Source of the DNA: Acutalibacteraceae bacterium
Lineage (GTDB): Bacteria > Bacillota > Clostridia > Oscillospirales > Acutalibacteraceae
Direction of reading: 5' to 3'
Length of the DNA stretch: 60,571 nt
Assembly (NCBI GenBank): GCA_045540535.1
Contig: JAZQHI010000153.1
Span: 1-60,571, forward strand
Part shown: one piece after another, positions 1 to 60,571 of the stretch
How the letters are laid out: every line of letters starts with the position of its first letter
How positions within the stretch are numbered: position 1 is the stretch's first letter
Translations under genes and position numbers: made by a program
The notes under the pieces: model-generated
Seen by the model: the letters and a program-made list of their open reading frames with translations, nothing else
Told to the model about the DNA's origin: nothing
The model's database searches: none

Positions 1-861
1 ACCGCCGTCATAAGCCTTGATTGCGATTGCGCTTATTAACAGTATCGGGCTTGTGAGAACAAGCATTATTGCAGAAACTACAATATCAAAAGCGCGTTTT
101 AAGAAACGTTGCTCTAATGTAAGACCTACATTGCGGTATAAAAGCAGGGGAGTATCGAAAATATGAAGACTTTCGGCTCCTCTTACCAAAATATCCGAAA
201 CCTTGGTTGTAGTATAGGTTCTGATATCATTTTCAAAGCAGATTTTAAGGATCTTATTACGTGTTTCGGAGTGAACGTCGTATATAATTACGGCTTCGGA
301 AGAGGTAATCAGTTTCTCGAGTTCTTCCATACCTACAGAAACATTTACGATATTCTGCACCGAAAACTTGTCCTTGCGGCAAGCAACTTTTTGAAGAAAA
401 ACATCGGGAGAATAGTTATCGTAAACCAGTAAGGTGTTTTTTGCAGGGAAAAGTTTCTTAAACAGATAGTTTCCGCCAAAAGTTATTGCAACAATTATTA
501 TGACATCTGCAAAGAACATCCATAAAAGCGGGAAAACCGTAACAAATCTTGCTGTAAGCAAAACTATTTGCAAATAAATAATAAATGCAGTTGCAAATGA
601 AGCCAGAATTTGCGCGGTAATAAGATTCGTTCTGCGGTAAAGACCGTACTTTAAACCGTCAAACGAGTGCAAGAAAATGGAAAGCAGAATAATATATACT
701 GCATAGAAGAACCAGTTACCTTTTTGCACAAAGGGAAGCACAATAAAGTTATTATACTCGTTAATCCATACATGAGCAAAGATTGCTGTTTGTGAAAGTA
801 CCAAAGTGATGATAAGCAGAGAGCGAAGAATTTTTTTGAATTGTTCATTTTTAGTTTTCAA
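1..861 (-). CDS. Polyprenyl glycosylphosphotransferase (WbaP/EpsE-type initiating sugar transferase), 3' end cut by window edge
   Basis: Absent from the ORF track (no stop in window). My minus-strand translation from TTG 861 (AAGGA 9 nt upstream) reads KTKNEQFKKILRSLLIITLVLSQ...KYGLYRRTN...LLVYDNYSPD...LEQRFLKRAFDIVVSAIMLVLTSPILLISAIAIKAYDGG. This gives TM helices, a central linker and the start of the bacterial sugar-transferase domain. Track ORF 651..848 is a wrong frame over the same DNA. Confidence 0.8.
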   Translation of the reverse strand, partial: MKTKNEQFKKILRSLLIITLVLSQTAIFAHVWINEYNNFIVLPFVQKGNWFFYAVYIILLSIFLHSFDGLKYGLYRRTNLITAQILASFATAFIIYLQIVLLTARFVTVFPLLWMFFADVIIIVAITFGGNYLFKKLFPAKNTLLVYDNYSPDVFLQKVACRKDKFSVQNIVNVSVGMEELEKLITSSEAVIIYDVHSETRNKILKICFENDIRTYTTTKVSDILVRGAESLHIFDTPLLLYRNVGLTLEQRFLKRAFDIVVSAIMLVLTSPILLISAIAIKAYDGG

Positions 862-889
862 AAAATCACATCCTTGAATTATTATAACG

Positions 890-2422
890 TCAGTTTTTGG
901 TTTCGGGCTTTTTAAATAGATTTTTAAGGGTTAAAAAGCCTGTATTTAAAAGACCTCTGAAACTTTTGAAAAACAGTAGATTTGCAATTGTTAAAATTAT
1001 TAAAATTGCAATTACTGCAAGGCACGAGGTCAAAAACCACATTAGGAAATTTGTGTCAAGAACCCTTAAGGGCATTAATGAATAAAGGCTATGAATTGCT
1101 ATTATTATTGCGATATTGGCAATATATTTAACAAAATCTAACCAAGGGAATATGCCGAACACCTTTTTATAAACTATAATCGGAAAGGTAAGAAAACTTA
1201 CCAACAGAACAGACAGAGCGCCTGCAATTAATATGCCCTTAACGCCTAATCCTAATTTTAAAAAGATAAAAGAAAGCGATGTTGTAACAACAGCCTCAGC
1301 GATAGACATAATCTGCATTTCTTTATACAGCACAAAAATATCTTTTAACATATATAACGGTCTTCGGGCGATGTTATGGAAAAACACAAACAGCAGACAC
1401 ATTAACGAAACGCTGTCAAGCAGTTTGTCCGCCCCTACCCAAATCGAAATAAAAGGGTTTATACAGAAACTAAGCGCTAGTGTTAAAAGACTTGCTATAA
1501 AGAAGTACATAGTGTTTATTTGCTGAAACACAAAATAGGCGGATTTGTCATTTTTCTTTTCGTTTAAAAGATTACCAAGGCTTGCAACAATTGCTATTCC
1601 CGACTGATAAACAAAGTCGTTAAGGTATTTTGTTATATACTTATAATTAGTATACACAATAACCGTAAAAGGATTAATAAATGCCGATACTAACAACGCG
1701 CCTATATTTTCCTGAACGGCGGAAACAACCTTGAATATCAGAATATGGCTCATACCTGTAAGTTTTACACTACCCTCAAGTTTCACAGTTTTAAGCCAAG
1801 GGTATTCTTTAAAGACAATTTTGTTAAGATGCAGGTTCATTATAATCCGCAATAAAATGGATACTAAAAGAACTGTTATATAAGAAAAACCGATGTATAT
1901 TAAAAGAATTTCCAAAACGGTTTCCAGTATTTTATATCCGTAAGACTGCAGATTAATTTTATATAGTTTTTGGTCGGCAGTGAGAAGAAATCGCGGTGCA
2001 AAGAGAAAATATTCTACAAGGCTTTTAGCAAGAAAAAGTATAAATACTTTTTGCATATAACCGATAGAAAGCGCATTTCCTTTTGCAAGGGCTTTCAAAA
2101 AGAAGGAAAGAATAATTCCTGATATAATTATTATAAAACAAATAATCCTTAACATTCTTTTTGAAAGGGTATAGTATTTACAAATTGTTTCCCTATCCTT
2201 ATCAATAAGCAAGGAATAGTACTTTTTTTGTACTAAAGCGCCTATACCGGCTTCTGCGATTGAGAGATACGCGAAAAGTTGAAAAAACAACTGGTTAAGA
2301 GCGTATATATCCTCATCCATATTGCCTTGCCAAACCTTGACTTTAAAAAAGCCAAGGATGACAAATACCGCGAAAGGAACCATACTTGTAAACAGATTAA
2401 GTAATGAATTTTTTGTTCTCAT
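890..2422 (-). CDS. Polysaccharide flippase (Wzx / MOP-superfamily polysaccharide biosynthesis protein)
   Basis: 510 aa, hydrophobic throughout with many predicted TM helices and no soluble domain. It sits inside a glycopolymer operon. Confidence 0.65.
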   Translation of the reverse strand: MRTKNSLLNLFTSMVPFAVFVILGFFKVKVWQGNMDEDIYALNQLFFQLFAYLSIAEAGIGALVQKKYYSLLIDKDRETICKYYTLSKRMLRIICFIIIISGIILSFFLKALAKGNALSIGYMQKVFILFLAKSLVEYFLFAPRFLLTADQKLYKINLQSYGYKILETVLEILLIYIGFSYITVLLVSILLRIIMNLHLNKIVFKEYPWLKTVKLEGSVKLTGMSHILIFKVVSAVQENIGALLVSAFINPFTVIVYTNYKYITKYLNDFVYQSGIAIVASLGNLLNEKKNDKSAYFVFQQINTMYFFIASLLTLALSFCINPFISIWVGADKLLDSVSLMCLLFVFFHNIARRPLYMLKDIFVLYKEMQIMSIAEAVVTTSLSFIFLKLGLGVKGILIAGALSVLLVSFLTFPIIVYKKVFGIFPWLDFVKYIANIAIIIAIHSLYSLMPLRVLDTNFLMWFLTSCLAVIAILIILTIANLLFFKSFRGLLNTGFLTLKNLFKKPETKN

Positions 2423-2424
2423 AA

Positions 2425-3537
2425 TTATTTGGTACAGAATTTAGCGATTATTGCGTCAACAATACGTTCACTTGCGTGACCGTCGCCGTAAGGGTTAGAG
2501 GCTTTGCTCATATGCTCATATTCGGCTTTGTCGGTTAACAGTCGCATAGTTTCTTTATAAATAACCTCACTGTCTGTTCCAACCAGTTTTGAAGTTCCTG
2601 CTTCAATACCTTCGGGGCGCTCGGTAGTGTCCCTCAATACTAAAACGGGTTTTCCAAGGGTTGGAACTTCTTCTTGAATTCCGCCGCTATCGGTCAGAAT
2701 TATGTAAGCAAGATTTTGTAGGTTATGAAAATCACAAACATCCAACGGTTCCATAAGTTTTACCCTGTCGCAGTCACCGAAGATTTCAGCAGCGGCGGTT
2801 CTTACAAGCGGATTCTTATGTATAGGATATACAACCTTTATATCGGGTACATCGTCGAGAACTTTGCGGATACCTTTGAAAATATTTTTCATAGGTTCGC
2901 CTAAATTTTCACGTCGGTGCGCGGTTAGCAGTAACATTCGGTCGTCACCCAACCAATCAAGTATAGGGTGGGTGAAATTTTCAACTATAGTTGTTGACAT
3001 AGCATCAATTGCAGTATTGCCTGTTACATAAATTTTATGCCTGTCAATATGTTCTTTTATCAGATTGTCACGGCTGAGTTCCGTAGGCGAAAAGAACATA
3101 TCGGTCATACAGTCAACCATACGCCTGTTAATTTCTTCAGGGTAGGGCGAGTATTTATTATAGGTTCTTAAGCCTGCTTCGATGTGACCGATTGCCGTTT
3201 TGTTATAAAATGCAGCAAGCGCACCCGCAAATGTGGTGGTAGTATCGCCATGAACCAAAACAATATCGGGTTTACGTTCTTTAATTACCGTGTCAATTCC
3301 TATTAAAGCGGCATCGGTAATATCAAGTAAAGTTTGCCCCTGTTTCATTATATTAAGGTCGTAATCAGGGGTTATATTGAAAGTTTCAAGCACTTGGTCT
3401 AGCATTTCCCTGTGTTGAGCGGTAACGCAAACTATACTTTCAACTTCGTTTCGGTTTTCAAGTTCTTTAATTAGCGGTGCCATCTTTATGGCTTCGGGCC
3501 TAGTGCCGAAAATACTCAGCACTTTAATTTTATCCAT
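2425..3537 (-). CDS. mnaA: UDP-N-acetylglucosamine 2-epimerase (non-hydrolysing)
   Basis: 370 aa. KVLSIFGTRPEAIKMAPL N-terminus, HGDTTT and DSGGIQEE motifs typical of WecB/MnaA epimerases. Confidence 0.92.
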   Translation of the reverse strand: MDKIKVLSIFGTRPEAIKMAPLIKELENRNEVESIVCVTAQHREMLDQVLETFNITPDYDLNIMKQGQTLLDITDAALIGIDTVIKERKPDIVLVHGDTTTTFAGALAAFYNKTAIGHIEAGLRTYNKYSPYPEEINRRMVDCMTDMFFSPTELSRDNLIKEHIDRHKIYVTGNTAIDAMSTTIVENFTHPILDWLGDDRMLLLTAHRRENLGEPMKNIFKGIRKVLDDVPDIKVVYPIHKNPLVRTAAAEIFGDCDRVKLMEPLDVCDFHNLQNLAYIILTDSGGIQEEVPTLGKPVLVLRDTTERPEGIEAGTSKLVGTDSEVIYKETMRLLTDKAEYEHMSKASNPYGDGHASERIVDAIIAKFCTK

Positions 3538-3557
3538 CGTTTCCCTCCTTATAAAGT

Positions 3558-4679
3558 TTACAAACTAGGTGAATTCTGTCGGTCAAAACCGCCGTTTTTT
3601 AGTTCTTCGGCTATTCTTTGGCAGACATTACCGTCATTCATAGTACTGTATTTTTTATTAAAAACTTCCCGTTTTTCGCGATATTCGGTTATAAATTTAT
3701 CGGTATCTTCAAAAATACGGGAAAGTTCTGTTTTATTATATGCGACAGGCCCCGGTAAATTACTTTTATAATCAATATAAAATCCGTCCCGTTCGCGTAT
3801 GTAGTCTTCAAAATCGTATGGGTAAAAAACTGTAAGTTTATCAATAAGCGAGAAATCGAAAAAAATCGAGGAATAATCGGTTATTAAAATGTCCGACACG
3901 GCAAGCAGTTGGTTAAGATTTGCAAAATCACATACATTTATAACCGAATCGGTAAAAATTTCGGGGTTAATCTTCTCTGCTACAAACGGATGAAGTCTTA
4001 TAAGCAGATTAAAGTTTTTATAAAGGTTTTTTGGTAGGTCAATATTAATAACATCAGCCTTTAGTTCTGCATCGCGGAAAGTCGGGGCATAGAGCACTGT
4101 TTTTTTATTTTTGTCAAGTTTTAACTTATATTTAATGCTCTCTATATCGTAATCGTAAAATAACGCGTCGGTACGGGGATTGCCCAAAAACTTAGTAGCA
4201 CAAGTGTATCCGCTTGAAGTTTTAAGTTTTTCGGCTTCAAATTCACCGGAACTTACCAAGTAATCCCAATCTACAGTGTGGGGGAGTTGGCTTATATTAT
4301 CGGGGTTAGCAACATCCAGTCCCATTTTTTTAAGCGGAATCCCGTGCCACAACTGAATATAAACCTGACCTTTTCTTTTTTTTATAAGCGAGCCTAACGA
4401 TTGGCAGGTGAAAAGATATTTATAGGTTGCTAAGTGGTAAAAACTTTTAAAGGTTCTTACAAATGCATAGTCGCCGTTTTCAAGACCGCTTAAATCGGCA
4501 TCCCTTGAAACTATAAAAATCAGTTTATAGTCGGGAAAATGTTCTTTTAAATATTTATAAACATAATATGGGTTATCTGTAGCCTGATATTTAGTTGATA
4601 AAAAAACTATTTTTTTATTATTTATAGGAAAAGGTTTAAAAACTGTATTTAAAGCAACGCTTATTAGTTTTTTAAGCAT
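3558..4679 (-). CDS. CDP-glycerol glycerophosphotransferase family protein (TagB/TagF-like)
   Basis: 373 aa. LWHGIPLKKMG, YAPTFRD and ITDYSSIFFDF motifs of the Glyphos_transf family. Confidence 0.8.
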   Translation of the reverse strand: MLKKLISVALNTVFKPFPINNKKIVFLSTKYQATDNPYYVYKYLKEHFPDYKLIFIVSRDADLSGLENGDYAFVRTFKSFYHLATYKYLFTCQSLGSLIKKRKGQVYIQLWHGIPLKKMGLDVANPDNISQLPHTVDWDYLVSSGEFEAEKLKTSSGYTCATKFLGNPRTDALFYDYDIESIKYKLKLDKNKKTVLYAPTFRDAELKADVINIDLPKNLYKNFNLLIRLHPFVAEKINPEIFTDSVINVCDFANLNQLLAVSDILITDYSSIFFDFSLIDKLTVFYPYDFEDYIRERDGFYIDYKSNLPGPVAYNKTELSRIFEDTDKFITEYREKREVFNKKYSTMNDGNVCQRIAEELKNGGFDRQNSPSL

Positions 4680-4704
4680 AGGACAGTCCTTTCTTAAAAA
4701 TTAC

Positions 4705-5409
4705 TCATTTCTTTATTTTTAAGAAAAATTTCACATTGTTATTATAAAAACGTTTAAGTCTTCTGGGTTCGGTAGAAATTCTGTATAACCATTCCATATT
4801 GTTATTAACAAAGAAATCGGGAGCACGTTTTTTGGTTCCGCTTAAAACATCAAAACTGCCGCCAACACCTACAAAAATGCCCTTGTTAAACTTTTCAAGG
4901 TGTTTGTAAATAAGCAGTTCCTGTGCAGGTATGCCGAGTGCTACTAAAATAATATCGGGTTCTGCCTTTAAAATATCTTCAAAAACAGCGTCGCGGTCTT
5001 CAACGTAACCATTAGTGGCGCCCGCAATTTTAAGATTGGGGTATTTTTCGTTAAGCACCTTAATCAGCGCCTCTAAAACTTCGGTTTTAGCGCCGAAAAG
5101 ATAAACAGATTTGCCTAATTCGTTTCCAACCTTAAAAAGTTCTGCTGTAATATCTACACCGGGTATTCTTTCTTTTATTTCAAGGTCGATTATTTTGGCA
5201 CCCTTAACTATACCGATACCGTCAGCCACTACTGTGGTTTTAGGGTCTAACATCAATTTTTGGAATTCGGGATTTTTTTCACCGTTTGTAAAAGCCTCGG
5301 GATTGGCAGTTACAACAAACATCCGCTTGTTTTCAGTAAGATTTGTTTTAAGAAGTTCAAAAAACGCTGCCTTACTGTCGGTATATAATTTTTCAAAAAA
5401 CCTTTTCAT
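4705..5409 (-). CDS. tagA: WecG/TagA/CpsF-family glycosyltransferase (ManNAc transferase-like)
   Basis: 234 aa. VVTANPE, DGIGIV, VGVGGSFDVLSG..KRAP and EWLYRI..EPRR motifs of the GT26 TagA family. Confidence 0.85.
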   Translation of the reverse strand: MKRFFEKLYTDSKAAFFELLKTNLTENKRMFVVTANPEAFTNGEKNPEFQKLMLDPKTTVVADGIGIVKGAKIIDLEIKERIPGVDITAELFKVGNELGKSVYLFGAKTEVLEALIKVLNEKYPNLKIAGATNGYVEDRDAVFEDILKAEPDIILVALGIPAQELLIYKHLEKFNKGIFVGVGGSFDVLSGTKKRAPDFFVNNNMEWLYRISTEPRRLKRFYNNNVKFFLKIKK

Positions 5410-5413
5410 AATA

Positions 5414-6112
5414 TTATTTCACTCGCATAATAAATTTTCTAAAAAGTGAAGCCTTGGTTTTGCTGGTAACCCTTAGTTTTAAAAATGCATTAATTTTTCG
5501 TGCTAAGGGTTTCTTTTCATCAAGCCAGGTTCCCGTAAAAACGTGAATTGCAACGGAATTTTTTGAGGGGTTGCAAAGCACCGTGTCGGGATAAACGGCA
5601 ATTCCGCTTTCAAGTACCTGAAAACCGTTACCCGTTTTACAATTGTATCGGTTTATTAAAATATCCGAAACCGATATCGTGTTGTTGCAGTTGAATTCAA
5701 AACTGTAATTATCAAGATTATCGTAATACAAAAGCATATCTTTAACAAGCGGATGTCCCGCTTCCGCACCAAAAACGGCGGTAAATGGGTGATCGGGATT
5801 TTCAAAACCCACAAACGCTTTGTTATTTAAAAAGTCATCAAAATTATCAAGTATTAAAACATCGGTATCTAAATAAATTCCGCCGTGCTCGTAAATAACA
5901 CTGGCTCTGATATAATCACTCACAAATGCCCATTTTTTAGCATCATACGCTGCCCTGACAAAAGGGTGAGCATTGATATCAAAATTGGTTTCATTCCATT
6001 CTATGATTTCATAATCACTCAAATGACCTTTCCAGGTGTCAATGCAACGTTTAATGTCTTTGGGTTTCTCTTTTCCGCCTACCCAAACGTAGTGAATTTT
6101 TTTAGGTATCAT
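5414..6112 (-). CDS. Glycosyltransferase with DXD motif (Gly_transf_sug / GT32-like)
   Basis: 232 aa. IPKKIHYVWVGG N-terminus and YLDTDV DXD motif. Confidence 0.7.
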   Translation of the reverse strand: MIPKKIHYVWVGGKEKPKDIKRCIDTWKGHLSDYEIIEWNETNFDINAHPFVRAAYDAKKWAFVSDYIRASVIYEHGGIYLDTDVLILDNFDDFLNNKAFVGFENPDHPFTAVFGAEAGHPLVKDMLLYYDNLDNYSFEFNCNNTISVSDILINRYNCKTGNGFQVLESGIAVYPDTVLCNPSKNSVAIHVFTGTWLDEKKPLARKINAFLKLRVTSKTKASLFRKFIMRVK

Positions 6113-7532
6113 ACCGATTATCTCCTATTTGAGATGCAGAGTTTTTGTGTTCAAGCGGTGTACGGGCGTTTAGTTCTGCAAATAATTTTATAATTATTAT
6201 AGCGGGGTAAATGCTTACCGCAGGCGCCACAAAAACGTGACCTGCCAAAAAAGCGCAAGCAATAGTAATAAGAATTGCATAAATATAGGTGAGTTCTCGT
6301 TCCATTAAAAAGAACTGCTTTATATTTTTAAAGAACTTTTTAATGCATATCACAGCAAAAATTCCTATAACTATTATATAAATTAAAAATCCTATAATAC
6401 CGTGGTTAATAATCAGTGCCGCAAAGTCCATTTCTATAAGATTTTTAAAGGTGGTGTTTGCAGGGGTTTCGAAAATATACCCCAAACCGAATAGTTTTTG
6501 TGGCAAACTGCTTTTTAGATAAGCATCTATTGCTGGAATAATTATTATAAGTCGGTCGCTAAGCAACCAGTTTGCTATTAAAAATGTTTTATATGCAAAA
6601 TCAGAATTATTAAGAACCGCTTTTATATGGTCGTGGTCATAAAGTTCGGCTTTTTCTTCAGGGTCATCATCGTCAAGATTTTCGGTTACATGGCTGTCAA
6701 AATGCTCGTTCGTCATCACCGAATTATTTTGTTTAATAGGGGAATTTAACTGGAAAAGCAAAACAGTTACTAAAAAAAGCGCTATAAGTTGCAAGGAAAA
6801 ATTGCGCGCAGTTTGGGTTTTAGTAATTATCCATTTAATAATATAGAAAAGCGTTAAAAGAATAATTATTCCAAAACAGGCTAAAAATGGCACTTTTGTT
6901 CCAATATATACCGAAACAAAGGCAATTAAAAAGAAAACGGAAATCTTTAAAACCCAATTTTTAGCATTAAGTGCGTAAAAAAGCGCTACTGCAGCAAGGC
7001 AGGAAATTATTGCTCCCGTTTCGTTGGCGGCGTAAAACCAGCCGCAGTAACCTTTGGCATAATCGTAGGTTACAAAACTTGTATTTGTTATTGCCGAAAT
7101 AAAAATTGTTGAAGCGTAGCAAATAAAAACTAAGGTCAGCGATTTATCGCTCACAGTAAACTCTTTTTCTTTGTAAAGTGCGAAAAAGAATAGCAAAACA
7201 AAGACAAAATAGTACATTTTAAAGAACATCTTGCCGTTTTCTGCAAGGGTTCCTGTTCCGCTGTAAAGGGCGCTTATAATTATGTTTGCAATGCCGTAAA
7301 CGGCGGTGAAGATATAAGTGCCAAGCAAGGTTTTTTTGTACTCCGCTTTGTAAAAAAACAAAAAGTAAATGCCGATTAATCCAATAAACAGTATTCTGAA
7401 TAACATACCTACTGTAACCGAGGATGCGGTAAACCTTACTGTCAACGAGGTTATAAAATCCAGTAGCGGTTGCAGTAAAACATACCATTTAATTAAAAAT
7501 GTGAATTTTTCTTTTGATATAGATAATTTCAT
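6102..7532 (-). CDS. O-antigen polymerase/ligase-like polytopic membrane protein (Wzy-type)
   Basis: 476 aa with many TM helices and one acidic soluble loop (ENLDDDDPEEKAELYDHDH). Called from operon context. It overlaps the next gene by 11 nt. Confidence 0.6.
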   Translation of the reverse strand: MKLSISKEKFTFLIKWYVLLQPLLDFITSLTVRFTASSVTVGMLFRILFIGLIGIYFLFFYKAEYKKTLLGTYIFTAVYGIANIIISALYSGTGTLAENGKMFFKMYYFVFVLLFFFALYKEKEFTVSDKSLTLVFICYASTIFISAITNTSFVTYDYAKGYCGWFYAANETGAIISCLAAVALFYALNAKNWVLKISVFFLIAFVSVYIGTKVPFLACFGIIILLTLFYIIKWIITKTQTARNFSLQLIALFLVTVLLFQLNSPIKQNNSVMTNEHFDSHVTENLDDDDPEEKAELYDHDHIKAVLNNSDFAYKTFLIANWLLSDRLIIIIPAIDAYLKSSLPQKLFGLGYIFETPANTTFKNLIEMDFAALIINHGIIGFLIYIIVIGIFAVICIKKFFKNIKQFFLMERELTYIYAILITIACAFLAGHVFVAPAVSIYPAIIIIKLFAELNARTPLEHKNSASQIGDNRYDT

Positions 7533-7545
7533 TTTTACTACCCAA

Positions 7546-8679
7546 TTATATATTGTTAATAAAGTCGAACCATTGTTGCCTTATGTTTTCGTAAGAATAA
7601 TTTTTTGAAACTTTTCTTGAAATTTCGCCTAATTTTTGTCGTTTTTCTGGGTTTTCGATAAGTTCATTTATAACCTTTGCCATTTTCACTTTGTCACGGT
7701 TTTTAACTAAAATACCGCTGTTTCCGCCATTTAAAACTTCGCAAGCGCCTTTAGCACTGTCAAACGCAACACAGGGTATTCCAAAACTTTGCGCTTCAAT
7801 AAGCACAAGTCCAAAGGACTCGGTATGCGAAGTCATAACATAAACCGAAGTTTCTTTAAGCAGCAGGTTAATTTCGTCACGGTTTTTAAACCCGTGCATA
7901 ATAACATTTTGTTCTAAATGATGCTGTTTTATAAGGTTTTCAATATTTTCTCTACAGTCGCCGTCACCCACTATGTGAAGTTTCCAGTCGCTGTGTTTTT
8001 GGCAAACAATCTTAAAAACTTCTATAAGGTCGTCAAAGCCTTTTTCGGCTGAAAGCCTGCCTACAGCAGTAAGGTTTTTTTGTGTCAGGTCGGCAGTTTC
8101 TTCAGGAAAAAAATCAAGATAATGCGGAATATATACGCATTTAACCCCTTTTTTCACCTTGTCGGCATAAAATTTAGTAAGTTCTTTAGATACAGGTAAA
8201 AAATAAGCCATATCTTTTATAGCGCGAAGTTGCTTTATTATATATTTTTGGTTGCCGTTGTGGTGATTATGCTCCTCTGCTATACAAACGGTATTTTTGG
8301 GCGCATTTCGGGTTAAAAGTTTGTGGTACAAATAGCGCGTGGAAACTGCAATATCGGTGCGAAGCCCTTTAATCGCTTTCTTCATTAACGCGCGGCGAAG
8401 ATAAAGTATTTTAACGCTTTTTAACCCCTCTTTAATAAGCAATGCAAAATTTTTGCGCTTTAAAGCGGTTTTCAACTCGTCCCTATTAGGTTTAAGGTTT
8501 TCGGTAAGATAGGTGATTTTAACTCTGGGGTCTACCTTAAAGGCAGGTTGGTCTAAAAGTTTATAAAAACTAATAATTTCAACACTGCAAAATTCACTTA
8601 AAAGATTTGCTCTTGAAATAACCGAGCGTTCCGCTCCGCCATAGCCCAAATGCAACGCCAAAAAAGTTATTTTTTTCAT
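7546..8679 (-). CDS. Glycosyltransferase family 4 (GT-B fold)
   Basis: 377 aa. C-terminal EAQSFGIPCVAFD motif and GT4-like organisation. It is the first gene of the operon. Confidence 0.8.
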   Translation of the reverse strand: MKKITFLALHLGYGGAERSVISRANLLSEFCSVEIISFYKLLDQPAFKVDPRVKITYLTENLKPNRDELKTALKRKNFALLIKEGLKSVKILYLRRALMKKAIKGLRTDIAVSTRYLYHKLLTRNAPKNTVCIAEEHNHHNGNQKYIIKQLRAIKDMAYFLPVSKELTKFYADKVKKGVKCVYIPHYLDFFPEETADLTQKNLTAVGRLSAEKGFDDLIEVFKIVCQKHSDWKLHIVGDGDCRENIENLIKQHHLEQNVIMHGFKNRDEINLLLKETSVYVMTSHTESFGLVLIEAQSFGIPCVAFDSAKGACEVLNGGNSGILVKNRDKVKMAKVINELIENPEKRQKLGEISRKVSKNYSYENIRQQWFDFINNI

Positions 8680-8728
8680 AAAGGCACCTTGAATTTTATT
8701 CTAATATATATAATAACCTTATTTTAAC

Positions 8729-8757
8729 ATTATACCAAAAACTTATCGTTAAGTCAA
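8729..8757 (-). promoter_or_regulatory. Sigma-A type promoter of the glycopolymer operon
   Basis: The minus strand reads TTGACT-17 nt-TATAAT, about 50 nt upstream of the ATG at 8679. Confidence 0.55.
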
Positions 8758-8856
8758 CTGTTAATGAGGCTTGCCAAACGGCTTTAAAAGGGCGTTTAAA
8801 GCCGTTTTAGGTTTGCAAATTAATATAAATAAATTCAGCATCAAAAATTTAAAATT

Positions 8857-8885
8857 TTGCTTTTTTCGACAAATTGTGGTATTAT
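8857..8885 (+). promoter_or_regulatory. Sigma-A type promoter (extended -10)
   Basis: TTGCTT-17 nt-TATTAT with TG at the extended -10 position. It lies inside the first 10 codons of track ORF 8857, which argues for a downstream start. Confidence 0.4.
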
Positions 8886-8916
8886 ATTAATTGGATTAAA
8901 AGTGGGGTGGAATTTC

Positions 8917-9696
8917 GTGTTTTTTTTGACTAAGGAAACGGTTCCTGCAGGTGTTGGCTTTAGCACCTTTGGAGTTAAGCATTTGCTGTGGCTATTCGTG
9001 ATAGCGGTTATGTGTGTTGTGTCGGTATTAGTTTACCGCAGATTAACCCCTGAAAAACGCAATACTATGCGGCTTATTTTGGGTTACACAATAGTAGGGT
9101 ATGAAATATTAAAGGATATCGTTGCGGCTATTATCGGTGATTTTGGTGCTTCACATTTGCCGCTTCATTTATGCGGAATAAACGTATTGTTAGTAGGTTT
9201 TGATTTAATTAAACAAACAAAAACGGTACGCAATTTTTTATATTATTTTTCAATACCGGGCGCGTTGTTAGCACTTTTTTTCCCTAATTGGACAGTTCTT
9301 CCGTTATGGAACTTTTTCAATATTCACAGTTTTATAATACACGGTTTGTTGGTTCTCTATCCGCTTATATTGGTTGCAGGCGGTGATTTAACACCGAGTG
9401 TTAAAATGATGCCTAAATGTATACTTTTATTAGTGGCAATGGCAATACCTATATATTTTATAAATCTCATTCTTGATACAAATTTTATGTTTTTAATGGA
9501 GCCCGAAACGGGTAACCCGTTGGGACTTTTTGAAAAATACTTAGGCAGTCATTTGTGGGGATTCCCGATTTTGTTGCCGCCTGTAATGTTTTTAATGTAC
9601 ATACCTATATTTTTAATTTCAAAATGCAAAAAGCGGCGCAGTGAAATTGGCGCTCCGCTTTCAAATGCCGAAACCCTAGAAAAAGTAATAAAATAA
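8917..9696 (+). CDS. Polytopic membrane protein, YwaF/TIGR02206-like
   Basis: Track ORF 8857..9696 trimmed to the in-frame GTG at 8917, downstream of the predicted promoter and preceded by GGGGTGG. About 7 TM helices. The family assignment is from memory only. Confidence 0.5.
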   Translation: MFFLTKETVPAGVGFSTFGVKHLLWLFVIAVMCVVSVLVYRRLTPEKRNTMRLILGYTIVGYEILKDIVAAIIGDFGASHLPLHLCGINVLLVGFDLIKQTKTVRNFLYYFSIPGALLALFFPNWTVLPLWNFFNIHSFIIHGLLVLYPLILVAGGDLTPSVKMMPKCILLLVAMAIPIYFINLILDTNFMFLMEPETGNPLGLFEKYLGSHLWGFPILLPPVMFLMYIPIFLISKCKKRRSEIGAPLSNAETLEKVIK

Positions 9697-9705
9697 CCCC
9701 AAAAA

Positions 9706-9745
9706 CATAGCCCAAGGTGTTTTACCTTGGGCTATGCTTTTCTTT
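9706..9745 (+). terminator. Intrinsic terminator
   Basis: 13-bp stem CATAGCCCAAGGT/ACCTTGGGCTATG, 5-nt loop, then a CTTTTCTTT tract. Confidence 0.75.
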
Positions 9746-9860
9746 GTGTTAAAAGCGGGGCGGGGAACCCATCTCTTACAAATATTAGTATAATCCGCGA
9801 AAGAAAGATTTTAATTTAATAAGGCAAAAGGGGAGTATAAACAGCCACAAAAATAATTTA

Positions 9861-9889
9861 TTGCTATTTGCTTGCAACGGTGGTATACT
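9861..9889 (+). promoter_or_regulatory. Sigma-A type promoter with a ~185-nt leader
   Basis: TTGCTA-17 nt-TATACT with TG at the extended -10 position. The next start codon is at 10079. Confidence 0.45.
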
Positions 9890-10031
9890 AAAATTACCAC
9901 ATAACATTTTAATAACGTCAAACAATAAAGTGTGTATTTTTATCTTTTGGTAAAAATGCAGGCTCTATTTTCGCATACTTTGTTGTTTGATGAAAATGTT
10001 GTGTGGTAGCAATGATGAGTCGCATTTTTCG

Positions 10032-10064
10032 GTGTGTGTGACTTTGAGTTGCACACACTTTTTT
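10032..10064 (+). terminator. Terminator-like hairpin within the leader (possible attenuator)
   Basis: GTGTGTG...CACACAC stem followed by TTTTTT, ending 5 nt before the GGGAGG RBS of the lipoprotein gene. Confidence 0.4.
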
Positions 10065-10078
10065 GTTGGGAGGAAAAA

Positions 10079-10708
10079 ATGAAAAAAACAACAGTATTGA
10101 TAATTGTGGTATTCATTTTATTGACATTTTGTGGTTGTGGTCATAAGCATCATTTTAGCGAAGCAACCTGCACAACTGATGCGGTTTGCGATTGCGGTGA
10201 GATTGGGAATAAAGCCTTTGACCATTATTTTGAACAGGGTGTTTGCAGATATTGTTCGTATGAGGATCCAACTTTTTTTAATCCGGAAAAATACGGTTTT
10301 ATAACCAACTATGGTATGACAAAATGGATAGAGATAACCTCATACTCTGTTGATGGCGAAAAAGCAACATACAAAGAAAATGGGTATAAACATAAAATAT
10401 ATGAATTCACAAATAACATATTTTACGATTATTCTCGTTACGAAGAATTATCTATGACTAAAGATTATAATATTAAAGAAACTTCAAACTATACAATTAT
10501 AAATAATGATTGTATTAATATGAACGGTGATACTTACACTATTACTGAAAGGGTTAAATTAAAAAACAAAAACCTCATAATAAAAGTTTTTGTAGATGAT
10601 TCAGAAAGATGGTTTATTTTAGAAGAACAAGTTGATTGGAGTAAATCGCCGATTGAAGAAAATACAGATAACATTTCTTGGTCATCTTTCATATATTATT
10701 TTAAATAA
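10079..10708 (+). CDS. Putative lipoprotein, Cys-rich N-terminal region
   Basis: Track ORF trimmed to the ATG at 10079 (GGGAGG RBS). MKKTTVLIIVVFILLTFCGCG is a lipobox-type signal peptide. No recognisable domain. Confidence 0.6.
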   Translation: MKKTTVLIIVVFILLTFCGCGHKHHFSEATCTTDAVCDCGEIGNKAFDHYFEQGVCRYCSYEDPTFFNPEKYGFITNYGMTKWIEITSYSVDGEKATYKENGYKHKIYEFTNNIFYDYSRYEELSMTKDYNIKETSNYTIINNDCINMNGDTYTITERVKLKNKNLIIKVFVDDSERWFILEEQVDWSKSPIEENTDNISWSSFIYYFK

Positions 10709-10731
10709 TTTACAATACACCGAATAAAAAA

Positions 10732-10795
10732 TTGGACACATCACAGGGTAAAACCCTAAAATGATGTGTCCAACTGTTATTTGTTCGATTTTTTC
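10732..10795. terminator. Bidirectional terminator (long hairpin)
   Basis: Perfect 12-bp arms TTGGACACATCA/TGATGTGTCCAA plus an inner AGGG/CCCT stem, with A/T runs on both sides. Confidence 0.65.
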
Positions 10796-10836
10796 GAATG
10801 GGTTAATTTATGAGGTTGTGAAAAAACGCATAAATC

Positions 10837-10907
10837 CTTACTTATTAAGTGCTTCGTTGACTGCAACTGCGCAAGCAACAGTCATACCAACCATGGGGTT
10901 GTTACCA
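10837..10907. repeat. attL-side copy of the 71-bp direct repeat (displaced gene 3' end)
   Basis: Matches 25849-25919 with 5 mismatches. On the minus strand it still encodes GNNPMVGMTVACAVAVNEALNK-stop. Confidence 0.85.
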
Positions 10908-11032
10908 CTCACTATAAACAGCCCTTTTTCCTTCTGCATAACATTTTTTCTTTCTCATAACTGTTTTTTGCCTAAAAAATGGTGGTTTTCAGGGGTGCTT
11001 GTCTTCCAGCGGCTCTATGTGGCTCTATCCGT

Positions 11033-11091
11033 TGTAGAAAAAATGTTGAAAAGATATTTTTTCAACATTTGAAAAATCGTTATGTAGAAAA
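11033..11091. repeat. Left-arm cluster of TGTWGAAAA repeats (candidate integrase arm-type sites)
   Basis: TGTAGAAAA at 11033, TGTTGAAAA at 11044, inverted TTTTCAACA at 11059, TGTAGAAAA at 11083. Confidence 0.6.
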
Positions 11092-11300
11092 AACTCTCTC
11101 ATATCGTTTTTAATCCCCCGAAGAGAAATATATTCAATTCGTGTAACACGATTATAATACCACATTCAAGATTTTTTTGCAACCTTTATAAAAAATATCA
11201 AAATTATATTTTTTGTGTCCGATTTACAACAATTTTACCCCATACTTAAATCGTGAAAAGATATTTGGATTTGCTAATTTCATTAAGGAGATACTTTGTA

Positions 11301-11608
11301 TGGCTGAGGATAACAAAAATCTTGACACATTGCTAAATAAGGTAATAGATGATACTGGAATGAGTGTTGCAGAAGAAATGTTGATGTTACAAAGACAAAG
11401 GCAAATGAAAACTGAAAGCAAACCTGTTGCTCAAATGACAGATGCTGAAAAAGAAATATTTGCAGAAATGCAAAGAGAATATATTGAAATATGCGAACTG
11501 CCATTTTTGAGTAACAAACCGATTAATTATACTGATGGATATGAACCTTTTTTCAGTCCAATTGCATCAACCATTCTGGATGCCTTCTTTACCGATAGCA
11601 AGAATTAG
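11301..11608 (+). CDS. Hypothetical protein (102 aa, acidic)
   Basis: Track ORF trimmed to the ATG at 11301 (AAGGAG RBS). A clean terminator follows. No recognisable domain. Confidence 0.5.
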
Positions 11609-11631
11609 CACGGAAAAACCGTGCTTTTTTT
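11607..11631 (+). terminator. Intrinsic terminator
   Basis: AGCACGG-AAAAA-CCGTGCT followed by TTTTTTT. Confidence 0.75.
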
Positions 11632-11912
11632 AATGCATTTTTAAAAAAGTAGCAAAAAATACCATTCTTTTTTCTATTTGCAGAAAAAAGAACCAAAAAA
11701 GGCAAAGCAAATCTTTGAAAAAGAGTTTTCAAGATTTGCATCCAGAAGGATTTTTAGAACTTGCAGCCATCTATAAAGTTGTGCTATTATCTTTGCAGTA
11801 GTTTTAAGTTTATACCCTTAACCATAGTTCCTGCATAAGATATAATATAATACTATACTATGAACTAAAATGAGAAGTTTTTGGATATGAGAAAAGCACT
11901 CAGGCGAGTGCT

Positions 11913-13184
11913 TTATTTTTTTCGCTGTTGAATTTTTGGAATACCAGATGATATTCTTGCTATTGTTCCAAGTGATAATCCTGTTCGTTCTGCAACCTCT
12001 TTATGCTTATAACCAGATTTTATCAATTTTCGTGCCATATCTTTTTTCATTTCTCTTTCTTGTTTTCGCACTTGTGCCTGTAAATCCCGTGTGATGTTTG
12101 GTCTACTCATTTCATATTTGCCTGTGTTAGCAAGTTCTTCTTCCGTAATGCCTAATTTTTCAAAAAAGGTATTATTTTTAATTTGGTAAACTTTTTCTTG
12201 CTTAAATATATAATCAATGTTTTTTAATGGTTCAGAAAAAGAGTTGTTTATTTTCCTGCATATCTTTTTTGCGGTCACAAATGGATAGATTTGTCTCGCA
12301 GAATTGAATAAAAGAAATAAAATTGTATCTCGTTTGCCCGTACAATCCGCATCATCGTTTACAATTTGCTCTATGATTTTAATTCTCTTATAATGCAAAG
12401 CAGAATAAGCACCAGTTTTCTTTTCTGTTAAGACATCGTTGTTTAGTTCTTGCTCTTTATATCTTTTTTTGATAATTTTCTTTCTTTTCAGATATGCCTT
12501 AACTGGTTCGCTCTCTTGCTCCAACTGTTTAACGAGGTCAACCAGATTGAGTGATTTATCGTGTAGAATTTCGGTCACGGTCATTGTTTTTGCCTTGGTG
12601 TTGTATGTATCAAACATTCTAAACAAACCAATGGCATTTTTACTCGCATTTGCATCAATTTCAAGATGCCTTTCAAGACTGGGATATTCTTTTAAAAATT
12701 CTTTTATAATAATAGCAAAATATTCAACTGCTCTCTGATAGAGAAACAATAATTGTGATGATGCACTTTCAAGATGCCAATATATTTGAACACCCCTTCC
12801 AGTAAAATGAAATGCCGATGGACAAGGAATTTCACCACAGGTAACAAGGTCTCTATGAAATCGCCAACAGAATTCATCGATAAGCAATTCCTTTTCGTGC
12901 ATTGGTAATTTTGAAGAGTGAGCATCGATATCGATGCAAACATTATTCAAACTGAAAAGATTATCCTTTGTTCTGCCATCCTTGGTGTTATATCGCCTTA
13001 TGGTGTTTATCATTATATAATAATCCTGAGATTTGTTGATTTTAAGATTTTCTGCTTTTTCTTTTATATTCTTAAAATCAGAATAACCAAGGCATACCAT
13101 TTTCTTGTCTTTTGTTAATGTGGCAAATTGCACCCATCCTTCGTATTTGCTATCTGGTGGGAATAAAATATCATATATATTCAT
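11913..13184 (-). CDS. Replication initiator / primase-polymerase-like protein with C-terminal HTH
   Basis: 423 aa. NVCIDIDAHS followed by FTGRGVQIYWHL resembles AEP/Prim-Pol motifs I and II. The C-terminal KEVAERTGLSLGTIARI is a helix-turn-helix. It lies next to a palindrome-rich, AT-rich region. Confidence 0.5.
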   Translation of the reverse strand: MNIYDILFPPDSKYEGWVQFATLTKDKKMVCLGYSDFKNIKEKAENLKINKSQDYYIMINTIRRYNTKDGRTKDNLFSLNNVCIDIDAHSSKLPMHEKELLIDEFCWRFHRDLVTCGEIPCPSAFHFTGRGVQIYWHLESASSQLLFLYQRAVEYFAIIIKEFLKEYPSLERHLEIDANASKNAIGLFRMFDTYNTKAKTMTVTEILHDKSLNLVDLVKQLEQESEPVKAYLKRKKIIKKRYKEQELNNDVLTEKKTGAYSALHYKRIKIIEQIVNDDADCTGKRDTILFLLFNSARQIYPFVTAKKICRKINNSFSEPLKNIDYIFKQEKVYQIKNNTFFEKLGITEEELANTGKYEMSRPNITRDLQAQVRKQEREMKKDMARKLIKSGYKHKEVAERTGLSLGTIARISSGIPKIQQRKK

Positions 13185-13194
13185 AATGCCGTGC

Positions 13195-13800
13195 TCCTTT
13201 CATTCTGTTTAAAATAAGAATGAAAGTTTTAACACTCGTTTTAAGTTTTCTGCATAGCAAAAAAGTCCTGCAAATCCAGAAGAATTGCAAGACCTTTTTG
13301 CAGCGACATTATCACGAAGGACAACATATTTTATGTTGTTAAAATAATTATGATAGACAATAAATATAAACAAAGAATTTTTAAAAGCGAAAAAGTCTTG
13401 CAAATCGTAAAGATTTACAAGACCTTTCGCACAATCCACATTTCACAACAGGAGAAACACAATGTGCCACTGTATAATTACTGTGGCACAATAAATATGA
13501 TTTACTTGAAATTGAATTAAAGGAAACAAAAATGCCTTATCAATCCGAAGACAGATAAGACTTTTTTGCAGATATATTATAGCAAACGAAACTGTAAGTA
13601 GTTTTATGTATTTACGATGACAGGAGATTAAATACAGTTTCATTTACACACACTTTTGCAATCTACCCCATTGATTGCAATGTATCATTATGACAATATA
13701 AATATGTGATATTAAATTTAAAATTGAAATATTTTTAATATTAACGAGAAAATCCTACCAACATAATTGTTGATAGGACTTTCCGATAAATTGTGATACT
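13195..13800. other. ori-like non-coding region of the IME
   Basis: No credible ORF. Inverted repeats at 13197-13226, 13265-13293, 13321-13339, 13395-13423, 13463-13490 and 13656-13680, then an AT-rich stretch at about 13682-13760. Confidence 0.4.
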
Positions 13801-13963
13801 TTAAGATGTAAAAACTATGAAAACTAAATATGAGAGAATTAAAATGATAACAAGAAAGTTATGCCGATGGACAACGGTAAAACTTTCTTGTTATTCTATT
13901 TCCAACACATCCCATCTGTGCAATTTAAGTATGAGAGAAAAATTTCAAAAAAGAAAAAATTAC

Positions 13964-14146
13964 TCATATCAAAATTTCAAAATCATCACAGATAAAACCA
14001 GTTTCTTGCCTGTTTTTCTTTTTTCTCTTTCGTTTGCGATTTTTCTGCATATCTTTTTTAGTAATTACAATAGGTCTGGATTCAACAGTAGAATTATCTG
14101 CGGTAACATCCTTGATAAAACCTTCAATTTTCTGTTTTTTTACCAT
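13964..14146 (-). CDS. Possible small basic protein (60 aa), overlaps the RHH gene end
   Basis: The ATG at 14146 overlaps the upstream stop by 23 nt, with GGGAG 11 nt upstream. KNRKRKRKKKNRQ basic tract. A hairpin follows at its stop. Weak evidence. Confidence 0.3.
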   Translation of the reverse strand: MVKKQKIEGFIKDVTADNSTVESRPIVITKKDMQKNRKRKRKKKNRQETGFICDDFEILI

Positions 14147-14405
14147 TTTTAAGTCGCTCCCATCTATTAATATTTGCTTTGCAGTTACTTGTTTGTTTCA
14201 GTTCCTTTGAAATTTCATCCAGTTGTTTTTGCAGTTTATCATCTTCTAACGATTTATTAAGCAAAAAAGGATATTTCTCAAAAACCGCAGATAGAAACAA
14301 ATCACCGATAGTCATATCGTTTAAGGCGGCAGTTGCCTTTAATTTTGCTTTCATTGTGCTACTAACAATGAACTTAACAGGAACTAAATGAGTAGATTTT
14401 TCCAT
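14124..14405 (-). CDS. Ribbon-helix-helix (CopG/Arc/MetJ-like) DNA-binding protein
   Basis: 93 aa. VKFIVSSTMKAKLKATAALNDMTIGDLFLSAVFEKY fits a beta-alpha-alpha RHH pattern. GGAG RBS. Confidence 0.55.
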   Translation of the reverse strand: MEKSTHLVPVKFIVSSTMKAKLKATAALNDMTIGDLFLSAVFEKYPFLLNKSLEDDKLQKQLDEISKELKQTSNCKANINRWERLKNGKKTEN

Positions 14406-14627
14406 AATTTAGAACTCCTTTCTATCTTTATGAAATAAGTATGACATTTTGTTCCTATGTTCAAAAGAAACTATTAGTACAAGGTAAAACATTTTGCAAA
14501 AAAAGATATGAGTAAAAATCTATAATAATTGTTTTCGGCACTTTATTCTTAAAATTTGCTCACGAACCAAAGTTTGTTGTATTTTCATTTAATTATATGC
14601 ATAAAAAATGACACCAAACGAATGGTG

Positions 14628-14969
14628 TCATTTTTTGTTGCTGTTATATAAATGGTCTATAAGATTTTCAACCATTGTATAATCGCTGTCGCTTAGAATT
14701 GATAGTTTCTTAAATATTCCTTCTAATTGCTTATATTCCTTTTTGCCTGTCAAGATGTAATCCGTAGATATTTTCAGTGAATTACACAAATTAACCAAAT
14801 TTTGCGGTCTGATTGCTTTCTTTCCTAACTCAATGCAGGAAATGGATTGCAAACTCAGATTGATACTTTCTGCCACCTGTTCTTGTGTAAGGTTCAGTTC
14901 CTTTCGCCGTTTGGAAATTCGCTCACCCATTTCCATCAAAAACTTTGCATCTTCGTACATTTCCTTCAC
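14628..14969 (-). CDS. XRE-family helix-turn-helix transcriptional regulator
   Basis: 113 aa. RRKELNLTQEQVAESINLSLQSISCIELGKK is a classic HTH_3 motif. It is divergent from the sigma-factor gene. Confidence 0.85.
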   Translation of the reverse strand: MKEMYEDAKFLMEMGERISKRRKELNLTQEQVAESINLSLQSISCIELGKKAIRPQNLVNLCNSLKISTDYILTGKKEYKQLEGIFKKLSILSDSDYTMVENLIDHLYNSNKK

Positions 14970-14981
14970 CTCGTTTCCTAT

Positions 14982-14994
14982 TACAATTATTGTA
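14982..14994. promoter_or_regulatory. Perfect 13-bp palindrome TACAAT-T-ATTGTA (candidate XRE operator)
   Basis: Lies 13 nt upstream of the XRE start codon, in the divergent intergenic region. Confidence 0.35.
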
Positions 14995-15037
14995 CTAAAA
15001 ACAGGGTGAAATTATAATCAATTATAGTTGCTCAATC

Positions 15038-15066
15038 TTGACTATTTACAACCATAGTATTATAAT
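15038..15066 (+). promoter_or_regulatory. Consensus sigma-A promoter of the cargo operon
   Basis: TTGACT-17 nt-TATAAT, about 60 nt upstream of the ATG at 15129. Confidence 0.6.
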
Positions 15067-15128
15067 ATAATGAGGTATAGTGTATTTTAAACTATTACTA
15101 TCACAATTTAAACTGTGAGGTGAAATAT

Positions 15129-16472
15129 ATGGAAAAAGGTAAATTAACTCCGATTGTAATTAAAGCAAAAAGCGGAGACAAAACGGCACTAAATACCCTC
15201 TTCACCGAAAATTATAATAGTGTGTATTTTTTCGCTCTTAAAACCGTTAAGGATGAAACACTGGCGGCTGATATCACTCAGGAGACATTTGTAACGATTT
15301 TTCAAAATTTAGATACTTTGAACGACCCTGTTGCTTACCTCGCTTGGTCAAGACAAATTACTTATAGACACTGTTTGCAATATCTTAAAAAGCAGAACAG
15401 AGAAACAACGGTTGATGAAAACGAAGATGGCTCTACTATCTTTGATACAATTCAAGAAGAAAGAACGGATTTTATTCCTGATGAAAATCTTGATAAAGAA
15501 GATTTCAAAAAAACAATTCTAAATATTGTTGACAGTCTTCCCGAAGAACAACGAACCGCTGTTATTTTATATTATTATGATGAATTGTCTGTCAGGCAGA
15601 TTGCTGAAATTCAGGGTGTAACAGAAGGAACGGTTAAGAGCAGACTTAACTATGCAAGAAAAACAATCAAATCAGCAGTAGAAAACTATGAAAAGAAAAA
15701 CAATGTCAAGTTACACAGTGTTGGTGTTCTTCCTATGCTTTTGTGGTTGTTTGGAGCGGATGCAAAGGCTTGTTCAATGCCTATGCAGACAGTACAAACC
15801 GTTGCATCAGGTGTTTCTGCTTCCACTGGCACAACAATATCTGTATCAAAATTGGTGCACATCAGTTCAAAATTGCTTGGTGCTCTATGGCAAAAAATTG
15901 TTGCAGGATTGGTTGCGGTTGCAATTGTTACTGGTGGCACGGTTGCGGTTGTAAAAATTGTTAACAAACCAGATGCACAAGTTCCGCAAGATAAAGGACA
16001 GTTAGAAACATTCCAAAAACCACCCGTAAAGGAAAATGTGGAAAGTGAAACACCCATAATCGTAACAGGTTGGCGAGGTTTTGGAGAAGCGACCAACAAA
16101 CCTTATGTATCCCAGAAAAATGAATTTATTTTGACAACAGAGCAAATGGATGAAACTTACCTTAAAGGCGAACTGACAATTTCTGTTCTTGAAGGTTCTT
16201 CATACCAAAAGTTGTTTGAAATTGATATTGAAGGTACTGGTGTAAAAGAAGATACTCAAACAATGTATACCTGTTCAATTTCTTATGATGAAGAATTGAA
16301 AGATACGATAGAAAAGTATTTTATAGATGTTCCAAATCATAACGAGTTAACTTTAAGGTATCATTTTAAAACCGAAAGTTTTGGTTTATATTTTGGCGAA
16401 TATAATGTTGCAGAAGATGCTAATATGGCTTGTTTTAATGCTCTTTTGAGAAAAAGTGATATTGTAAAATAA
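15129..16472 (+). CDS. ECF-type sigma-70 family factor fused to a TM helix and a ~170-aa extracytoplasmic domain
   Basis: Region 2 (DITQETFVTIFQNL...AWSRQITYRHC) and region 4 (LPEEQRTAVILYYYDELSVRQIAEIQGVTEGTVKSRLNYARK). A hydrophobic segment IVAGLVAVAIVTGGTVAVVKIV follows, then a beta-rich C-terminal domain. Start moved to ATG 15129 (GAGGTG RBS). Confidence 0.8.
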   Translation: MEKGKLTPIVIKAKSGDKTALNTLFTENYNSVYFFALKTVKDETLAADITQETFVTIFQNLDTLNDPVAYLAWSRQITYRHCLQYLKKQNRETTVDENEDGSTIFDTIQEERTDFIPDENLDKEDFKKTILNIVDSLPEEQRTAVILYYYDELSVRQIAEIQGVTEGTVKSRLNYARKTIKSAVENYEKKNNVKLHSVGVLPMLLWLFGADAKACSMPMQTVQTVASGVSASTGTTISVSKLVHISSKLLGALWQKIVAGLVAVAIVTGGTVAVVKIVNKPDAQVPQDKGQLETFQKPPVKENVESETPIIVTGWRGFGEATNKPYVSQKNEFILTTEQMDETYLKGELTISVLEGSSYQKLFEIDIEGTGVKEDTQTMYTCSISYDEELKDTIEKYFIDVPNHNELTLRYHFKTESFGLYFGEYNVAEDANMACFNALLRKSDIVK

Positions 16473-16699
16473 AAATTTTTAAAAATTTTTCCAAAAAAAT
16501 AAAACCAAACAGGTTTCTCGTTCCTCCTATTAATGTAAGGAGGATGAAAAAGTGAGAGAACATAACAATTTATACTATATTTTTTTATGGGATTTTGAAA
16601 AAAATAACCTCTCATTAAAAATGGCAAAACAAATTTGGCAAACAATTAAAAATCGTTTATTTTAAAAATTTATCTAATTAAAACTTGGAGGAAAAAATT

Positions 16700-17506
16700 A
16701 TGGGTTTATTTGAAAAAAAGGAATGTGTTAATTGCGGTAAAATGTGCGGTGTGTTTGGAAGGCAAAAAACCGAAGACAAGAAAATTTTATGCAATGATTG
16801 TGCTAACAAAGTCGGAAACGAATTGTCTGCTTGGCAATATACATACGACCAGTATCCTGCACTTGTTGAAAGATGCAATGAAAATGAAAAAAGATTGCAG
16901 GAATTTAATATTGATAAAGTGTATTATGACAGAATTGTTATTGATGAAACAAATAACTGGATTGCTATTCTTGACGATACTGTTTTCACCGTTAAGAAAA
17001 AACATTTACTTACACAAAAACCTCACATTTATGATGCAAAAGATTTAAAGTTCTTCCTGCAAAAGTTTGATATTAAAAAACAAGAAACTACACTTTTAGG
17101 AACAACGATTTATATTGATTTTCATACTACTATGGTATTTGAAGATGAGTTCGTTCCGTGTCCGCTAAATAGTGTTGTTGAAGAAAACCGTGAGGTAGAA
17201 GTAAAGGGTGTCTTCAATAAAAAGGTTGAAGGTTTTTACAAACAAGGTGATTTAGAACTCTTCAAATTTGCAAATGACATATTGAAGGAAAAAGGTTTAG
17301 AAAGACCAGTTGAAATGCAAAAAGGCGATACTATTGAAAGTCTTGATAAATATGCACCTTGGTTTAAAGTGTTGTTTGAACTGGAAAAGAAAAAAATTAT
17401 TGATGATGACCAAGTGGAAAATATCTTAGATGGTATTACAGAAAATATGGGTATCTTCGGCGGTAGCAAGATGTCCTCACAAATCAGAAAAAGATTTGGT
17501 GTTTAA
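16700..17506 (+). CDS. DUF4428-like zinc-ribbon protein
   Basis: MGLFEKKECVNCGKMCGVFGRQKTEDKKILCNDCANK has an N-terminal CxxC...CxxC ribbon typical of the DUF4428 family as I remember it. GGAGG RBS before ATG 16700. Confidence 0.6.
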   Translation: MGLFEKKECVNCGKMCGVFGRQKTEDKKILCNDCANKVGNELSAWQYTYDQYPALVERCNENEKRLQEFNIDKVYYDRIVIDETNNWIAILDDTVFTVKKKHLLTQKPHIYDAKDLKFFLQKFDIKKQETTLLGTTIYIDFHTTMVFEDEFVPCPLNSVVEENREVEVKGVFNKKVEGFYKQGDLELFKFANDILKEKGLERPVEMQKGDTIESLDKYAPWFKVLFELEKKKIIDDDQVENILDGITENMGIFGGSKMSSQIRKRFGV

Positions 17507-17522
17507 TTAAGAAGGGGTTGCG

Positions 17523-18716
17523 GTGACAATTATGAGCAAACAAGAAATAGATACAAATGAAATTGCGGGGAAGAAAAAACCGACACTAAATTTAGGCGAA
17601 ATTAACTTTTACGGATTGTGGCATACAGTTAAAACCTTTTGCACTTTCTTCGCTTTTGTAAGTGCATTTATTTGGTTTTTTCCTCAAACTCTTCCAATAG
17701 ATGAAATTTTTATGTTGATACTGCTTGGTTTAGGTGCTGTATGTGCACTTGTGTCTTGCATTGTTGATGTCTTTAAAATCACTCATTTTGTAGCAGCAAC
17801 AATAACCAAAGTGTTGACAGCGATATCTGTGTTCACATTAATTCCGTTTCTTCCTATTTTTGTTGCAATTATAACATATACGGGTACATTTGCATTTGCT
17901 TTTGTATTCTGTATAATGTTCCCTTATGTGATTACGGTAATTACATATATAGTTAGACTGATAATCGCAAAAAATGAAGGTATCTTTATTGAAAACAAGA
18001 AGAAGGAAATCATTACAGCAGTAGCAGGTTTTTTAACTGCGGTTTCGGTTCTTGTGCTTTGTTTAATTATTCGTAGCACAACGGTTACTGTTACAAACTT
18101 GACAATGGATGACCTTAACCAACAGCAAGTATATAGCGAATATATTGCTGATTTTCCTGAGCGAACTGTTGATGGTATTGATATTACAAATCCTACCAGT
18201 AGCAAATACAATGCCGATACTCTTAGTCACGATGATGTATATGACTTTGAAACAACTGTTGGCGGTGTGACTTATAAAAACAAAGTGACAATTCATTACG
18301 AATATAGAGATGGTAAATGGAAACTTGATGAAATCAATGAGCAAAGAGATTTAGACAATGCTACCATTGATATTTCTGGCACTTTTGAAGGTGTTGGCAA
18401 ATTTGAAGGTGCTCTTGCCATGAGAGATTTTCAATACACATTCAAGATTGAAAAATTAACCAAAGACGGTGGCACAGCATCGCTAGTCATCTACGATGAT
18501 AGAACAAATGAAAATCTTGTTGATACAAAATCCAATATTACGGTTGTTGAAACGATAACCGAGAACAACGATATTGTTTTAAATCTTAATATTGAATTTA
18601 ACCCTGCACTTGAAGGTGGCATTGATAATGTTGAAGGAAAATATTCAGTAGCAACTGGAACATTAACCGTACACGGTTTCTCGTTTAATGATGATATTAT
18701 TCTCTCAATTAAATAA
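17523..18716 (+). CDS. Polytopic membrane protein with a ~200-aa extracytoplasmic C-terminal domain
   Basis: 397 aa. About 5 TM helices in residues 30-190, then a beta-rich soluble domain. No family recognised. The start could instead be ATG 17532. Confidence 0.55.
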   Translation: MTIMSKQEIDTNEIAGKKKPTLNLGEINFYGLWHTVKTFCTFFAFVSAFIWFFPQTLPIDEIFMLILLGLGAVCALVSCIVDVFKITHFVAATITKVLTAISVFTLIPFLPIFVAIITYTGTFAFAFVFCIMFPYVITVITYIVRLIIAKNEGIFIENKKKEIITAVAGFLTAVSVLVLCLIIRSTTVTVTNLTMDDLNQQQVYSEYIADFPERTVDGIDITNPTSSKYNADTLSHDDVYDFETTVGGVTYKNKVTIHYEYRDGKWKLDEINEQRDLDNATIDISGTFEGVGKFEGALAMRDFQYTFKIEKLTKDGGTASLVIYDDRTNENLVDTKSNITVVETITENNDIVLNLNIEFNPALEGGIDNVEGKYSVATGTLTVHGFSFNDDIILSIK

Positions 18717-18753
18717 TTTGAGTAAATAATAAATATAGAAAGGTTTAATAATT

Positions 18754-19869
18754 ATGAAAAGATTACTTGCTTTATTACTTGCGACATTGATGGTCTTCTC
18801 GCTCGTTTCTTGTGGCAACAGCGATACCAAGGGTGGTTCTAACACCGAAAAGAGTGTTGAAGAAATTGTTAAGAATGATGATAGTACCATTGGAAAATTA
18901 GTTAGAACTTGGTGCGAAACAATTTCCATTACAGACCAAGCAAAAGGTTATGCTAATCGTGCAGAAAATAACTTTTATAAATTTAATTACACCAGTGAAG
19001 AAAAAGCAGATGGTGAAGATATTAAACGAGTTTACGAAAGCGAAAACAAAAGATATAAATTTACTGTTAGTTATGACAAGGCAGAAAATACACTGACAAT
19101 TTTTGACGAAAGACAATCTACAATAACTGGTCGTATACAAGGTTGTAATGAAGTTGAGATGGGTTATAATGCCAGCACAACAGTTGTTAAGTTTAATGCA
19201 GAAAACATCTTGGTTAGTGCAACAAAAACGGATGCAGAAAAACCTGAATATGATTTTTCATACGACCAAATGATTTACACTTTTGATGAAAAAGGCAATC
19301 TGATTGAGACTGTTCCTAAAAACACCAATACTAATAGTATATTTGGAGATAGTTACAAATATAAATACGAATATGATGAGAATAATAACCTGATTAAATT
19401 AATTCACGATGATGACTATACTGAATATACATACGATGAAAACGGCAATATAACTGTATATTCTTATACAACCGATGAATACGGCGAAACAATGGAAAAA
19501 AGTCCGTTCAAATGTGAAAAACTTGAAAACGGAAACATAAAAATAACTCAGTTTGATGTTGAAAATAAAGACCGTGTTATCCGTTGGGAAATCTATGACC
19601 ACTATGGTAATTCAATTGAAAGAACTGATTATAAAGAAGATGGAACAGTAGATTTTTCTTCAAAATGCAAATACAACGAAGAAGGCGATTGCATTGAGGA
19701 AACAAGAACAGATGAATATGGCGAAAGTGTTACAGGATACGAATACAATGAATACGGAAATACGATTAAAACAATCTACTACAACGATGAAGGCAAGGCT
19801 TATTCAATTACCGAATACAAATACGACGAAAATGGGAAGAAGATAGATGAGGAAACCTATCGTCCTTAG
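18754..19869 (+). CDS. Lipoprotein with YD/RHS-like repeats
   Basis: MKRLLALLLATLMVFSLVSCG lipobox. Repeats include YTFDEKGNL, YEYDENNNL, YTYDENGNI, YDHYGNS, YNEEGDC, YEYNEYGNT and YKYDENGKK. Confidence 0.7.
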   Translation: MKRLLALLLATLMVFSLVSCGNSDTKGGSNTEKSVEEIVKNDDSTIGKLVRTWCETISITDQAKGYANRAENNFYKFNYTSEEKADGEDIKRVYESENKRYKFTVSYDKAENTLTIFDERQSTITGRIQGCNEVEMGYNASTTVVKFNAENILVSATKTDAEKPEYDFSYDQMIYTFDEKGNLIETVPKNTNTNSIFGDSYKYKYEYDENNNLIKLIHDDDYTEYTYDENGNITVYSYTTDEYGETMEKSPFKCEKLENGNIKITQFDVENKDRVIRWEIYDHYGNSIERTDYKEDGTVDFSSKCKYNEEGDCIEETRTDEYGESVTGYEYNEYGNTIKTIYYNDEGKAYSITEYKYDENGKKIDEETYRP

Positions 19870-19891
19870 TAAATAGAAAGGTAAAACGATT

Positions 19892-19963
19892 ATGAAACGA
19901 ACACTGGCAGTACTACTCGTTTTTGTATTAGTGTTAGGTGATGTCAAGAAAAGTATCAGTTAG
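19892..19963 (+). pseudogene. Stub of a signal-peptide/lipoprotein gene (23 codons)
   Basis: AAAGG RBS, then MKRTLAVLLVFVLVLGDVKKSIS-stop. The N-terminus resembles the upstream lipoprotein signal peptide and then terminates. Confidence 0.35.
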
Positions 19964-20000
19964 TAGATACTAAAAGTATCACTTAGATGATACCAAAAAG

Positions 20001-20040
20001 GATATGAGTGAAAACAAAAAATCTACTCATATCTTTTTTT
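20001..20040. terminator. Bidirectional terminator built on a GATATGAG stem
   Basis: AAAAAG-GATATGAGT...ACTCATATC-TTTTTTT. Confidence 0.6.
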
Positions 20041-20225
20041 ATGCTCTGTTCGCAAGTGGAGTGCAACGATTATTATGCTCTGTCCGACCGTAAGGGAGTT
20101 GGATGGAGCATTTTTTCGTAGAAAACTCAGTTTTTGTGGCAGTATTGCGGCGGTATGCCACAAAATGTACTGAGTTATATTTTCTGTGAAAATATAATCG
20201 TTTAAATAAAGTTTCCTTCATTATT
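20041..20225. other. Structured, relatively GC-rich non-coding island (candidate oriT, single-strand origin or sRNA)
   Basis: Hairpin A at 20075-20111 has a 14-bp stem including 3 G-U pairs, loop CGTAAGGGA, then T-run. Hairpin B at 20126-20174 has a 10-bp perfect TTTTGTGGCA/TGCCACAAAA stem plus a 6-bp outer stem. It lies immediately upstream of the mob genes. Confidence 0.45.
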
Positions 20226-20278
20226 ACACTAAGACCATATCAAAAAAGATATGAGAAAAAATGAAAGGAGTTATTTAA

Positions 20279-20524
20279 ATGCAAGACCCTCACTTTTTCC
20301 CTTTAACAGAGCAACAAGTTTTTGAAAACCAAAAATCACTATCCGAGAAATTAAATTTTGCCAAAACGATTTGTGACCTTGCATCCGAAGAAGGTTGGTT
20401 TGCTGATATGTTTGGAGTTAGTCCACGAGATGCAAGTCTTTTGTCATATGAAATATCCGTTATACAAGAAAAGATAATTGGCAATCTCATAATTTTTGAT
20501 GAAAGGGAAGATAAGGTGATTTAA
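20279..20524 (+). CDS. Small acidic protein translationally coupled to the relaxase (possible relaxosome accessory)
   Basis: 81 aa, AAAGGAG RBS. Its TAA overlaps the relaxase ATG (TAATG). Confidence 0.5.
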   Translation: MQDPHFFPLTEQQVFENQKSLSEKLNFAKTICDLASEEGWFADMFGVSPRDASLLSYEISVIQEKIIGNLIIFDEREDKVI

Positions 20525-21978
20525 TGGAAGAAATAAATGCTACTTTATCATTTCATATGGATAGTAGACATAATGATAAACACGATGCAAGAAATTTGTA
20601 TGTGCCATATGTAAATCCAGAATTGAGCATAAACAATTATTATCCTGATTTTAATATGTCCAGAGAGCAGGCATTTGAATTTTTATTTAGCGATGCTGTC
20701 CGTGAGTATAATCAAAAACAGACCAGACCTGAACGAAGGATTAAAAATTACTTGGAAAAACTCTTGGCATCAGAAGAGCGACAAAATCAACTGATTAGAG
20801 AAAAACGAGCAGAAGGATGCAGTTATAAAGAATTAGCGAAATTCAGGAAGAAAAAACACTGCTCCGTTCAAATGATTATAGGAATTGGCAATATACAGGA
20901 AAATCCAGAGTTCAAAGCAAATGGTTCAAAGGCGGAGGTTGTCAATAAAATCATAAAAGAATATATTGATGGATTTCAGGAACGAAATCCAAATGCCTTC
21001 CTGTACCACAGTGCACGGCATAACGATGAGCAGGGAGTTATTCATGGACACCTGTCAATAATCTGGTATGCGGATGGGTTCACCAAAGGTATGAGCAGAC
21101 AAGTATCGCAGAAAAAAGCACTGGAACAGATGGGATTTGTGTCTGACACGAAAAAAGGTGCGGATGGTAAATTGCATCTCGCCATTGAGAAGTGGCAGCA
21201 AAGAGAACGGTCTGTTCTCCGTAGCATCTGCAAATCCTACGGCATCAACATTGTATCTGGTAGAGAAAGTCGCGAACACCTTGACCGTGAGCATTATATT
21301 ATAAAAAAGCAAAAAGAAGAGTGTGCTACACTATTAAAAGATGCAAACGAGAAAGCGGGTGCTGTTTTAGCAGCACAAGAAAAGGTTGATGCACAACTTT
21401 TTGACATCAAGAATTTTTTACAAAATACCGAAAACGGTGCTGTTTATTCCATATATGCAGAGAACCGTGACAGCAAAGAAAAAATTTCCGCATACGAAAA
21501 AAAGAATAGGGAGACATATTTTCTATTGGCAAGATTATGGGAAGAATATAAAAAAGAAAATGCACGGTACTGGGAAAAGTACCGTGCAGATAAAAATGAA
21601 CTCTTTGCATCTCTCCAAGCAATTCGGAACGGTGTCAAGTACAATAAGAAGCAACTGGATGATTGCTTATATTCGCTTTTAGATACCAGTCAATCGCTTT
21701 TAAGCAAACTAATATCCATTATAGAACTGTTTGCTTTGCTCGTTGAGAACACTGTTTTTAAGCGAGAATTAGCGAAGATAGAACAAGCACACAGAGAACT
21801 AAAAGAAAATGCCCGTGTGGTGTTACAGGCATCCAAAGAAACCAGTATCGCTCTAAAATCAAAAGATATGGATAATGTAGAACTTGCACTACAAAACTGG
21901 AACACGACTATTCAAAAAACTGATAATGACTTGCGATTACAATTTCAAACGGTTGATGAACAATATAAAGGGATATAA
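20524..21978 (+). CDS. HUH-type mobilization relaxase (MOBQ/MOBV-like) with coiled-coil C-terminus
   Basis: 484 aa. Three-histidine motif HNDEQGVIHGH, N-terminal Tyr candidates (NLYVPY), and a long K/E-rich helical C-terminal half. Confidence 0.7.
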   Translation: MEEINATLSFHMDSRHNDKHDARNLYVPYVNPELSINNYYPDFNMSREQAFEFLFSDAVREYNQKQTRPERRIKNYLEKLLASEERQNQLIREKRAEGCSYKELAKFRKKKHCSVQMIIGIGNIQENPEFKANGSKAEVVNKIIKEYIDGFQERNPNAFLYHSARHNDEQGVIHGHLSIIWYADGFTKGMSRQVSQKKALEQMGFVSDTKKGADGKLHLAIEKWQQRERSVLRSICKSYGINIVSGRESREHLDREHYIIKKQKEECATLLKDANEKAGAVLAAQEKVDAQLFDIKNFLQNTENGAVYSIYAENRDSKEKISAYEKKNRETYFLLARLWEEYKKENARYWEKYRADKNELFASLQAIRNGVKYNKKQLDDCLYSLLDTSQSLLSKLISIIELFALLVENTVFKRELAKIEQAHRELKENARVVLQASKETSIALKSKDMDNVELALQNWNTTIQKTDNDLRLQFQTVDEQYKGI

Positions 21979-21980
21979 TG

Positions 21981-22020
21981 AAAAAAGATATGAGAGATTT
22001 TGTTTCTCTCATATCTTTTT
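21981..22020. terminator. Bidirectional terminator built on a GATATGAG stem
   Basis: AAAAAAGATATGAGAG-ATTTTGTTT-CTCTCATATCTTTTT, between convergent genes. Confidence 0.65.
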
Positions 22021-22929
22021 GTGTTTTTTCTTAAATTCTTCAATATCAAAATTTATTGTTACATAGGTGCGGGGTTTCGGAACTTTCTCTGCTAACAACT
22101 GCCAACGGCGGTATACATTGTAACTGCTAATCATATTCAGCATTTCCATCGCTCTTTCAACCCTTGCTCGTTCGGAAGGAACGGTGTCTATCATAGTATC
22201 CGCCAAGTTGCTGATTTCATAATATTCACTGGGCACTCCTCCGCATCTCTTTGGTAAATCAAAAATCTCAAATGGTTGGTTAGAAAGGTCATCACTGTAA
22301 CTTAATGTGTTTTCATAATCATTCGCCATCAACCAAAATGTGATTTTACTGCTAATACCACAATAATCCTTTAATAATTCTAATGTGGTCTTTGGACTAA
22401 TTTGATAAGTTTCATATGCAAAATAAATTTCTTTAAATGCATCGTTAATATTTAACCTCTGTTCAGTTCTAAGTCCCCCTGAATTTTTTTGTGGTATCGC
22501 ATTGCTAACATAAACAGAAAAATCTTCAATGAGTTCAGATGCTGATTTTGAAGACTTAACAAAGAAATCTTCTCCTGCTTTCTGGTTTCCAAATCTTAGT
22601 GTGGAAAACGGAGAGATTTTTGCGATTGCTCCATCAAAATTAAAAATCAAAAGGTCAATGCCTTTTTGCAGGATAGCAGTATAGAACATCGTTGCCTTTT
22701 GACTGTTACCCATCAGCAAGGCATCCACAGAATACATATCTATTCTATCGCCTGTATCCAGTTTTTCAATCAGTTCCATTAATTTTGGTCTGTTGTCTGT
22801 ATCAGAGCGAATAATATCAATGACAATTTCATCAACACCAATAGAATACAATTCTTGATATGCTACTGTTTTCTTAATATCAATCGTTGTATTTCGTATG
22901 CTTACACCGTATCCATAAGCTTTTTTCAT
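22009..22929 (-). CDS. Resolvase-N-domain-like protein lacking the catalytic Ser/Arg signature
   Basis: Track ORF trimmed to the ATG at 22929 (AAGGGG RBS, and a divergent promoter lies upstream). KAYGYGVSIRNTT aligns to the GYxRVSTxxQ position without R or S. RPKLMELIEKLDTGDRIDMYSVDALL resembles the resolvase core. Confidence 0.45.
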   Translation of the reverse strand: MKKAYGYGVSIRNTTIDIKKTVAYQELYSIGVDEIVIDIIRSDTDNRPKLMELIEKLDTGDRIDMYSVDALLMGNSQKATMFYTAILQKGIDLLIFNFDGAIAKISPFSTLRFGNQKAGEDFFVKSSKSASELIEDFSVYVSNAIPQKNSGGLRTEQRLNINDAFKEIYFAYETYQISPKTTLELLKDYCGISSKITFWLMANDYENTLSYSDDLSNQPFEIFDLPKRCGGVPSEYYEISNLADTMIDTVPSERARVERAMEMLNMISSYNVYRRWQLLAEKVPKPRTYVTINFDIEEFKKKHKKI

Positions 22930-22968
22930 ATAATTACCCCTTTTTAAAAAATAAACCTTTCCAAAGGC

Positions 22969-22997
22969 TTGACAATGAAACTGTTGGTGTGTATAAT
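22969..22997 (+). promoter_or_regulatory. Consensus sigma-A promoter reading toward xis-int
   Basis: TTGACA-17 nt-TATAAT, about 210 nt upstream of xis. Confidence 0.55.
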
Positions 22998-23041
22998 AAT
23001 AGTGGTATAGGTGGAATACAAAAACCACCTATAAAAAATCT

Positions 23042-23118
23042 CTTGCTATGGGTATAGGCAAAAGGCGATTAAATGTCGCCTAAAACAATACCTTGCTATG
23101 AGTATAGCAAAAAGGCGA
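23042..23118 (+). repeat. Two 27-bp direct repeats, 50 bp apart, in the xis-int leader
   Basis: CTTGCTATGGGTATAGGCAAAAGGCGA at 23042 and CTTGCTATGAGTATAGCAAAAAGGCGA at 23092. Each contains a TTGCTAT/ATAGCAA palindrome. Confidence 0.6.
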
Positions 23119-23209
23119 GAGAAAGTCAAGCATCTTGACACCTGAATATAAAAATTCAGCACATTGCGAGGTCGTACACAACTAAAAATCAATTTGAAAG
23201 GAGTTTTAT

Positions 23210-23461
23210 ATGGAACAGATGACCCGAACTATCTCAACCGATATTAAATTGTATTCCGTTAAGGAAGTCGCAAGTTTGCTTTCAATCAGCAAGAACAGGG
23301 TTTATGACCTTATTTATGCTAACCGTATTCCTGCTATGGATATAGGCGGGTTAAAAATAAGGCACGAAACTCTTGCTGATTTTCTCAAAAATATGGAGGG
23401 GTACGAGGTTGATTTCAACCACCCAGAAAATCTTTATGTTTTGCAGAAAAGAACTGCATAG
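23210..23461 (+). CDS. xis: Excisionase-family DNA-binding protein
   Basis: 83 aa. YSVKEVASLLSISKNRVYDLIYANRIPAMDIGG is a MerR-like HTH_17 excisionase motif. It lies directly upstream of int. Confidence 0.8.
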   Translation: MEQMTRTISTDIKLYSVKEVASLLSISKNRVYDLIYANRIPAMDIGGLKIRHETLADFLKNMEGYEVDFNHPENLYVLQKRTA

Positions 23462-23474
23462 AAAGGAGTAAAAA

Positions 23475-24980
23475 ATGAGTAAAAGTATTGAAACAGTAAG
23501 AACCGTTCATATCTTCAAATCTAAATACAAAAGAAAGGACGGTAAGGAAACTTGGTCGTATCGTTTTGAAATGCCATATCGCCGTGCAGATGGCAAAAGA
23601 GATTTTGCCACAAAGAGTGGTTTTGCAACAAAAACGGCGGCGAAAACGGCAGGACAACAAGAGTTCAACCGTATCTATAATGGTGTTGTACCACAAATTA
23701 CCAAGTCTGATGACCGTGTTGCAGAACTTCGTTTCAAGGACTACATCACAAACTATTGGTATCCGTTTAAGCAAAAATTGGTAAAAGACACCACTATGGA
23801 GGGGTATCAAAAGAAATTCAACGGTATTTTATTTCCTAGATTTGGTAACACGGCAATAAAGGACATCACAACCGAGGTTTTAGAAGAGTTCTTAAACACG
23901 GACATTTACCTTAATTCCGAGTTATCAAACCACACACTTCTTAACCTACGGGCATTGTTAAAGCAAGTTTTTAATTTCGCCGTTAAAAACGGACATATTG
24001 ATACAAATCCAATGCTCACAGCAACTCCCCACAACCCTCGCATACCACCTAATGTGGTCAAACGAGGACAGTGCCGAACCGCTATTGATAAGGGAACACT
24101 TGACAAAATCTACGATTTATACCCCAAAGGCACTCTTGAACATCTTGCCCTTAAAATTATGCAACTGACAGGTATGAGACACGGAGAGTGTTTTGCTCTT
24201 GATTGGAGAGATATTTGTTTTGAAAATCATTGTATTTATCTTGTTAGACAGATACAGAGAAAATCATCAAAATTCACTCCGACTGCTTGGGAAAAAGAAC
24301 TACTTGCAAAACACCCCGAACTTCGTAATTTCAAGTGGTATATCAGCAACCCTAAATACGAAAGTCGCCGTGCTATTCCTATGTCAGCAGAGATTGAGCA
24401 ATTGCTTAAAGATGAATTGGAGTGTCAACAAGCAAATCGTAAAAAATATGGTGCAAAGTATAAGAGGTATTTCTATACTCGTAGAACTGCACCCCGTTAT
24501 TACAACGACTTTCATACCTTTAATACTTGCACAAGTCAAATTAAGGGGGAAATCGTTACAGAGTTTGAGAATGGTATTCTTAACGAACACGGTATTGGTT
24601 ACGAGTTCAACCCTGTTTTTCGCCGTGTGAATGGTGCTTATTATACATCTGGAAACACTCAATATATTTCTCGTAAAATTCACGGTTACGAAGGTAACGA
24701 ACTTATTTCAAGCACCTTTAATATTCATTCTTTACGACACACTTATGCATCTTCTATGAGGTCAATGGGTTTTGAAAGTTACATTGTGCAAAGTTTAATG
24801 GGACACAAAAATCCATCAACGACAACACAGGTGTATATGCATCTTGAAGAGAATGTGTTTACACAGGTGGCACACACGGTCAACACTATGGGCAGTGTGG
24901 ATGCCTTAATCAACAATCTCTCCAACGAACAGTTGGAAGAGTTGAAAATAAAATTATTAAATAAAGGAGAATTGCAGTAA
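23475..24980 (+). CDS. int: Tyrosine-type site-specific integrase with N-terminal arm-binding domain
   Basis: 501 aa. The N-terminus KRKDGKETWSYRFEM...GFATKTAAK is Tn916-type arm-binding-like. Catalytic TGMRHGE, HSLRHTYAS and GHKNPSTTTQVYMH motifs are present. Confidence 0.9.
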   Translation: MSKSIETVRTVHIFKSKYKRKDGKETWSYRFEMPYRRADGKRDFATKSGFATKTAAKTAGQQEFNRIYNGVVPQITKSDDRVAELRFKDYITNYWYPFKQKLVKDTTMEGYQKKFNGILFPRFGNTAIKDITTEVLEEFLNTDIYLNSELSNHTLLNLRALLKQVFNFAVKNGHIDTNPMLTATPHNPRIPPNVVKRGQCRTAIDKGTLDKIYDLYPKGTLEHLALKIMQLTGMRHGECFALDWRDICFENHCIYLVRQIQRKSSKFTPTAWEKELLAKHPELRNFKWYISNPKYESRRAIPMSAEIEQLLKDELECQQANRKKYGAKYKRYFYTRRTAPRYYNDFHTFNTCTSQIKGEIVTEFENGILNEHGIGYEFNPVFRRVNGAYYTSGNTQYISRKIHGYEGNELISSTFNIHSLRHTYASSMRSMGFESYIVQSLMGHKNPSTTTQVYMHLEENVFTQVAHTVNTMGSVDALINNLSNEQLEELKIKLLNKGELQ

Positions 24981-25555
24981 TGCAGGAATTGTTTGTAGGC
25001 CAAAAGGCAAGAAATTTGAAAATGTTTGAGGCAGTTTATAAAAACTGCCCTTACAAAAACTTTGAATACACAGGATTAAACATCACAGAAGATGGGACTT
25101 TAATATTGTGTAATTTCATACCCAACATTCGTAAAATAGAGATTGACTATTTTATGAATAGAAAGACAAAGTTTTATAACTTTGATGTTGACAATACAAT
25201 ATCGGCACTTTTATTACGAGGTTCAGTAAGTTGCGACCAAATATTAGAGCCAATATACCCCGACAATCGTATTGATTTGATATCTCAAAACAAAGAAATG
25301 CTTATGTTAATGGTTGATACGGCAACAGATGAGGTCAAAGCATTTCGTATGTGCTTATTACCTGATAGAGTATGTCAAACAATAGTTGAGAATTTAAACA
25401 AAATCAAACAGGCAAATATTTCACAGGAGAATTTGTTAAGGTCATTAACAACTGAAATTTATTCCAGAACTCCCGAACGACTTGAAAAACTTGGAAGATA
25501 CATAGGTAAAGAGAGCAACAGTATTACATCGGCGAAAATGATGTTTCCTATTTAA
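24980..25555 (+). CDS. Hypothetical protein coupled to int (191 aa)
   Basis: Its ATG overlaps the int stop (TAATG). No recognisable domain. Confidence 0.45.
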   Translation: MQELFVGQKARNLKMFEAVYKNCPYKNFEYTGLNITEDGTLILCNFIPNIRKIEIDYFMNRKTKFYNFDVDNTISALLLRGSVSCDQILEPIYPDNRIDLISQNKEMLMLMVDTATDEVKAFRMCLLPDRVCQTIVENLNKIKQANISQENLLRSLTTEIYSRTPERLEKLGRYIGKESNSITSAKMMFPI

Positions 25556-25613
25556 ATAAGAGGGGATGTTCCATCTTATTATTTACAACATACAATTAAA
25601 TGCAATCAAGTGA

Positions 25614-25640
25614 AGAGAGGGACAACCCCTCTCTTTTTGT
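25614..25640 (+). terminator. Intrinsic terminator
   Basis: AGAGAGGG-ACAAC-CCCTCTCT followed by TTTTGTTGTTTT. Confidence 0.7.
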
Positions 25641-25732
25641 TGTTTTAGTATTAAAAAAATAGTTATGTGGGAGTTTTTCCTGCATAACTTTTTTGCGAAA
25701 AACTGCTGAATTATAAGCAAATCAAAACCCGA

Positions 25733-25768
25733 TGTTGAAAAAATGTAGAAAATTCACCGTGTTGAAAA
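25733..25768. repeat. Right-arm cluster of TGTWGAAAA repeats (candidate integrase arm-type sites)
   Basis: TGTTGAAAA at 25733, TGTAGAAAA at 25744, TGTTGAAAA at 25760. Confidence 0.6.
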
Positions 25769-25798
25769 TAAAAAACAAGGTTTAAGGTCGTTAAACCT
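25765..25798 (-). terminator. Element-borne terminator now serving the GGGtGRT operon
   Basis: On the minus strand, AGGTTTAA-CGACC-TTAAACCT is followed by TGTTTTTTATTTT, about 50 nt downstream of the stop at 25850. Confidence 0.55.
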
Positions 25799-25848
25799 CA
25801 AACCTTGAATTTCGTAAAAGTCCTAAAACCCTTTATTTATGCGGTTTT

Positions 25849-25919
25849 CTTACTTATTAAGTGCTTCGTTTACTGCAACTGCACATGCAACTGTCATACC
25901 AACCATCGGGTTGTTACCA
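25849..25919. repeat. attR-side copy of the 71-bp direct repeat (functional gene 3' end)
   Basis: See attL. It forms the last 23 codons of the intact gene. Confidence 0.85.
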
Positions 25920-26851
25920 GCACCGATAAGTCCCATCATCTCAACGTGAGCAGGAACGGAAGAAGAACCTGCAAACTGAGCGTCTGAGTGCATACGGCCC
26001 ATAGTATCGGTCATACCGTAAGAAGCGGGGCCGGCAGCCATATTATCGGGGTGGAGAGTACGTCCTGTACCGCCGCCTGATGCTACTGAGAAGTACTTCT
26101 TGCCCTGTTCGATACATTCTTTCTTGTAAGTACCTGCAACGGGGTGTTGGAAGCGGGTGGGGTTGGTTGAGTTACCTGTGATAGAAACGTCAACACCCTC
26201 TTTATGCATAATAGCAACGCCTTCGCGAACATCGTCCGCACCGTAGCAACGAACCTTTGCACGCTCGCCGTCGGAATAAGCGATTTCTTCAACTACAGCG
26301 AGTTCGCCTGTGAAGTAATCGAACTTAGTTTGAACATAGGTAAAGCCGTTAATTCTTGAAATGATTTTAGCGGCATCTTTACCAAGACCGTTAAGAACAA
26401 CGCGGAGAGGTTCTTTACGAGCCTTGTTAGCGCTCTTAGCAAGACCGATAGCGCCTTCAGCAGCAGCGAATGATTCGTGACCTGCGAGGAAAGCGAAACA
26501 TTTGGTTTCTTCGCGAAGAAGCATAGCGCCGAGGTTACCGTGACCAAGACCAACCTTACGGTCGTCAGCAACAGAACCGGGGATGCAAAAAGATTGAAGA
26601 CCTACACCGATTTTTTCAGCGGCTTCAGCAGCGCTCTTAACTTCATCCTTAATAGCGATAGCGCAACCTACAACATAAGCCCAAGCAGCGTTTTCGAAGC
26701 AGATAGGCTGAATATCCTTAACGATATTGTAAGCGTCAACACCTGCTTTATCGCAAATCTCTTTGGCTTCTTCGATAGAAGAAATGCCGTGCTTACTGAG
26801 TTCTGCGTTTATTTGATTTATTCTTCTGTCATAACTTTCAAATAATGCCAT
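25850..26851 (-). CDS. GGGtGRT-family protein (function unknown)
   Basis: 333 aa containing the family-naming SGGGTGRT motif. Visibly GC-richer codon usage than its neighbours. Confidence 0.85.
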   Translation of the reverse strand: MALFESYDRRINQINAELSKHGISSIEEAKEICDKAGVDAYNIVKDIQPICFENAAWAYVVGCAIAIKDEVKSAAEAAEKIGVGLQSFCIPGSVADDRKVGLGHGNLGAMLLREETKCFAFLAGHESFAAAEGAIGLAKSANKARKEPLRVVLNGLGKDAAKIISRINGFTYVQTKFDYFTGELAVVEEIAYSDGERAKVRCYGADDVREGVAIMHKEGVDVSITGNSTNPTRFQHPVAGTYKKECIEQGKKYFSVASGGGTGRTLHPDNMAAGPASYGMTDTMGRMHSDAQFAGSSSVPAHVEMMGLIGAGNNPMVGMTVACAVAVNEALNK

Positions 26852-26869
26852 TTTCCGTTACCTCCCTTA

Positions 26870-27562
26870 TTATTCTTCACGGGGGTCGATGAGTCTTACA
26901 GCGTCATCAACACGTCCGTACTGGCCGCTGGCTTTAGCAAGAGCCTCATTAGCGTCCATACCTTTTTTAATCATATCCATCATTTTGCCGAGGTGAACGA
27001 ACTTGTAACCGATAATGGTATCATTTTCGTCAATAGCAATTTTGGTTATATAACCCTCTGCAAGTTCGAGGTAACGCGGACCTTTTGCCTTTGTAGCAAA
27101 GGTTGTACCTGTTTGTGAACGAAGACCTTTTCCTAAGTCTTCAAGACCTGCACCGATAGGAAGACCGTCTTCCGAGAAAGCGGTTTGGGTACGGCCGTAA
27201 ACGATCTGGAGGAAAAGTTCGCGCATAGCGGTGTTAATAGCATCGCAAACGAGGTCGGTATTAAGTGCTTCAAGAATGGTTTTGCCAACCAAAATTTCAG
27301 AAGCCATAGCGGCAGAGTGGGTCATACCCGAGCAGCCGAGAGTTTCAACCAAAGCCTCTTCAATAATACCCTCTTTAACATTAAGGGTAAGTTTACAGGT
27401 TCCTTGTTGGGGAGCGCACCAGCCCACACCGTGTGTAAGACCAGATACATCCTTAACTTCTTTAACCTGAACCCATTTGCCCTCCTCCGGAATTGGAGCA
27501 GGACCGTGATATGTGCCTTTAGCAAGTGGGCACATATTTTCTACTTCATGTGAATAGTTCAT
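26870..27562 (-). CDS. NifU/IscU-like N-terminal domain protein with C-terminal extension
   Basis: 230 aa. WCAPQQGTCKLTLNVKEGIIEEA...LGCSGMTHSAAMASE resembles the IscU scaffold pattern. It is co-oriented 18 nt upstream of the GGGtGRT gene. Confidence 0.6.
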   Translation of the reverse strand: MNYSHEVENMCPLAKGTYHGPAPIPEEGKWVQVKEVKDVSGLTHGVGWCAPQQGTCKLTLNVKEGIIEEALVETLGCSGMTHSAAMASEILVGKTILEALNTDLVCDAINTAMRELFLQIVYGRTQTAFSEDGLPIGAGLEDLGKGLRSQTGTTFATKAKGPRYLELAEGYITKIAIDENDTIIGYKFVHLGKMMDMIKKGMDANEALAKASGQYGRVDDAVRLIDPREE

Positions 27563-27820
27563 TATATGTACTCCTTTCAGAATTGTCGAACTGCAAAACA
27601 GTCCATACTAAATTAATTATAATGGCCATAGAAAGTCGAAATAGTGTAAATCACACTATTTTGACACCAAATCTTTGATTTGGCTATGTCCATTGCAATG
27701 AATATAGTCAAAATTAAATTTTTAAAGATTTAATTTTGCTTAAGCCGATAAAATCGGCTTGTCGAAACACTATTTAGCGTTTCGACATTCTATAACCATT
27801 ATAACAAAACACGACAAAAA
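27563..27820 (-). promoter_or_regulatory. Promoter plus ~230-nt structured leader of the NifU-like/GGGtGRT operon
   Basis: The minus strand reads TTGTCT-17 nt-TATAAT near 27790-27820. The leader then carries hairpins at 27761-27786, 27742-27760 and 27635-27665, with recurring GTCGAA and ATAGTGT/ACACTAT words. Confidence 0.45.
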
Positions 27821-27854
27821 AGACAATAGCAAACTGTCAAAAAATTAACATTTT

Positions 27855-28334
27855 TTAGTCTTTTTGAGCCATAATGCTATCAAAATAATCCTCAGCGGCT
27901 TTTTTTACATCTTCAATAAGTTTGGTTTTATCTTCAAAGGGCAGTTCGCTATCGACTGTTTTTAATATTTCTGCTTTAGCGATTTCGGTTCTGCCAAGGA
28001 TAAGGTTAACAAGTTCTTTAGGGTCAAGGTCACTAGGGCTAGACGTAAGCGAGTTGCAACATTTTGCCGCTTTAACTACAATTTTGCCGATAATTGTCGC
28101 CGCGAACTTAGTATCATCGGAAAGTTCAGCCTTACGTTTGACCTTGTTTTCAATTTTTGCCATAGCGGTTGACGGTTCACTCATTTTTTTTAGTGCTGCC
28201 AATTCATCCTTTAAGTTTTCAATTTCTTTTAAAAGTTGGTTATTTTTCTCCTTTTCGCTTTCGTACAGGTGCAAATACTTTTGCGATTTTTCGAAAAGTT
28301 CAACGTTTTGTTTAATCAGTTCGCTTTTCCGCAA
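27855..28334 (-). CDS. Coiled-coil protein, function unknown
   Basis: 159 aa. The N-terminal half is heptad-rich (KEKNNQLLKEIENLKDELAALKK). Confidence 0.5.
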   Translation of the reverse strand: MRKSELIKQNVELFEKSQKYLHLYESEKEKNNQLLKEIENLKDELAALKKMSEPSTAMAKIENKVKRKAELSDDTKFAATIIGKIVVKAAKCCNSLTSSPSDLDPKELVNLILGRTEIAKAEILKTVDSELPFEDKTKLIEDVKKAAEDYFDSIMAQKD

Positions 28335-28347
28335 AATATGACCCCCT

Positions 28348-28839
28348 TTATTTTATATATTTTTTAAAAAATTCTATTTTTGTAATTCTTATAAACAAGT
28401 TAATCAGTAAAATTCCCAACAAAGCGCCGCAAAAATCAATGCAAACATCCCTCACTTCACCGCTGCGCCCAGGGATATAACGTTGGTGAATTTCGTCGCT
28501 TATTGCATAAATAAGGCAAAAAGTGGCGGACAGGGAACACCGCGCATAAAAAGAAATTTTGCTGTAGGTGAAAATACTCAAAAAAGCAAGCACACCCAAA
28601 ACACAATAAATTGTAAAATGAGCGGTTTTTCTGATAACAAACTGAAAATTACTGCGGATTATAAGCCTTTCGGCTTCGGGCAGTTCTTCATAATCAGGTA
28701 TAACGATATTAATCACGAACTGCACTATTCCACCGCTTGTTTTTGAGGATGTTGCGGCGTTTTCTGATGATAAATCAAATATTAAAGTAGACCAGAGTAT
28801 TAACAGAATAACCGATATTATACGAATGAATTTTACCAT
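28348..28839 (-). CDS. VanZ-family membrane protein
   Basis: RKTAHFTIYCVLGVL and DEIHQRYIPGRSGEVRDVCIDFCGALLG motifs. Start moved to ATG 28839 (GGAGA RBS). Confidence 0.75.
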   Translation of the reverse strand: MVKFIRIISVILLILWSTLIFDLSSENAATSSKTSGGIVQFVINIVIPDYEELPEAERLIIRSNFQFVIRKTAHFTIYCVLGVLAFLSIFTYSKISFYARCSLSATFCLIYAISDEIHQRYIPGRSGEVRDVCIDFCGALLGILLINLFIRITKIEFFKKYIK

Positions 28840-28894
28840 TAAATTCTCCACACACAAAACCGCCACAGTCATTAGACGGTGACGGTTTGCAAGT

Positions 28895-30106
28895 TTATTT
28901 TACTTTAGAATAGTAATTCATGGGGTTTACATAGCCGTCGTTATTGCGCATTATGCCAAAGTGCAAATGGTAACCTGTAGAGTCACCCGTTGTACCGACA
29001 TAACCGATAACCTGACCTTGTTTTACCGACTGACCGTTACTAACTGCTAAAGTATTCATATGAGCGTACATGGCCTTTATATGCTCGCCGTTTACCATAC
29101 CGTGATCTATAGCAACGTGGTTGCCCCAACCGCTTCCGCAACGGCAACGGCTGCTCTTTGTGGTATGAGGGCAAGAACTGTATGCCGCGTATACAATACC
29201 GTCAGCAATAGCGACGATTGGTTTGCCGAATATCGAGCCGCCCGAAATATCAATACCGCGGTGCATGGTTCCCCAACGCGGACCGTAATAAGAAGTGATA
29301 TTCTGGCAACTGGGAACAGGCCACACAAAACCTACAGCAGAGTTTATAAAAGTTGTATTTGCGCTGCTGTATAAAAGTTTATTGAGGTATTCGGTTTTTT
29401 CTTTGATATCGGCCTCAATATTAGCGTTTTCTTTTTCGGTTTGACTTTGTTCGGCTGCAATAGAGTTGTAAATTTTCTGAGCCTCAGCCTCCTCGGCTTC
29501 AAGTTCCTTTTGAGCCGCAACAACGGTTGCTCTGACTGCTACCTGTTTATCAAGAAGAGTTTGGTTTTCGGCATTTTTAGCCTCCAAATCCTTGATAATT
29601 GCAATCATATCTTCAATCATTCGTTTATCTCTTGCAGAAACAGAGGCGGTAAGTTGCGAAAGTTGCAGAAAATCGGCAAAACTTTCAGCACCTAGAAGCA
29701 CCTGAATATCACTACCGGTATTGCTCATATAAATTGCGCGAAGACGTTTTTTGAAAGCGAGTTTGCTTTCTTCAATTTCGGCATTCTGAGCATCAATAGC
29801 CTTTTTGTTTTCGGAAATTTTGGCGTTAATCGAGTTGATTTCGGTGTTACAGCGAACAACCTGCGCCTGAATATTGGCTATTTTCTTTTGTATAGCAGAG
29901 AGTACTGCGGACTGGTCCTGTTTCTCTTCTTTTAAACGTTTGATTTCGCCCTCTAACTTTTCCGATTCTTTTTGCAAAGCCGCAATATCGTTACGAAGAG
30001 AGTCTTCGCTTGTGGCTTCGGCTAACCAATCGGTACTGTTAACTATTAAAAATGTTAAGCAAAAGCATAAAATCAACGAAACTGAACGTTTGATTAATTT
30101 TGACAT
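28895..30106 (-). CDS. M23-family metallopeptidase with N-terminal coiled coil (EnvC/PcsB-like FtsEX partner)
   Basis: HRGIDISG and GYHLHFGI M23 motifs, long coiled coil, signal-anchor MSKLIKRSVSLILCFCL. Start at ATG 30106 (GGAGG RBS). Confidence 0.85.
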   Translation of the reverse strand: MSKLIKRSVSLILCFCLTFLIVNSTDWLAEATSEDSLRNDIAALQKESEKLEGEIKRLKEEKQDQSAVLSAIQKKIANIQAQVVRCNTEINSINAKISENKKAIDAQNAEIEESKLAFKKRLRAIYMSNTGSDIQVLLGAESFADFLQLSQLTASVSARDKRMIEDMIAIIKDLEAKNAENQTLLDKQVAVRATVVAAQKELEAEEAEAQKIYNSIAAEQSQTEKENANIEADIKEKTEYLNKLLYSSANTTFINSAVGFVWPVPSCQNITSYYGPRWGTMHRGIDISGGSIFGKPIVAIADGIVYAAYSSCPHTTKSSRCRCGSGWGNHVAIDHGMVNGEHIKAMYAHMNTLAVSNGQSVKQGQVIGYVGTTGDSTGYHLHFGIMRNNDGYVNPMNYYSKVK

Positions 30107-30125
30107 AAAATCCTCCGTAGAAATT

Positions 30126-31196
30126 TTAAATAGCGGCAAATTCGCTGCCCTCACGGCGCAGATATTTGCTTATCATAATTAAACTGCCTAAAATACCTGC
30201 AAAAATACCGATTCCAATGAATACTAACAGCAGGAAAAGCGCCATATCGCCGTATTTAACAATATCGCTGGTTCCAAGTGTTGTAACAATAGTTTCGGTG
30301 GCTACTCTGTAACAGAAATACAGTAACCCTTCAGAAATAAGGGCGGATATAATGCCTATAAGCACACCCTCAACAACAAAGGGGATACGTACAAAAGCAT
30401 CGGTAGCGCCAACCGCTTTCATAATACTTATTTCAAGTTTGCGGTTATACATCGTAACACGTATTGTGTTTGAAACGATTACAAGTGAAATAACCATTAA
30501 AATTGCGATAATCCAAATACCTGCTATACCGATACCGTTTTTAACAGCGGTGATTTTATCGGCCAGATCGCTTTGGGACTGGATTGCATCTATGCCCTCA
30601 AATTTAGCGATTTCTTCAAGAGTAGCGTTAAAAAGGGACATATCTTTCATTTGAATTTTAGCCGCGCAGGACATTGGGTTACCGTATTCTTCGTCAAGGA
30701 AAGAGAAATATTCTTCCTGACCTTCTAGCATAGATGCTTTTACGGTTTCCAACCCTTCTTCACTGGAAACAAAGGTTACTTCTGCTACATTTGGGAGTGC
30801 CTTAATTTCTTCGCAAAGGGCAAGGGCTTCCTCATCACTGTGTATAAAATAGTCACTTGGTTTAATACCGTTAGCGTCAGCCTCTTCGCCGCTTTCGGTG
30901 GCACCCTCTTCACTTGTGTCCGAAGCGGTTTCTTCCGAAGCAGAGGAAGCATCTTCTGCGGTATTTTCCTGTTCACTGTAAAGCGCCCAGTTATAGTCTT
31001 TCATATAGGCAATAACAACGTTTTGCTGTTCAAGATTGCCTATTGCTACGTTAACGTTTTCTGATATAAGAATTGCAAGGCCTATAATTACCATACAGGC
31101 AACCAAAACACCTACCGACGCCAGTGTCATAAGGCGGTTTACCCAGGTATTTTTTATGCCTTCGCCGACAAGGTATTTAACACTGCGTAATTTCAT
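30126..31196 (-). CDS. ftsX: Cell-division ABC-type permease FtsX
   Basis: 356 aa. N-terminal VKYLVGEGIKNTWVNRLMTLASV, 4-TM topology, large first loop. It overlaps ftsE by 4 nt. Confidence 0.85.
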   Translation of the reverse strand: MKLRSVKYLVGEGIKNTWVNRLMTLASVGVLVACMVIIGLAILISENVNVAIGNLEQQNVVIAYMKDYNWALYSEQENTAEDASSASEETASDTSEEGATESGEEADANGIKPSDYFIHSDEEALALCEEIKALPNVAEVTFVSSEEGLETVKASMLEGQEEYFSFLDEEYGNPMSCAAKIQMKDMSLFNATLEEIAKFEGIDAIQSQSDLADKITAVKNGIGIAGIWIIAILMVISLVIVSNTIRVTMYNRKLEISIMKAVGATDAFVRIPFVVEGVLIGIISALISEGLLYFCYRVATETIVTTLGTSDIVKYGDMALFLLLVFIGIGIFAGILGSLIMISKYLRREGSEFAAI

Positions 31197-31918
31197 TGTG
31201 CATTACCTCCGGCATTATCTGCTACTATTCTACCGCCGTCAAGCATAATAACGCGGTGCTGAAAATCGCGTACAAGATTATGGTCATGAGTAACCATCAG
31301 AACGGTAGTGCCTTGCTTATTGATTTCGGTAAGCATTGAAACGATTTCATAGGACATATTCGGGTCAACGTTACCGGTAGGCTCGTCCGCAATTATAAGG
31401 TCGGGCGAGTTTATGAGCGCGCGTGCAAGACCTACGCGCTGTTGTTCACCGCCTGAAAGTTGGGATGGCATTGAACGTGCTTTATGTCCAAGACCTACCT
31501 TGCTTAAGACTTTTGAAACTTCGCGGCGAATATTTTTATCCGAAGCGCCTACAACGTGCATTGCGAATGCAACATTCTGAAAAACGTTCATTGTGGGAAT
31601 AAGGCGAAAATCCTGAAAAACTATTCCCATAGTACGTCTTAACATCGGCACTTGTTTACGTTTCATATCTGTAAGGTTAAAGCCGTTAACAAAAATTTTG
31701 CCTGTGTTAGCCTTTTCCTCACGCATAATAAGTTTCATAAATGTACTTTTACCTGCGCCAGAAGAACCTACAACGAATACAAATTCGCCGTTATTTATGG
31801 TAATATTAACATCTTCTAAAGCGTGGGTACCTGTTACGTAGGTTTTAGAAACACTCCTGAACTCAATTATAGGTTTTTGGGGTGTTATTATTTCGTCAGA
31901 CGAAAATAATTGTTCCAT
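31193..31918 (-). CDS. ftsE: Cell-division ATP-binding protein FtsE
   Basis: Walker [10 protein letters not shown], signature LSGGEQQRV, Walker B IIADEPT. Confidence 0.9.
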
Positions 31919-31933
31919 TAAAACTCCACTTTC

Positions 31934-33010
31934 TTAGTATTTGATAGGATTGCTCTTTAAGTATCTGTTAACCATAAGAGCGATTTTGAAGATGATAGCG
32001 TGGTCAAACTCGCGTAGGTCAAGACCTGTTATCTTTTTGATTTTTTCAAGTCTGTACACAAGGGTGTTACGGTGCACAAAAAGTTTTCTCGATGTTTCGG
32101 AAACATTGAGGTTGTTTTCAAAGAAACGCTGGATTGTGAAAAGGGTTTCCTGATCAAGACTTTCTATTGAACCGAGTTTGAAAACTTCCTTCAAGAAAGT
32201 TTCACAAAGGGTGGTGGGAAGTTGGTAAATTAGTCTTGCAATACCAAGATTATCGTAGGCTACAATAGTTTTCTCGGTATCGAAAACTTTACCTACTTCA
32301 AGCGCAGTCTGAGCCTCTTTGAAAGAACGTGCTAAATCTTTAAGGTTGTCCACCGTAGTACCAATACCGATAACAGCGTGAATATAAAACTCACCTGACA
32401 TAGTGTCGGCTATAGTAGATGCTAACTTTTCAATAGTCTTATGGTCGATACCTGCCTTGGTTTCCTTAACAAGCGCAATATCGGTTTCGTTAATGCTTAT
32501 AACGAAATCTTTGGATTTATCGGGGAAAAGATTCTGCACGATATCGTAAACCGAAATATCGTGATGCTCGGTAGCGCGGATAAGGAATACAGTACGTGTA
32601 ACATCACTGTTAAAATAAAGTTCACGAGCCTTTAAATAGATATCGCCCGGAAGAATATTGTCAAGTATTATATTCTTAATAAAGTTGCTACGGTCATACT
32701 TTTCGTCATAATAAAACTTAATGTTAGCAAAAGCCACTGCTAATACTGCGGCGTATTTGGATGCTAAAACATCGTCACCCTCAACAAAAACAGTATAGTT
32801 AGGGCCTTGTGCCGAGCCTAAACTTTTAAAGGTAATACCGTCGCTTACGGTAATGTCTGTGCCTATTAGTGTGAAACTTTCTACCGTTTCGCCGATTTTG
32901 CCTAATTCGCTGCAGGCAATTATAGTGAAATTTTCGTCTATTATACCGAACGGGCGGTCAATAGAATCCTTCATCTGATGGATAACCCCTTGAAACAGAC
33001 GGTTTGACAT
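31934..33010 (-). CDS. PucR/CdaR-family transcriptional regulator
   Basis: 358 aa. The C-terminal NVSETSRKLFVHRNTLVYRLEKIKKITGLD is the PucR-type HTH. Confidence 0.75.
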   Translation of the reverse strand: MSNRLFQGVIHQMKDSIDRPFGIIDENFTIIACSELGKIGETVESFTLIGTDITVSDGITFKSLGSAQGPNYTVFVEGDDVLASKYAAVLAVAFANIKFYYDEKYDRSNFIKNIILDNILPGDIYLKARELYFNSDVTRTVFLIRATEHHDISVYDIVQNLFPDKSKDFVISINETDIALVKETKAGIDHKTIEKLASTIADTMSGEFYIHAVIGIGTTVDNLKDLARSFKEAQTALEVGKVFDTEKTIVAYDNLGIARLIYQLPTTLCETFLKEVFKLGSIESLDQETLFTIQRFFENNLNVSETSRKLFVHRNTLVYRLEKIKKITGLDLREFDHAIIFKIALMVNRYLKSNPIKY

Positions 33011-33193
33011 GGTTTAAAACACTTCCTTTAATATTACTTATAAATAAAATTACTAGAACTTATTATATATGAATTATGTATATATTCATACATTTTCTAT
33101 TTTACACAATAACGCGTAAATTTGCAAGCAATAATATTAAAAAATGAAAAAAAGTTACAAAATAGTTACAAATAGTGTGTTTGATGTGATAGT

Positions 33194-33238
33194 TAAGAAA
33201 AACCGCGTTTCACTTTAAAGCGAAACGCGGTTAAAAAA
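33194..33238 (-). terminator. Intrinsic terminator after rpsR
   Basis: 11-bp arms AACCGCGTTTC/GAAACGCGGTT, with a T-run on the minus strand. Confidence 0.75.
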
Positions 33239-33248
33239 CTAATATAAA

Positions 33249-33494
33249 TTAATCGTTTACATAAGGAAGTAAAGCCATTTGACGAGCGCGCTTAATAGCG
33301 GTTGTCAATTCACGCTGGTGAGCAGCGCAGGTGCCGGTTGCACGGCGGGGAAGAATCTTAGCGCGTTCAGAGATGAACTTGCGAAGACGGGCTACATCCT
33401 TATAATCAATGCTTTCAACACGATCAACGCAGAAATGGCAAACCTTTTTGCGAGGTTTTTTGTGCATGGGTCTATCGTTTCTCTCGTTTTCCAT
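33249..33494 (-). CDS. rpsR: 30S ribosomal protein S18
   Basis: 81 aa. CHFC...[28 protein letters not shown] motif. Confidence 0.95.
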
Positions 33495-33527
33495 TTTAAA
33501 AGCCTCCTTAAATTTTAAATTTGGTGT

Positions 33528-33953
33528 TTAGAACGGCAAATCGTCGTCCGTAGCATCGCCTAAATCGGCGAAATCGTTAACGTCGGCATTGCTGTATGAA
33601 GCGGGAGCAGTGTCACCCACGGGTGCGCCTGAATCCCTTTTCGATTCAACAAACTGAACGTTATTTACAACTACTTCAAAAGCAGTGCGGTTGTTGCCGT
33701 TTTTATCCTGATAACGTCTTGTCTGGATAGAACCTTCAATACCGATTAAATTGCCTTTTTTGAAGTATTTAGTGATAAACTCCGCAGACTGACGCCAAGC
33801 AACGATATTAATAAAATCAGTCTGGCGCTCTTCACCGGAGCGATAACGGCGGTCAACAGCAATGGAGAAGGTTGTGACAGATAAGCCGTTAGAAGTGGTC
33901 TTAAGTTCGGGGTCAGCAGTTAAGCGACCTGTTAAAACTACTAAATTAAACAT
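33528..33953 (-). CDS. ssb: Single-stranded DNA-binding protein
   Basis: 141 aa. MFNLVVLTGRLTADPEL OB-fold N-terminus and acidic DDDLPF tail. Confidence 0.95.
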   Translation of the reverse strand: MFNLVVLTGRLTADPELKTTSNGLSVTTFSIAVDRRYRSGEERQTDFINIVAWRQSAEFITKYFKKGNLIGIEGSIQTRRYQDKNGNNRTAFEVVVNNVQFVESKRDSGAPVGDTAPASYSNADVNDFADLGDATDDDLPF

Positions 33954-33966
33954 TTCTTATCCTCCA

Positions 33967-34248
33967 TTACTTTTTAATTACCATAACGCGTAAAACGCCA
34001 TCGGTAATCTTTACAATACGCTCGAGTTCAGCGGGGAAATTAGGCTCGCTTTCGAAGTTGTAGAAAACGTAATAACCCTCAGCCTCGTCATTGATAAGGT
34101 AAGCAAGACGGCGCTTGCCCCAATCATCAACACTTTCGATTGTACCGTTTTTTGCGATAAGGTCATTAATCTTTTCCTTTAATGCTGCGGTGGCTTCTTC
34201 GCCGCCTGCTACTGAAAAGATAACGCCTGCCTCGTACTTGTTGGTCAT
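33967..34248 (-). CDS. rpsF: 30S ribosomal protein S6
   Basis: Start moved to ATG 34248 (GGGAGGTG RBS). YEAGVIFS...WGKRRLAY motif. Confidence 0.9.
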   Translation of the reverse strand: MTNKYEAGVIFSVAGGEEATAALKEKINDLIAKNGTIESVDDWGKRRLAYLINDEAEGYYVFYNFESEPNFPAELERIVKITDGVLRVMVIKK

Positions 34249-34432
34249 TCTCTTTGCACCTCCCTTTGGACTTTTGGCTTCGCTCACAGTCGAAGCAAGG
34301 AACTAATGGATAAAAAACATACTTTTCCATTAAGCAAACTGTATTATAACAACTTAAATTTCTTTTGTCAATAAAAATATTGATTTTTTCGGAAAATATA
34401 ATATAATATTCTTGAAAAGGAACGGTGATATT

Positions 34433-35197
34433 ATGCTTCTTGCAGTTGATATAGGTAATACGAATATAACCTTGGGTGCTTATGATACCGGTATGTTGGC
34501 TTTTACGGCAAGGCTTGCAACCGAAACTGCCAAAACTGCCGACCAATATGCAGTGGAACTTAAAAATCTGCTTGCGCTCAACGAAATTGAAAGTTATGAG
34601 ATAGAGGACTGCATTATTTCCTCGGTAGTGCCTGCAGTTGCAAAAAGTATAAGTGCGGCGGTTTCAAAACTTTGTCACATAGTGCCGCTTATGTTAGGAC
34701 CCGGTGTAAAAACGGGACTTAATATTAAAATAGATAATCCGGCTCAACTCGGTGCCGATTTGGTGGCAGGTGCGGTTGGCGCGCTTGAAGCCTATACAAT
34801 GCCCTGTGTTATAATCGATATGGGAACGGCTTCAACAGTAAGCGTGCTTGACAGAAACGGTACATTTTTAGGCGGTGTAATCGCCGCAGGTGTAAGGCTG
34901 ACCCTTAAGGCGCTTACCGAAAATACTGCGCAACTTACATCTATCCCGATAGAAGCGCCGCAGTCGGTTATAGGCAGAAATACGGTTGAATGTATGCAGT
35001 CGGGGTTAGTTTACGGTACTGCCGCTATGATTGACGGCTTGCTGGAACAAATTGAAGAAGAACTCGGCGAAGTACCTACCGTTGTTGCAACGGGCGGACT
35101 TTCTAAAGAGATAATCACACATTGTAAAAAAGATATAATATACAGCGAAAATCTGTTGCTTGACGGATTAAGGGCAATATACGAAAAAAACAATTAG
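34433..35197 (+). CDS. coaX: Type III pantothenate kinase
   Basis: MLLAVDIGNTN start, IIDMGTA and ATGG motifs. Start moved to ATG 34433. Confidence 0.9.
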   Translation: MLLAVDIGNTNITLGAYDTGMLAFTARLATETAKTADQYAVELKNLLALNEIESYEIEDCIISSVVPAVAKSISAAVSKLCHIVPLMLGPGVKTGLNIKIDNPAQLGADLVAGAVGALEAYTMPCVIIDMGTASTVSVLDRNGTFLGGVIAAGVRLTLKALTENTAQLTSIPIEAPQSVIGRNTVECMQSGLVYGTAAMIDGLLEQIEEELGEVPTVVATGGLSKEIITHCKKDIIYSENLLLDGLRAIYEKNN

Positions 35198-35420
35198 GAT
35201 TAACGAGTATTTTAACAAAGTATGAGTGAAAATTCGCCTTTTAAAAACAGAATTCGGATTATTCGCTCTGCCCTAGGCATTTACTTAAAAAGCAAAAGTG
35301 TAAAGAGGAAAACCCAAAACGCCGAATTTTTAGTTTCCATCTAAAATACACAAATGCTTTTCTAAGTTTGCAATATATTATTTGAACTGTATCGAAAGAA
35401 CAGTATCGGAGGTAATTTAA

Positions 35421-36017
35421 ATGACAAATTCAGAAAAAAGAAAAAAACAGACTAAAACCTTAGTTTTAGGTTCGGTAATGACAGCGCTTGTTATTATACT
35501 GCAGTTAATAGGTACCGCAACCACATTTTTCGGTCCCTTTTCAACGGCAGTAGCACTTGTTCCCATTGTAATCGGCGCGGCTATGTGCGGAACGGCAGTA
35601 GGCGCGTGGCTTGGGTTTGTGTTTGGCGTAGTAGTACTGGTTTCGGGTGGAGCGGCGCTGTTTTTCGCGTTTGATGTTCCCGGAACATTTGTTACCGTAC
35701 TCTTAAAGGGTACTGCTTGCGGATTAGCGGCAGGTATAGTTTATAAATTGCTTGAAAAAGTTAACCGTTATTTAGCGGTTATTGCGGCGGCGCTTGTATG
35801 CCCCGTAGTTAATACTTCGGTATTTTTATTAGGTTGTTTTGTGTTCTTTATGGACAGTGCCGACCAGATTGCCGCTCAGTTAGGATTAGAGGTTAGCGGT
35901 ATGGCTTTGTTCTGGGCGCTTGCAATGGGCAACTTCCTTTTAGAACTCGCTACTAACATAGTTTTAAGCCCTGTAATAGTAAGGGTTCTTAGTATTGAGA
36001 AAAAATCAAAACTGTAG
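35421..36017 (+). CDS. ECF-transporter S component (substrate unknown; pantothenate suggested only by its position next to coaX)
   Basis: 198 aa, 6 TM helices, Gly/Ala-rich helices typical of ECF S components. Confidence 0.6.
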   Translation: MTNSEKRKKQTKTLVLGSVMTALVIILQLIGTATTFFGPFSTAVALVPIVIGAAMCGTAVGAWLGFVFGVVVLVSGGAALFFAFDVPGTFVTVLLKGTACGLAAGIVYKLLEKVNRYLAVIAAALVCPVVNTSVFLLGCFVFFMDSADQIAAQLGLEVSGMALFWALAMGNFLLELATNIVLSPVIVRVLSIEKKSKL

Positions 36018-36026
36018 GAGAACTTT

Positions 36027-36944
36027 ATGGCATTTTTGCATTTTTTAGAAGATTTACGCAATCCTTTTTGCGACGCCTTTTTTTCGCTTATAACCCATTT
36101 AGGAGAAGAAACATTTTTTATAGTATTCGGCCTTATATTCTTTTGGTGTATAAGTAAAAAAGAGGGTTATTATCTTTTATCCATCGGTTTTATAGGCACG
36201 GTTGTAAATCAGTTTTTAAAAATATTTTTCAGAATTCCGCGCCCGTGGGTTAAAGATAAAAGTTTTACTATTGTTGAGTCGGCTAAGGCGGAAGCCACGG
36301 GCTATTCTTTCCCAAGCGGACATACGCAGTCCTCGGTCGGAATATTCGGCGGTATAGCGCGTTGGAATAAATCAGGTCTTATAAGAATAATATGTATAGT
36401 GCTTTGCGTATTAGTTCCTTTTTCGCGAATGTATTTGGGGGTGCATACTCCAAGTGACGTTTTGGTGTCCCTTGTGATTTCGCTCGCACTTATTTTCGGA
36501 CTATACCCTCTTATATATAAGTGTTTTGATAATACCAATGCTATGCGCATCTTGCTGATTGTTATAGTTTTACTGTCATTAGGATTTTTGGCTTTTGTTC
36601 TAATCTTCGAGTTCCCGAAAGATGTTGACATTAATAATCTTGAAAGCGCTACTAAAAATGCATATAAAATGCTTGGCTGTACATTAGGTATACTTATTGC
36701 TTTTGAAGTTGATAATAAGTTTATAGATTTTGATACAAGCGGCAGTTTCTTAGTTCAAGTACTTAAGTTTGTAATCGGTGTAATACCCCTTTTAATAATA
36801 AAATCGGGGCTAAAAACTCCGCTTTATACACTTTTTGGCGGCAGTTTTCTGGCTGATGGTGTTCGTTATTTACTTATAGTAATTTTTGCCGGTTGTATCT
36901 GGCCGCTTACCTTTAAATATTTTAAAAAACTTGATAAGAAGTAA
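36027..36944 (+). CDS. PAP2-family lipid phosphatase
   Basis: KIFFRIPRPW, SFPSGHT and SRMYLGVHTPSDV (the three PAP2 motifs) plus additional C-terminal TM helices. Confidence 0.85.
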   Translation: MAFLHFLEDLRNPFCDAFFSLITHLGEETFFIVFGLIFFWCISKKEGYYLLSIGFIGTVVNQFLKIFFRIPRPWVKDKSFTIVESAKAEATGYSFPSGHTQSSVGIFGGIARWNKSGLIRIICIVLCVLVPFSRMYLGVHTPSDVLVSLVISLALIFGLYPLIYKCFDNTNAMRILLIVIVLLSLGFLAFVLIFEFPKDVDINNLESATKNAYKMLGCTLGILIAFEVDNKFIDFDTSGSFLVQVLKFVIGVIPLLIIKSGLKTPLYTLFGGSFLADGVRYLLIVIFAGCIWPLTFKYFKKLDKK

Positions 36945-36980
36945 ATAAAAAACAGTCGTTCATTGAACGACTGTTTTTTA
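36945..36980. terminator. Bidirectional terminator
   Basis: AAAAAACAGTCGTTC-ATT-GAACGACTGTTTTTT between convergent genes. Confidence 0.8.
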
Positions 36981-36984
36981 TAGT

Positions 36985-37410
36985 TTATGGTTCACATTTC
37001 TGGCAGGGACTGTATCCAAGGTTTAAAAAATCATCTCGGTTGCTTGTAATAAAACGGTATTCTTCTTTTATGTTTTTTGCGGAACCGCAGGTCGTTTTAT
37101 GAAAGATTTTACCGTTTAAACTGCCAATATACTGAATTTTAGCGGTACTTTCACTGTCGGGTGTTTTGTTTTCATTAGTTGTAGAATAAGTTTCCTGTGG
37201 TTTACTTTCTACCGTTACTTTACTCGCGTCAACTGTGCCGTAATCGGATTTCGAAGAATCTTTTATTCTATAACCGTTTACGGTGTTATCGGTGGGCATA
37301 TTTATTTTTACGGGTTTTCTTGCACTTGAAGTGTCTGTTTCATTGCAACCTGTAACAGTAAAGGTCAGGAATAATGTTAAAAATAAAACCGAAAGTATTT
37401 TCAAACTCAC
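36985..37410 (-). CDS. Lipoprotein with C-terminal Cys-containing (Ada-Zn-like) motif
   Basis: LTFTVTGC lipobox. C-terminal HKTTCGSAKNI...GYSPCQKC. Confidence 0.55.
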   Translation of the reverse strand: MSLKILSVLFLTLFLTFTVTGCNETDTSSARKPVKINMPTDNTVNGYRIKDSSKSDYGTVDASKVTVESKPQETYSTTNENKTPDSESTAKIQYIGSLNGKIFHKTTCGSAKNIKEEYRFITSNRDDFLNLGYSPCQKCEP

Positions 37411-37458
37411 ACCAACTTTATTAAAAAGATATTTAAAAGTATATATCTTAATTTATTA

Positions 37459-39786
37459 TCAGTCAAGTTTTAAGATTAATTCAAGTATTCTTTTTATACA
37501 AACTTCAAGGTGTGCGCGGGTAATTCGGCCTGATTTTAGCGATTCGGTAAGTTCTTCTATTTTACCGTAAGGCATTCTAAGGTCGTTGCCTGCAATAATG
37601 CAGTCGCTATGGTCGCCTGCGGCGTCCCAATCGGTCATAACCATTCCTTTGTAACCCCATTCACCTCTTAAAATTCCTGAGAGCAGTTCAAAGTTTGCGT
37701 TGCATCTGACCGCGTTTATAATGTTATAACTTGACATTATTGCCCAAGGGTCAGCCTCTTTTACGCAAATTTCAAAGCCGCGTAAATAAATTTCTCTGAG
37801 CGCACGTTCGGAAACTCGGCTGTCGCTGTAATGACGGTTGGTTTCCTTATTATTGCAGGCAAAGTGTTTTGGAGTTGCAACTATTTTTTCGCTTTGAATA
37901 CCGCGTACCTTGGCGGCGGCGAATTTACCTGCAATTAACGGGTCTTCACCAAAGTATTCAAAATTTCTGCCGCAAAGGGGATTTCGGTGGATATTAAGTG
38001 CAGGTGTAAGCCAGATGGCAAGTCCGTTTTCTTTACATTCAAGTGCACCTGCTTTTCCTATTTCGTAAGCAAGTTCGGGGTCCCAGGTGCAAGCAATAAG
38101 TGTAGCACAAGGCCAAGCGGTAGTGGCAATACCTGTTTTTGGGTCTAAACGTACCCCTGCAGGACCGTCAACCGTCATAAGTGAGGGTATTCCAAGTTCA
38201 TAAATATCACCGAAACCGAGAGTATTTGCAAGACCGCGGTTGCGTACACCACCCGCTAATCTTATTAACTGTTCGTCGGTGATTTGGGTTAAAAATTCGT
38301 CAAGAGTGATGTTGCCTTTTGCTACCTCTTCAAGTTTTATTATCATATCAGGATTAGGTCTGGTTGCGGTGTTTACGGGGGCGGGTAAATCGCTGTAATC
38401 CTTTATCGGAAAATCGGGGAGTTGTTCAAAACTTCCGTCCGAGAGCATTCTTTTACCTAACTTGTTAGGCGCACAACGCTGTTTTAATTGTTTTGTAACA
38501 ATGAAATCTTCCGTAACTGTGTAGCGGTAATCGGCGGCGGTAAGATTGCGGCAATTATTACCTGCAAAGAATATATACTCGCCCTTTTCAAGTAAGAATG
38601 CCGATTTTTGCAGTTTTCCGAGGTCATCGTAACTAGCCATATCGGAAATATTGAATTGGGTTACAATATCTTCACTGGCATTTGGCTCTAAAAGGCCGGT
38701 CTTTTTAAAACCTATAAGCGAAATCTTAGGTTTGCCGAGCAATCCGTCAGGTGCGGAATAATAAACCTGAACAACCTCTTTACCGCTTACATTGCCTATG
38801 TTTTTAACGGTTACGGCAACTTCAATTTTTCCGTCTTTAAGAGTGGCTATAGGTTTGCTTATTTCAAAATCGGTATAAGAAAGACCGTAACCGAAAGGGT
38901 AGTTTACCTTTTTATAAGCATCGGGAACGGTTTCAAAATAACGGTAACCTACATAAATATCTTCAAAATAGCAAACATAATCGCGACTTTCTTTAAATGT
39001 TTCGGCACTCGGGTAATCGGCGAATTCTTTTGCAAAAGTATCGGTAAGTTTGCCCGATGGATTAACATCACCGCAAAGAATATCCGCGATAGCGAGTCCG
39101 CCCTCTATACCTGCCTGCCAGGCAAGGAGTGCGGCATCTATTTTTTCGTTTTCTTTTATCCAGGAAACATCTATCATTCCGCCAACGTCAAGCACCGCAA
39201 CACTGTGTTCAAAAGCGGCGGTTACTTCGTTTACCATTTTTTGTTCGGTATCGGTAAGGTAGAAATCACCTTTTTCGCTTGAACGGTCAGACCCCTCGCC
39301 CGAATTTCTGTGTATAGTAATAATTGCTACATCTGCCTGTTTTGCGGCATCTTTAATCAGTTTTTGGGGAACCTCGATTTCTGCAAACATACCGTAATTG
39401 GCATTTTCTTTTAATTTTTCTACACAGTAGTCGTAATAGAATTTAGTAACGGGTTCGTAAACAGAAACATTTGGGGATTTTAACATAAAACCTTCGTAAA
39501 TATTGCGCACATATTCGGAATAAACCATTCCGCTTCCTGTGCCGCCTTTTACGTAGTCAATACTGCCAATGCCGAAAAGGGCGACCTTTGTTTTCTTTTT
39601 AAGGGGTAGAATACCGTTATTTTCAAGCAGTACCATACCTTCATGTGCTACCTTGCGTGAGAGTTCAATATGCTCCTTAGAACCCGTAACGCGTTTGCCG
39701 TTTTCACCAAGGGCTGTGGTGATATTAAAATTGTATCTTGCCCATTTGCCCGATTCTACTTTGTCGTTTGCTCTGATAATGTTCAT
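37459..39786 (-). CDS. Glycoside hydrolase family 3 (beta-glucosidase/xylosidase-like)
   Basis: Start moved to ATG 39786 (GGGAGG RBS). GH3 motifs GFKGMV-like WGYKGMVMTDW, FGYGLSYT, and SGEGSDR in the second domain. Confidence 0.85.
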   Translation of the reverse strand: MNIIRANDKVESGKWARYNFNITTALGENGKRVTGSKEHIELSRKVAHEGMVLLENNGILPLKKKTKVALFGIGSIDYVKGGTGSGMVYSEYVRNIYEGFMLKSPNVSVYEPVTKFYYDYCVEKLKENANYGMFAEIEVPQKLIKDAAKQADVAIITIHRNSGEGSDRSSEKGDFYLTDTEQKMVNEVTAAFEHSVAVLDVGGMIDVSWIKENEKIDAALLAWQAGIEGGLAIADILCGDVNPSGKLTDTFAKEFADYPSAETFKESRDYVCYFEDIYVGYRYFETVPDAYKKVNYPFGYGLSYTDFEISKPIATLKDGKIEVAVTVKNIGNVSGKEVVQVYYSAPDGLLGKPKISLIGFKKTGLLEPNASEDIVTQFNISDMASYDDLGKLQKSAFLLEKGEYIFFAGNNCRNLTAADYRYTVTEDFIVTKQLKQRCAPNKLGKRMLSDGSFEQLPDFPIKDYSDLPAPVNTATRPNPDMIIKLEEVAKGNITLDEFLTQITDEQLIRLAGGVRNRGLANTLGFGDIYELGIPSLMTVDGPAGVRLDPKTGIATTAWPCATLIACTWDPELAYEIGKAGALECKENGLAIWLTPALNIHRNPLCGRNFEYFGEDPLIAGKFAAAKVRGIQSEKIVATPKHFACNNKETNRHYSDSRVSERALREIYLRGFEICVKEADPWAIMSSYNIINAVRCNANFELLSGILRGEWGYKGMVMTDWDAAGDHSDCIIAGNDLRMPYGKIEELTESLKSGRITRAHLEVCIKRILELILKLD

Positions 39787-39897
39787 AAAATTTACCTCCC
39801 GAAATTCAATTTCTAATTGAATTTTAGGACAAATTATGCTATAATACAAGTAAATAAAAGTGAAATTCAGGACAAAAAATTCAAATTTGGTGATTTG

Positions 39898-40704
39898 ATG
39901 AAAAATATATTACGCGAAGTTAAAAAAGGAATAAGTTTTTATACTTGCGATAACATTAATTTTCCTGCTCACGTTCACGAGGATATTGAGTTGATTTTTG
40001 TAAAACAGGGCGCGGTTACGGCTTTTTGCGATGGTAAAGAATATATGCTTACGAAAAATTCGGTTTTTTTGATTTTCCCTAATCAGATTCACCGCTATGT
40101 AAACTCGAATGACGGAGACTATGTAGTTTTAATAATAAAACCCTCTTTTTTGCTGCGTTACACCGAAATTTTTATTGAGGGCGAACCCGTTTCTTCGCTA
40201 TACAGGTTTAATGACGGGGAGGATGATAATGCAATATTCTTACTTGAAACTGCATTAAAAGAATTTTCGCGTGACGGTTTCAGTGATGTAATAGCCGCGT
40301 ATCTGACCGCGTTTTTTGGAAAAATTTTAAAGTTTTACAACATTGAAAAGGACCGTTTTTCAAGAAATACTGTTCTGCAGATATTGGAATACTGTTCAAA
40401 ACATTACAGAGAGGAGATAACCATAAGCGAAATTGCAGATAAACTTCACATGAGCCGAAGTTGTGTTTCGCATATATTCAGCAAACGTCTTGCGATAAAT
40501 TTTTGCGAATATATAAACACTTTGCGGTTGTCTGATGCGGTTAAGTTATTAAAAAACAAAAATTATTCTATAACCGAAATTGCAGATATTTCGGGTTTTG
40601 GAACTATACGAACATTTAATAGGGCATTTTTGAAACATTACGGTATTTCACCGTCGGAATACAGGAAAAAATTATCTAAAGTACAGGAGGAAAGGGAAGT
40701 ATGA
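39898..40704 (+). CDS. AraC-family transcriptional regulator
   Basis: Cupin-like N-terminus and C-terminal ITEIADISGFGTIRTFNRAFLKHYGISPSEYRK HTH. Divergent from the GH3 gene. The start is uncertain (39817 or 39898). Confidence 0.8.
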   Translation: MKNILREVKKGISFYTCDNINFPAHVHEDIELIFVKQGAVTAFCDGKEYMLTKNSVFLIFPNQIHRYVNSNDGDYVVLIIKPSFLLRYTEIFIEGEPVSSLYRFNDGEDDNAIFLLETALKEFSRDGFSDVIAAYLTAFFGKILKFYNIEKDRFSRNTVLQILEYCSKHYREEITISEIADKLHMSRSCVSHIFSKRLAINFCEYINTLRLSDAVKLLKNKNYSITEIADISGFGTIRTFNRAFLKHYGISPSEYRKKLSKVQEEREV

Positions 40705-41462
40705 ATCTTGTTTTGTTAACGGCGCTCGGTGTCGGCGGCGCTACGGTAATCGGTTCGGTTATCGGTTTTGTTTTAAAAAAACCGACACACAAATTTAATG
40801 ATATTGTTCTTTCGTTTGCGGCAGGCGTTATGTTAGCGGCGGCGGTTATCGGTCTTATAATGCCCTCGCTTGAATATAACAAAGGTTTTTTAGCAATAAT
40901 TATTACAGGTGCAGGTATTTTTTGCGGTGCAGTAGTTCTTAATTTGATTGATAAAATAGTACCGCATCTTCATAAAATGACGGGGGCTGATACTGAACAC
41001 CACCCTGATAAAACCGAAAGCCTTAATAAAGTTTTGCTATTTGTAATTGCTATTGCTATTCACAATTTGCCCGAGGGTATTGCCGCAGGAGTAAGTTTTG
41101 GCAGCGAGAATATAACTCAGGCAATAACTGTAGCAGGGGGTATAGCGCTTCAGAATATCCCTGAGGGTATGGTTATAATTGCGCCTATGCTTTCGGCAGG
41201 GGTCAGCGCTAAAAGAACCTTTATAATTGCGCTTATAACGGGTATAGTAGAAGTTATAGGTACATTCATAGGTTTTTTCGCGGTAAGCATTTCGGTGGCG
41301 GTTTTGCCCTTTGCCTTAGCATTTGCGGGCGGCACAATGCTTTATGTAATAAGCGACGAAATGATACCTGAAACTCATGCTCACGGTAACGAACGTGGGG
41401 CTACCTACTCATTGCTTGCAGGGTTTATGCTTATGTTAGCATTCGATTATTTATTGGGTTAA
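40701..41462 (+). CDS. ZIP-family metal transporter (ZupT-like)
   Basis: 253 aa. HNLPEGIAAG and QNIPEGM motifs. 4-nt overlap with the upstream gene. Confidence 0.85.
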   Translation: MNLVLLTALGVGGATVIGSVIGFVLKKPTHKFNDIVLSFAAGVMLAAAVIGLIMPSLEYNKGFLAIIITGAGIFCGAVVLNLIDKIVPHLHKMTGADTEHHPDKTESLNKVLLFVIAIAIHNLPEGIAAGVSFGSENITQAITVAGGIALQNIPEGMVIIAPMLSAGVSAKRTFIIALITGIVEVIGTFIGFFAVSISVAVLPFALAFAGGTMLYVISDEMIPETHAHGNERGATYSLLAGFMLMLAFDYLLG

Positions 41463-41493
41463 AAAATTAAAAGAAAAATAAGGAGAAAGTAAT

Positions 41494-41802
41494 ATGTCAG
41501 TAATTAAAGTAACTAAAGGAAATTTTGAATCAGAAGTTTTAAAAAGTGATAAAAAGGTTTTGCTTGATTTTTATGCCGATTGGTGCGGTCCGTGCAGAAT
41601 GGTATCGCCTATAGTGGAGGAAATTGCTAAAGAATACCCCGAATATAAGGTTTGCAAAATTAATGTTGACGAGGAAACCGAACTGGCATCCGAATTTCAG
41701 GTTATGAGCATACCGTCGCTTTTTGTAGTAGAAAACGGAAAGGTGTTAAACGGTTCGCTCGGTGCTAAAACTAAAGCGCAAATACTTGATATGTTAAAAT
41801 AG
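41494..41802 (+). CDS. trxA: Thioredoxin
   Basis: 102 aa, WCGPC active site. Confidence 0.95.
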   Translation: MSVIKVTKGNFESEVLKSDKKVLLDFYADWCGPCRMVSPIVEEIAKEYPEYKVCKINVDEETELASEFQVMSIPSLFVVENGKVLNGSLGAKTKAQILDMLK

Positions 41803-41815
41803 GGGAGTAAAAATA

Positions 41816-42736
41816 TTGGAAAATAAAGTTTATGATACCGTAATTATAGGCGGCGGTCCTGCAGGGTATACGGCGGCAATGTATGCTGTAAGAGCGGGGC
41901 TTAGCACCTGTGTTTTAGAAAAATTTTCGGCAGGCGGTCAAATGACCTTAACCGATGTTATTGATAATTACCCCGGTTTTGACGAGGGGGTAGACGGTTT
42001 TACTTTAGGCTTTAAGATGAAGCAGGGCGCAGAGAGGTTTGGCGCTGAAACTTTGCAAACTGAACTGCTTTCGGCAGATTTAAAAGAGTATCCTAAAAAA
42101 CTTGTTACCGATAGCGGTACGCTATATGCCAAAACGGTTATAATTGCTACAGGCGCGGAACATAAAAATTTAGGTCTTAATGGTGAAGAAAACCTTGTGG
42201 GAAAAGGTATCAGTTATTGTGCCGCGTGTGACGGTATGCTTTACAGGGGTAAAACCGTTGCGGTAATAGGCGGCGGCAACTCTGCCGCGGCGGATGCCTT
42301 ACTGCTTTCTAAAATTTGTGCTAAGGTTTATGTTATACACCGCCGTGACACAATGCGCGCTACGAAAATTTATCACGAGCCGTTATTAAAGGCAGAGAAT
42401 GTTGAATTTAAGTGGGAAAGTGTTGCAGAAGAATTTTTGTTTGACCAAAAATTGACAGGCATTAAAATAAGAGATAAAAACGGTGAACTTTCGGAAATTA
42501 AGTTGGACGGACTTTTTATAAGCATAGGTAGAAAACCTGTGACCGAGTTGTTTAAAGAAGATTTAGAACTTGACCGTTCTGGATACATTGTAGCAGATGA
42601 AACCACCAAAACTAATATTGACGGTGTTTTTGCTATAGGTGATGTGCGGACAAAAATTGTTCGTCAGATTGTGACTGCCGCGGCAGACGGCGCAGTAGCA
42701 GTACATTTTGCGGAAGAATTTTTGGCGGATAAATAA
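41816..42736 (+). CDS. trxB: Thioredoxin-disulfide reductase
   Basis: 306 aa. GGGPAGYTAA FAD motif, CAACDG redox site, GGGNSA NADPH motif. TTG start. Confidence 0.92.
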   Translation: MENKVYDTVIIGGGPAGYTAAMYAVRAGLSTCVLEKFSAGGQMTLTDVIDNYPGFDEGVDGFTLGFKMKQGAERFGAETLQTELLSADLKEYPKKLVTDSGTLYAKTVIIATGAEHKNLGLNGEENLVGKGISYCAACDGMLYRGKTVAVIGGGNSAAADALLLSKICAKVYVIHRRDTMRATKIYHEPLLKAENVEFKWESVAEEFLFDQKLTGIKIRDKNGELSEIKLDGLFISIGRKPVTELFKEDLELDRSGYIVADETTKTNIDGVFAIGDVRTKIVRQIVTAAADGAVAVHFAEEFLADK

Positions 42737-42834
42737 TAACCACATCATTATAAAACCTTGACTAAAATCGCAAATTTTAGTATAATAAATATAATTTTGA
42801 AGTTTGCGTTAACGAAAGGAAAAGGTGATTTAAT

Positions 42835-43158
42835 ATGATGGTGGCATTTATTAATTTGTTCTTTATACCGATGATAGCGGTGTATTTGCGCTATAAATTT
42901 AAAAAATGCGAAATGAAGTTTGATATTGAGTTGCTGTCAATTTATATGATAAGTTGCTCGTTAGTAACAGCAATTACACGTATGGTTTTTTACGTTTTTA
43001 ATTTCCTTTTACATATTGCGCGCCCCGAAATAGCCTCCTCTTTCCACTCGGTAGTGGCAATTATTATAGCAACTATGTTACCTATAATAATTAAAAATTT
43101 AGAATTTCGATTAGAGGATAAAATGGATGAAAAAAAAGAGGACACCGCTAAATCCTAA
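42835..43158 (+). CDS. Small membrane protein (3 TM), unknown
   Basis: 107 aa, hydrophobic. It overlaps the next gene by 32 nt. Confidence 0.45.
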   Translation: MMVAFINLFFIPMIAVYLRYKFKKCEMKFDIELLSIYMISCSLVTAITRMVFYVFNFLLHIARPEIASSFHSVVAIIIATMLPIIIKNLEFRLEDKMDEKKEDTAKS

Positions 43159-44668
43159 GTCAAAAAGAAAACTTGAATATACGGTTATAGGAATTCTGTT
43201 TTTATTGGCGTATACCTTTTATATTGTTTGTTATTGGTCTGTAGAAAACTTTGATTTCAGCATTGATCAAATTGTTTTTACACTAACAAACCCAATTGAA
43301 GGGTCGGATAATTCAACACTTTATTCGGTGCTTTCAACCTGCCTGCCGCGAGTTTTAATTGTTATAGTTTTGTACATAATTTTAACGGCTATAAATTGTA
43401 GTATAAAATCTGTTTTAAAAATTTCGCTTAAACTTAAAAAACGTGTTATTAAAATTGATTTAAGTGTATTTTTGCGCCGTTTTACAGCAGTACTTTCGGT
43501 AGTTTCTTTAATTTCAAGTTTTATTTATGCTGACAGTCATTACGGCATTGTAGAACACGTGAAAAACCGTTTATCCGAAACGGCAATTTATAAACGTGAG
43601 TATGTTGACCCGAAAGACGCTGATATAAGCCTTGCAACCAAGAACGGCAAGTATAAAAACCTGATTTACATTTATCTTGAAAGTATGGAAACCACATATA
43701 CTTCTAAAGCAGACGGCGGTCATCAAAAAGAATCTTATATACCAAATCTATCGCGAATTGCTAAGGAAAACATCTCCTTTTCCAATACCGAAAAACTCGG
43801 CGGTTTCAGGAGTTTATACGGCACAACCTATACATCGGGCGCTTTGCTTGCAACAAGTTCGGGCATACCTTACGCTTTTGACAGCCACGCTAATGACCAA
43901 ATCGAGAGCGGTGTTTTTGCTAAAGGACTTACTACTCTTGGAGATATTCTGAACGGTTTCGGTTATAACCAAGAATTTTTGTGCGGTTCGGACGCGGAGT
44001 TTGGTAACCGAAAAATGTATTTCACACAGCACGGCAACTATGAAATTTTTGATTTATTTACCGCGCGAGAAAAAGGTTATATCGACGAGGATTATTTCGT
44101 TTTCTGGGGATACGAAGATATGTATCTTTATGAAATAGCAAAGGATGAGTTGTTAAGATTATCCCAAATGGGAGAACCATTTAACTTTACAATGCTTACT
44201 GTTGATACGCATCATATATCGGGAAATATTTGCCCGATTTGCGAAAACACTTATGATATGCAGGTTAAAAATGTTATCAGTTGTGCCGACCGTCAGATTG
44301 CAGAATTTGTAAACTGGTTAAAAGAACAAAGTTTTTATAAGGATACAGTTATTGTTATAAGCGGTGACCATCCGCGAATGGATACGGATATTGTCGATGG
44401 AGTTTTTTACCCGAACAGAACAATATATAACTGTTTTATTAATAGTGTTGTAAGTGAAAATATCGCTACTAAAAACCGCGATTTTACTGCAATGGATATG
44501 TTCCCGACTACCTTGGCGGCTATGGGCTTTAAATGGAACGGTGACCGTTTGGGTCTTGGTACAAATCTGTTTTCGGCTTCAAAAACATTAAGTGAAGAAA
44601 TGGGTTATGAAAAACTAGATATAGAACTTAATAAGAGGTCGTCTTATTATATTAAAGAATTTTCGTAA
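43127..44668 (+). CDS. LTA-synthase/sulfatase-family phosphoglycerol transferase-like protein
   Basis: 513 aa. N-terminal TM helices, then an extracellular alkaline-phosphatase-superfamily domain (YLESMETTY, TVDTHH, SGDHP). Confidence 0.75.
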   Translation: MKKKRTPLNPKSKRKLEYTVIGILFLLAYTFYIVCYWSVENFDFSIDQIVFTLTNPIEGSDNSTLYSVLSTCLPRVLIVIVLYIILTAINCSIKSVLKISLKLKKRVIKIDLSVFLRRFTAVLSVVSLISSFIYADSHYGIVEHVKNRLSETAIYKREYVDPKDADISLATKNGKYKNLIYIYLESMETTYTSKADGGHQKESYIPNLSRIAKENISFSNTEKLGGFRSLYGTTYTSGALLATSSGIPYAFDSHANDQIESGVFAKGLTTLGDILNGFGYNQEFLCGSDAEFGNRKMYFTQHGNYEIFDLFTAREKGYIDEDYFVFWGYEDMYLYEIAKDELLRLSQMGEPFNFTMLTVDTHHISGNICPICENTYDMQVKNVISCADRQIAEFVNWLKEQSFYKDTVIVISGDHPRMDTDIVDGVFYPNRTIYNCFINSVVSENIATKNRDFTAMDMFPTTLAAMGFKWNGDRLGLGTNLFSASKTLSEEMGYEKLDIELNKRSSYYIKEFS

Positions 44669-44671
44669 ATT

Positions 44672-44710
44672 AAAAATGAGTTTCACAAATTTTTGTGAAA
44701 CTCATTTTTT
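44672..44710. terminator. Bidirectional terminator
   Basis: AAAAATGAGTTTCACAA-ATTT-TTGTGAAACTCATTTTTT. Confidence 0.8.
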
Positions 44711-45550
44711 ATATTCGGACGGTAGTTTGCCCGTATAACTTTTGAATGTTCTTGTGAAGAATGACATATTGTTAAAACCGCATTTCACTGCCGCTTCGTT
44801 TATGGGACTGCCCTCGCGGATAAGTTCGATAGCCTTTTCACAACGGTAACTGTTTATGTACTGCACAACTGTACTGCCTGTAACAGATTTGAAATGTTTT
44901 GAAAGACTGTATTTATCCGAAAAAACAGTTTGAGCCAAACTATCGAGTGATATTTTTTTATGGTAATTTTCCTTTATATAGTGTATGGCGGTTTTTACTG
45001 TTTCAAAATATTTACTGTGGTTTGGAATGTTTTGTTCAAAAACGGTGTAATTTTCCTTTAAATGTATTAAAATTTCAAGTATTTCGCGCTGTAGTTTTGC
45101 GGTTCGGCAAGAATCAGAAATATCGGCACTGATTTCGGCTATTTTAAAAAGACGTTCCTTTAAAAAATCGTTTTTAATGAGTGGCGTAAAGTTAATTTTT
45201 GCTGGGTCTATCCCTGCAGATTTTGAAAACTTTGTATCAATGATAAGACAACTGTAGTTTAAAAAACTATCGGTACTTGTATAGTGGATTACATTAGAAT
45301 TTATAACGGCAATATCGTGTTTTTTAAAACTGATTTTTTCGCCGTCAAGCAAAATATAACCCTCACCTTCAAGGCAAAGTTCTATTTCAAGGTTATCGTG
45401 CCAGTTTGTTTGCTTGCTGTAATTATGCACAGTTCTTTCAATACTGGGCTGAAAACCGCAGGGTAAATTTTCTAAAGTTTTGGAATGTTCTTCATATCTT
45501 GTTTCAAGCATAAACTCACCATTTTGCAAGATTGTGTTATTTTTAGCCAA
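44702..45550 (-). CDS. AraC-family transcriptional regulator
   Basis: 282 aa. Cupin N-terminus and C-terminal AVKCGFNNMSFFTRTFKSYTGKLPSEYKK HTH. Confidence 0.8.
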   Translation of the reverse strand: MAKNNTILQNGEFMLETRYEEHSKTLENLPCGFQPSIERTVHNYSKQTNWHDNLEIELCLEGEGYILLDGEKISFKKHDIAVINSNVIHYTSTDSFLNYSCLIIDTKFSKSAGIDPAKINFTPLIKNDFLKERLFKIAEISADISDSCRTAKLQREILEILIHLKENYTVFEQNIPNHSKYFETVKTAIHYIKENYHKKISLDSLAQTVFSDKYSLSKHFKSVTGSTVVQYINSYRCEKAIELIREGSPINEAAVKCGFNNMSFFTRTFKSYTGKLPSEYKK

Positions 45551-45634
45551 TATAGGCTATTTAAAAACCGTAGAATTAATACTATAATGTCATTATAACA
45601 GTATAACCTTAAATTGTAAAGAAAGGTTTAAAAA

Positions 45635-46159
45635 ATGATTACAGTAATTGCATACATATTCGGAATAGGGGCAATGATTGCGCTGTTTTCTATTTATCAA
45701 CAATCTTCGCGTAAAAAACTGCTTATAAGCAAATTGATAACGGATGTTTGTTGGGTAGTGCATTATTTGTGCCTTGGGGCTTACGGCGGTGCAATACCGA
45801 ATTTTGTCGGTATTTTCAGAGAACTTGTATTTGTGAACCGCGAAACTAAAAAATGGGCTAATTACCCCGTTTGGCCTGTAATTTTTATATTAACTAATTT
45901 AGCACTCGGCCTCAGAACCTTTTCTTCGCCGATAAACCTTTTGCCTATTTTGGGTTCAGCGTTTATAACGGTAGCACTCTGGCTTAAAAAACCTATACTT
46001 ACAAAAATTATGTCTTTTCCTGTATCTTCTGCTTTTTTGATTTACGATATTTTTGTGGGTTCCTGGATTGGCGTTATAAGCGAAAGCGTATCGCTTATTT
46101 CAATAATAATTTCATTATTAAAAATTGCAAAGGAGAAATTTTCAAATGGCAAATGTTAA
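45635..46159 (+). CDS. YgjV-family inner membrane protein
   Basis: 174 aa, about 5-6 TM helices, with a YQQSSRKKLLISKLITDVCWVVHY pattern as I recall it from YgjV proteins. Confidence 0.55.
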   Translation: MITVIAYIFGIGAMIALFSIYQQSSRKKLLISKLITDVCWVVHYLCLGAYGGAIPNFVGIFRELVFVNRETKKWANYPVWPVIFILTNLALGLRTFSSPINLLPILGSAFITVALWLKKPILTKIMSFPVSSAFLIYDIFVGSWIGVISESVSLISIIISLLKIAKEKFSNGKC

Positions 46160-47336
46160 TACTATTTTCAGTTCAGATATTGTACCCGAAAATCCGCTTG
46201 TTGAAACCGAGGGCAGACCTATTGCGGATGTAGCAAGAACCATTACTTCTGAGGTAAGCGAGGAAGCCGTAAAAAAAGGCGATGCCTTTGCTAAAGAGAT
46301 AGCCGATTGTTTTGTTGCCGATTTTGAAAAGACGGGCGATAAAATGGCTCACGTTTCCACATTTATAGTTATAGACGGTTATGTTTATATGACCTATTAT
46401 GCAAATACAAAAGAGCCGTCCGAAGACCCCAAAAACCAGACGGCAAGGCTGGTTTATGCACCTATAGACGATATAAATAACAAAACCTTTATTGATTTGC
46501 AGACTACAGGCGATAAGGTAAGCGATAAGACAATCGATATGGTTTATGATACTATTCTGATGCAAAAGGATAGCGACACAATTTATATTATGTGGACTGC
46601 CCGCATAACCGAGGGTAATTATTACAGATTTTACTGCCCCTTTACGCTTTCAACCAAAACTCTGGGCGAAGTCGGTGTTAACAGATTTAAGGTTGGTAAT
46701 ACCGTAAACGATTTTTCATTCAGCGGTATAAGAAACGCTTTGGCGGCAGAGGGTAAACCCTGCAAAAAAATGTATTCTGATATCGGTATTATGCAAAAAC
46801 TTTCAAGCAGGGTTGAAAACGGTGAAACCTATTATTATACAGGTACATACAGCGGTGATTTTACTGCCGTTATTAAGAGTAAAGATTTGATTACCTGGGA
46901 ATATGTTTCACAGCCTGATTTTATAAATGATTCCAAATGGGAAAACGCCACTTTTGTTTTGGAGGATAAGGTTTTCTATTTTGTAAGACAGCAGGATGGT
47001 AATAAATCAGGATTTTTAACCTTTTATGATTTGAACACAGGCAAATGGGAAAAACCTGTAGAAATTTATGACTGCCAGTCCCGTTCTGATTTTATTATAT
47101 ATAAAGGTGAGATGTATCTTTTCCATGCGCCTATTGACCGCGAGCATATCGGGGTTGTGAAAATTGACAGAGAAAACATTGCAAACAGTGAGGTTGTTTT
47201 GCAGGCAAATATGCAGTCGAGTTGCTTTTATCCCTTTATTCAGTACTATAAAGACGGTGAACTTGCCATGTCGTATACAGTAGACCGCAAGCATATCCGT
47301 TTAGCAAGATTTGTTCTTAGCAATTATCTTGATTAA
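46146..47336 (+). CDS. Hypothetical beta-rich (propeller/sialidase-like?) protein
   Basis: Start at ATG 46146 (AAGGAG RBS), overlapping the upstream gene by 14 nt. Repeated aromatic-rich beta-strand pattern. No motif I can name. Confidence 0.5.
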   Translation: MANVNTIFSSDIVPENPLVETEGRPIADVARTITSEVSEEAVKKGDAFAKEIADCFVADFEKTGDKMAHVSTFIVIDGYVYMTYYANTKEPSEDPKNQTARLVYAPIDDINNKTFIDLQTTGDKVSDKTIDMVYDTILMQKDSDTIYIMWTARITEGNYYRFYCPFTLSTKTLGEVGVNRFKVGNTVNDFSFSGIRNALAAEGKPCKKMYSDIGIMQKLSSRVENGETYYYTGTYSGDFTAVIKSKDLITWEYVSQPDFINDSKWENATFVLEDKVFYFVRQQDGNKSGFLTFYDLNTGKWEKPVEIYDCQSRSDFIIYKGEMYLFHAPIDREHIGVVKIDRENIANSEVVLQANMQSSCFYPFIQYYKDGELAMSYTVDRKHIRLARFVLSNYLD

Positions 47337-47340
47337 AATT

Positions 47341-47366
47341 AAAACCGCTTCTTTTGAAGCGGTTTT
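47341..47366. terminator. Bidirectional terminator
   Basis: AAAACCGCTTC-TTTT-GAAGCGGTTTT between convergent genes. Confidence 0.8.
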
Positions 47367-47370
47367 AACT

Positions 47371-47829
47371 TTAAGAATACATATTATTTGCAGACATATA
47401 ATCGTAAATGGCTTTGCCGTGTTCCTGCTCTTCTTTTTGAATGTGGTTAAGAGTATCGCGAAGGGTTGTGTCGGAAAACTCAAAAATTGAAGTATTGTAA
47501 AGACCTGACACATGCTTTTCGTCCGCTAATAAATCTGAACAGAGATAGCAGTCGGACTGCTTGTCGGGTGTGTCACCCATACCGTAGGTGGAACTGAAAG
47601 CCGTTTTTACCGTCTGTCCCGAACCGCCGCTTGAAGTGGGCGCATTGCCGTTTTCTATCTGGGTTAACGTGTTAAGATGCTGCTGTTCGGTATTGGCGAT
47701 AGCGGTAAAAAGTTCTTTTAATTGGGGGTCTAACGCTAAAGACGAATATTTTGTGTATTTTTCTACACAAAGTTTTTCCTGACCCTTTAAATCCTTTAAT
47801 AAACTTGTTTCCTTTTGTGTTAATTGCAT
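47371..47829 (-). CDS. Spore coat protein, CotF family
   Basis: 152 aa. LTQKETSLLKDLKGQEKLCVEKYTKY and a second repeat with EQEH, as in Coat_F domains. Confidence 0.75.
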   Translation of the reverse strand: MQLTQKETSLLKDLKGQEKLCVEKYTKYSSLALDPQLKELFTAIANTEQQHLNTLTQIENGNAPTSSGGSGQTVKTAFSSTYGMGDTPDKQSDCYLCSDLLADEKHVSGLYNTSIFEFSDTTLRDTLNHIQKEEQEHGKAIYDYMSANNMYS

Positions 47830-47870
47830 TAAAAATCACCTCATACTTATTTTAAGCAGAGGTGGTTTTT

Positions 47871-48788
47871 TTATGCAATGTATTGTGAGAGTGTTATTAA
47901 AATCGGCATACTTATAAGTGAAAGTATTGTACTTAAAGATACTAAGTTTACCGAAAGCGAGGTATCCCGCCCAAATTTTGCCGAAAACATTGTAGTTATA
48001 GCGGCGGTAGGTGCGCTGCAGGATATAAGCGAAGAAATAAGCAAAGTGCCCCTTATTCCGCATATATACATAACTCCAAGCGCCAACAACGGAAAAGCAA
48101 ACAATTTTAAAAATATAGCAAAATTGCATTTAATATTTTTAATTCCGTCACTGATTTTGCTGTTTGCCAAATGATAGCCGATTATTATCATAGGAAGAGG
48201 TGTGTTAAGCGATGCTATATAGGAAACGGTGTCGTTTAAAATACGCGGTGTTGGAATGGAAAGTAAAAAGATTAAAAGACCTATTGTTAAACCTATAATT
48301 CCTGGGTTAATAATCAGTTTTTTAGGGGACAGATACTTTTTGTCCCCGCTCATTAAAATAATACCGTAACTCCATATAAACAGATTGAATATTGCAATAT
48401 ATGAAGAACCGTAAAACACACCCATATCTCCTAGAAGTGACTGTTGCAACGGCAGTGACATAAAACCGCAGTTTGAAAAAATTACGCCGTACTGCAAAAC
48501 TTTTTCGGAAGAGATATCTTTTGACCTTAATAAAACTCGGCTTAAAAGAATAAATCCTATATGGCATAAAAATGCTATCAAAAAGGCAATGAGCAAACTT
48601 TTAAGCAGGGCTTTATCATACTCTCGCATAAAGGATTTAATTATAACGCAAGGGGTTACTATGGTAAGCACTATATCGGTCATACTTTTAGAACCGTTTT
48701 CGGTAAGAATTTTACCCTTTGTTAAAATAAAACCCGTTAAAATAAGCAAAAGCAGAATAATAACCTGCGTAAAGACTTCAATGAACAT
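47871..48788 (-). CDS. AEC-family (auxin efflux carrier-like) transporter
   Basis: 305 aa, 10 TM helices, with a typical AEC-family N-terminus. Confidence 0.75.
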   Translation of the reverse strand: MFIEVFTQVIILLLLILTGFILTKGKILTENGSKSMTDIVLTIVTPCVIIKSFMREYDKALLKSLLIAFLIAFLCHIGFILLSRVLLRSKDISSEKVLQYGVIFSNCGFMSLPLQQSLLGDMGVFYGSSYIAIFNLFIWSYGIILMSGDKKYLSPKKLIINPGIIGLTIGLLIFLLSIPTPRILNDTVSYIASLNTPLPMIIIGYHLANSKISDGIKNIKCNFAIFLKLFAFPLLALGVMYICGIRGTLLISSLISCSAPTAAITTMFSAKFGRDTSLSVNLVSLSTILSLISMPILITLSQYIA

Positions 48789-50278
48789 TAACCAATACTC
48801 TCCGTAAATTTAAGGAATGCTTTAAGACCGTCCTCAGTGCGTTTGTAAACGCCTGCGTGCTCGAGTACCTTAGAAAATACTATTCCTATTTCGGTTTCAA
48901 TGATACCGTCAATATTATCCTTTGTAATATTTTCGTATTTATTATTAATTTCATTTACCCAATCAGCGTGCTTTGCAAGGGTTTCGTCAGCCTTTATATC
49001 AGCGCCTGACAACATAGCATCTTTAAGAAGTGCCATTTCGGTTTTAAGACGTGCGGGCAGAACTGCAAGACCCATAACTTCTATAAGACCGATGTTTTCT
49101 TTCTTTATGTGGTGAAGTTCGGCATGGGGATGATATACACCCATAGGATGCTCTTCTGTAGTGATATTATTACGAAGCACCAAATCGAGTTCGTAAAGGT
49201 CGCCGTTTTTACGTGCAATAGGTGTTATTGTGTTATGAGGTTCACCATCGGTTTCGGCAAAAATAAAGGCGTCTTCATCGGTGTATCCGCGCCATGCGTC
49301 AAGTATTTTAGATGCAAGTTTAATAAGGCTGTCAGGGTTTGCGCTTTTTGTACGTATTACCGACATAGGCCATTTAACAATGCCAGCCTCAACATCATCA
49401 AAACCTTTAAAGTTAAGTTTATGTTCAACAGGTGCTTTTGCCATTGCGAAGGTGTAGTTACCGCCTTGGAAATGGTCGTGGGAAAGAATAGAACCGCCAA
49501 CTATGGGTAGGTCAGCATTTGAACCTACAAAGTAGTGGGGGAAAAGGGCAACGAAATCAAGCAACTTTTTAAATGTATCGTGATTAATTGCCATTGGGCT
49601 GTGATTAGCGTTAAAAACAATGCAGTGCTCGTTGTAATAAACATAAGGTGAATATTGGAAACACCAGTCACTGTTATTAATAGTAACGGGTATTATGCGG
49701 TGATTTTGTCTTGCAGGGAAATTAAGTCTTCCGGCATACCCCTCACACTCGCGGCAAAGCATACATTTAGGATATCCCGATTGCGCCGCATTTTTAGCCG
49801 CGGCAATGGCTTTGGGGTCTTTTTCGGGTTTTGAAAGATTTATTGTAATATCAAGGTCGCCGTACTCGGTAGGGGTTACCCATTTAATATCCTTTTCTAT
49901 ACGGTAGCGGCGTATGTAATCACTGTCACAACTAAGGTTATAAAAATAATCGGTAGCCGCTTTGGGTGATACTTTATAAAGTTCATTAAATTTGTCGGTT
50001 ACTTCACTCGGTCTTGGCATAAGCGCCGCCATAAGTTTAGTATCGAACAAATCGCGGTGGGTTATAGTGTCCTCAATAAGATTTTGTTTTACCGCGTAAT
50101 CAAGAAGTTCTTTAAGGGTTTCTTCAAGATTTACGTCTTCAAAGTTTTCTTCACAGGTAAAACTGTCCATATTAAGAATTTCTAAAATACGGTTGGTTGC
50201 AAAAATTTCGTCACGTTTTGTAATAAGACCGCGCGAAAGCCCGTAACACACAAGTTTTCTAATACTTTTTTCAATCAT
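48788..50278 (-). CDS. galT: UDP-glucose--hexose-1-phosphate uridylyltransferase (type 2)
   Basis: 496 aa. Gram-positive-type GalT length and motifs (CMLCRE, GGSILSHDHFQGG). Confidence 0.88.
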   Translation of the reverse strand: MIEKSIRKLVCYGLSRGLITKRDEIFATNRILEILNMDSFTCEENFEDVNLEETLKELLDYAVKQNLIEDTITHRDLFDTKLMAALMPRPSEVTDKFNELYKVSPKAATDYFYNLSCDSDYIRRYRIEKDIKWVTPTEYGDLDITINLSKPEKDPKAIAAAKNAAQSGYPKCMLCRECEGYAGRLNFPARQNHRIIPVTINNSDWCFQYSPYVYYNEHCIVFNANHSPMAINHDTFKKLLDFVALFPHYFVGSNADLPIVGGSILSHDHFQGGNYTFAMAKAPVEHKLNFKGFDDVEAGIVKWPMSVIRTKSANPDSLIKLASKILDAWRGYTDEDAFIFAETDGEPHNTITPIARKNGDLYELDLVLRNNITTEEHPMGVYHPHAELHHIKKENIGLIEVMGLAVLPARLKTEMALLKDAMLSGADIKADETLAKHADWVNEINNKYENITKDNIDGIIETEIGIVFSKVLEHAGVYKRTEDGLKAFLKFTESIG

Positions 50279-50380
50279 AGGTAACTACTCCCAATCAAAT
50301 TAAATATACCAAATTATACTATATTTATACTTATTCTGTCAATCGCAAATAAAAAAGTTTGCAAGTGTAAAGAAAAAAAC

Positions 50381-50409
50381 TTGACAGATGGATAAAAGTG
50401 TGCTATACT
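50381..50409 (+). promoter_or_regulatory. Consensus sigma-A promoter of ylxM-ffh-rpsP
   Basis: TTGACA-17 nt-TATACT with extended -10 TG. Confidence 0.6.
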
Positions 50410-50433
50410 CTCTCACTGGTGAGGTGCAAAGTA

Positions 50434-50739
50434 TTGAAAGATTTATATGTTTCCGCTTTGCTTGATGTTTATGGCTTCTTTTTAAGCGAAAAACAAAAAG
50501 CGCTTACCGAGTATTATTATTATGACGATTTATCCCTTTCGGAAATTGCCGAAAACGAGGGTATTACAAGGCAGGCCGTTAACGATATTATTAAAAGAAC
50601 GGTGGCGTTGCTTCACTCGTTTGAAGAAAAATGCGGCTACTGCAGAAAAATTTTAAGGCTTAAAGAACTTGCAGGTGAAGTTGCCTTGGGGGATAATACA
50701 AAAAACGAAGAAATACTTTCTATAATAGATGATTTGTAA
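50434..50739 (+). CDS. ylxM: YlxM/UPF0122 putative DNA-binding protein
   Basis: Start moved to TTG 50434 (downstream of the promoter, GGTGAGGTG RBS). LDVYGFFLSEKQKALTEYYYYDDLSLSEIAENEGITRQAV motif. It lies upstream of ffh. Confidence 0.85.
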   Translation: MKDLYVSALLDVYGFFLSEKQKALTEYYYYDDLSLSEIAENEGITRQAVNDIIKRTVALLHSFEEKCGYCRKILRLKELAGEVALGDNTKNEEILSIIDDL

Positions 50740-50751
50740 GGAGTGAACTGT

Positions 50752-52110
50752 ATGGCGTTTGATAATTTATCCGATAAACTTACATCTGTCTTTAAACGCC
50801 TGCGTTCTAAAGGCAAACTCAGTGAAGCGGACGTTAAAACCGCTATGCGTGAAGTTCGTCTGGCGTTACTTGAGGCCGACGTTAACTATAAAGTCGCTAA
50901 AGATTTTACCAATGCCGTTACCGAAAAATGTATTGGCGCAAATGTAATGGAAAGTCTTACAGCGCCGCAAATGGTTATAAAAATAGTTAAGGAAGAACTT
51001 ACCGCTTTAATGGGCAGTGAGCAGGCAAGACTTAATATTTCTAACAAACTTCCAACTGTTATTATGATGTGCGGTTTGCAAGGTTCGGGTAAAACAACAC
51101 ATTCGGCAAAACTTGCTAAATTTTTACGCGCTCAGGGTCACAGACCTATGCTTGCCGCTTGTGATATTTACCGTCCTGCCGCTATTGAACAGTTAAAGGT
51201 TGTAGGTAAAGCGGTTGATACTCCTGTTTTTGAAATGGGAACCGAAAAACCCGAAATAATTGCTAAAAAAGCGGTTAATTACGCAAAGGATTACGGACAC
51301 GATTTCCTTATTCTTGATACCGCGGGCCGACTTCATATAGATACTGAACTTATGGACGAATTAAAGCGTATTACAGAAGCGGTTGAGGTTCATAATATCC
51401 TGCTTGTTATTGACTCAATGGTAGGTCAGGATGCAGTTAATATTGCCAAGTCATTTAATGATATCTTAGAACTTGACGGTGTTATTTTAACTAAACTTGA
51501 CGGTGATACAAGAGGCGGTGCGGCATTATCGGTTAAAGCAGTTACAGGCAAGCCTATAATGTTTGCAGGTGTGGGTGAAAAACTTGATGAACTTGAGGAA
51601 TTCCACCCCGACCGTATGGCGTCACGAATTCTTGGCATGGGAGATGTGCTCTCCCTTATAGAAAAGGTTGAAGCCGATCTTGACGAAAAAAAGGCTGAGG
51701 AAGCCGCAAGGAAACTGCAAGAAAACAAGTTTGATATGAACGATTTGCTCGATCAGTTCCATCAAATTAAAAAAATGGGTTCCCTTAAAAGTATTCTTTC
51801 AATGCTTCCAGGTATGGATAAGCAGTTAAGGGATGTTGACATTGACGACCGCCAACTTTTAAGAATAGAGGCAATTATCACTTCTATGACCAAAAAGGAA
51901 CGCGCAAAACCCGATATAATTAATGCCTCTCGCAGAAAGCGAATTGCGGCAGGTTCGGGAACTAAGGTTGAAGATGTTAACCGACTTTTAAAACAGTATG
52001 AGCAAATGAAAAAAATGTTCAAGCAAATGAATTCCAAAGGCGCAAAACGCAAAATGATGCGCGGAATGAATATGCCTGGTATGAACAACTTTAATAATTT
52101 CGGTTTTTAA
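50752..52110 (+). CDS. ffh: Signal recognition particle protein Ffh
   Basis: [14 protein letters not shown] start, [10 protein letters not shown]-loop, DTAGR, TKLDGD, Met-rich C-terminus. Confidence 0.95.
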
Positions 52111-52162
52111 GATTTATCTTTTAAAACATATATTTAATTCACTAAACGGAGGTGGAAAAATA

Positions 52163-52405
52163 ATGGCAGTTAAAATCAGACTTCGTCGTATGGGTGCAAA
52201 AAAGGCTCCTTTCTACCGTGTAGTTGTTGCTGATTCGAGATATCCTCGTGACGGACGCTTTATCGAAGAAATCGGAACCTATGATCCTACTAAGGATCCC
52301 GCTGTTGTAAATATTGACGGTGAAAAGGCTAAGAAGTGGATCGCTAACGGCGCTCAACCCACAGATACCGTTAAGGCTTTACTCAAGAAAAACGGCGTAC
52401 TTTAA
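52163..52405 (+). CDS. rpsP: 30S ribosomal protein S16
   Basis: [26 protein letters not shown]. Confidence 0.95.
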
Positions 52406-52449
52406 TTTTGGTGTAGCAAATTGCGCTACATCGAGTGAGGATTACTTTA

Positions 52450-52683
52450 ATGAAAGAACTTCTAATTTCTTTGGCATCGGGCTTAGTTGAAGCGCCCGAT
52501 CAGGTTGTTGTTACTGTTGACGAGCCTAATGAAGATGGTGTTATTGTTTACCATCTTCACGTAGCCGAGCAGGATATGGGTCGTGTTATCGGTAAGCAGG
52601 GCAGAATTGCTAATGCTATCCGTGTAGTTATGCGCGCCGCTGCAAGCAGAAACAACCAAAACATTTCTGTTGAAATTGATTAA
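52450..52683 (+). CDS. KH-domain RNA-binding protein (YlqC-like)
   Basis: GRVIGKQGRIANAIR is a GXXG KH motif. Conserved position after rpsP. Confidence 0.85.
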   Translation: MKELLISLASGLVEAPDQVVVTVDEPNEDGVIVYHLHVAEQDMGRVIGKQGRIANAIRVVMRAAASRNNQNISVEID

Positions 52684-52690
52684 ACATTGT

Positions 52691-52720
52691 GGCACCGTTT
52701 TTAAGCGGTGCCGCTGTTTT
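52691..52720 (+). terminator. Intrinsic terminator
   Basis: GGCACCG-loop-CGGTGCC, then GCTGTTTTT. Confidence 0.6.
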
Positions 52721-52734
52721 TAAGGGGAGTGAGT

Positions 52735-53520
52735 GTGTTGAATTTTAATAGGGAAAGTATTTTAAAATATTTAAGTCCCGATTTAAAACTTAATATTAAC
52801 TTTTTAAAAACGGTTGATTCTACCAACAGTTACCTAAAGCAATCGGCAAAAATGGACGCTAAAGAGGGCGAAGTCCTTATAGCCGACTCTCAGACAGGCG
52901 GCCGCGGCAGGTACGACCGAAAGTTTTATTCCCCAAAGGGCACTGGAATTTATATGAGTTTAGTCTTAAAGCCTGACCTTAAAGCCGAAGAATCGGTCCT
53001 TATAACCGCGGCGGCGGCTGTTGCAGTGCGTGAGGCGGTTCTGGCGGTTTGCGATAAAGATTTGCAAATTAAATGGGTCAACGATTTAATACTTGACGGC
53101 AAAAAGGTCTGTGGCATTTTAACCGAAGGTGCACTTAATGCTGAAAACGGCGGTTTTAATTGGGCTGTATTAGGTATAGGTCTTAATGTGTATGAGCCGC
53201 AGAACGAATTTCCGCAAGAAATTAAATATATTGCAGGCGCTTTGGAAAGGGAACGAAAATCGGATTTAAGAAGTAGGCTTTGCGCAGAAATTTTAAACCG
53301 ATTTTTCCTTTATTACAAGCAACTCTCTAAAAGAACGTTTATTGATATTTACCGCGAAAAAAGTGCGGTAATTAATAAAAAAGTTAATGTTATAAAGGGA
53401 GATTGTATACTACCTGCTACCGCGCTTTACATTGATAACGATTGCAAACTTCTTGTAGAATATGAAAACGGGGATAGGGAATATCTGTCCTCGGGAGAAA
53501 TAAGTATAAAAATGAACTAA
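52735..53520 (+). CDS. birA: Biotin--[acetyl-CoA-carboxylase] ligase (no N-terminal HTH)
   Basis: QTGGRGRYDRKFYSPKG and KWVNDL motifs. The start is probably GTG 52735 or TTG 52738, after the GGGGAG RBS. Confidence 0.85.
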   Translation: MLNFNRESILKYLSPDLKLNINFLKTVDSTNSYLKQSAKMDAKEGEVLIADSQTGGRGRYDRKFYSPKGTGIYMSLVLKPDLKAEESVLITAAAAVAVREAVLAVCDKDLQIKWVNDLILDGKKVCGILTEGALNAENGGFNWAVLGIGLNVYEPQNEFPQEIKYIAGALERERKSDLRSRLCAEILNRFFLYYKQLSKRTFIDIYREKSAVINKKVNVIKGDCILPATALYIDNDCKLLVEYENGDREYLSSGEISIKMN

Positions 53521-53553
53521 GGCTCACGCTGGTTTGTGAGCCTTAGTTTTTTT
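53519..53553. terminator. Bidirectional terminator
   Basis: AAGGCTCAC-loop-GTGAGCCTT, then AGTTTTTTT. Confidence 0.7.
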
Positions 53554-53833
53554 AGAGTGAATATTTGTTGGTTTTGGAAATTTTTATAAATGGCGCAGGG
53601 TCGGAGTTTATAAGAATTGTTTCCTGACCGATTACGTCAATATCCGCCCACGGAATAATAATATCTTCCTCTCTGCCTAAAATGCCGAATAATCGCGGTC
53701 TGCCGTAAATTACTATCTTTTCAAGATTGCCGTTCTCGGTATTTATTACTACATCTGAAATATAACCTAAAACACATCCGTTTTTAACACAAACCACCTG
53801 TTTGTTTCTTAGTTCGTCTACTCTGCAACTCAT
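53552..53833 (-). CDS. YlmC/YmxH-family sporulation protein (PRC-barrel)
   Basis: SCRVDELRNKQVVCVKNGCVLGYISDVVINTENG is typical of YlmC/YmxH. Confidence 0.8.
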   Translation of the reverse strand: MSCRVDELRNKQVVCVKNGCVLGYISDVVINTENGNLEKIVIYGRPRLFGILGREEDIIIPWADIDVIGQETILINSDPAPFIKISKTNKYSL

Positions 53834-53913
53834 AATAATCACCATTAATATTTATGTGTAAAAACTTTATTCTATGAAAAAAACACTGCAGAAAATTCTG
53901 CAGTGTTTTAAAA

Positions 53914-54756
53914 TCAGTCTTCAAAAACGTTTTCGCTTTCTTCCTCGCCGTCCTCATTTATAACGGTGGGTTTGGGTTCGTCAACCTCAATACCAAGGTC
54001 GCGTCTTTTCTCAATATCCTCGTCGGGATGTTCTTCATAGTAAGGGTCAATAATATATTTCTTAATTGCAGGGAAACAGCAATACTGAATAAGCAAAAAT
54101 TTAAAAGCGGGGAATGTAAGTAAATAAACAAAAAGTTCAATAGTTAAAACAAAAATCCAATGTTTCTGGAAAAGGAAAATCAAACCTGCAAAAAGTGCAT
54201 AAACCAAAAGTAATGCAAAAAAGCAAAGGAAATTCATTTTTAAATTTATTACTGCAAAATTAAAACTGTTTTTATAAATTTGCTTTAAATTAAACTTGAA
54301 TGTAATCATCAATGTCCATATAAAGTAGTTCATCATATTAAAGATTACAAGTATTGAAAGGGAAATTCCAAGACCTAAAATGTTCATTATACCATTAGTA
54401 CTGGTATAGAAAAAATAAAGGTCAAAAAGAATGATTATATTAATTAAAGTGTTAATAATACCTGCGATTAGGGCTTGCTTCCAGTTCTTTTTGATTGTAT
54501 CGAAAAAATCGCTTAGTCCAAAGGAGTGTTTATCCCTTGCGGTATTACGGGCAACATGGGTGATACCAACATTTGCAAGACCGCTTGTTACTTGCGGAAG
54601 AGCAATAATATTATAAACTATATTAATGGTTATAAATTTCCAGAAATTACGGAAAAAGGTTTCAAAAAATATAAAAAATGTTTTCTTTTTAGGGGCGTTT
54701 TTGGAAATGCCGGGGCCCTCTTTTTCAAAATTAAATAAGCCGAACAAACCAGCCAC
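53914..54756 (-). CDS. YesL/DUF624-family membrane protein with acidic C-terminal tail
   Basis: 280 aa. N-terminal FFETFFRNFWKFITINIVY pattern, several TM helices. Confidence 0.6.
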   Translation of the reverse strand: MAGLFGLFNFEKEGPGISKNAPKKKTFFIFFETFFRNFWKFITINIVYNIIALPQVTSGLANVGITHVARNTARDKHSFGLSDFFDTIKKNWKQALIAGIINTLINIIILFDLYFFYTSTNGIMNILGLGISLSILVIFNMMNYFIWTLMITFKFNLKQIYKNSFNFAVINLKMNFLCFFALLLVYALFAGLIFLFQKHWIFVLTIELFVYLLTFPAFKFLLIQYCCFPAIKKYIIDPYYEEHPDEDIEKRRDLGIEVDEPKPTVINEDGEEESENVFED

Positions 54757-54788
54757 TGTTAATCACCGTACCTTAATTTTTTATTTCT

Positions 54789-55508
54789 TTAATTTTCTTT
54801 ATTCTTTTTATAAATGAACTTTTCGCTAAGGGATATGTTTTTATAACCGAGTAGGTATGCTGTGTATGCAGTTAAGGGCACTATCGCATTAAGAAGAGCA
54901 AGACCTAAGAACTGCAAAATATTAATATCGCCAAAGGTGGCACTTTTCCCAATGATCAGTTCTACAAAGGTGTATATACCGCAGTTTAAAAATTTGTAGA
55001 GTGCAGTTTGCATCTCGGGTAATAAAAATTTGAAAACGGTTAAAAGAATAAGACTTGGTATTATAGCAATTAAACCGCATTTTAGCCCCTTTAACTTGTC
55101 TTCCTTTTTATGTTTAAAGTGTACAAGATTACTGTCCTTAGTTCCCATTTGCCAGAATTTAGGATAAATAAATGAGATTAAAAGTATAGTACAAAAAACT
55201 GCCGTAACACATAGGAAAAGGGTATTTCCCGTTTTTGATACTTCCGAGCGGATTTTACTCTCACTTACGGTATAACCGTTTTCTTCGTATTCGGCGCGTT
55301 TTGTATCTTCGCCGTCCTCATAATAGTGGCGGTAAAGTTCAACGCTTTGCTCGTTTTCACTGCTGGTTCCCATTGCAACATAACCGATATTTTCCGAAAA
55401 AACGGCAGTAATAAGAACGCTTAACGAAATAACAAGAAAAAAACACATAATATTAATTGTAACAATTCTGCCGAAAAGGGATATTGAATTTTTAAATATT
55501 TCCTTCAT
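54789..55508 (-). CDS. Membrane protein, unknown
   Basis: 239 aa, about 5 TM helices with an acidic extracytoplasmic loop. Confidence 0.5.
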   Translation of the reverse strand: MKEIFKNSISLFGRIVTINIMCFFLVISLSVLITAVFSENIGYVAMGTSSENEQSVELYRHYYEDGEDTKRAEYEENGYTVSESKIRSEVSKTGNTLFLCVTAVFCTILLISFIYPKFWQMGTKDSNLVHFKHKKEDKLKGLKCGLIAIIPSLILLTVFKFLLPEMQTALYKFLNCGIYTFVELIIGKSATFGDINILQFLGLALLNAIVPLTAYTAYLLGYKNISLSEKFIYKKNKEN

Positions 55509-55617
55509 TTCTTCACCTTTTATTTTTAATGAATATATAAAACTAATTTATTATATTCTAAATTCAAAAAAAATGCAAGGCTTAAACCGTAAACCCTTGC
55601 ATTTTTTAATAATTTAT

Positions 55618-55893
55618 TTACAAAATAAAGCATAGCGAAATTCCTAAAACAAGTAAAAACAGTCCTATGGCAATTAAAAGTTTCATTCTGCGCCGATTTT
55701 TGTACCTCTTTCTTAGTTGATTTTTTTTAGGAATAGCAGAATCGTAATTAAAAGAAAATTCCGCCGCGGCGCGTTTTAACTGCTTTGCACTTAAAGTACC
55801 ATATTCGGGAGTTACGTAAAAAACAATTTTTTCAAAAAGTTTACTTCCTGTATTATTAACTTCTATAATAGTTTTACTTACCCCTTTTACCAT
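55618..55893 (-). CDS. Small tail-anchored membrane protein, unknown
   Basis: 91 aa. Soluble N-terminal domain, basic stretch KRYKNRRRMK and one C-terminal TM helix. A terminator hairpin lies at 55572-55603. Confidence 0.55.
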   Translation of the reverse strand: MVKGVSKTIIEVNNTGSKLFEKIVFYVTPEYGTLSAKQLKRAAAEFSFNYDSAIPKKNQLRKRYKNRRRMKLLIAIGLFLLVLGISLCFIL

Positions 55894-56012
55894 AAAAAAT
55901 CCCCCAATAACTGAAATCGAAAAAATTTAGATTTTATGTTGCTATTATTAACCTTTAGTGTAAAAATTATGCAATTAAGAGAAAAGTAACCTATTTAAAT
56001 TAATATTTAGGG

Positions 56013-56085
56013 TGTGGATAACGCAGAGTTTTTCACCACAGGTTAACATAAAAATGTGGATAACTCGGTGGAAAAAGTGGAAAAA
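56013..56085. promoter_or_regulatory. DnaA-box cluster
   Basis: Two perfect TGTGGATAA boxes (56013-56021 and 56055-56063), the reverse complement of TTATCCACA. Two tandem GTGGAAAAA near-boxes at 56068 and 56077, and 7/9 matches at 56032 and 56109. Confidence 0.6.
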
Positions 56086-56379
56086 CCCACTGTTTTAGAT
56101 AAAAAGTTATCAACCACAGACTCTTTTCGACGGATTATGTTAATATAAAATGCAAAAAAATTGATGTCAACTTTTTCTTGCTTTTTTATTAATAGTGTGT
56201 TATCATTACTTCGGTTAAAGGGAGTAGCCGACGTGTTATGCGTTGCAATTTGCGTCAGTACAGTAAGCGTTTTTCGTTTACTCGCTTTTGCATTAAACGG
56301 CAAGACTTTTACTGTGATAATCCACGGTGAAGGTCTTTTTTTATTTCCTTCCTATTATTTTTAAGAAAGGTTGAGAGAA

Positions 56380-57546
56380 ATGGATTTTATTCAATTTCTG
56401 TACGAAAATGTAGTAAACAATTTTTCGTGGCAAATGCTCGTAATGTGGGCAATAGGCGGCATTCTTATTTATCTTGCTATAAAAAAGGATATGGAGCCTA
56501 CTCTTCTTTTGCCGATAGGTTTCGGCGCTATACTTGTTAACCTGCCAGGTGTTATGCAACTTGTAGTTGACGGTGCAGGACAGCCTATTTTAGACGATTT
56601 CGGTAACAAACAGTATGATGCAGGTCCCCTTACAACACTTTTTAATGCTGGTATTGCAAACGAGTTGTTCCCCCTTATACTCTTTATCGGTATAGGTGCT
56701 ATGATTGACTTTGGACCTTTGCTTTCCAACCCCAAACTTATGATTTTCGGTGCTGCGGCACAGTTTGGTATTTTCTTTACATTCTGTATGGCTTCAATGT
56801 TTTTCGATACTCCCGATGCGGCATCTATCGGTATTATCGGTGCGGCGGACGGTCCTACTTCCATAGTAGTAGCGCAAAAACTAAATTCACAGTATGTAGG
56901 CGCTATAATGGTTGCGGCTTATTCATATATGGCGTTGGTTCCTATTATTCAGCCCCCTGTTATTAAATTGCTTACTACTAAAAAAGAACGTCTTATCCGT
57001 ATGCCTTATACCGCTAAGAGCGTTTCTAAGATGACAAAAATTCTTTTCCCGATAATCATTACCGCAATAGCAGGTCTTGTAGCGCCTGAATCGGTATATC
57101 TTGTAGGTTTCCTTATGTTCGGTAACCTTATACGTGAGTGCGGTGTGCTTAATTCACTTTCTGATACAGCACAGAATGTACTCGCAAATCTTATTACAAT
57201 ATTCCTTGGTATTACTATCGCTTCAAAAATGTTCTATGCACAGTTCCTTAAAACCGAAACTCTTATGATTTTAGGTCTTGGACTTATCGCCTTTATTTTC
57301 GATACAGCAGGCGGTGTAATATTCGCTAAAATTTTGAATGTTTTCCTACCTAAGAACAAAAAGATTAATCCTATGATCGGCGCGGCAGGTATATCTGCTT
57401 TCCCGATGTCAGGAAGAATTGTTCATAAAATGGGTCTTAAAGAAGATCCGCAGAACTTCCTGCTTATGCACTCTATGGGTGTAAACGTTTCCGGTCAGAT
57501 AGCATCTGTTATAGCAGGCGGTCTTATTCTTAAATTCTTCGGCTAA
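56380..57546 (+). CDS. Sodium ion-translocating decarboxylase, beta subunit
   Basis: Polytopic OadB/GcdB/MmdB-like sequence (LLLPIGFGAILVNLP, GAADGPT, MIGAAGISAFPMSGR). Start at ATG 56380. Confidence 0.85.
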   Translation: MDFIQFLYENVVNNFSWQMLVMWAIGGILIYLAIKKDMEPTLLLPIGFGAILVNLPGVMQLVVDGAGQPILDDFGNKQYDAGPLTTLFNAGIANELFPLILFIGIGAMIDFGPLLSNPKLMIFGAAAQFGIFFTFCMASMFFDTPDAASIGIIGAADGPTSIVVAQKLNSQYVGAIMVAAYSYMALVPIIQPPVIKLLTTKKERLIRMPYTAKSVSKMTKILFPIIITAIAGLVAPESVYLVGFLMFGNLIRECGVLNSLSDTAQNVLANLITIFLGITIASKMFYAQFLKTETLMILGLGLIAFIFDTAGGVIFAKILNVFLPKNKKINPMIGAAGISAFPMSGRIVHKMGLKEDPQNFLLMHSMGVNVSGQIASVIAGGLILKFFG

Positions 57547-57559
57547 AGGAGTAAAGTTT

Positions 57560-57688
57560 ATGGATTTCAGTAAATTTATAGAAAATCTTCCCTATATGGG
57601 TAAAGGTATGCTTGGAATACTTATTGTTATGGGGGTAATTATTCTTGTAACATTACTTCTTAACAAAGTTTTTTCGGGTAAAAATTAA
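57560..57688 (+). CDS. OadG-like small membrane subunit (42 aa)
   Basis: Not in the track. AGGAG RBS, then MDFSKFIENLPYMGKGMLGILIVMGVIILVTLLLNKVFSGKN. Single TM helix, positioned right after the beta subunit. Confidence 0.6.
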   Translation: MDFSKFIENLPYMGKGMLGILIVMGVIILVTLLLNKVFSGKN

Positions 57689-57798
57689 AATTAACAGAAA
57701 AGTTATTTACTAAATTGGAAAAATGCTATATAATAGGCTTACAGTTTATTACTGTGAGCCTATTTTTTAAGGCCAATATTTATACGGTGGAGATTTTT

Positions 57799-58965
57799 AT
57801 GGAACTTAATTCAAAAAATTTCAAAAAAATTTTGCTTTTAATCTTTTTTGGCGCGGCTATTTTTACTGCTGTTCAGAATTTCGGCGGAGTGCTGAACCTT
57901 GTTTCAAGGGTGTTTTCATTAATTTCGCCTATAGTGTCGGCACTTTGCATCGCTTTTGTACTTAATGTTTTGTTGAGTGCGCTTGAAAACAAGGTGTTTT
58001 TCTTTTTTGATAAATCGAAGAAAAAATTTGTAAGAACCCTTAAAAGACCGCTTTGTCTTGTCTTAACTTATCTTTTGGGATTTGGTATAATTTCTCTTTT
58101 AATACTCGTTATTATACCTGATATAATCGATACAATAATTTATATCACTGAAAAAATACCCGGCTTTGTAGTTCAGGTTAACGAATGGTTGCAGGGCTTT
58201 TTGGTGAAATTTAAAATCGACCCTGCGGAACTTCCCGGTACAGATATAAATTGGACCTTGGTTGCAAATACAATGAAAGATTGGATTTCGGGTTCGGAAG
58301 CCAAGATTTTCGGTGACGCAGTTAATATTACAACCTCGGTTTTTTCAGGCGTGTTTGATACTTTGTTAAGTCTGGTTATTTCGGTTTATGTATTGGCACA
58401 AAAGGAAAAAATCGGTGCGTTTTTAAAGCGTATGATAAATGCTTTACTGCCCGATAAAGCGACAAAACTTATATATCATATTTCATCACAAAGTTCTTAT
58501 ACTTTTTCAAAATTTATCGGCGGTCAATGCACCGAAGCCTTAATTCTTGGAACACTTTGCTTTATAGGAATGCTTATTTTCCGTTTTCCAAACGCTTTAA
58601 TCATTTCTGTTTTAATAGCCGTTACGTCTTTAGTGCCTATAGTTGGTGCTACTATCGGTGTTGTAGTGGGCGCGTTGTTAATATTTATCACAAGCCCTTT
58701 AAAAGCCATTTTGTTCGTGGTATTTTTCCTGATACTGCAACAGGTTGAGGGTAATCTCATTTATCCTAAAGTTGTTGGCAAGGCCGTAGGACTTCCGGGC
58801 GTTTTGGTTGTTAGTGCGGTACTTTTAGGCGGTAATATCGGCGGAGTAATGGGTACTTTGGTAGCAGTTCCTACCTGCGCGGTATTTTATGTTCTGCTAA
58901 AAGAATTAATTGCTTACTGCCAATTAAAAAAGAAAACCGAAGAAATAAAATCGGATGAAGAATAA
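57799..58965 (+). CDS. AI-2E family transporter (PerM-like)
   Basis: Start moved to ATG 57799 (GGTGGAG RBS). 8-TM topology with QQVEGNLIYPKVVG motif. Confidence 0.8.
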   Translation: MELNSKNFKKILLLIFFGAAIFTAVQNFGGVLNLVSRVFSLISPIVSALCIAFVLNVLLSALENKVFFFFDKSKKKFVRTLKRPLCLVLTYLLGFGIISLLILVIIPDIIDTIIYITEKIPGFVVQVNEWLQGFLVKFKIDPAELPGTDINWTLVANTMKDWISGSEAKIFGDAVNITTSVFSGVFDTLLSLVISVYVLAQKEKIGAFLKRMINALLPDKATKLIYHISSQSSYTFSKFIGGQCTEALILGTLCFIGMLIFRFPNALIISVLIAVTSLVPIVGATIGVVVGALLIFITSPLKAILFVVFFLILQQVEGNLIYPKVVGKAVGLPGVLVVSAVLLGGNIGGVMGTLVAVPTCAVFYVLLKELIAYCQLKKKTEEIKSDEE

Positions 58966-58966
58966 G

Positions 58967-58998
58967 AAAAACGGATGCCGCAAACGGCATCCGTTTTT
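58967..58998 (+). terminator. Intrinsic terminator
   Basis: AAAAACGGATGCCG-CAA-CGGCATCCGTTTTT. Confidence 0.85.
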
Positions 58999-59130
58999 GA
59001 TATTATAATTTACTCGATAAATAAAAAACAAGGAACCACACCAAAGGTATGATTCCCAGGTTTGTCTATGGGCTACGAAAAAGATATTTTTGCTGTTTTT
59101 GCATATGAATTCGAACTCTTGCATAGTCTA

Positions 59131-60021
59131 TCAATTTTTATCCGCTTTACTACTATTATTTAACTGTGCATATATTTGGTCAATTTCTGGATGTTCCTTG
59201 CGAATTTTAATTTGATATTCTCGCCATTCTTTGATTTCTTCAGCTGTCGCTTTCCTATAAGCTGTTCCTAATTTTAAGAAGCGGTAGTTGATGAGTTTTT
59301 TCTCAAGCTCGACGAATTCAGCCAAGCCTTTATGGAAATTAACGTACTTTTGAGCTACGGGCACATCATCAACAAAAATATCTGGACCCGGCATTACTTT
59401 TACTATTATTTCAAGGAAGTCGCAACTTCTAATCTGATTTATCAGTGTTATAAACTCTCTTGGCATTTTATTACCAATTAAGACTTGATCAATACCATGG
59501 ATGCATTCCTCGATTTTTCGTCCATAAAATACTATGGATTTTTTTGCCTCAAAATGTTCTACGTGTTCACCACCATCTTTTCCGTTTCTATAACTCTTAA
59601 TCATCAAAAACTCATCTGAATCGTTGAAAGAGAAGTCGTCAACAATTTTTATTTCTTCGGGGGATGCCTCTTTGATATCCGAAACACCAGTTGCGTATTT
59701 GAAGTAAGAATTCACTTTATCCATATACATGTACAATGGACAAAGATATTTTTCCAAAAGACTGATAGTGTTGTTTTCTTCTTTCACTGACGGGATATAA
59801 TCAACAAGAAGATAAAAAACAAGGGAAGCAATGTAGGCTAAACTGAGATTCTCTGCAATTCTTATTACTTCATAGATAATAGTATTTTCTTCGGGCTTTT
59901 GAAATATCACATTAAGCGCATCAAAGATAGGTGGAGCAGATGAATACTTACAAATAAAAAATAATGATACGATTAGAAAAATGATATGCCACTTCAAATC
60001 TTTAAAATAATTTCGTTTCAA
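59131..60021 (-). CDS. Hypothetical protein: two N-terminal TM helices plus a ~200-aa cytoplasmic domain
   Basis: 296 aa in a visibly AT-rich block between a strong terminator and an IS3 element. No recognisable domain. Confidence 0.5.
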   Translation of the reverse strand: MKRNYFKDLKWHIIFLIVSLFFICKYSSAPPIFDALNVIFQKPEENTIIYEVIRIAENLSLAYIASLVFYLLVDYIPSVKEENNTISLLEKYLCPLYMYMDKVNSYFKYATGVSDIKEASPEEIKIVDDFSFNDSDEFLMIKSYRNGKDGGEHVEHFEAKKSIVFYGRKIEECIHGIDQVLIGNKMPREFITLINQIRSCDFLEIIVKVMPGPDIFVDDVPVAQKYVNFHKGLAEFVELEKKLINYRFLKLGTAYRKATAEEIKEWREYQIKIRKEHPEIDQIYAQLNNSSKADKN

Positions 60022-60103
60022 GATGAGTTACCTCTTTGTTTACAATCTGTTAGCTGATTTTATTATATCATATTTTTTCAATTCTTTCAATTCCTACAGA
60101 AAA

Positions 60104-60571
60104 TGTCGTACAATTGTTTCGACGCATTCAAAATAGGAGTTGAAACCATGAGAACTTACACCCAAGAAGAAAAACAAGCGGTCATTGACCGTTTTATATC
60201 CGGTGAACCGTCTGTGAATATCCTCGCTGACACCGGTATACCCAAAAGTACATTTTATGGCTGGGTGCGTGCTTACCGTGACGAACTGGAAGCGGGCAAA
60301 CGCAAGGAGGTCAATGTCCGCAATTTTCATTTGCTTGAAAACAAAGTCGCACGCTTGGAATGCCTCGTTGAAATTCTGAAATCCGCGACTTGCACGCCGA
60401 AGTCACCATTAAAACAGCGATTATATGCCGCCGAGCAACTTTACGGAAAATACAACGTGCACGTGATCTGCGATGCATTTGACATTCCGCGAGGAACGTT
60501 TTATAACCACGTTCTCCGCAACAAGAAAGACAACACGTGGTATGCGAAATGTCGGGAAGAATTGCGGCTTC
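60104..60571 (+). mobile_element. IS3-family insertion sequence, left end (truncated by window)
   Basis: Abrupt rise in G+C. The candidate terminal TG is at about 60104. It contains the transposase ORF below. Confidence 0.6.
60148..60571 (+). CDS. IS3-family transposase (N-terminal HTH/leucine-zipper part; partial)
   Basis: Not in the track (no stop). My translation is MRTYTQEEKQAVIDRFISGEPSVNILADTGIPKSTFYGWVRAYRDELEAGK...LLENKVARLECLVEILK...ICDAFDIPRGTFYNH. GGAG RBS. Confidence 0.8.
   Translation, partial: MRTYTQEEKQAVIDRFISGEPSVNILADTGIPKSTFYGWVRAYRDELEAGKRKEVNVRNFHLLENKVARLECLVEILKSATCTPKSPLKQRLYAAEQLYGKYNVHVICDAFDIPRGTFYNHVLRNKKDNTWYAKCREELRL

Follow-up and report, generated by a model that had tools for sequence, protein, structure and literature searches.

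A putative 15-kb integrative mobilizable element in the 3′ end of GGGtGRT in Acutalibacteraceae-like gut Clostridia

The GGGtGRT locus and its direct repeats

The window is the whole stretch of 60,571 nucleotides that was analyzed (contig JAZQHI010000153.1 of assembly GCA_045540535.1). The gene GGGtGRT lies on its minus strand at 25850–26851 and matches PF14057 at E = 3e-195. It is preceded by the gene of a NifU-like partner (26870–27562), and this pair is kept beside the integrase in 17 loci. The longest direct repeat between positions 9000 and 28000 consists of two 71-nt copies at 10837–10907 and 25849–25919, which are 93% identical and spaced by 15,012 bp—the interval that they bracket. The repeat search thus recovers the coordinates of the first-pass annotation, and the copies differ, as annotated, at five positions: 10859/25871, 10871/25883, 10874/25886, 10880/25892, and 10895/25907. 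The chance expectation for such a pair in 60.6 kb is about 1e-22. Both copies translate on the minus strand to GNNPMVGMTVACAVAVNEALNK-stop and, hence, all five differences are synonymous. The right copy, attR, forms the last 22 codons and the stop codon of the intact GGGtGRT. The left copy, attL, is an orphan of the same gene end on the minus strand, as judged by the repeat, its translation, and locus comparison; upstream of it, in gene orientation, lies unrelated sequence with in-frame stops. This bears out the earlier assignment of a complete and an orphan copy. Since the PF14057 match spans profile positions 1–327 of 327, the duplicated segment lies inside the conserved domain, and the gene is intact because the 15-kb island brings its own copy of the gene's end.

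Each att site features two parts. In attL, these are the displaced gene end (10837–10861) and a 46-nt core in common with attR (10862–10907); in attR, they are the stop codon and seven codons that adjoin the element DNA (25850–25873) and the core (25874–25919). The terminal 21–24 nt of attL track the host flank in the related loci L034 and L036, with the core and the adjoining element DNA constant. Across the hosts of L002–L009, the terminal 24 nt of attR vary at two sites only, both T/C. In L036, the native gene end reads ...VEEASK-stop and the element-supplied one ...VEEALKK-stop. The element-side gene end of the window is of the NEALNK type, whereas all sibling copies are of the EEALKK type. 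It almost equals its own orphan—the first 22 nt of the repeat copies are near-identical—and simple site-specific recombination fails to account for it. In addition, the att core is polymorphic between otherwise near-identical host/element pairs.

A hairpin with a T-run lies just 3′ of the orphan gene end and outside the element (10732–10795, minus strand), with a DNA fold of −19.5 kcal/mol and z = −6.45. It is not called by a consensus terminator scan; presumably, it terminated GGGtGRT before the insertion. A second, element-borne hairpin with a T-run (25775–25812, minus strand; DNA fold, z = −3.3) follows the rebuilt stop codon and is likely the replacement terminator. The motif TGTWGAAAA occurs 12 times in the window (3.9 expected), with seven of these matches in two patches beside the att sites: four in the left arm (11033–11091) and three in the right arm (25733–25768, plus strand). 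This clustering makes them candidate arm-type integrase binding sites.

Integrase and excisionase

The integrase is a tyrosine recombinase of 501 residues (23475–24980, plus strand) with SAM-like N-terminal domains and a PF00589 match at 5.5e-19. The catalytic residues R235, H418, R421, H444, and Y454—the R, HxxR, H/W, and Y of tyrosine recombinases—are invariant in 26 sequences. A match to PF14657, the N-terminal arm-binding domain, is weak (E = 0.0026) and below the family cut-off; this match and the candidate sites on both arms are the features that can be set beside the arm-binding integrases of the lambda type. The closest sequence matches in the PDB are the entries 6emy (E = 6e-15), 6en0, and 6emz, named "Int protein," which we take to be the Tn1549 integrase. 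These and the lambda-type integrases share the SAM-like core-binding domain and the catalytic R..HxxR..H..Y pattern. For Tn916 and Tn1549, integration shows little sequence specificity. In contrast, the integrase family of this system appears strictly site-specific for the GGGtGRT 3′ end, as judged by the loci compared below, and carries roughly 100 extra residues in the catalytic domain, the Pfam match spanning residues 219–459 for 150 profile positions. The family is rare, with 37 clusters at E ≤ 1e-20, and a description of it was not found in the literature. An excisionase-type HTH_17 protein (23210–23461, plus strand; PF12728, 7e-12) is encoded directly before int, as it is in nearly all family loci. 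Pfam, homology, and structure agree with the original int and xis calls. A 191-aa ORF (24980–25555, plus strand), co-transcribed with int, occurs in the closest copies only and has no family match in the databases searched.

Relaxase and candidate origin of transfer

The 484-aa relaxase (20524–21978, plus strand) features a coiled-coil C-terminus and is predicted to be a divergent, Mob_Pre-like member of the MOBV superfamily. No match is obtained in Pfam, including PF01076, or in NCBIfam even at E ≤ 10, and the sequence profile does not reach MobM; the assignment hence draws on tblastn, homologue annotations, motifs, and fold. The protein matches 370 plasmid records, 349 of them mobilizable, with the annotation "plasmid recombination protein" among the matches listed. 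PF01076 does occur in homologues with 43–55% identity across the N-terminal half. The N-terminal HxxR and the metal-binding HxDE..(P)HxH motifs of MOBV are present: H20, R23, H166, E169, H174, and H176 are invariant, and D168 is kept in at least 90%. The AF2 model has a pLDDT of 90.2, and its six top PDB matches are all MobM (4lvk and related entries; E = 7e-5 to 2e-3, probability 1.00), the next match following only at E = 0.5. Plasmid homologues, invariant motifs, and this MobM-type fold together support the gene's first designation as a relaxase.

The region upstream of the relaxase operon (20036–20185, plus strand) features a conserved block, ATGyTCTGTsCGACmGTAwGGAG, with a long hairpin (z = −5.1) after it. 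The same block and hairpin lie upstream of relaxase genes with 30–32% identity in L008 and L012, where the stems differ yet remain complementary. From this pattern, the region is a candidate oriT. An 81-aa ORF (20279–20524, plus strand) overlaps the start codon of the relaxase gene and is kept with it in L002–L009 and L118; it has no family match and is possibly a relaxosome accessory protein, given this association. A backbone protein of 306–339 residues is encoded divergently from xis (22009–23028, minus strand). As judged by locus comparison, it is 99% identical in L118 despite a different int module there and 31–33% identical in L008 and L010; it has no informative match in the databases searched.

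Replication module

The protein Rep (11913–13184, minus strand) is predicted to be a replication protein of the AEP primase-polymerase type, with an N-terminal AEP fold and a C-terminal HTH. By tblastn, it is 24–27% identical to a clostridial plasmid "replication protein" (E = 3e-10). The AF2 model (pLDDT 81.5) matches only AEP/Prim-Pol folds: PriS, CAPP Prim-Pol, S-2L PrimPol, and LigD-Pol. Residues D84, D86, H88, R129, G130, Q132, and D176 are invariant; they include the DxD motif with H88 and the downstream acidic residue expected of an AEP. The domain has no Pfam or NCBIfam match, while homology and predicted fold agree on the Rep-like gene called at first. A candidate replication origin, proposed from two 55-nt repeats with internal dyads, lies upstream of rep (13209–13430) within the most AT-rich kilobase (28.5% GC). 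A conserved ORF of the module (11213–11608, plus strand) has no family match in the databases searched and recurs beside a Rep homologue in L032 with 45% amino acid identity (E = 4e-23). A 93-aa ORF (14124–14405, minus strand) travels with rep in L032–L036 and L118. It has no family match, so that the RHH label given to it in the first-pass annotation finds no database support; an RHH/CopG-like protein is a guess from the sequence pattern.

Regulators, cargo, and composition

The XRE-family HTH regulator (14628–14969, minus strand) matches PF12844 and PF01381 at E of about 1e-12, as its annotation had it. The adjacent protein (15120–16472, plus strand) features an ECF-type sigma-70 domain with regions 2 and 4 (PF08281, 1e-15; PF04542, 2e-9) and a 260-aa C-terminal extension, and is kept in L009, L033–L035, and L118. 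The variable cargo (16685–19869, plus strand) consists, as judged by Pfam, of a DUF4428 protein, a 397-aa membrane protein, and an RHS-repeat lipoprotein. It is replaced by DUF3137/LemA genes in L033 and L118 and part-deleted in L002; the cargo genes have no PADLOC match. The GC content of the interval is 33.6%, compared with 35.3% to the left and 38.3% to the right. The interval is hence more AT-rich, as described, but the contrast is modest.

Copies and empty sites in other genomes

Locus L001 (GCA_052832985.1) encodes a GGGtGRT protein identical to that of the window and is collinear with it on both sides—25850–36826 at 95.5% and 1278–10067 at 92.3%—without the 15-kb interval and without the second repeat copy. 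The interval is, therefore, not universally present, which favors a mobile element. The empty site predicted at the outset is confirmed in this respect; the exact pre-insertion allele, with GGGtGRT running straight into the terminator at 10732–10795, was not found among the loci compared, as the 1.2 kb of L001 from the gene end to the position corresponding to 10067 differ from the window. In contrast to L001, the loci L002–L009, L034, and L036 are occupied. In these loci, which represent at least three further host backgrounds, the element occupies the same end of GGGtGRT with 96–99% nucleotide identity and an identical integrase protein, whereas the GGGtGRT of these hosts is 76%, 75%, or 95% identical to that of the window. 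L034 is collinear with the window over 10836–23182 at about 97%, attL included. Relatives of the integrase with 37–91% identity occur in 21 loci: 17 with an adjoining GGGtGRT, two with an orphan copy only, and two at a contig edge. In all 19 informative MAG loci, from Acutalibacteraceae and Oscillospiraceae, the integrase lies at the GGGtGRT end or beside an orphan copy, and the orphan copies all begin at the same GNNP codon. L118 carries the same backbone with a Tn916-type integrase at 79–101 kb of a 106-kb contig and, from this position, appears integrated; the int module has apparently been exchanged on a common backbone, as judged by this comparison.

Class of the element

The 15-kb interval is very probably an integrative mobilizable element (IME) that entered the 3′ end of GGGtGRT by site-specific recombination in Acutalibacteraceae-like gut Clostridia. 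It carries an integrase gene, delimiting att repeats, a relaxase of its own, and a candidate oriT, and its site is polymorphic for presence and absence. No T4SS, VirB4, or coupling protein family is matched by 14 element ORFs in Pfam and 10 in NCBIfam; hence, the first-pass distinction of an IME from an integrative and conjugative element (ICE) stands. No helper T4SS occurs elsewhere in the window, and no phage or defence family is matched by the element proteins.

A small mobilizable plasmid that integrates occasionally, with the chromosomal copy as a by-product, is an improbable reading. The replication module—the 93-aa ORF, rep, and a 131-aa ORF—does occur on contig L032 without a GGGtGRT fragment, Rep has its homologues among annotated replication proteins of clostridial plasmids, and the nearest annotated relatives of the relaxase reside on small mobilizable plasmids. 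However, every recovered int-module copy that reaches a junction abuts a GGGtGRT end (in L005, a degenerate copy of it) and none takes the form of an attP circle; the element has no match in 72,556 plasmid records, and the L118 backbone with its Tn916-type integrase also appears integrated. Transfer in hijacked phage particles rather than by conjugation, as in a PICI-like phage satellite or a decayed prophage, is a still fainter prospect. An int-xis, XRE, and AEP Prim-Pol Rep arrangement of about 15 kb resembles the architecture of PICIs and would comprise the classical satellite core, a cyanophage PrimPol is among the fold matches of Rep, and three proteins have weak PHROG matches of unknown function. 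Against this stand the MOBV relaxase with its intact catalytic motifs and the lack of any terminase, capsid, portal, packaging, or lysis family in PHROGs or Pfam. In addition, there is no megablast match to 50,697 phage records, and relatives of the integrase in IMG/VR are at most 27% identical.

It is hardly credible that the interval is an island that has become fixed and lost its mobility, or that it arose by local duplication or as an artefact of assembly, with the repeat a functionless relic. The attP circular-junction pattern, proposed earlier as a check for excision, is absent from the collected loci and viral contigs, and the near-identical first 22 nt of the repeat copies could hint at gene conversion or mis-assembly. 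Yet six independent metagenome contigs encode an integrase protein with 100% identity, and every backbone ORF is intact and 96–99% conserved between host species, a pattern that implies spread by recent horizontal transfer. Both types of junction recur in independent assemblies—attL in L034 and L036, attR in L002–L009—and the polymorphism of the att core fits ongoing recombination.

Proposed mechanism

An IME of this kind would have a circular form, its attP a mimic of the 22 terminal codons and the stop codon of GGGtGRT. Strand exchange by Int would fall within the 46-nt core, with the TGTWGAAAA sites of both arms as its probable guides, and the integrated gene would, as a result, end in the element-supplied stop and seven codons, followed by the element's terminator hairpin. 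The native gene end and native terminator would remain as the orphan. Excision would be the reverse of integration, with the HTH_17 protein as Xis. On the excised circle, the predicted Prim-Pol Rep could replicate from the AT-rich repeats upstream of rep, and the MOBV relaxase with its 81-aa partner would nick an oriT within 20036–20185. Because the island has no T4SS, the strand would exit through that of a conjugative element in the same cell. Control of the switch presumably lies with the XRE and sigma-fusion proteins, and the surface-protein genes would be exchangeable cargo.

A broader reading, held tentatively and with slightly less than even confidence, is that the GGGtGRT 3′ end is a previously unrecognised, lineage-wide integration hotspot in Acutalibacteraceae/Oscillospiraceae, served by dedicated tyrosine integrases of about 500 residues. 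Its elements would range from a 4.8-kb mini-island to IMEs of 15 kb, with int at either end. Each would carry a mimic of roughly the last 66–71 nt of the gene and would rewrite the last 6–7 residues of a conserved protein—for example, from ...EEASK to ...EEALKK. If so, the synonymous polymorphism that is in excess in the att core, together with the host-like gene end of this copy, would record frequent cycles of integration and excision, with the element's gene-end mimic occasionally converted toward the host sequence.

Comparison with known systems

The element is an ordinary kind of IME, and the understanding of such elements is unchanged by it; its target gene and integrase family are additions to the catalogue of site-specific IMEs. 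The closest known system is IMESag-rpsI of Streptococcus agalactiae, for which excision as a circle and mobilization were shown experimentally (PMC5090054). Both are small IMEs with a tyrosine integrase and are always found at the 3′ end of a single protein-coding gene; both encode a relaxase of the MOBV family and, upstream of its gene, an oriT (predicted and a candidate, respectively, in the GGGtGRT element), and neither has a T4SS or coupling protein (PMC5090054 for IMESag-rpsI). IMESag-rpsI differs in its target, rpsI, and its size of about 9 kb, whereas the GGGtGRT element has 15 kb and is known from sequence alone. Pfam recognises its relaxase, a canonical MOBV1, but not the one described here, and the GGGtGRT element adds the predicted AEP Prim-Pol Rep and a sigma-factor module and resides in animal-gut Clostridia.

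According to the available sections of PMC5357655, the tyrosine integrases of streptococcal IMEs use 11 distinct target genes, and the non-tRNA ones are protein-coding—rpsI, rpmG, rplL, rpmE, guaA, tatD, and ebfC—and usually entered at the 3′ end. As insertion there is common for Firmicutes IMEs, the rarity first ascribed to this site was overstated. [quoted passage not shown] The same sections describe MOBV IMEs (PF01076 or cd17242) as common in Oscillospiraceae; their named targets are the streptococcal genes and, in element names, lysS, traG, and tRNA genes, with GGGtGRT not among them. No description of GGGtGRT as an integration target was found in the literature; 11 of the 13 papers that use the word appear, by title and first lines of the abstract, to be omics or unrelated studies.

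MobM of plasmid pMV158 (PDB 4lvi–4lvm) shares the relaxase-domain fold (probability 1.00, TM 0.56–0.59 on the target) and the HxxR and HxDE..HxH motifs with the relaxase of this system, but sequence identity is 14–16%. The published nick motif of MobM, GTGTG/TT, does not occur in that form, the block reading CTGTsCGAC.

The clade comprises uncultured Clostridia of ruminant and other animal guts, in which mobile elements are hardly annotated. As the relaxase and Rep escape Pfam and NCBIfam, automated screens based on such models are likely to miss elements of this type. The link between integrase and gene end is so consistent that the GGGtGRT locus is a simple marker by which MAGs can be searched for islands of this type and their cargo. 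With copies in different hosts, the crossover point could be mapped along a natural series, which also bears on how the gene-end mimic stays compatible with many hosts.

Insertion at the GGGtGRT gene end

The element is bracketed by a 71-nt direct repeat with a left copy at 10837–10907 and a right copy at 25849–25919, which are spaced by 15,012 nt. A repeat search yields five differences between them, located at 10859, 10871, 10874, 10880, and 10895 of the left copy. Translated on the minus strand, both copies give GNNPMVGMTVACAVAVNEALNK plus a stop codon, so all five differences are synonymous—in length, mismatches, and coordinates exactly as the first-pass annotation had described. For the size and composition of the window, the chance expectation of such a pair is about 1e-22. 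The right copy closes the ORF 25850–26851 (minus strand), which matches PF14057 (GGGtGRT) over the whole profile (E = 3e-195); hence, the duplication falls within the conserved domain rather than in a dispensable tail. The left copy is an orphan with no gene body ahead of it and, in gene orientation, is followed by a strong hairpin and T-run at 10732–10795 (z = −6.5). The interval has a GC content of 33.6% compared with 35.3% in the left and 38.3% in the right flank: the AT-richness remarked on earlier is real but small.

An exact look-up of the GGGtGRT protein leads to a single contig, L001 (GCA_052832985.1), which is collinear with window 25850–36826 at 95.5% identity and with window 1278–10067 at 92.3%. 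Both the 15-kb interval and the second gene-end copy are absent from L001. From the stop codon to the resumed homology, this contig carries 1.2 kb with three small genes; the corresponding part of the window contains the hairpin together with an ORF for a 224-aa lipoprotein-like protein. The interval is thus not universal, as expected for an insertion, but the exact empty allele that had been predicted is not seen because of the 1.2-kb segment.

The same element is found elsewhere. An exact look-up of the integrase returns six metagenome contigs (L002–L007), and wherever these reach far enough, the same int–xis end abuts a GGGtGRT gene whose protein is only 76% identical and whose neighbours are different. 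A scan of species-representative genomes adds two further copies in an Oscillospiraceae MAG (L008) and an Acutalibacteraceae MAG (L009)—the latter with a host GGGtGRT 95% identical and an element 97% identical. A further locus, L034, is collinear with window 10836–23182 at approximately 97% identity and shows the left junction beside a flank that differs from the others. The element is 96 to 99% identical while the host target protein is 75 to 95% identical, which indicates recent horizontal spread. Exact look-ups of the Rep, the 209-aa lipoprotein-like ORF, and the 191-aa ORF of the window found no record, so its own allele is not traced. A local duplication as the origin of the repeat is rejected by the collinearity of L001 without the interval and by the integrase-adjoining loci elsewhere. 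These comparisons show the interval to be an insertion, and the initial proposal of an integrated IME stands.

Attachment sites and strand exchange

The right junctions of L002–L009 were compared with the left junctions of L034 and L036. In attR, the 24 nt inward from the stop hardly vary between hosts (TTACTTTTTTAATGC[C/T]TCTTCAAC, encoding EEALKK and the stop); L008 has an additional T-to-C change. In attL, the corresponding stretch varies together with the host flank and, in L036, is 3 nt shorter and encodes EEASK and the stop. The next 45 to 46 nt inward are common to both junction types. The constant attR end and the host-variable attL end imply that the element supplies the stop and the last seven codons and that strand exchange takes place somewhere within the 46-nt core (10862–10907 and 25874–25919). 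If the strands crossed at the stop codon, the attR repeat would be wholly host-derived; this is rejected since the terminal 21 to 24 nt of attL covary with the host flank and not with the element. An exchange at the opposite, GNNP end is argued against by a polymorphism at the equivalent of 25907 that does not follow the element, even though these data do not pin down the exact position. An exchange near the stop-proximal core end, 25874–25882, is hinted at by two observations: host-type bases occupy this part of the attL of L034, and in a degenerate repeat copy of L005 all amino-acid-changing differences fall in the part distal to it, as would be expected if this distal part of attP were never expressed.

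The attR of the window departs from this pattern. Its terminal codons (25850–25873) are of the NEALNK type and one base away from its own orphan (10838–10861), whereas in all sibling copies identical element DNA adjoins an end of the EEALKK type. The departure could reflect gene conversion, an unsampled allele, or a tandem history. The core is also unusually variable among L002, L003, and L004, which differ at 2 to 3 of 47 core positions compared with 2 of 930 in the gene bodies and 0 to 2 of 1000 in the element ends (Fisher p 4e-4 to 8e-3); bodies and ends are otherwise 99.8 to 100% identical. The variable sites, equivalent to 25874, 25892, and 25907, are all synonymous third codon positions.

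The motif TGTWGAAAA has 12 matches in the window against 3.9 expected, and 7 of the 12 cluster beside the att sites at 11033–11091 and 25733–25768. This layout matches that of classical arm-type sites, making the clusters candidate arm sites. Shortly after the rebuilt stop codon, the element carries a hairpin and T-run (25775–25812) that probably stops transcription of the target gene before the convergent int operon. In addition, ATTTATGCG(G/T)TTTT abuts both repeat copies in opposite orientations (10820–10836 and 25833–25848).

The integrase family

A large protein collection contains only 37 relatives of the integrase at E ≤ 1e-20, and those on IMG/VR viral contigs reach at most 27% identity. 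Residues R235, H418, R421, H444, and Y454 form the catalytic set and are invariant in the family. The best sequence matches among solved structures are the "Int protein" chains of 6emy, 6en0, and 6emz, which we take to be the Tn1549 integrase. Among 21 loci with a relative 37 to 91% identical, the GGGtGRT/NifU-like pair directly adjoins in 17; two have an orphan gene-end copy only, and in two the contig edge cuts off the neighbourhood. Every orphan copy in all lineages starts with the codons GGT AAC AAC CC (GNNP). Judged by this neighbourhood, the family appears dedicated to the GGGtGRT gene end. The elements vary widely. L011 harbours a 4.8-kb mini-island (L011:6967–11841; int 57% identical) between orphan copy and gene end, whose gene content is limited to xre, a membrane protein gene, xis, and int, with neither relaxase nor rep. 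In L020 (2451–13299) and L023 (5785–9691), the integrase is located at the element end far from the GGGtGRT gene; a streptococcal survey likewise describes "adjacent or opposite" placement for IMEs at rpmG (PMC5357655).

The integrase (23475–24980) is unusually long with 501 aa. When aligned to PF00589, 240 of its residues correspond to 150 positions of the profile, implying an insertion of roughly 100 residues, which contains the family-invariant N292, P293, K294, S297, and R299.

Relaxase, candidate oriT, and replication protein

The 484-aa relaxase has no Pfam or NCBIfam match, and phmmer gave no useful match. By tblastn, it matches 370 plasmid records with an identity of about 25% and a best E of 1e-14. 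Mobilizable plasmids account for 349 of these records, and the matches listed are annotated "plasmid recombination protein". Homologues 43 to 55% identical over the N-terminal half carry PF01076. The invariant motifs are H20-x-x-R23 and H166-x-D-E-(4)-H174-x-H176. For the AlphaFold model of residues 1–280 (pLDDT 90), the relaxase domain of MobM is the only structure matched (six matches, E 7e-5 to 2e-3, prob 1.00; next match E = 0.5). This link to MobM comes from the fold search only, since the sequence profile against the PDB reached coiled-coil proteins and not MobM. Taken together, these lines place the protein in the MOBV superfamily, which bears out and refines the relaxase called earlier. 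Upstream of its operon, a conserved block ATGyTCTGTsCGACmGTAwGGAG is followed by a long hairpin (z = −5.1). Both recur upstream of 30 to 32% identical relaxases in L008 and in the comparison locus L012, where the stems differ and stay complementary, which makes this a candidate oriT.

The 423-aa Rep is 24 to 27% identical to clostridial plasmid replication proteins. Its predicted model matches archaeo-eukaryotic primase/Prim-Pol structures only, with D84, D86, H88, and D176 invariant and a C-terminal HTH—the sole part matched by the sequence profile against the PDB. Homology and fold agree with the "Rep-like" label of the first-pass annotation. Two 55-nt repeats lie upstream of rep in the most AT-rich kilobase.

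Family searches including PHROGs and PADLOC revealed neither a T4SS or coupling protein nor any phage structural or known defence protein in the element, and a T4SS was not found elsewhere in the window either, consistent with the earlier statement that conjugation genes are missing. The cargo genes received no functional assignment from PADLOC or PHROGs, and a PDB sequence search gave no match for the 306-aa protein. With up to one mismatch, the motif AAAGATATGAG occurs 10 times in the window and 8 times within the element; 7 of these 8 are intergenic, and some form inverted pairs (sites at 11098, 14502, 19998, 20026, 20245, 21984, and 22008). The motif could be an operator or promoter element.

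Modularity and a probable tandem copy

L118 (GCA_045593385.1) shares the backbone at 93 to 99% identity up to window 23175; beyond it, a Tn916-type Xis and integrase (L118:13743–15844) replace the GGGtGRT-specific module, with no GGGtGRT fragment nearby. The xis–int–attP block is hence an exchangeable module. A metagenome scan with Rep returns one contig, L032 (14.9 kb), which shares the replication module only: a 93-aa ORF, a Rep 76% identical, and a 131-aa ORF (L032:5280–7835). Att site and GGGtGRT fragment are absent from this contig. The cargo varies, with DUF3137/LemA genes in L033 and L118, and a CAP-domain gene in L002–L007—L002 also with deletions.

In L005 (7830–8185), the degenerate repeat copy (GNNGVVGMTVAPAVAVEEALKK and a stop) comes after the element's right end. 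Next to it lies not GGGtGRT but a convergent gene, 3′ end first, that encodes a Ser-rich membrane-anchored protein. This arrangement is probably a tandem accretion of a second element, which is common for IMEs (PMC5357655, PMC12084326).

Relation to known IMEs

The element belongs to a known kind of IME rather than something unusual. Its closest characterised relative in kind is IMESag-rpsI, a small IME that invariably occupies the 3′ end of a single protein gene. It encodes a MOBV relaxase, with the oriT upstream, and lacks a T4SS; its excision and mobilisation were shown (PMC5090054). The streptococcal survey gives 11 distinct target genes for IME tyrosine integrases, which apart from tRNA genes are protein-coding and usually hit at the 3′ end (PMC5357655); on this account, calling such an insertion uncommon is an overstatement. 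MOBV IMEs are abundant in Faecalibacterium (PMC12084326). In titles and abstract openings of the listed papers naming GGGtGRT, which appear to be omics or unrelated work, the gene was not found as an integration target.

Left flank and remaining window

The stretch that separates the stop codon of GGGtGRT from the TMEM164 gene is completely different in the window (10034–10836) and in L001 (L001:11003–12209), beginning right after the shared upstream region; one of the three small L001 genes encodes a 23S_rRNA_IVP protein. The part 10068–10836 was considered as a possible leftover of an older tandem element, given that the stem of its hairpin, GACACATCAT/ATGATGTGTC, is seen again beside GGGtGRT in the comparison loci L024 and L016—weak support, set against the absence of a third repeat copy. 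Moreover, the 224-aa ORF replaces the small surface-protein genes of L001 directly after the homology end (window 10001–10067), which suggests that the segment may rather represent native strain variation.

Window 1–10000 and 27000–60571 are ordinary chromosome, in which no tRNA or Rfam match was found. Cell-wall polysaccharide genes lie left of the element, and VanZ, PcsB/FtsEX, S6-SSB-S18, GH3, AraC regulators, GalT, Ffh, BirA, and OadB lie to its right.

Follow-up and report, generated by a model that had tools for sequence, protein, structure and literature searches.

The SigI/RsgI pairs of cellulolytic clostridia are biomass-sensing modules present as multiple paralogs in Clostridia. Their autoregulation acts through a promoter that combines an A-tract with a C-rich -35 region, and their variable extracytoplasmic domains sense external cues to activate genes whose protein products are secreted or lie at the surface. 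On mobile elements, Tn916 pairs an XRE-type regulator (orf9) with a sigma-like protein (orf7) near a regulatory region; the small, soluble orf7 protein controls transfer genes. In other systems, the σ2/σ4 domains, a transmembrane (TM) helix and an extracytoplasmic domain are fused in one polypeptide, as in IutY of Pseudomonas putida and in the groups ECF48, ECF52 and ECF53, e.g. SCO4117 of Streptomyces coelicolor, and IutY and SCO4117 are activated by proteolysis (PMC8999054). A precedent for a sigma factor with small co-regulators is SigY with YxlC and YxlD (PMC7826278).

Here, we analyzed a window of 60,571 nucleotides from a gut bacterium of the Acutalibacteraceae (Clostridia; contig JAZQHI010000153.1). 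A sequence-only reading had described four co-oriented genes and a divergent XRE gene in it as cargo of an integrative mobilizable element (IME). All five ORFs were recovered at the coordinates assigned to them before.

The mobile element and its XRE regulator

The IME spans 15.0 kb between direct repeats of 71 nt, attL (10837..10907; repeat family D1) and attR (25849..25919), which are 93% identical and spaced by 15012 nt. The right copy is the 3′ end of the insertion target, a GGGtGRT-family gene (25850-26851, minus strand; PF14057, E 3e-195). Between the repeats lies a tyrosine integrase gene (23475..24980, plus strand) with Phage_integrase (E 5.5e-19), SAM-like and arm-binding domains. A candidate relaxase of 484 aa (20524..21978, plus strand) matched phrog_31146 (E 6e-19); a Pfam search of this protein gave no match, and its homolog in locus L001 (30% identity) has a weak Mob_Pre match. 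A 423-aa backbone protein with a C-terminal HTH (11913..13184, minus strand) has homologs with 40-73% identity, which adjoin the cassette in L001, L002 and L010. Profile searches returned just weak HTH matches for it, and it is possibly a replication or primase-type protein. The cargo slot is bordered on the left by a small gene (14124..14405, minus strand; 55-69% identity in L005, L006 and L010) for which no family match was found, and on the right by another (20279..20524, plus strand; 41-60% identity in L002, L005 and L010). In several elements, the cassette occupies such a slot between conserved backbone genes. The assignment as IME cargo is supported, and with the 15.0-kb span so is the estimate that the cargo makes up about one third of the element.

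The XRE-family HTH regulator (14628..14969, minus strand; HTH_19/HTH_3, E ~1e-12) is indeed divergent from the cargo genes, and orthologs with 46-48% identity hold the same position in L001, L002, L005 and L010. The consensus promoter claimed for 15038-15066 is a σA-type element upstream of the sigma gene (TTGACT-17-TATAAT, plus strand) with 11/12 matches; together with its leader it is conserved across the XRE-type loci. The XRE protein is presumed to repress it, and two flanking palindromes (14979-14997 and 15101-15118) are candidate operators. L001 has no sigma gene, yet retains the first ~20 sigma codons and is therefore a deletion derivative. A divergent XRE gene was found in 9 of 69 non-redundant loci, seven of these with mobile-element markers; XRE gene and σA promoter together mark the mobile-element-borne subset of loci.

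A membrane-tethered sigma factor

The first cargo gene (15129..16472, plus strand; likely start ATG 15129, alternative start 15120) encodes a membrane-tethered ECF-type sigma factor with Sigma70_r2, r4_2 and TIGR02937 matches, the latter at 102.7 bits against a cut-off of 42.9. The σ2/σ4 domains cover aa ~8-190, and in agreement with an ECF fold, region 4 aligns structurally with that of σE in complex with -35 DNA (TM-score 0.87). They are followed by a conserved hydrophobic segment, NVKLHxxGVLPxLLWLF (aa ~192-208), a Ser/Thr-rich, low-complexity linker of ~60 aa predicted to be disordered, and a single strong, Gly-rich TM helix (aa ~255-280). The ~165 aa beyond this helix include a β-rich ectodomain (aa ~310-447), which we infer to lie outside the cell. 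This architecture agrees with the earlier description of a sigma factor fused through a TM helix to an extracytoplasmic domain. AF2 modelled the linker, TM helix and ectodomain with low confidence (pLDDT <50 at residues 204-309), and the model is uninformative on autoinhibition or cleavage.

The sigma family comprises 508 loci among GTDB species representatives. Eighty of these were fetched, almost all of them from Oscillospirales gut MAGs. The same ectodomain as in the window is shared by 41 clusters; it differs between family members, with LRR_5 or DUF6273 in relatives. RsgI_M-domain proteins are present in some related loci. The cassette in the window contains no protease gene, and in many related loci a transglutaminase-fold lipoprotein, a candidate site-1 protease, adjoins.

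Micro-ORF, promoter-like motif and hairpin

The cargo had been read as a four-gene operon with short gaps. This was incomplete: the gap between sigma and Zn-ribbon genes measures 212 nt and harbors a conserved fifth gene, an internal promoter-like motif and a hairpin, which had been overlooked.

The fifth gene is a micro-ORF of 37 aa (MREHNNLYYIFLWDFEKNNLSLKMAKQIWQTIKNRLF; 16552..16665, plus strand) with a GTG start and a Shine-Dalgarno (SD) sequence 8 nt upstream. For its 48 distinct homologous peptides, the entropy at codon positions 1/2/3 is 0.77/0.52/1.25, and the elevated third-position value clearly indicates coding selection. The micro-protein follows the sigma factor in 31 of 58 non-redundant loci, either 18-180 nt past the sigma stop codon or directly after an intervening lipoprotein gene. 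It has no TM segment, no Pfam match and no detected similarity to known families. Its gene holds the position usually taken by an anti-sigma factor, and the micro-protein most likely acts as a minimal regulator of the tethered sigma factor or as its partner.

The bipartite motif ATAAAACC-N16-CCTCCT (16499..16528, plus strand) starts 27 nt past the sigma stop codon, is preceded by an A/T-rich tract, and occurs only once in the window. Across the related loci, 67 unique instances were found versus 0.7 in shuffles, a 100-fold enrichment; 54 of the 67 have a 16-nt spacer, and where a sigma gene was called in the locus, 63/65 instances are co-oriented with it. Of 73 non-redundant loci, 28 have the motif ≤100 nt behind the sigma stop codon, and 16, none of them XRE-type, have it upstream of the sigma operon; by the strict pattern it is missing in 28 of the 73 and was also not found in the sole independent viral-contig locus. 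A reverse motif search of JGI metagenomes returned chance matches only and hence no independent support. We propose the motif as putative target promoter of the tethered sigma factor. ECF promoters usually have -10 elements of the CGT type, and a C-rich -10 is atypical.

The C-rich half of the motif is complementary to the micro-ORF SD sequence. In the window both form a hairpin (TCCTCCT/AGGAGGA with a 9-nt loop; 16522..16544, plus strand), the 3′ arm of which is the SD sequence itself. With 7 bp, this hairpin is a short one (ΔG -11.7 kcal/mol, z -2.7). The complementary core is present in 38 of the 67 motif instances versus 1.6% in shuffles, and stems of ≥10 bp, up to a maximum of 20 bp, occur in 37% of instances versus 0.15% in controls. 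Outer position 1 and inner position 7 covary at a level that 0 of 500 permutations attained, and a T-run follows the 3′ arm in several loci. The 29 of 67 instances that lack a pairing partner keep the C-rich core as well, so this core has a role independent of pairing. No conserved pairing involves the ATAAAACC box, and no Rfam family matched box plus hairpin.

Genes downstream of the micro-ORF

The cytoplasmic Zn-ribbon protein of 268 aa (16700..17506, plus strand; likely start ATG 16700, alternative start 16685) has the CxxC...CxxC signature (Cys 9, 12, 31 and 34) expected for the DUF4428-type ribbon proposed before. DUF4428 scored 24.0 bits, under the gathering score of 27.8, and a cluster 97% identical to the protein has a precomputed PF14471 match. 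Its layout of ribbon, helical segment, β-sheet domain and C-terminal helical bundle (AF2 pLDDT 80.7) gave no PDB fold match; one SHOCT-annotated phage protein matched with E 6e-8. Just nine clusters are known, and the protein always adjoins the sigma cassette.

The polytopic membrane protein of 397 aa (17523..18716, plus strand) shows the five hydropathy peaks and the ~200-aa tail that had been described as five TM helices and an external domain. It can be divided into a 4-TM domain, one further TM helix and the ectodomain of ~200 aa, and the family search found no match for it. The small 4-TM proteins of related cassettes align with its TM domain (hhalign probability 96.5%, E 1e-9), and Zn-ribbon genes adjoin genes for 4-TM domains in related loci. 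The exact protein is rare, with 5 of 58 non-redundant loci, six clusters at 90% identity and 15 at 50% identity among 1.84 billion proteins.

The last cassette gene (18754..19869, plus strand) encodes the YD-repeat lipoprotein, which was likewise confirmed by a lipobox (LVSC, Cys20), an RHS_repeat match of 30.3 bits and five strict YD repeats (about five or more in total). In related loci nothing but the signal peptide is conserved, and the YD HMM matches 3 of 58 non-redundant loci. Neither an Rhs core nor a toxin domain was detected, and no immunity gene was found. The lipoprotein gene forms the variable last position of the cassette and is interchangeable. TM and lipobox analysis agrees with three of the products being envelope-exposed.

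The statement that no function can be assigned holds for the cargo-specific parts. No cargo protein matched in PADLOC, and sigma ectodomain, ribbon protein, membrane protein and micro-protein have no informative match in Pfam, NCBIfam or PDB and no names in public sources. The suggested co-occurrence of the genes holds in part: sigma factor, micro-ORF, Zn-ribbon proteins and the 4-TM domain recur across diverged loci, whereas the exact membrane protein is rare and the YD lipoprotein is not conserved.

Proposed mechanism and alternatives

With slightly better than even confidence, we regard the cargo as one copy of a widespread, uncharacterised Oscillospirales signalling cassette, in which an XRE-gated, tethered sigma factor would be released by a signal and drive its own downstream promoter. 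Considering the divergent layout and its conservation, XRE would repress the σA-type promoter, and the element would therefore decide when the sigma factor is made. Expressed from this promoter, the sigma factor would be held at the membrane by its TM helix until the ectodomain receives a cue from the envelope or from outside the cell and the sigma domain is set free, most likely by regulated intramembrane proteolysis, as suggested by the analogy to IutY and ECF52 and by the Gly-rich TM helix. The free sigma factor would guide RNA polymerase to the motif behind its own gene, from which micro-protein, Zn-ribbon protein, 4-TM/ectodomain membrane protein and YD lipoprotein would be transcribed. 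Read-through transcripts from the upstream promoter would be translationally masked, because the C-rich half pairs with the micro-ORF SD sequence, while transcripts begun inside the hairpin would be open for translation. The micro-protein may serve as minimal regulator or partner, the Zn-ribbon and 4-TM domain proteins as a recurrent membrane-proximal pair, and the lipoprotein as a swappable surface output. In chromosomal relatives, the motif upstream of the sigma operon would provide autoregulation; in mobile-element copies it appears to be replaced by XRE and the σA promoter.

The covariation, which indicates that both arms are selected to pair and that the 5′ arm is therefore transcribed in at least some transcripts, would also fit a different reading: box and hairpin could be a transcribed 5′-leader or intercistronic RNA element in one long upstream-driven operon instead of a promoter. 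The anti-SD hairpin, possibly binding the Zn-ribbon or micro-protein, would then control downstream translation or termination, and the real targets of the sigma factor would lie elsewhere in the genome. The attenuator- or terminator-like T-runs and the C-rich segment, unusual as an ECF -10, point the same way. We nevertheless consider this unlikely, as the box at its rigid 16-nt distance and the A/T-rich tract are DNA-recognition features without evident RNA role, the box takes part in no conserved pairing, the C-rich core persists in partnerless instances, Rfam holds no matching family, and the placement ahead of the sigma operon, seen in 16 loci, is the usual layout of ECF autoregulation. 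There is an even smaller chance that the sigma factor acts unreleased, transcribing the adjacent promoter at the membrane like ToxR- or CadC-type regulators, with ectodomain and accessory proteins modulating it allosterically. The long, disordered linker and the lack of a protease gene in the cassette would suit this, and target and regulator are co-localized, because the only motif of the window lies 27 nt from the end of the sigma gene. A sigma factor must, however, assemble into RNA polymerase holoenzyme, and we know of no membrane-tethered one reported to do so. In many relatives the candidate site-1 protease adjoins, and the characterized fused TM ECF sigma factors IutY and SCO4117 are proteolysis-activated (PMC8999054).

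Another alternative, which builds on the sequence-only reading, is a self-contained accessory system of the IME that defends against phages, excludes superinfection or entry, or mediates contact-dependent interaction. The sigma factor would then be only an internal regulator, and membrane protein and YD lipoprotein the effectors. The cargo slot, the three envelope-exposed products, the presence of DUF4428 at the N-terminus of some homologs of the membrane-associated anti-phage nuclease SNIPE, and YD repeats, which are typical of Rhs and contact-dependent proteins, are consistent with such a role. Nothing specific was found for it, however. Conservation is lowest in the supposed effectors, the lipoprotein has none of the Rhs core, toxin or immunity features, and PADLOC recognized no cargo protein. 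The cassette is also not IME-specific: most relatives lie in loci without mobile-element markers, have the sigma factor's own motif upstream instead of XRE, and adjoin lipoproteins and transglutaminase-like proteins, not defence islands, and phage and plasmid collections contain virtually no members of the family. We therefore regard an accessory system of this kind as improbable.

Comparison with known systems

Under the preferred reading of a signal-released tethered sigma factor, IutY and ECF48/52/53 are the nearest relatives in design: like them, the sigma factor of the window has no separate canonical anti-sigma gene, and release by regulated proteolysis is expected. It differs in having no anti-sigma or zinc-finger (ZAS) domain between σ4 and TM helix, just the ~60-aa linker and the conserved hydrophobic segment, and in its host, since the described proteins belong to Proteobacteria or Actinobacteria and this one to Firmicutes (Oscillospirales). 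The ectodomains of its family are variable, β-rich here and BspA-type LRR or DUF6273 in relatives, a micro-protein gene, motif and hairpin lie alongside, and the window copy is IME-borne and under XRE control. The family resembles the SigI/RsgI pairs as a set of paralogous Clostridia sigma modules with variable extracytoplasmic domains, but sensor and sigma factor are a single protein with a canonical σ4 instead of a σI-C domain, and profile search found no RsgI_N domain in the cassette. Among named NCBIfam models, SigY of B. subtilis (group ECF31) scores best against the sigma domain, although its 101.8 bits fall far short of the equivalog cut-off of 194 bits. The genes immediately behind that of SigY encode its small regulators, one of which is very small, and the window's sigma gene likewise has its micro-ORF; SigY is soluble, however, and YxlC and YxlD are both membrane proteins, in contrast to the micro-protein, which has no TM segment. 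The analogy to the Tn916 orf9/orf7 pair, drawn by the sequence-only reading, may apply to the pairing as such, but in contrast to orf7 the sigma factor described here is membrane-tethered, belongs to a family found mostly outside mobile elements, and has a putative cognate motif that precedes envelope cargo, not mobilisation genes.

A captured member of a sigma factor family

The cassette at 14628-19869 belongs to a large family of membrane-tethered ECF sigma cassettes that is so far uncharacterised; this copy has been captured by an IME and is gated by XRE. The sequence-only reading had described it as a four-gene XRE-controlled operon; its observation was confirmed with corrections and its interpretation is partly supported. 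An ORF check found all five named ORFs in place. The 212 nt separating the sigma gene from the Zn-ribbon gene, however, hold a fifth gene as well as a promoter-like motif with a hairpin, both of which had gone unnoticed. This conserved micro-protein and the putative promoter combined with a hairpin are the most interesting features of the cassette.

Architecture of the tethered sigma factor

The sigma gene extends on the forward strand from its best start, ATG 15129, which is preceded by a GAGGTG ribosome-binding site, to 16472. Its product matched Sigma70_r2, r4 and r4_2 and, with 102.7 bits against a cut-off of 42.9, the ECF superfamily model TIGR02937. A region 3 match was absent from the domain search, leaving σ2 and σ4 domains without σ3 or σ1.1, which is the composition of ECF (group 4) members of the σ70 family. 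All named NCBIfam models stayed below their own cut-offs, without a match at the equivalog level. The best Foldseek matches of the structural model were AlgU, σE, SigW and SigL, and modelled region 4 superposes on region 4 of σE bound to GGAAC DNA (TM 0.87, 34-36% identity).

Behind σ4, a linker of ~60 aa with a single Cys leads to one strong hydrophobic helix (aa ~255-280), which contains a helix-destabilising TGGT stretch and is followed by ~165 more residues. According to the predicted topology, a sigma domain, a TM helix and an extracytoplasmic domain are thereby joined on one chain. No recognisable anti-sigma domain (ASD/ZAS) separates σ4 from the TM helix, as ASD and zf-HC2 were without a match in Pfam or NCBIfam. 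Only σ2/σ4 were modelled confidently (pLDDT 65-85); the linker and TM helix reached less than 50 and the β-rich ectodomain 40-80. A match of this ectodomain to the GID4 β-barrel (E 0.03) was weak and dismissed as unreliable, and a motif that this ectodomain was suspected to share with the final domain of the membrane protein was dropped at an hhalign probability of 0.14%.

The mobile element and its cargo slot

Two 71-nt direct repeats (10837-10907 and 25849-25919; 93% identical, 15,012 nt apart) delimit an element of 15.0 kb, so that the 5.2 kb of cargo indeed make up about one third of it, as had been estimated. The right repeat coincides with the 3′ end of a GGGtGRT-family gene (25850-26851); this is where the element is inserted, regenerating the gene end. 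With a tyrosine integrase gene (23475-24980) and flanking att direct repeats it has the integrase and the ends of an IME. The element also encodes a conserved protein of 423 aa (11913-13184), which has an HTH at its C-terminus, and a candidate relaxase (20524-21978), which matched only phrog_31146 and whose homologue in the related locus L001 has a weak Mob_Pre match. T4SS families were not found among the ORFs scanned, and a 15-kb element is too small for a T4SS. A perfect 12/12 σ70 consensus promoter, TTGACA-17-TATAAT, lies at 22969-22997 (+), ~480 nt upstream of the integrase gene and inside the 5′ part of a 339-aa ORF (22009-23028, -) with a weak resolvase-like match. Just outside attL lies a 224-aa ORF (10034-10708, +) without a Pfam, PADLOC or PHROG match, the N-terminus of which shows weak similarity to type-B Zn-ribbon proteins from related cassettes (52 aa at 35% identity, E 7e-4).

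Two small backbone genes, one to the left (14124-14405) and one to the right (20279-20524) of the cargo, flank the cassette also in three related loci (L005, L010 and L021), and the elements sharing them otherwise differ and carry tyrosine or serine recombinases. Since the same two genes flank the cassette in different elements, there seems to be a conserved cargo slot in this IME family. The 21-nt sequence AAAAAAGATATGAGTAAAAAT occurs in three copies (86-95% identical) on both sides of the cargo, one past the 3′ end of the XRE gene (14499-14519) and two in the interval that separates the lipoprotein gene from the backbone gene after it (19995-20015 and 20242-20262). These could be recombination scars of the cargo slot, regulator binding sites or merely similar gene starts.

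The XRE protein (14628-14969, reverse strand) matched HTH_19/HTH_3 with E ~1e-12, and the σA-type promoter recognised previously was borne out as TTGACT-17-TATAAT at 15038-15066. Of 69 non-redundant loci, nine have a divergent XRE gene, and seven of these nine carry mobile-element markers; the σA promoter and its leader are conserved in the XRE-type loci. The XRE gene together with the σA promoter is the mobile-element variant of the cassette. Locus L001 was considered as a cassette working without sigma, and this was rejected: the first ~20 sigma codons (MDKEKLPYLVAKAQGGDNQ...) remain there at 9000-9080, directly behind the σA promoter and leader, both conserved, so that the sigma gene was deleted and L001 is a deletion derivative. 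It still has the Zn-ribbon protein, the micro-ORF, the membrane protein, the lipoprotein and a 14-bp version of the hairpin. Elsewhere in L001 (1201-3311) lies a separate SigI-like sigma with an RsgI_M/PepSY anti-sigma-like gene; IMEs of this kind can thus carry more than one sigma-based sensor.

A conserved micro-ORF behind the sigma gene

The micro-ORF (16552-16665, +) encodes 37 aa, beginning with a GTG start and preceded by an AGGAGG ribosome-binding site 8 nt upstream. Homologues were present in every related locus first examined and amounted to 48 distinct peptides in total, with the core (K/R)EH-x-NLYYIF-x-x-D...HP-x-P...E-x-IRKN; the peptide has no Pfam match. Over 12 core codons in 45 sequences, entropy was 0.77, 0.52 and 1.25 at codon positions 1, 2 and 3, and synonymous swaps were abundant, the pattern expected of a translated gene under purifying selection. 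This codon-position test also ruled out that it is conserved as a DNA motif.

A bipartite motif combined with a hairpin

Between the sigma gene and the micro-ORF, ATAAAACC lies 27 nt past the sigma stop and CCTCCT follows exactly 16 nt further on, together forming a bipartite motif (16499-16528, +). Scanning 91 loci (2.8 Mb counting both strands) with a strict pattern yielded 67 unique instances, compared with 0.7 on average in shuffles. Where the locus has a called sigma gene, 63 of 65 instances were co-oriented with that gene; the spacer measured 16 nt in 54 of the 67 instances and 15-17 nt in all, and an A/T-rich tract lies upstream of the box. The motif follows the sigma stop within 100 nt in 28 of 73 non-redundant loci; in 16 of the 73, with no XRE-type locus among them, it precedes the sigma operon, and it occurs also ahead of neighbouring lipoprotein, membrane-protein and ribbon-protein genes. 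An autoregulated ECF sigma would be expected to have a bipartite promoter with AAC in the -35 element near its own operon; the ATAAAACC-N16-C-rich motif is linked to the sigma genes and is a candidate for it, its putative -10 half being atypical. From sequence, we infer that it is an ECF-type promoter with an AAC-containing -35 and a -10 at canonical distance, whose -10 half would double as an anti-SD arm; the superposition of sigma region 4 on DNA-bound σE fits this. Rfam matched no family in 14000-20600. When JGI metagenomes were searched in reverse, the motif had 40 matches there; not one shows the extended consensus or lies close to a sigma of this family, which makes them chance matches and uninformative.

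The C-rich half forms a hairpin, TCCTCCT/AGGAGGA (16522-16528 and 16538-16544), the 3′ arm of which is the ribosome-binding site of the micro-ORF. A perfectly complementary G-rich partner downstream of the C-rich core was found in 38 of 67 instances, compared with 1.6% in controls, and usually includes the Shine-Dalgarno sequence of the next gene; stems of at least 10 bp occurred in 37% of instances versus 0.15% of controls. RNAalifold on a MAFFT alignment, in which the 3′ arms were out of register, returned 4 pairs only and was replaced by a register-anchored analysis. Covariation is seen at positions next to the cores; at outer position 1, for example, 84% of instances are paired versus 47% in permutations, and 0 of 500 permutations attained the observed value. 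The C-rich core is conserved also in the 29 partner-less instances, which points to a second role independent of pairing.

Distribution of the family and its partner genes

Among GTDB species representatives, 508 loci encode the sigma core together with the conserved segment behind σ4. Those fetched, 80 in number, derive almost all from Oscillospirales gut MAGs, and one of them, L011 from an Acutalibacteraceae MAG, is 97% identical to the window. Family proteins have 384-1043 aa, and the long forms carry BspA-type LRR or DUF6273 ectodomains; LRR_5 ectodomains are present in relatives of the window's sigma. The linker, TM helix and ectodomain together were represented by 41 clusters, the ribbon protein by 9, and the membrane protein by 6 among 5.8 billion sequences and, in a profile search, by 15 (50% identity) among 1.84 billion. 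Public annotation has no names on these clusters, and no description of the sigma family was found in the literature. In plasmid and phage collections, tblastn gave generic sigma-domain matches of at most 32% identity and none for the Zn-ribbon protein; in IMG/VR there was a single relative with a terminator directly after its sigma gene and the cassette absent.

Downstream genes were counted within 5 kb on the same strand in 58 non-redundant loci with at least 3 kb downstream. Co-occurrence, the test that the sequence-only reading had set for itself, holds in part. What recurs is the micro-ORF (31/58), a Zn-ribbon protein of any of three sequence types (18/58) and the 4-TM domain (small 4-TM protein, 7/58), whereas the window's own membrane protein is rare (5/58) and the YD-type lipoprotein is not conserved (3/58); a lipoprotein follows in 33/58. 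In the sister element L012 (12443-13615), the sigma of which is 91% identical, the polytopic membrane protein has given way to a membrane protein containing DUF3137 and to additional lipoproteins, indicating that the downstream genes swap rapidly. Many relatives without mobile-element markers have the order LRR-ectodomain sigma, ~460-aa lipoprotein, then micro-ORF. This lipoprotein (L026 7443-8825, L042 12342-13733, L065 13199-14671 and similar ones) has a transglutaminase-like (papain-fold) core and could act on the tethered sigma as its site-1 protease.

The Zn-ribbon protein, the membrane protein and the lipoprotein

The Zn-ribbon protein (16700-17506, best start ATG 16700) contains CxxC at residues 9-12 and 31-34. 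Its DUF4428 (PF14471) score of 24.0 bits is below the gathering threshold of 27.8, and the 97%-identical cluster P0007 carries a precomputed PF14471 match. The model (pLDDT 80.7, pTM 0.73) predicts a ribbon at the N-terminus, then helices and a β-sheet domain, and a helical bundle at the C-terminus. It had no relative in the PDB (best E 0.1, TM 0.13) and one significant match in a viral library, to a gut siphovirus protein annotated SHOCT/'Short C-terminal domain' (E 5.8e-8, TMq 0.43); Pfam SHOCT (PF09851) did not match the ribbon protein at E ≤ 0.1. According to a 2025 preprint, some homologues of SNIPE, a membrane nuclease, have no TM helix and begin instead with a DUF4428 or PH domain, which by analogy is a hint of a membrane-proximal role for the ribbon protein.

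The membrane protein (17523-18716), with five hydropathy peaks and a tail of ~200 aa, has no family match and no PDB sequence match. Its TM domain is homologous to the small 4-TM proteins (hhalign probability 96.5%, E 1e-9), the genes of which adjoin ribbon genes; ribbon protein and 4-TM domain therefore form a recurrent accessory unit. In the 371 aa of the lipoprotein (18754-19869; lipobox LVSC, Cys20) there are five strict YD repeats and one RHS_repeat match (30.3 bits), and it matched PDB Rhs proteins with E 0.04-0.09 over ~40 aa only. It lacks the Rhs core and the C-terminal toxin domain of Rhs/YD-repeat toxins, and its gene has no small gene, such as one for immunity, behind it in the cassette. 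In sister elements it is replaced by unrelated lipoproteins.

Proposed mechanism and alternatives

We consider it moderately probable that the cassette works as an XRE-gated tethered sigma factor which, once released, drives its own downstream motif. This model builds on the protein architecture, the family and its synteny, the coding nature of the micro-ORF, the geometry of the motif and its linkage to sigma genes, the covariation of the hairpin, and the XRE/σA variant. XRE would repress the promoter at 15038-15066, and an envelope cue would activate the tethered sigma via regulated proteolysis; that sigma acts while still tethered appears very unlikely to us. The released sigma would use the motif at 16499-16528, whereby the micro-protein, the ribbon protein, the membrane protein and the lipoprotein would be transcribed. 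The hairpin would silence the micro-ORF on read-through transcripts, and the micro-protein, encoded at the usual position of an anti-sigma gene, may be a small sigma regulator.

The motif and hairpin could instead be a transcribed RNA leader and not a promoter. The covariation proves that pairing matters, which speaks for a leader, but the rigid spacing of the boxes, the A/T tract and the conserved partner-less cores favour recognition at the DNA level and make this explanation rather unlikely. The sequence-only reading had also proposed a self-contained defence, exclusion or contact-dependent system, which we regard as still less probable. Its putative effectors are the least conserved parts of the cassette, and most relatives reside in loci without mobile-element markers. 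In PADLOC-DB 2.0, moreover, the sigma, ribbon, membrane and lipoprotein sequences match nothing, and XRE matches generic HTH regulator models only. The tethered sigma released onto its own motif remains the preferred reading.

Significance and comparison with known systems

Oscillospirales (Acutalibacteraceae, Oscillospiraceae, Faecousia, Ruminococcus) are abundant, mostly uncultured gut bacteria, and hardly anything has, to our knowledge, been learnt about how they perceive their environment. With 508 loci and BspA-type LRR ectodomains, this sigma family could be a main route from surface signals to gene expression in the order. Mobile elements can capture such a cassette by exchanging the autoregulatory promoter for a repressor-gated one. 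The micro-protein and the promoter/hairpin may add a new type of minimal regulator and an insulation trick to the biology of ECF sigmas, which also serve in building orthogonal synthetic circuits.

More speculatively, and with considerable doubt, the family may represent an undescribed class of one-component tethered ECF sigma modules with an obligatory micro-protein partner of ~35-55 aa, a -10/anti-SD promoter and a Zn-ribbon/4-TM pair, captured by mobile elements under XRE as an envelope-remodelling surface switch. We know of no sigma system for which these three features have been reported. If so, the micro-protein would be a minimal anti-sigma or co-sigma, and only sigma-initiated transcripts would be translatable while read-through is silenced, giving a built-in insulator. 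Among known systems, IutY and SCO4117 are precedents for the proteolytic activation of a fused sigma (PMC8999054) and make such an activation plausible here by analogy, and SigY, which needs the small protein YxlD (PMC7826278), offers a loose precedent for the micro-protein as a sigma regulator.
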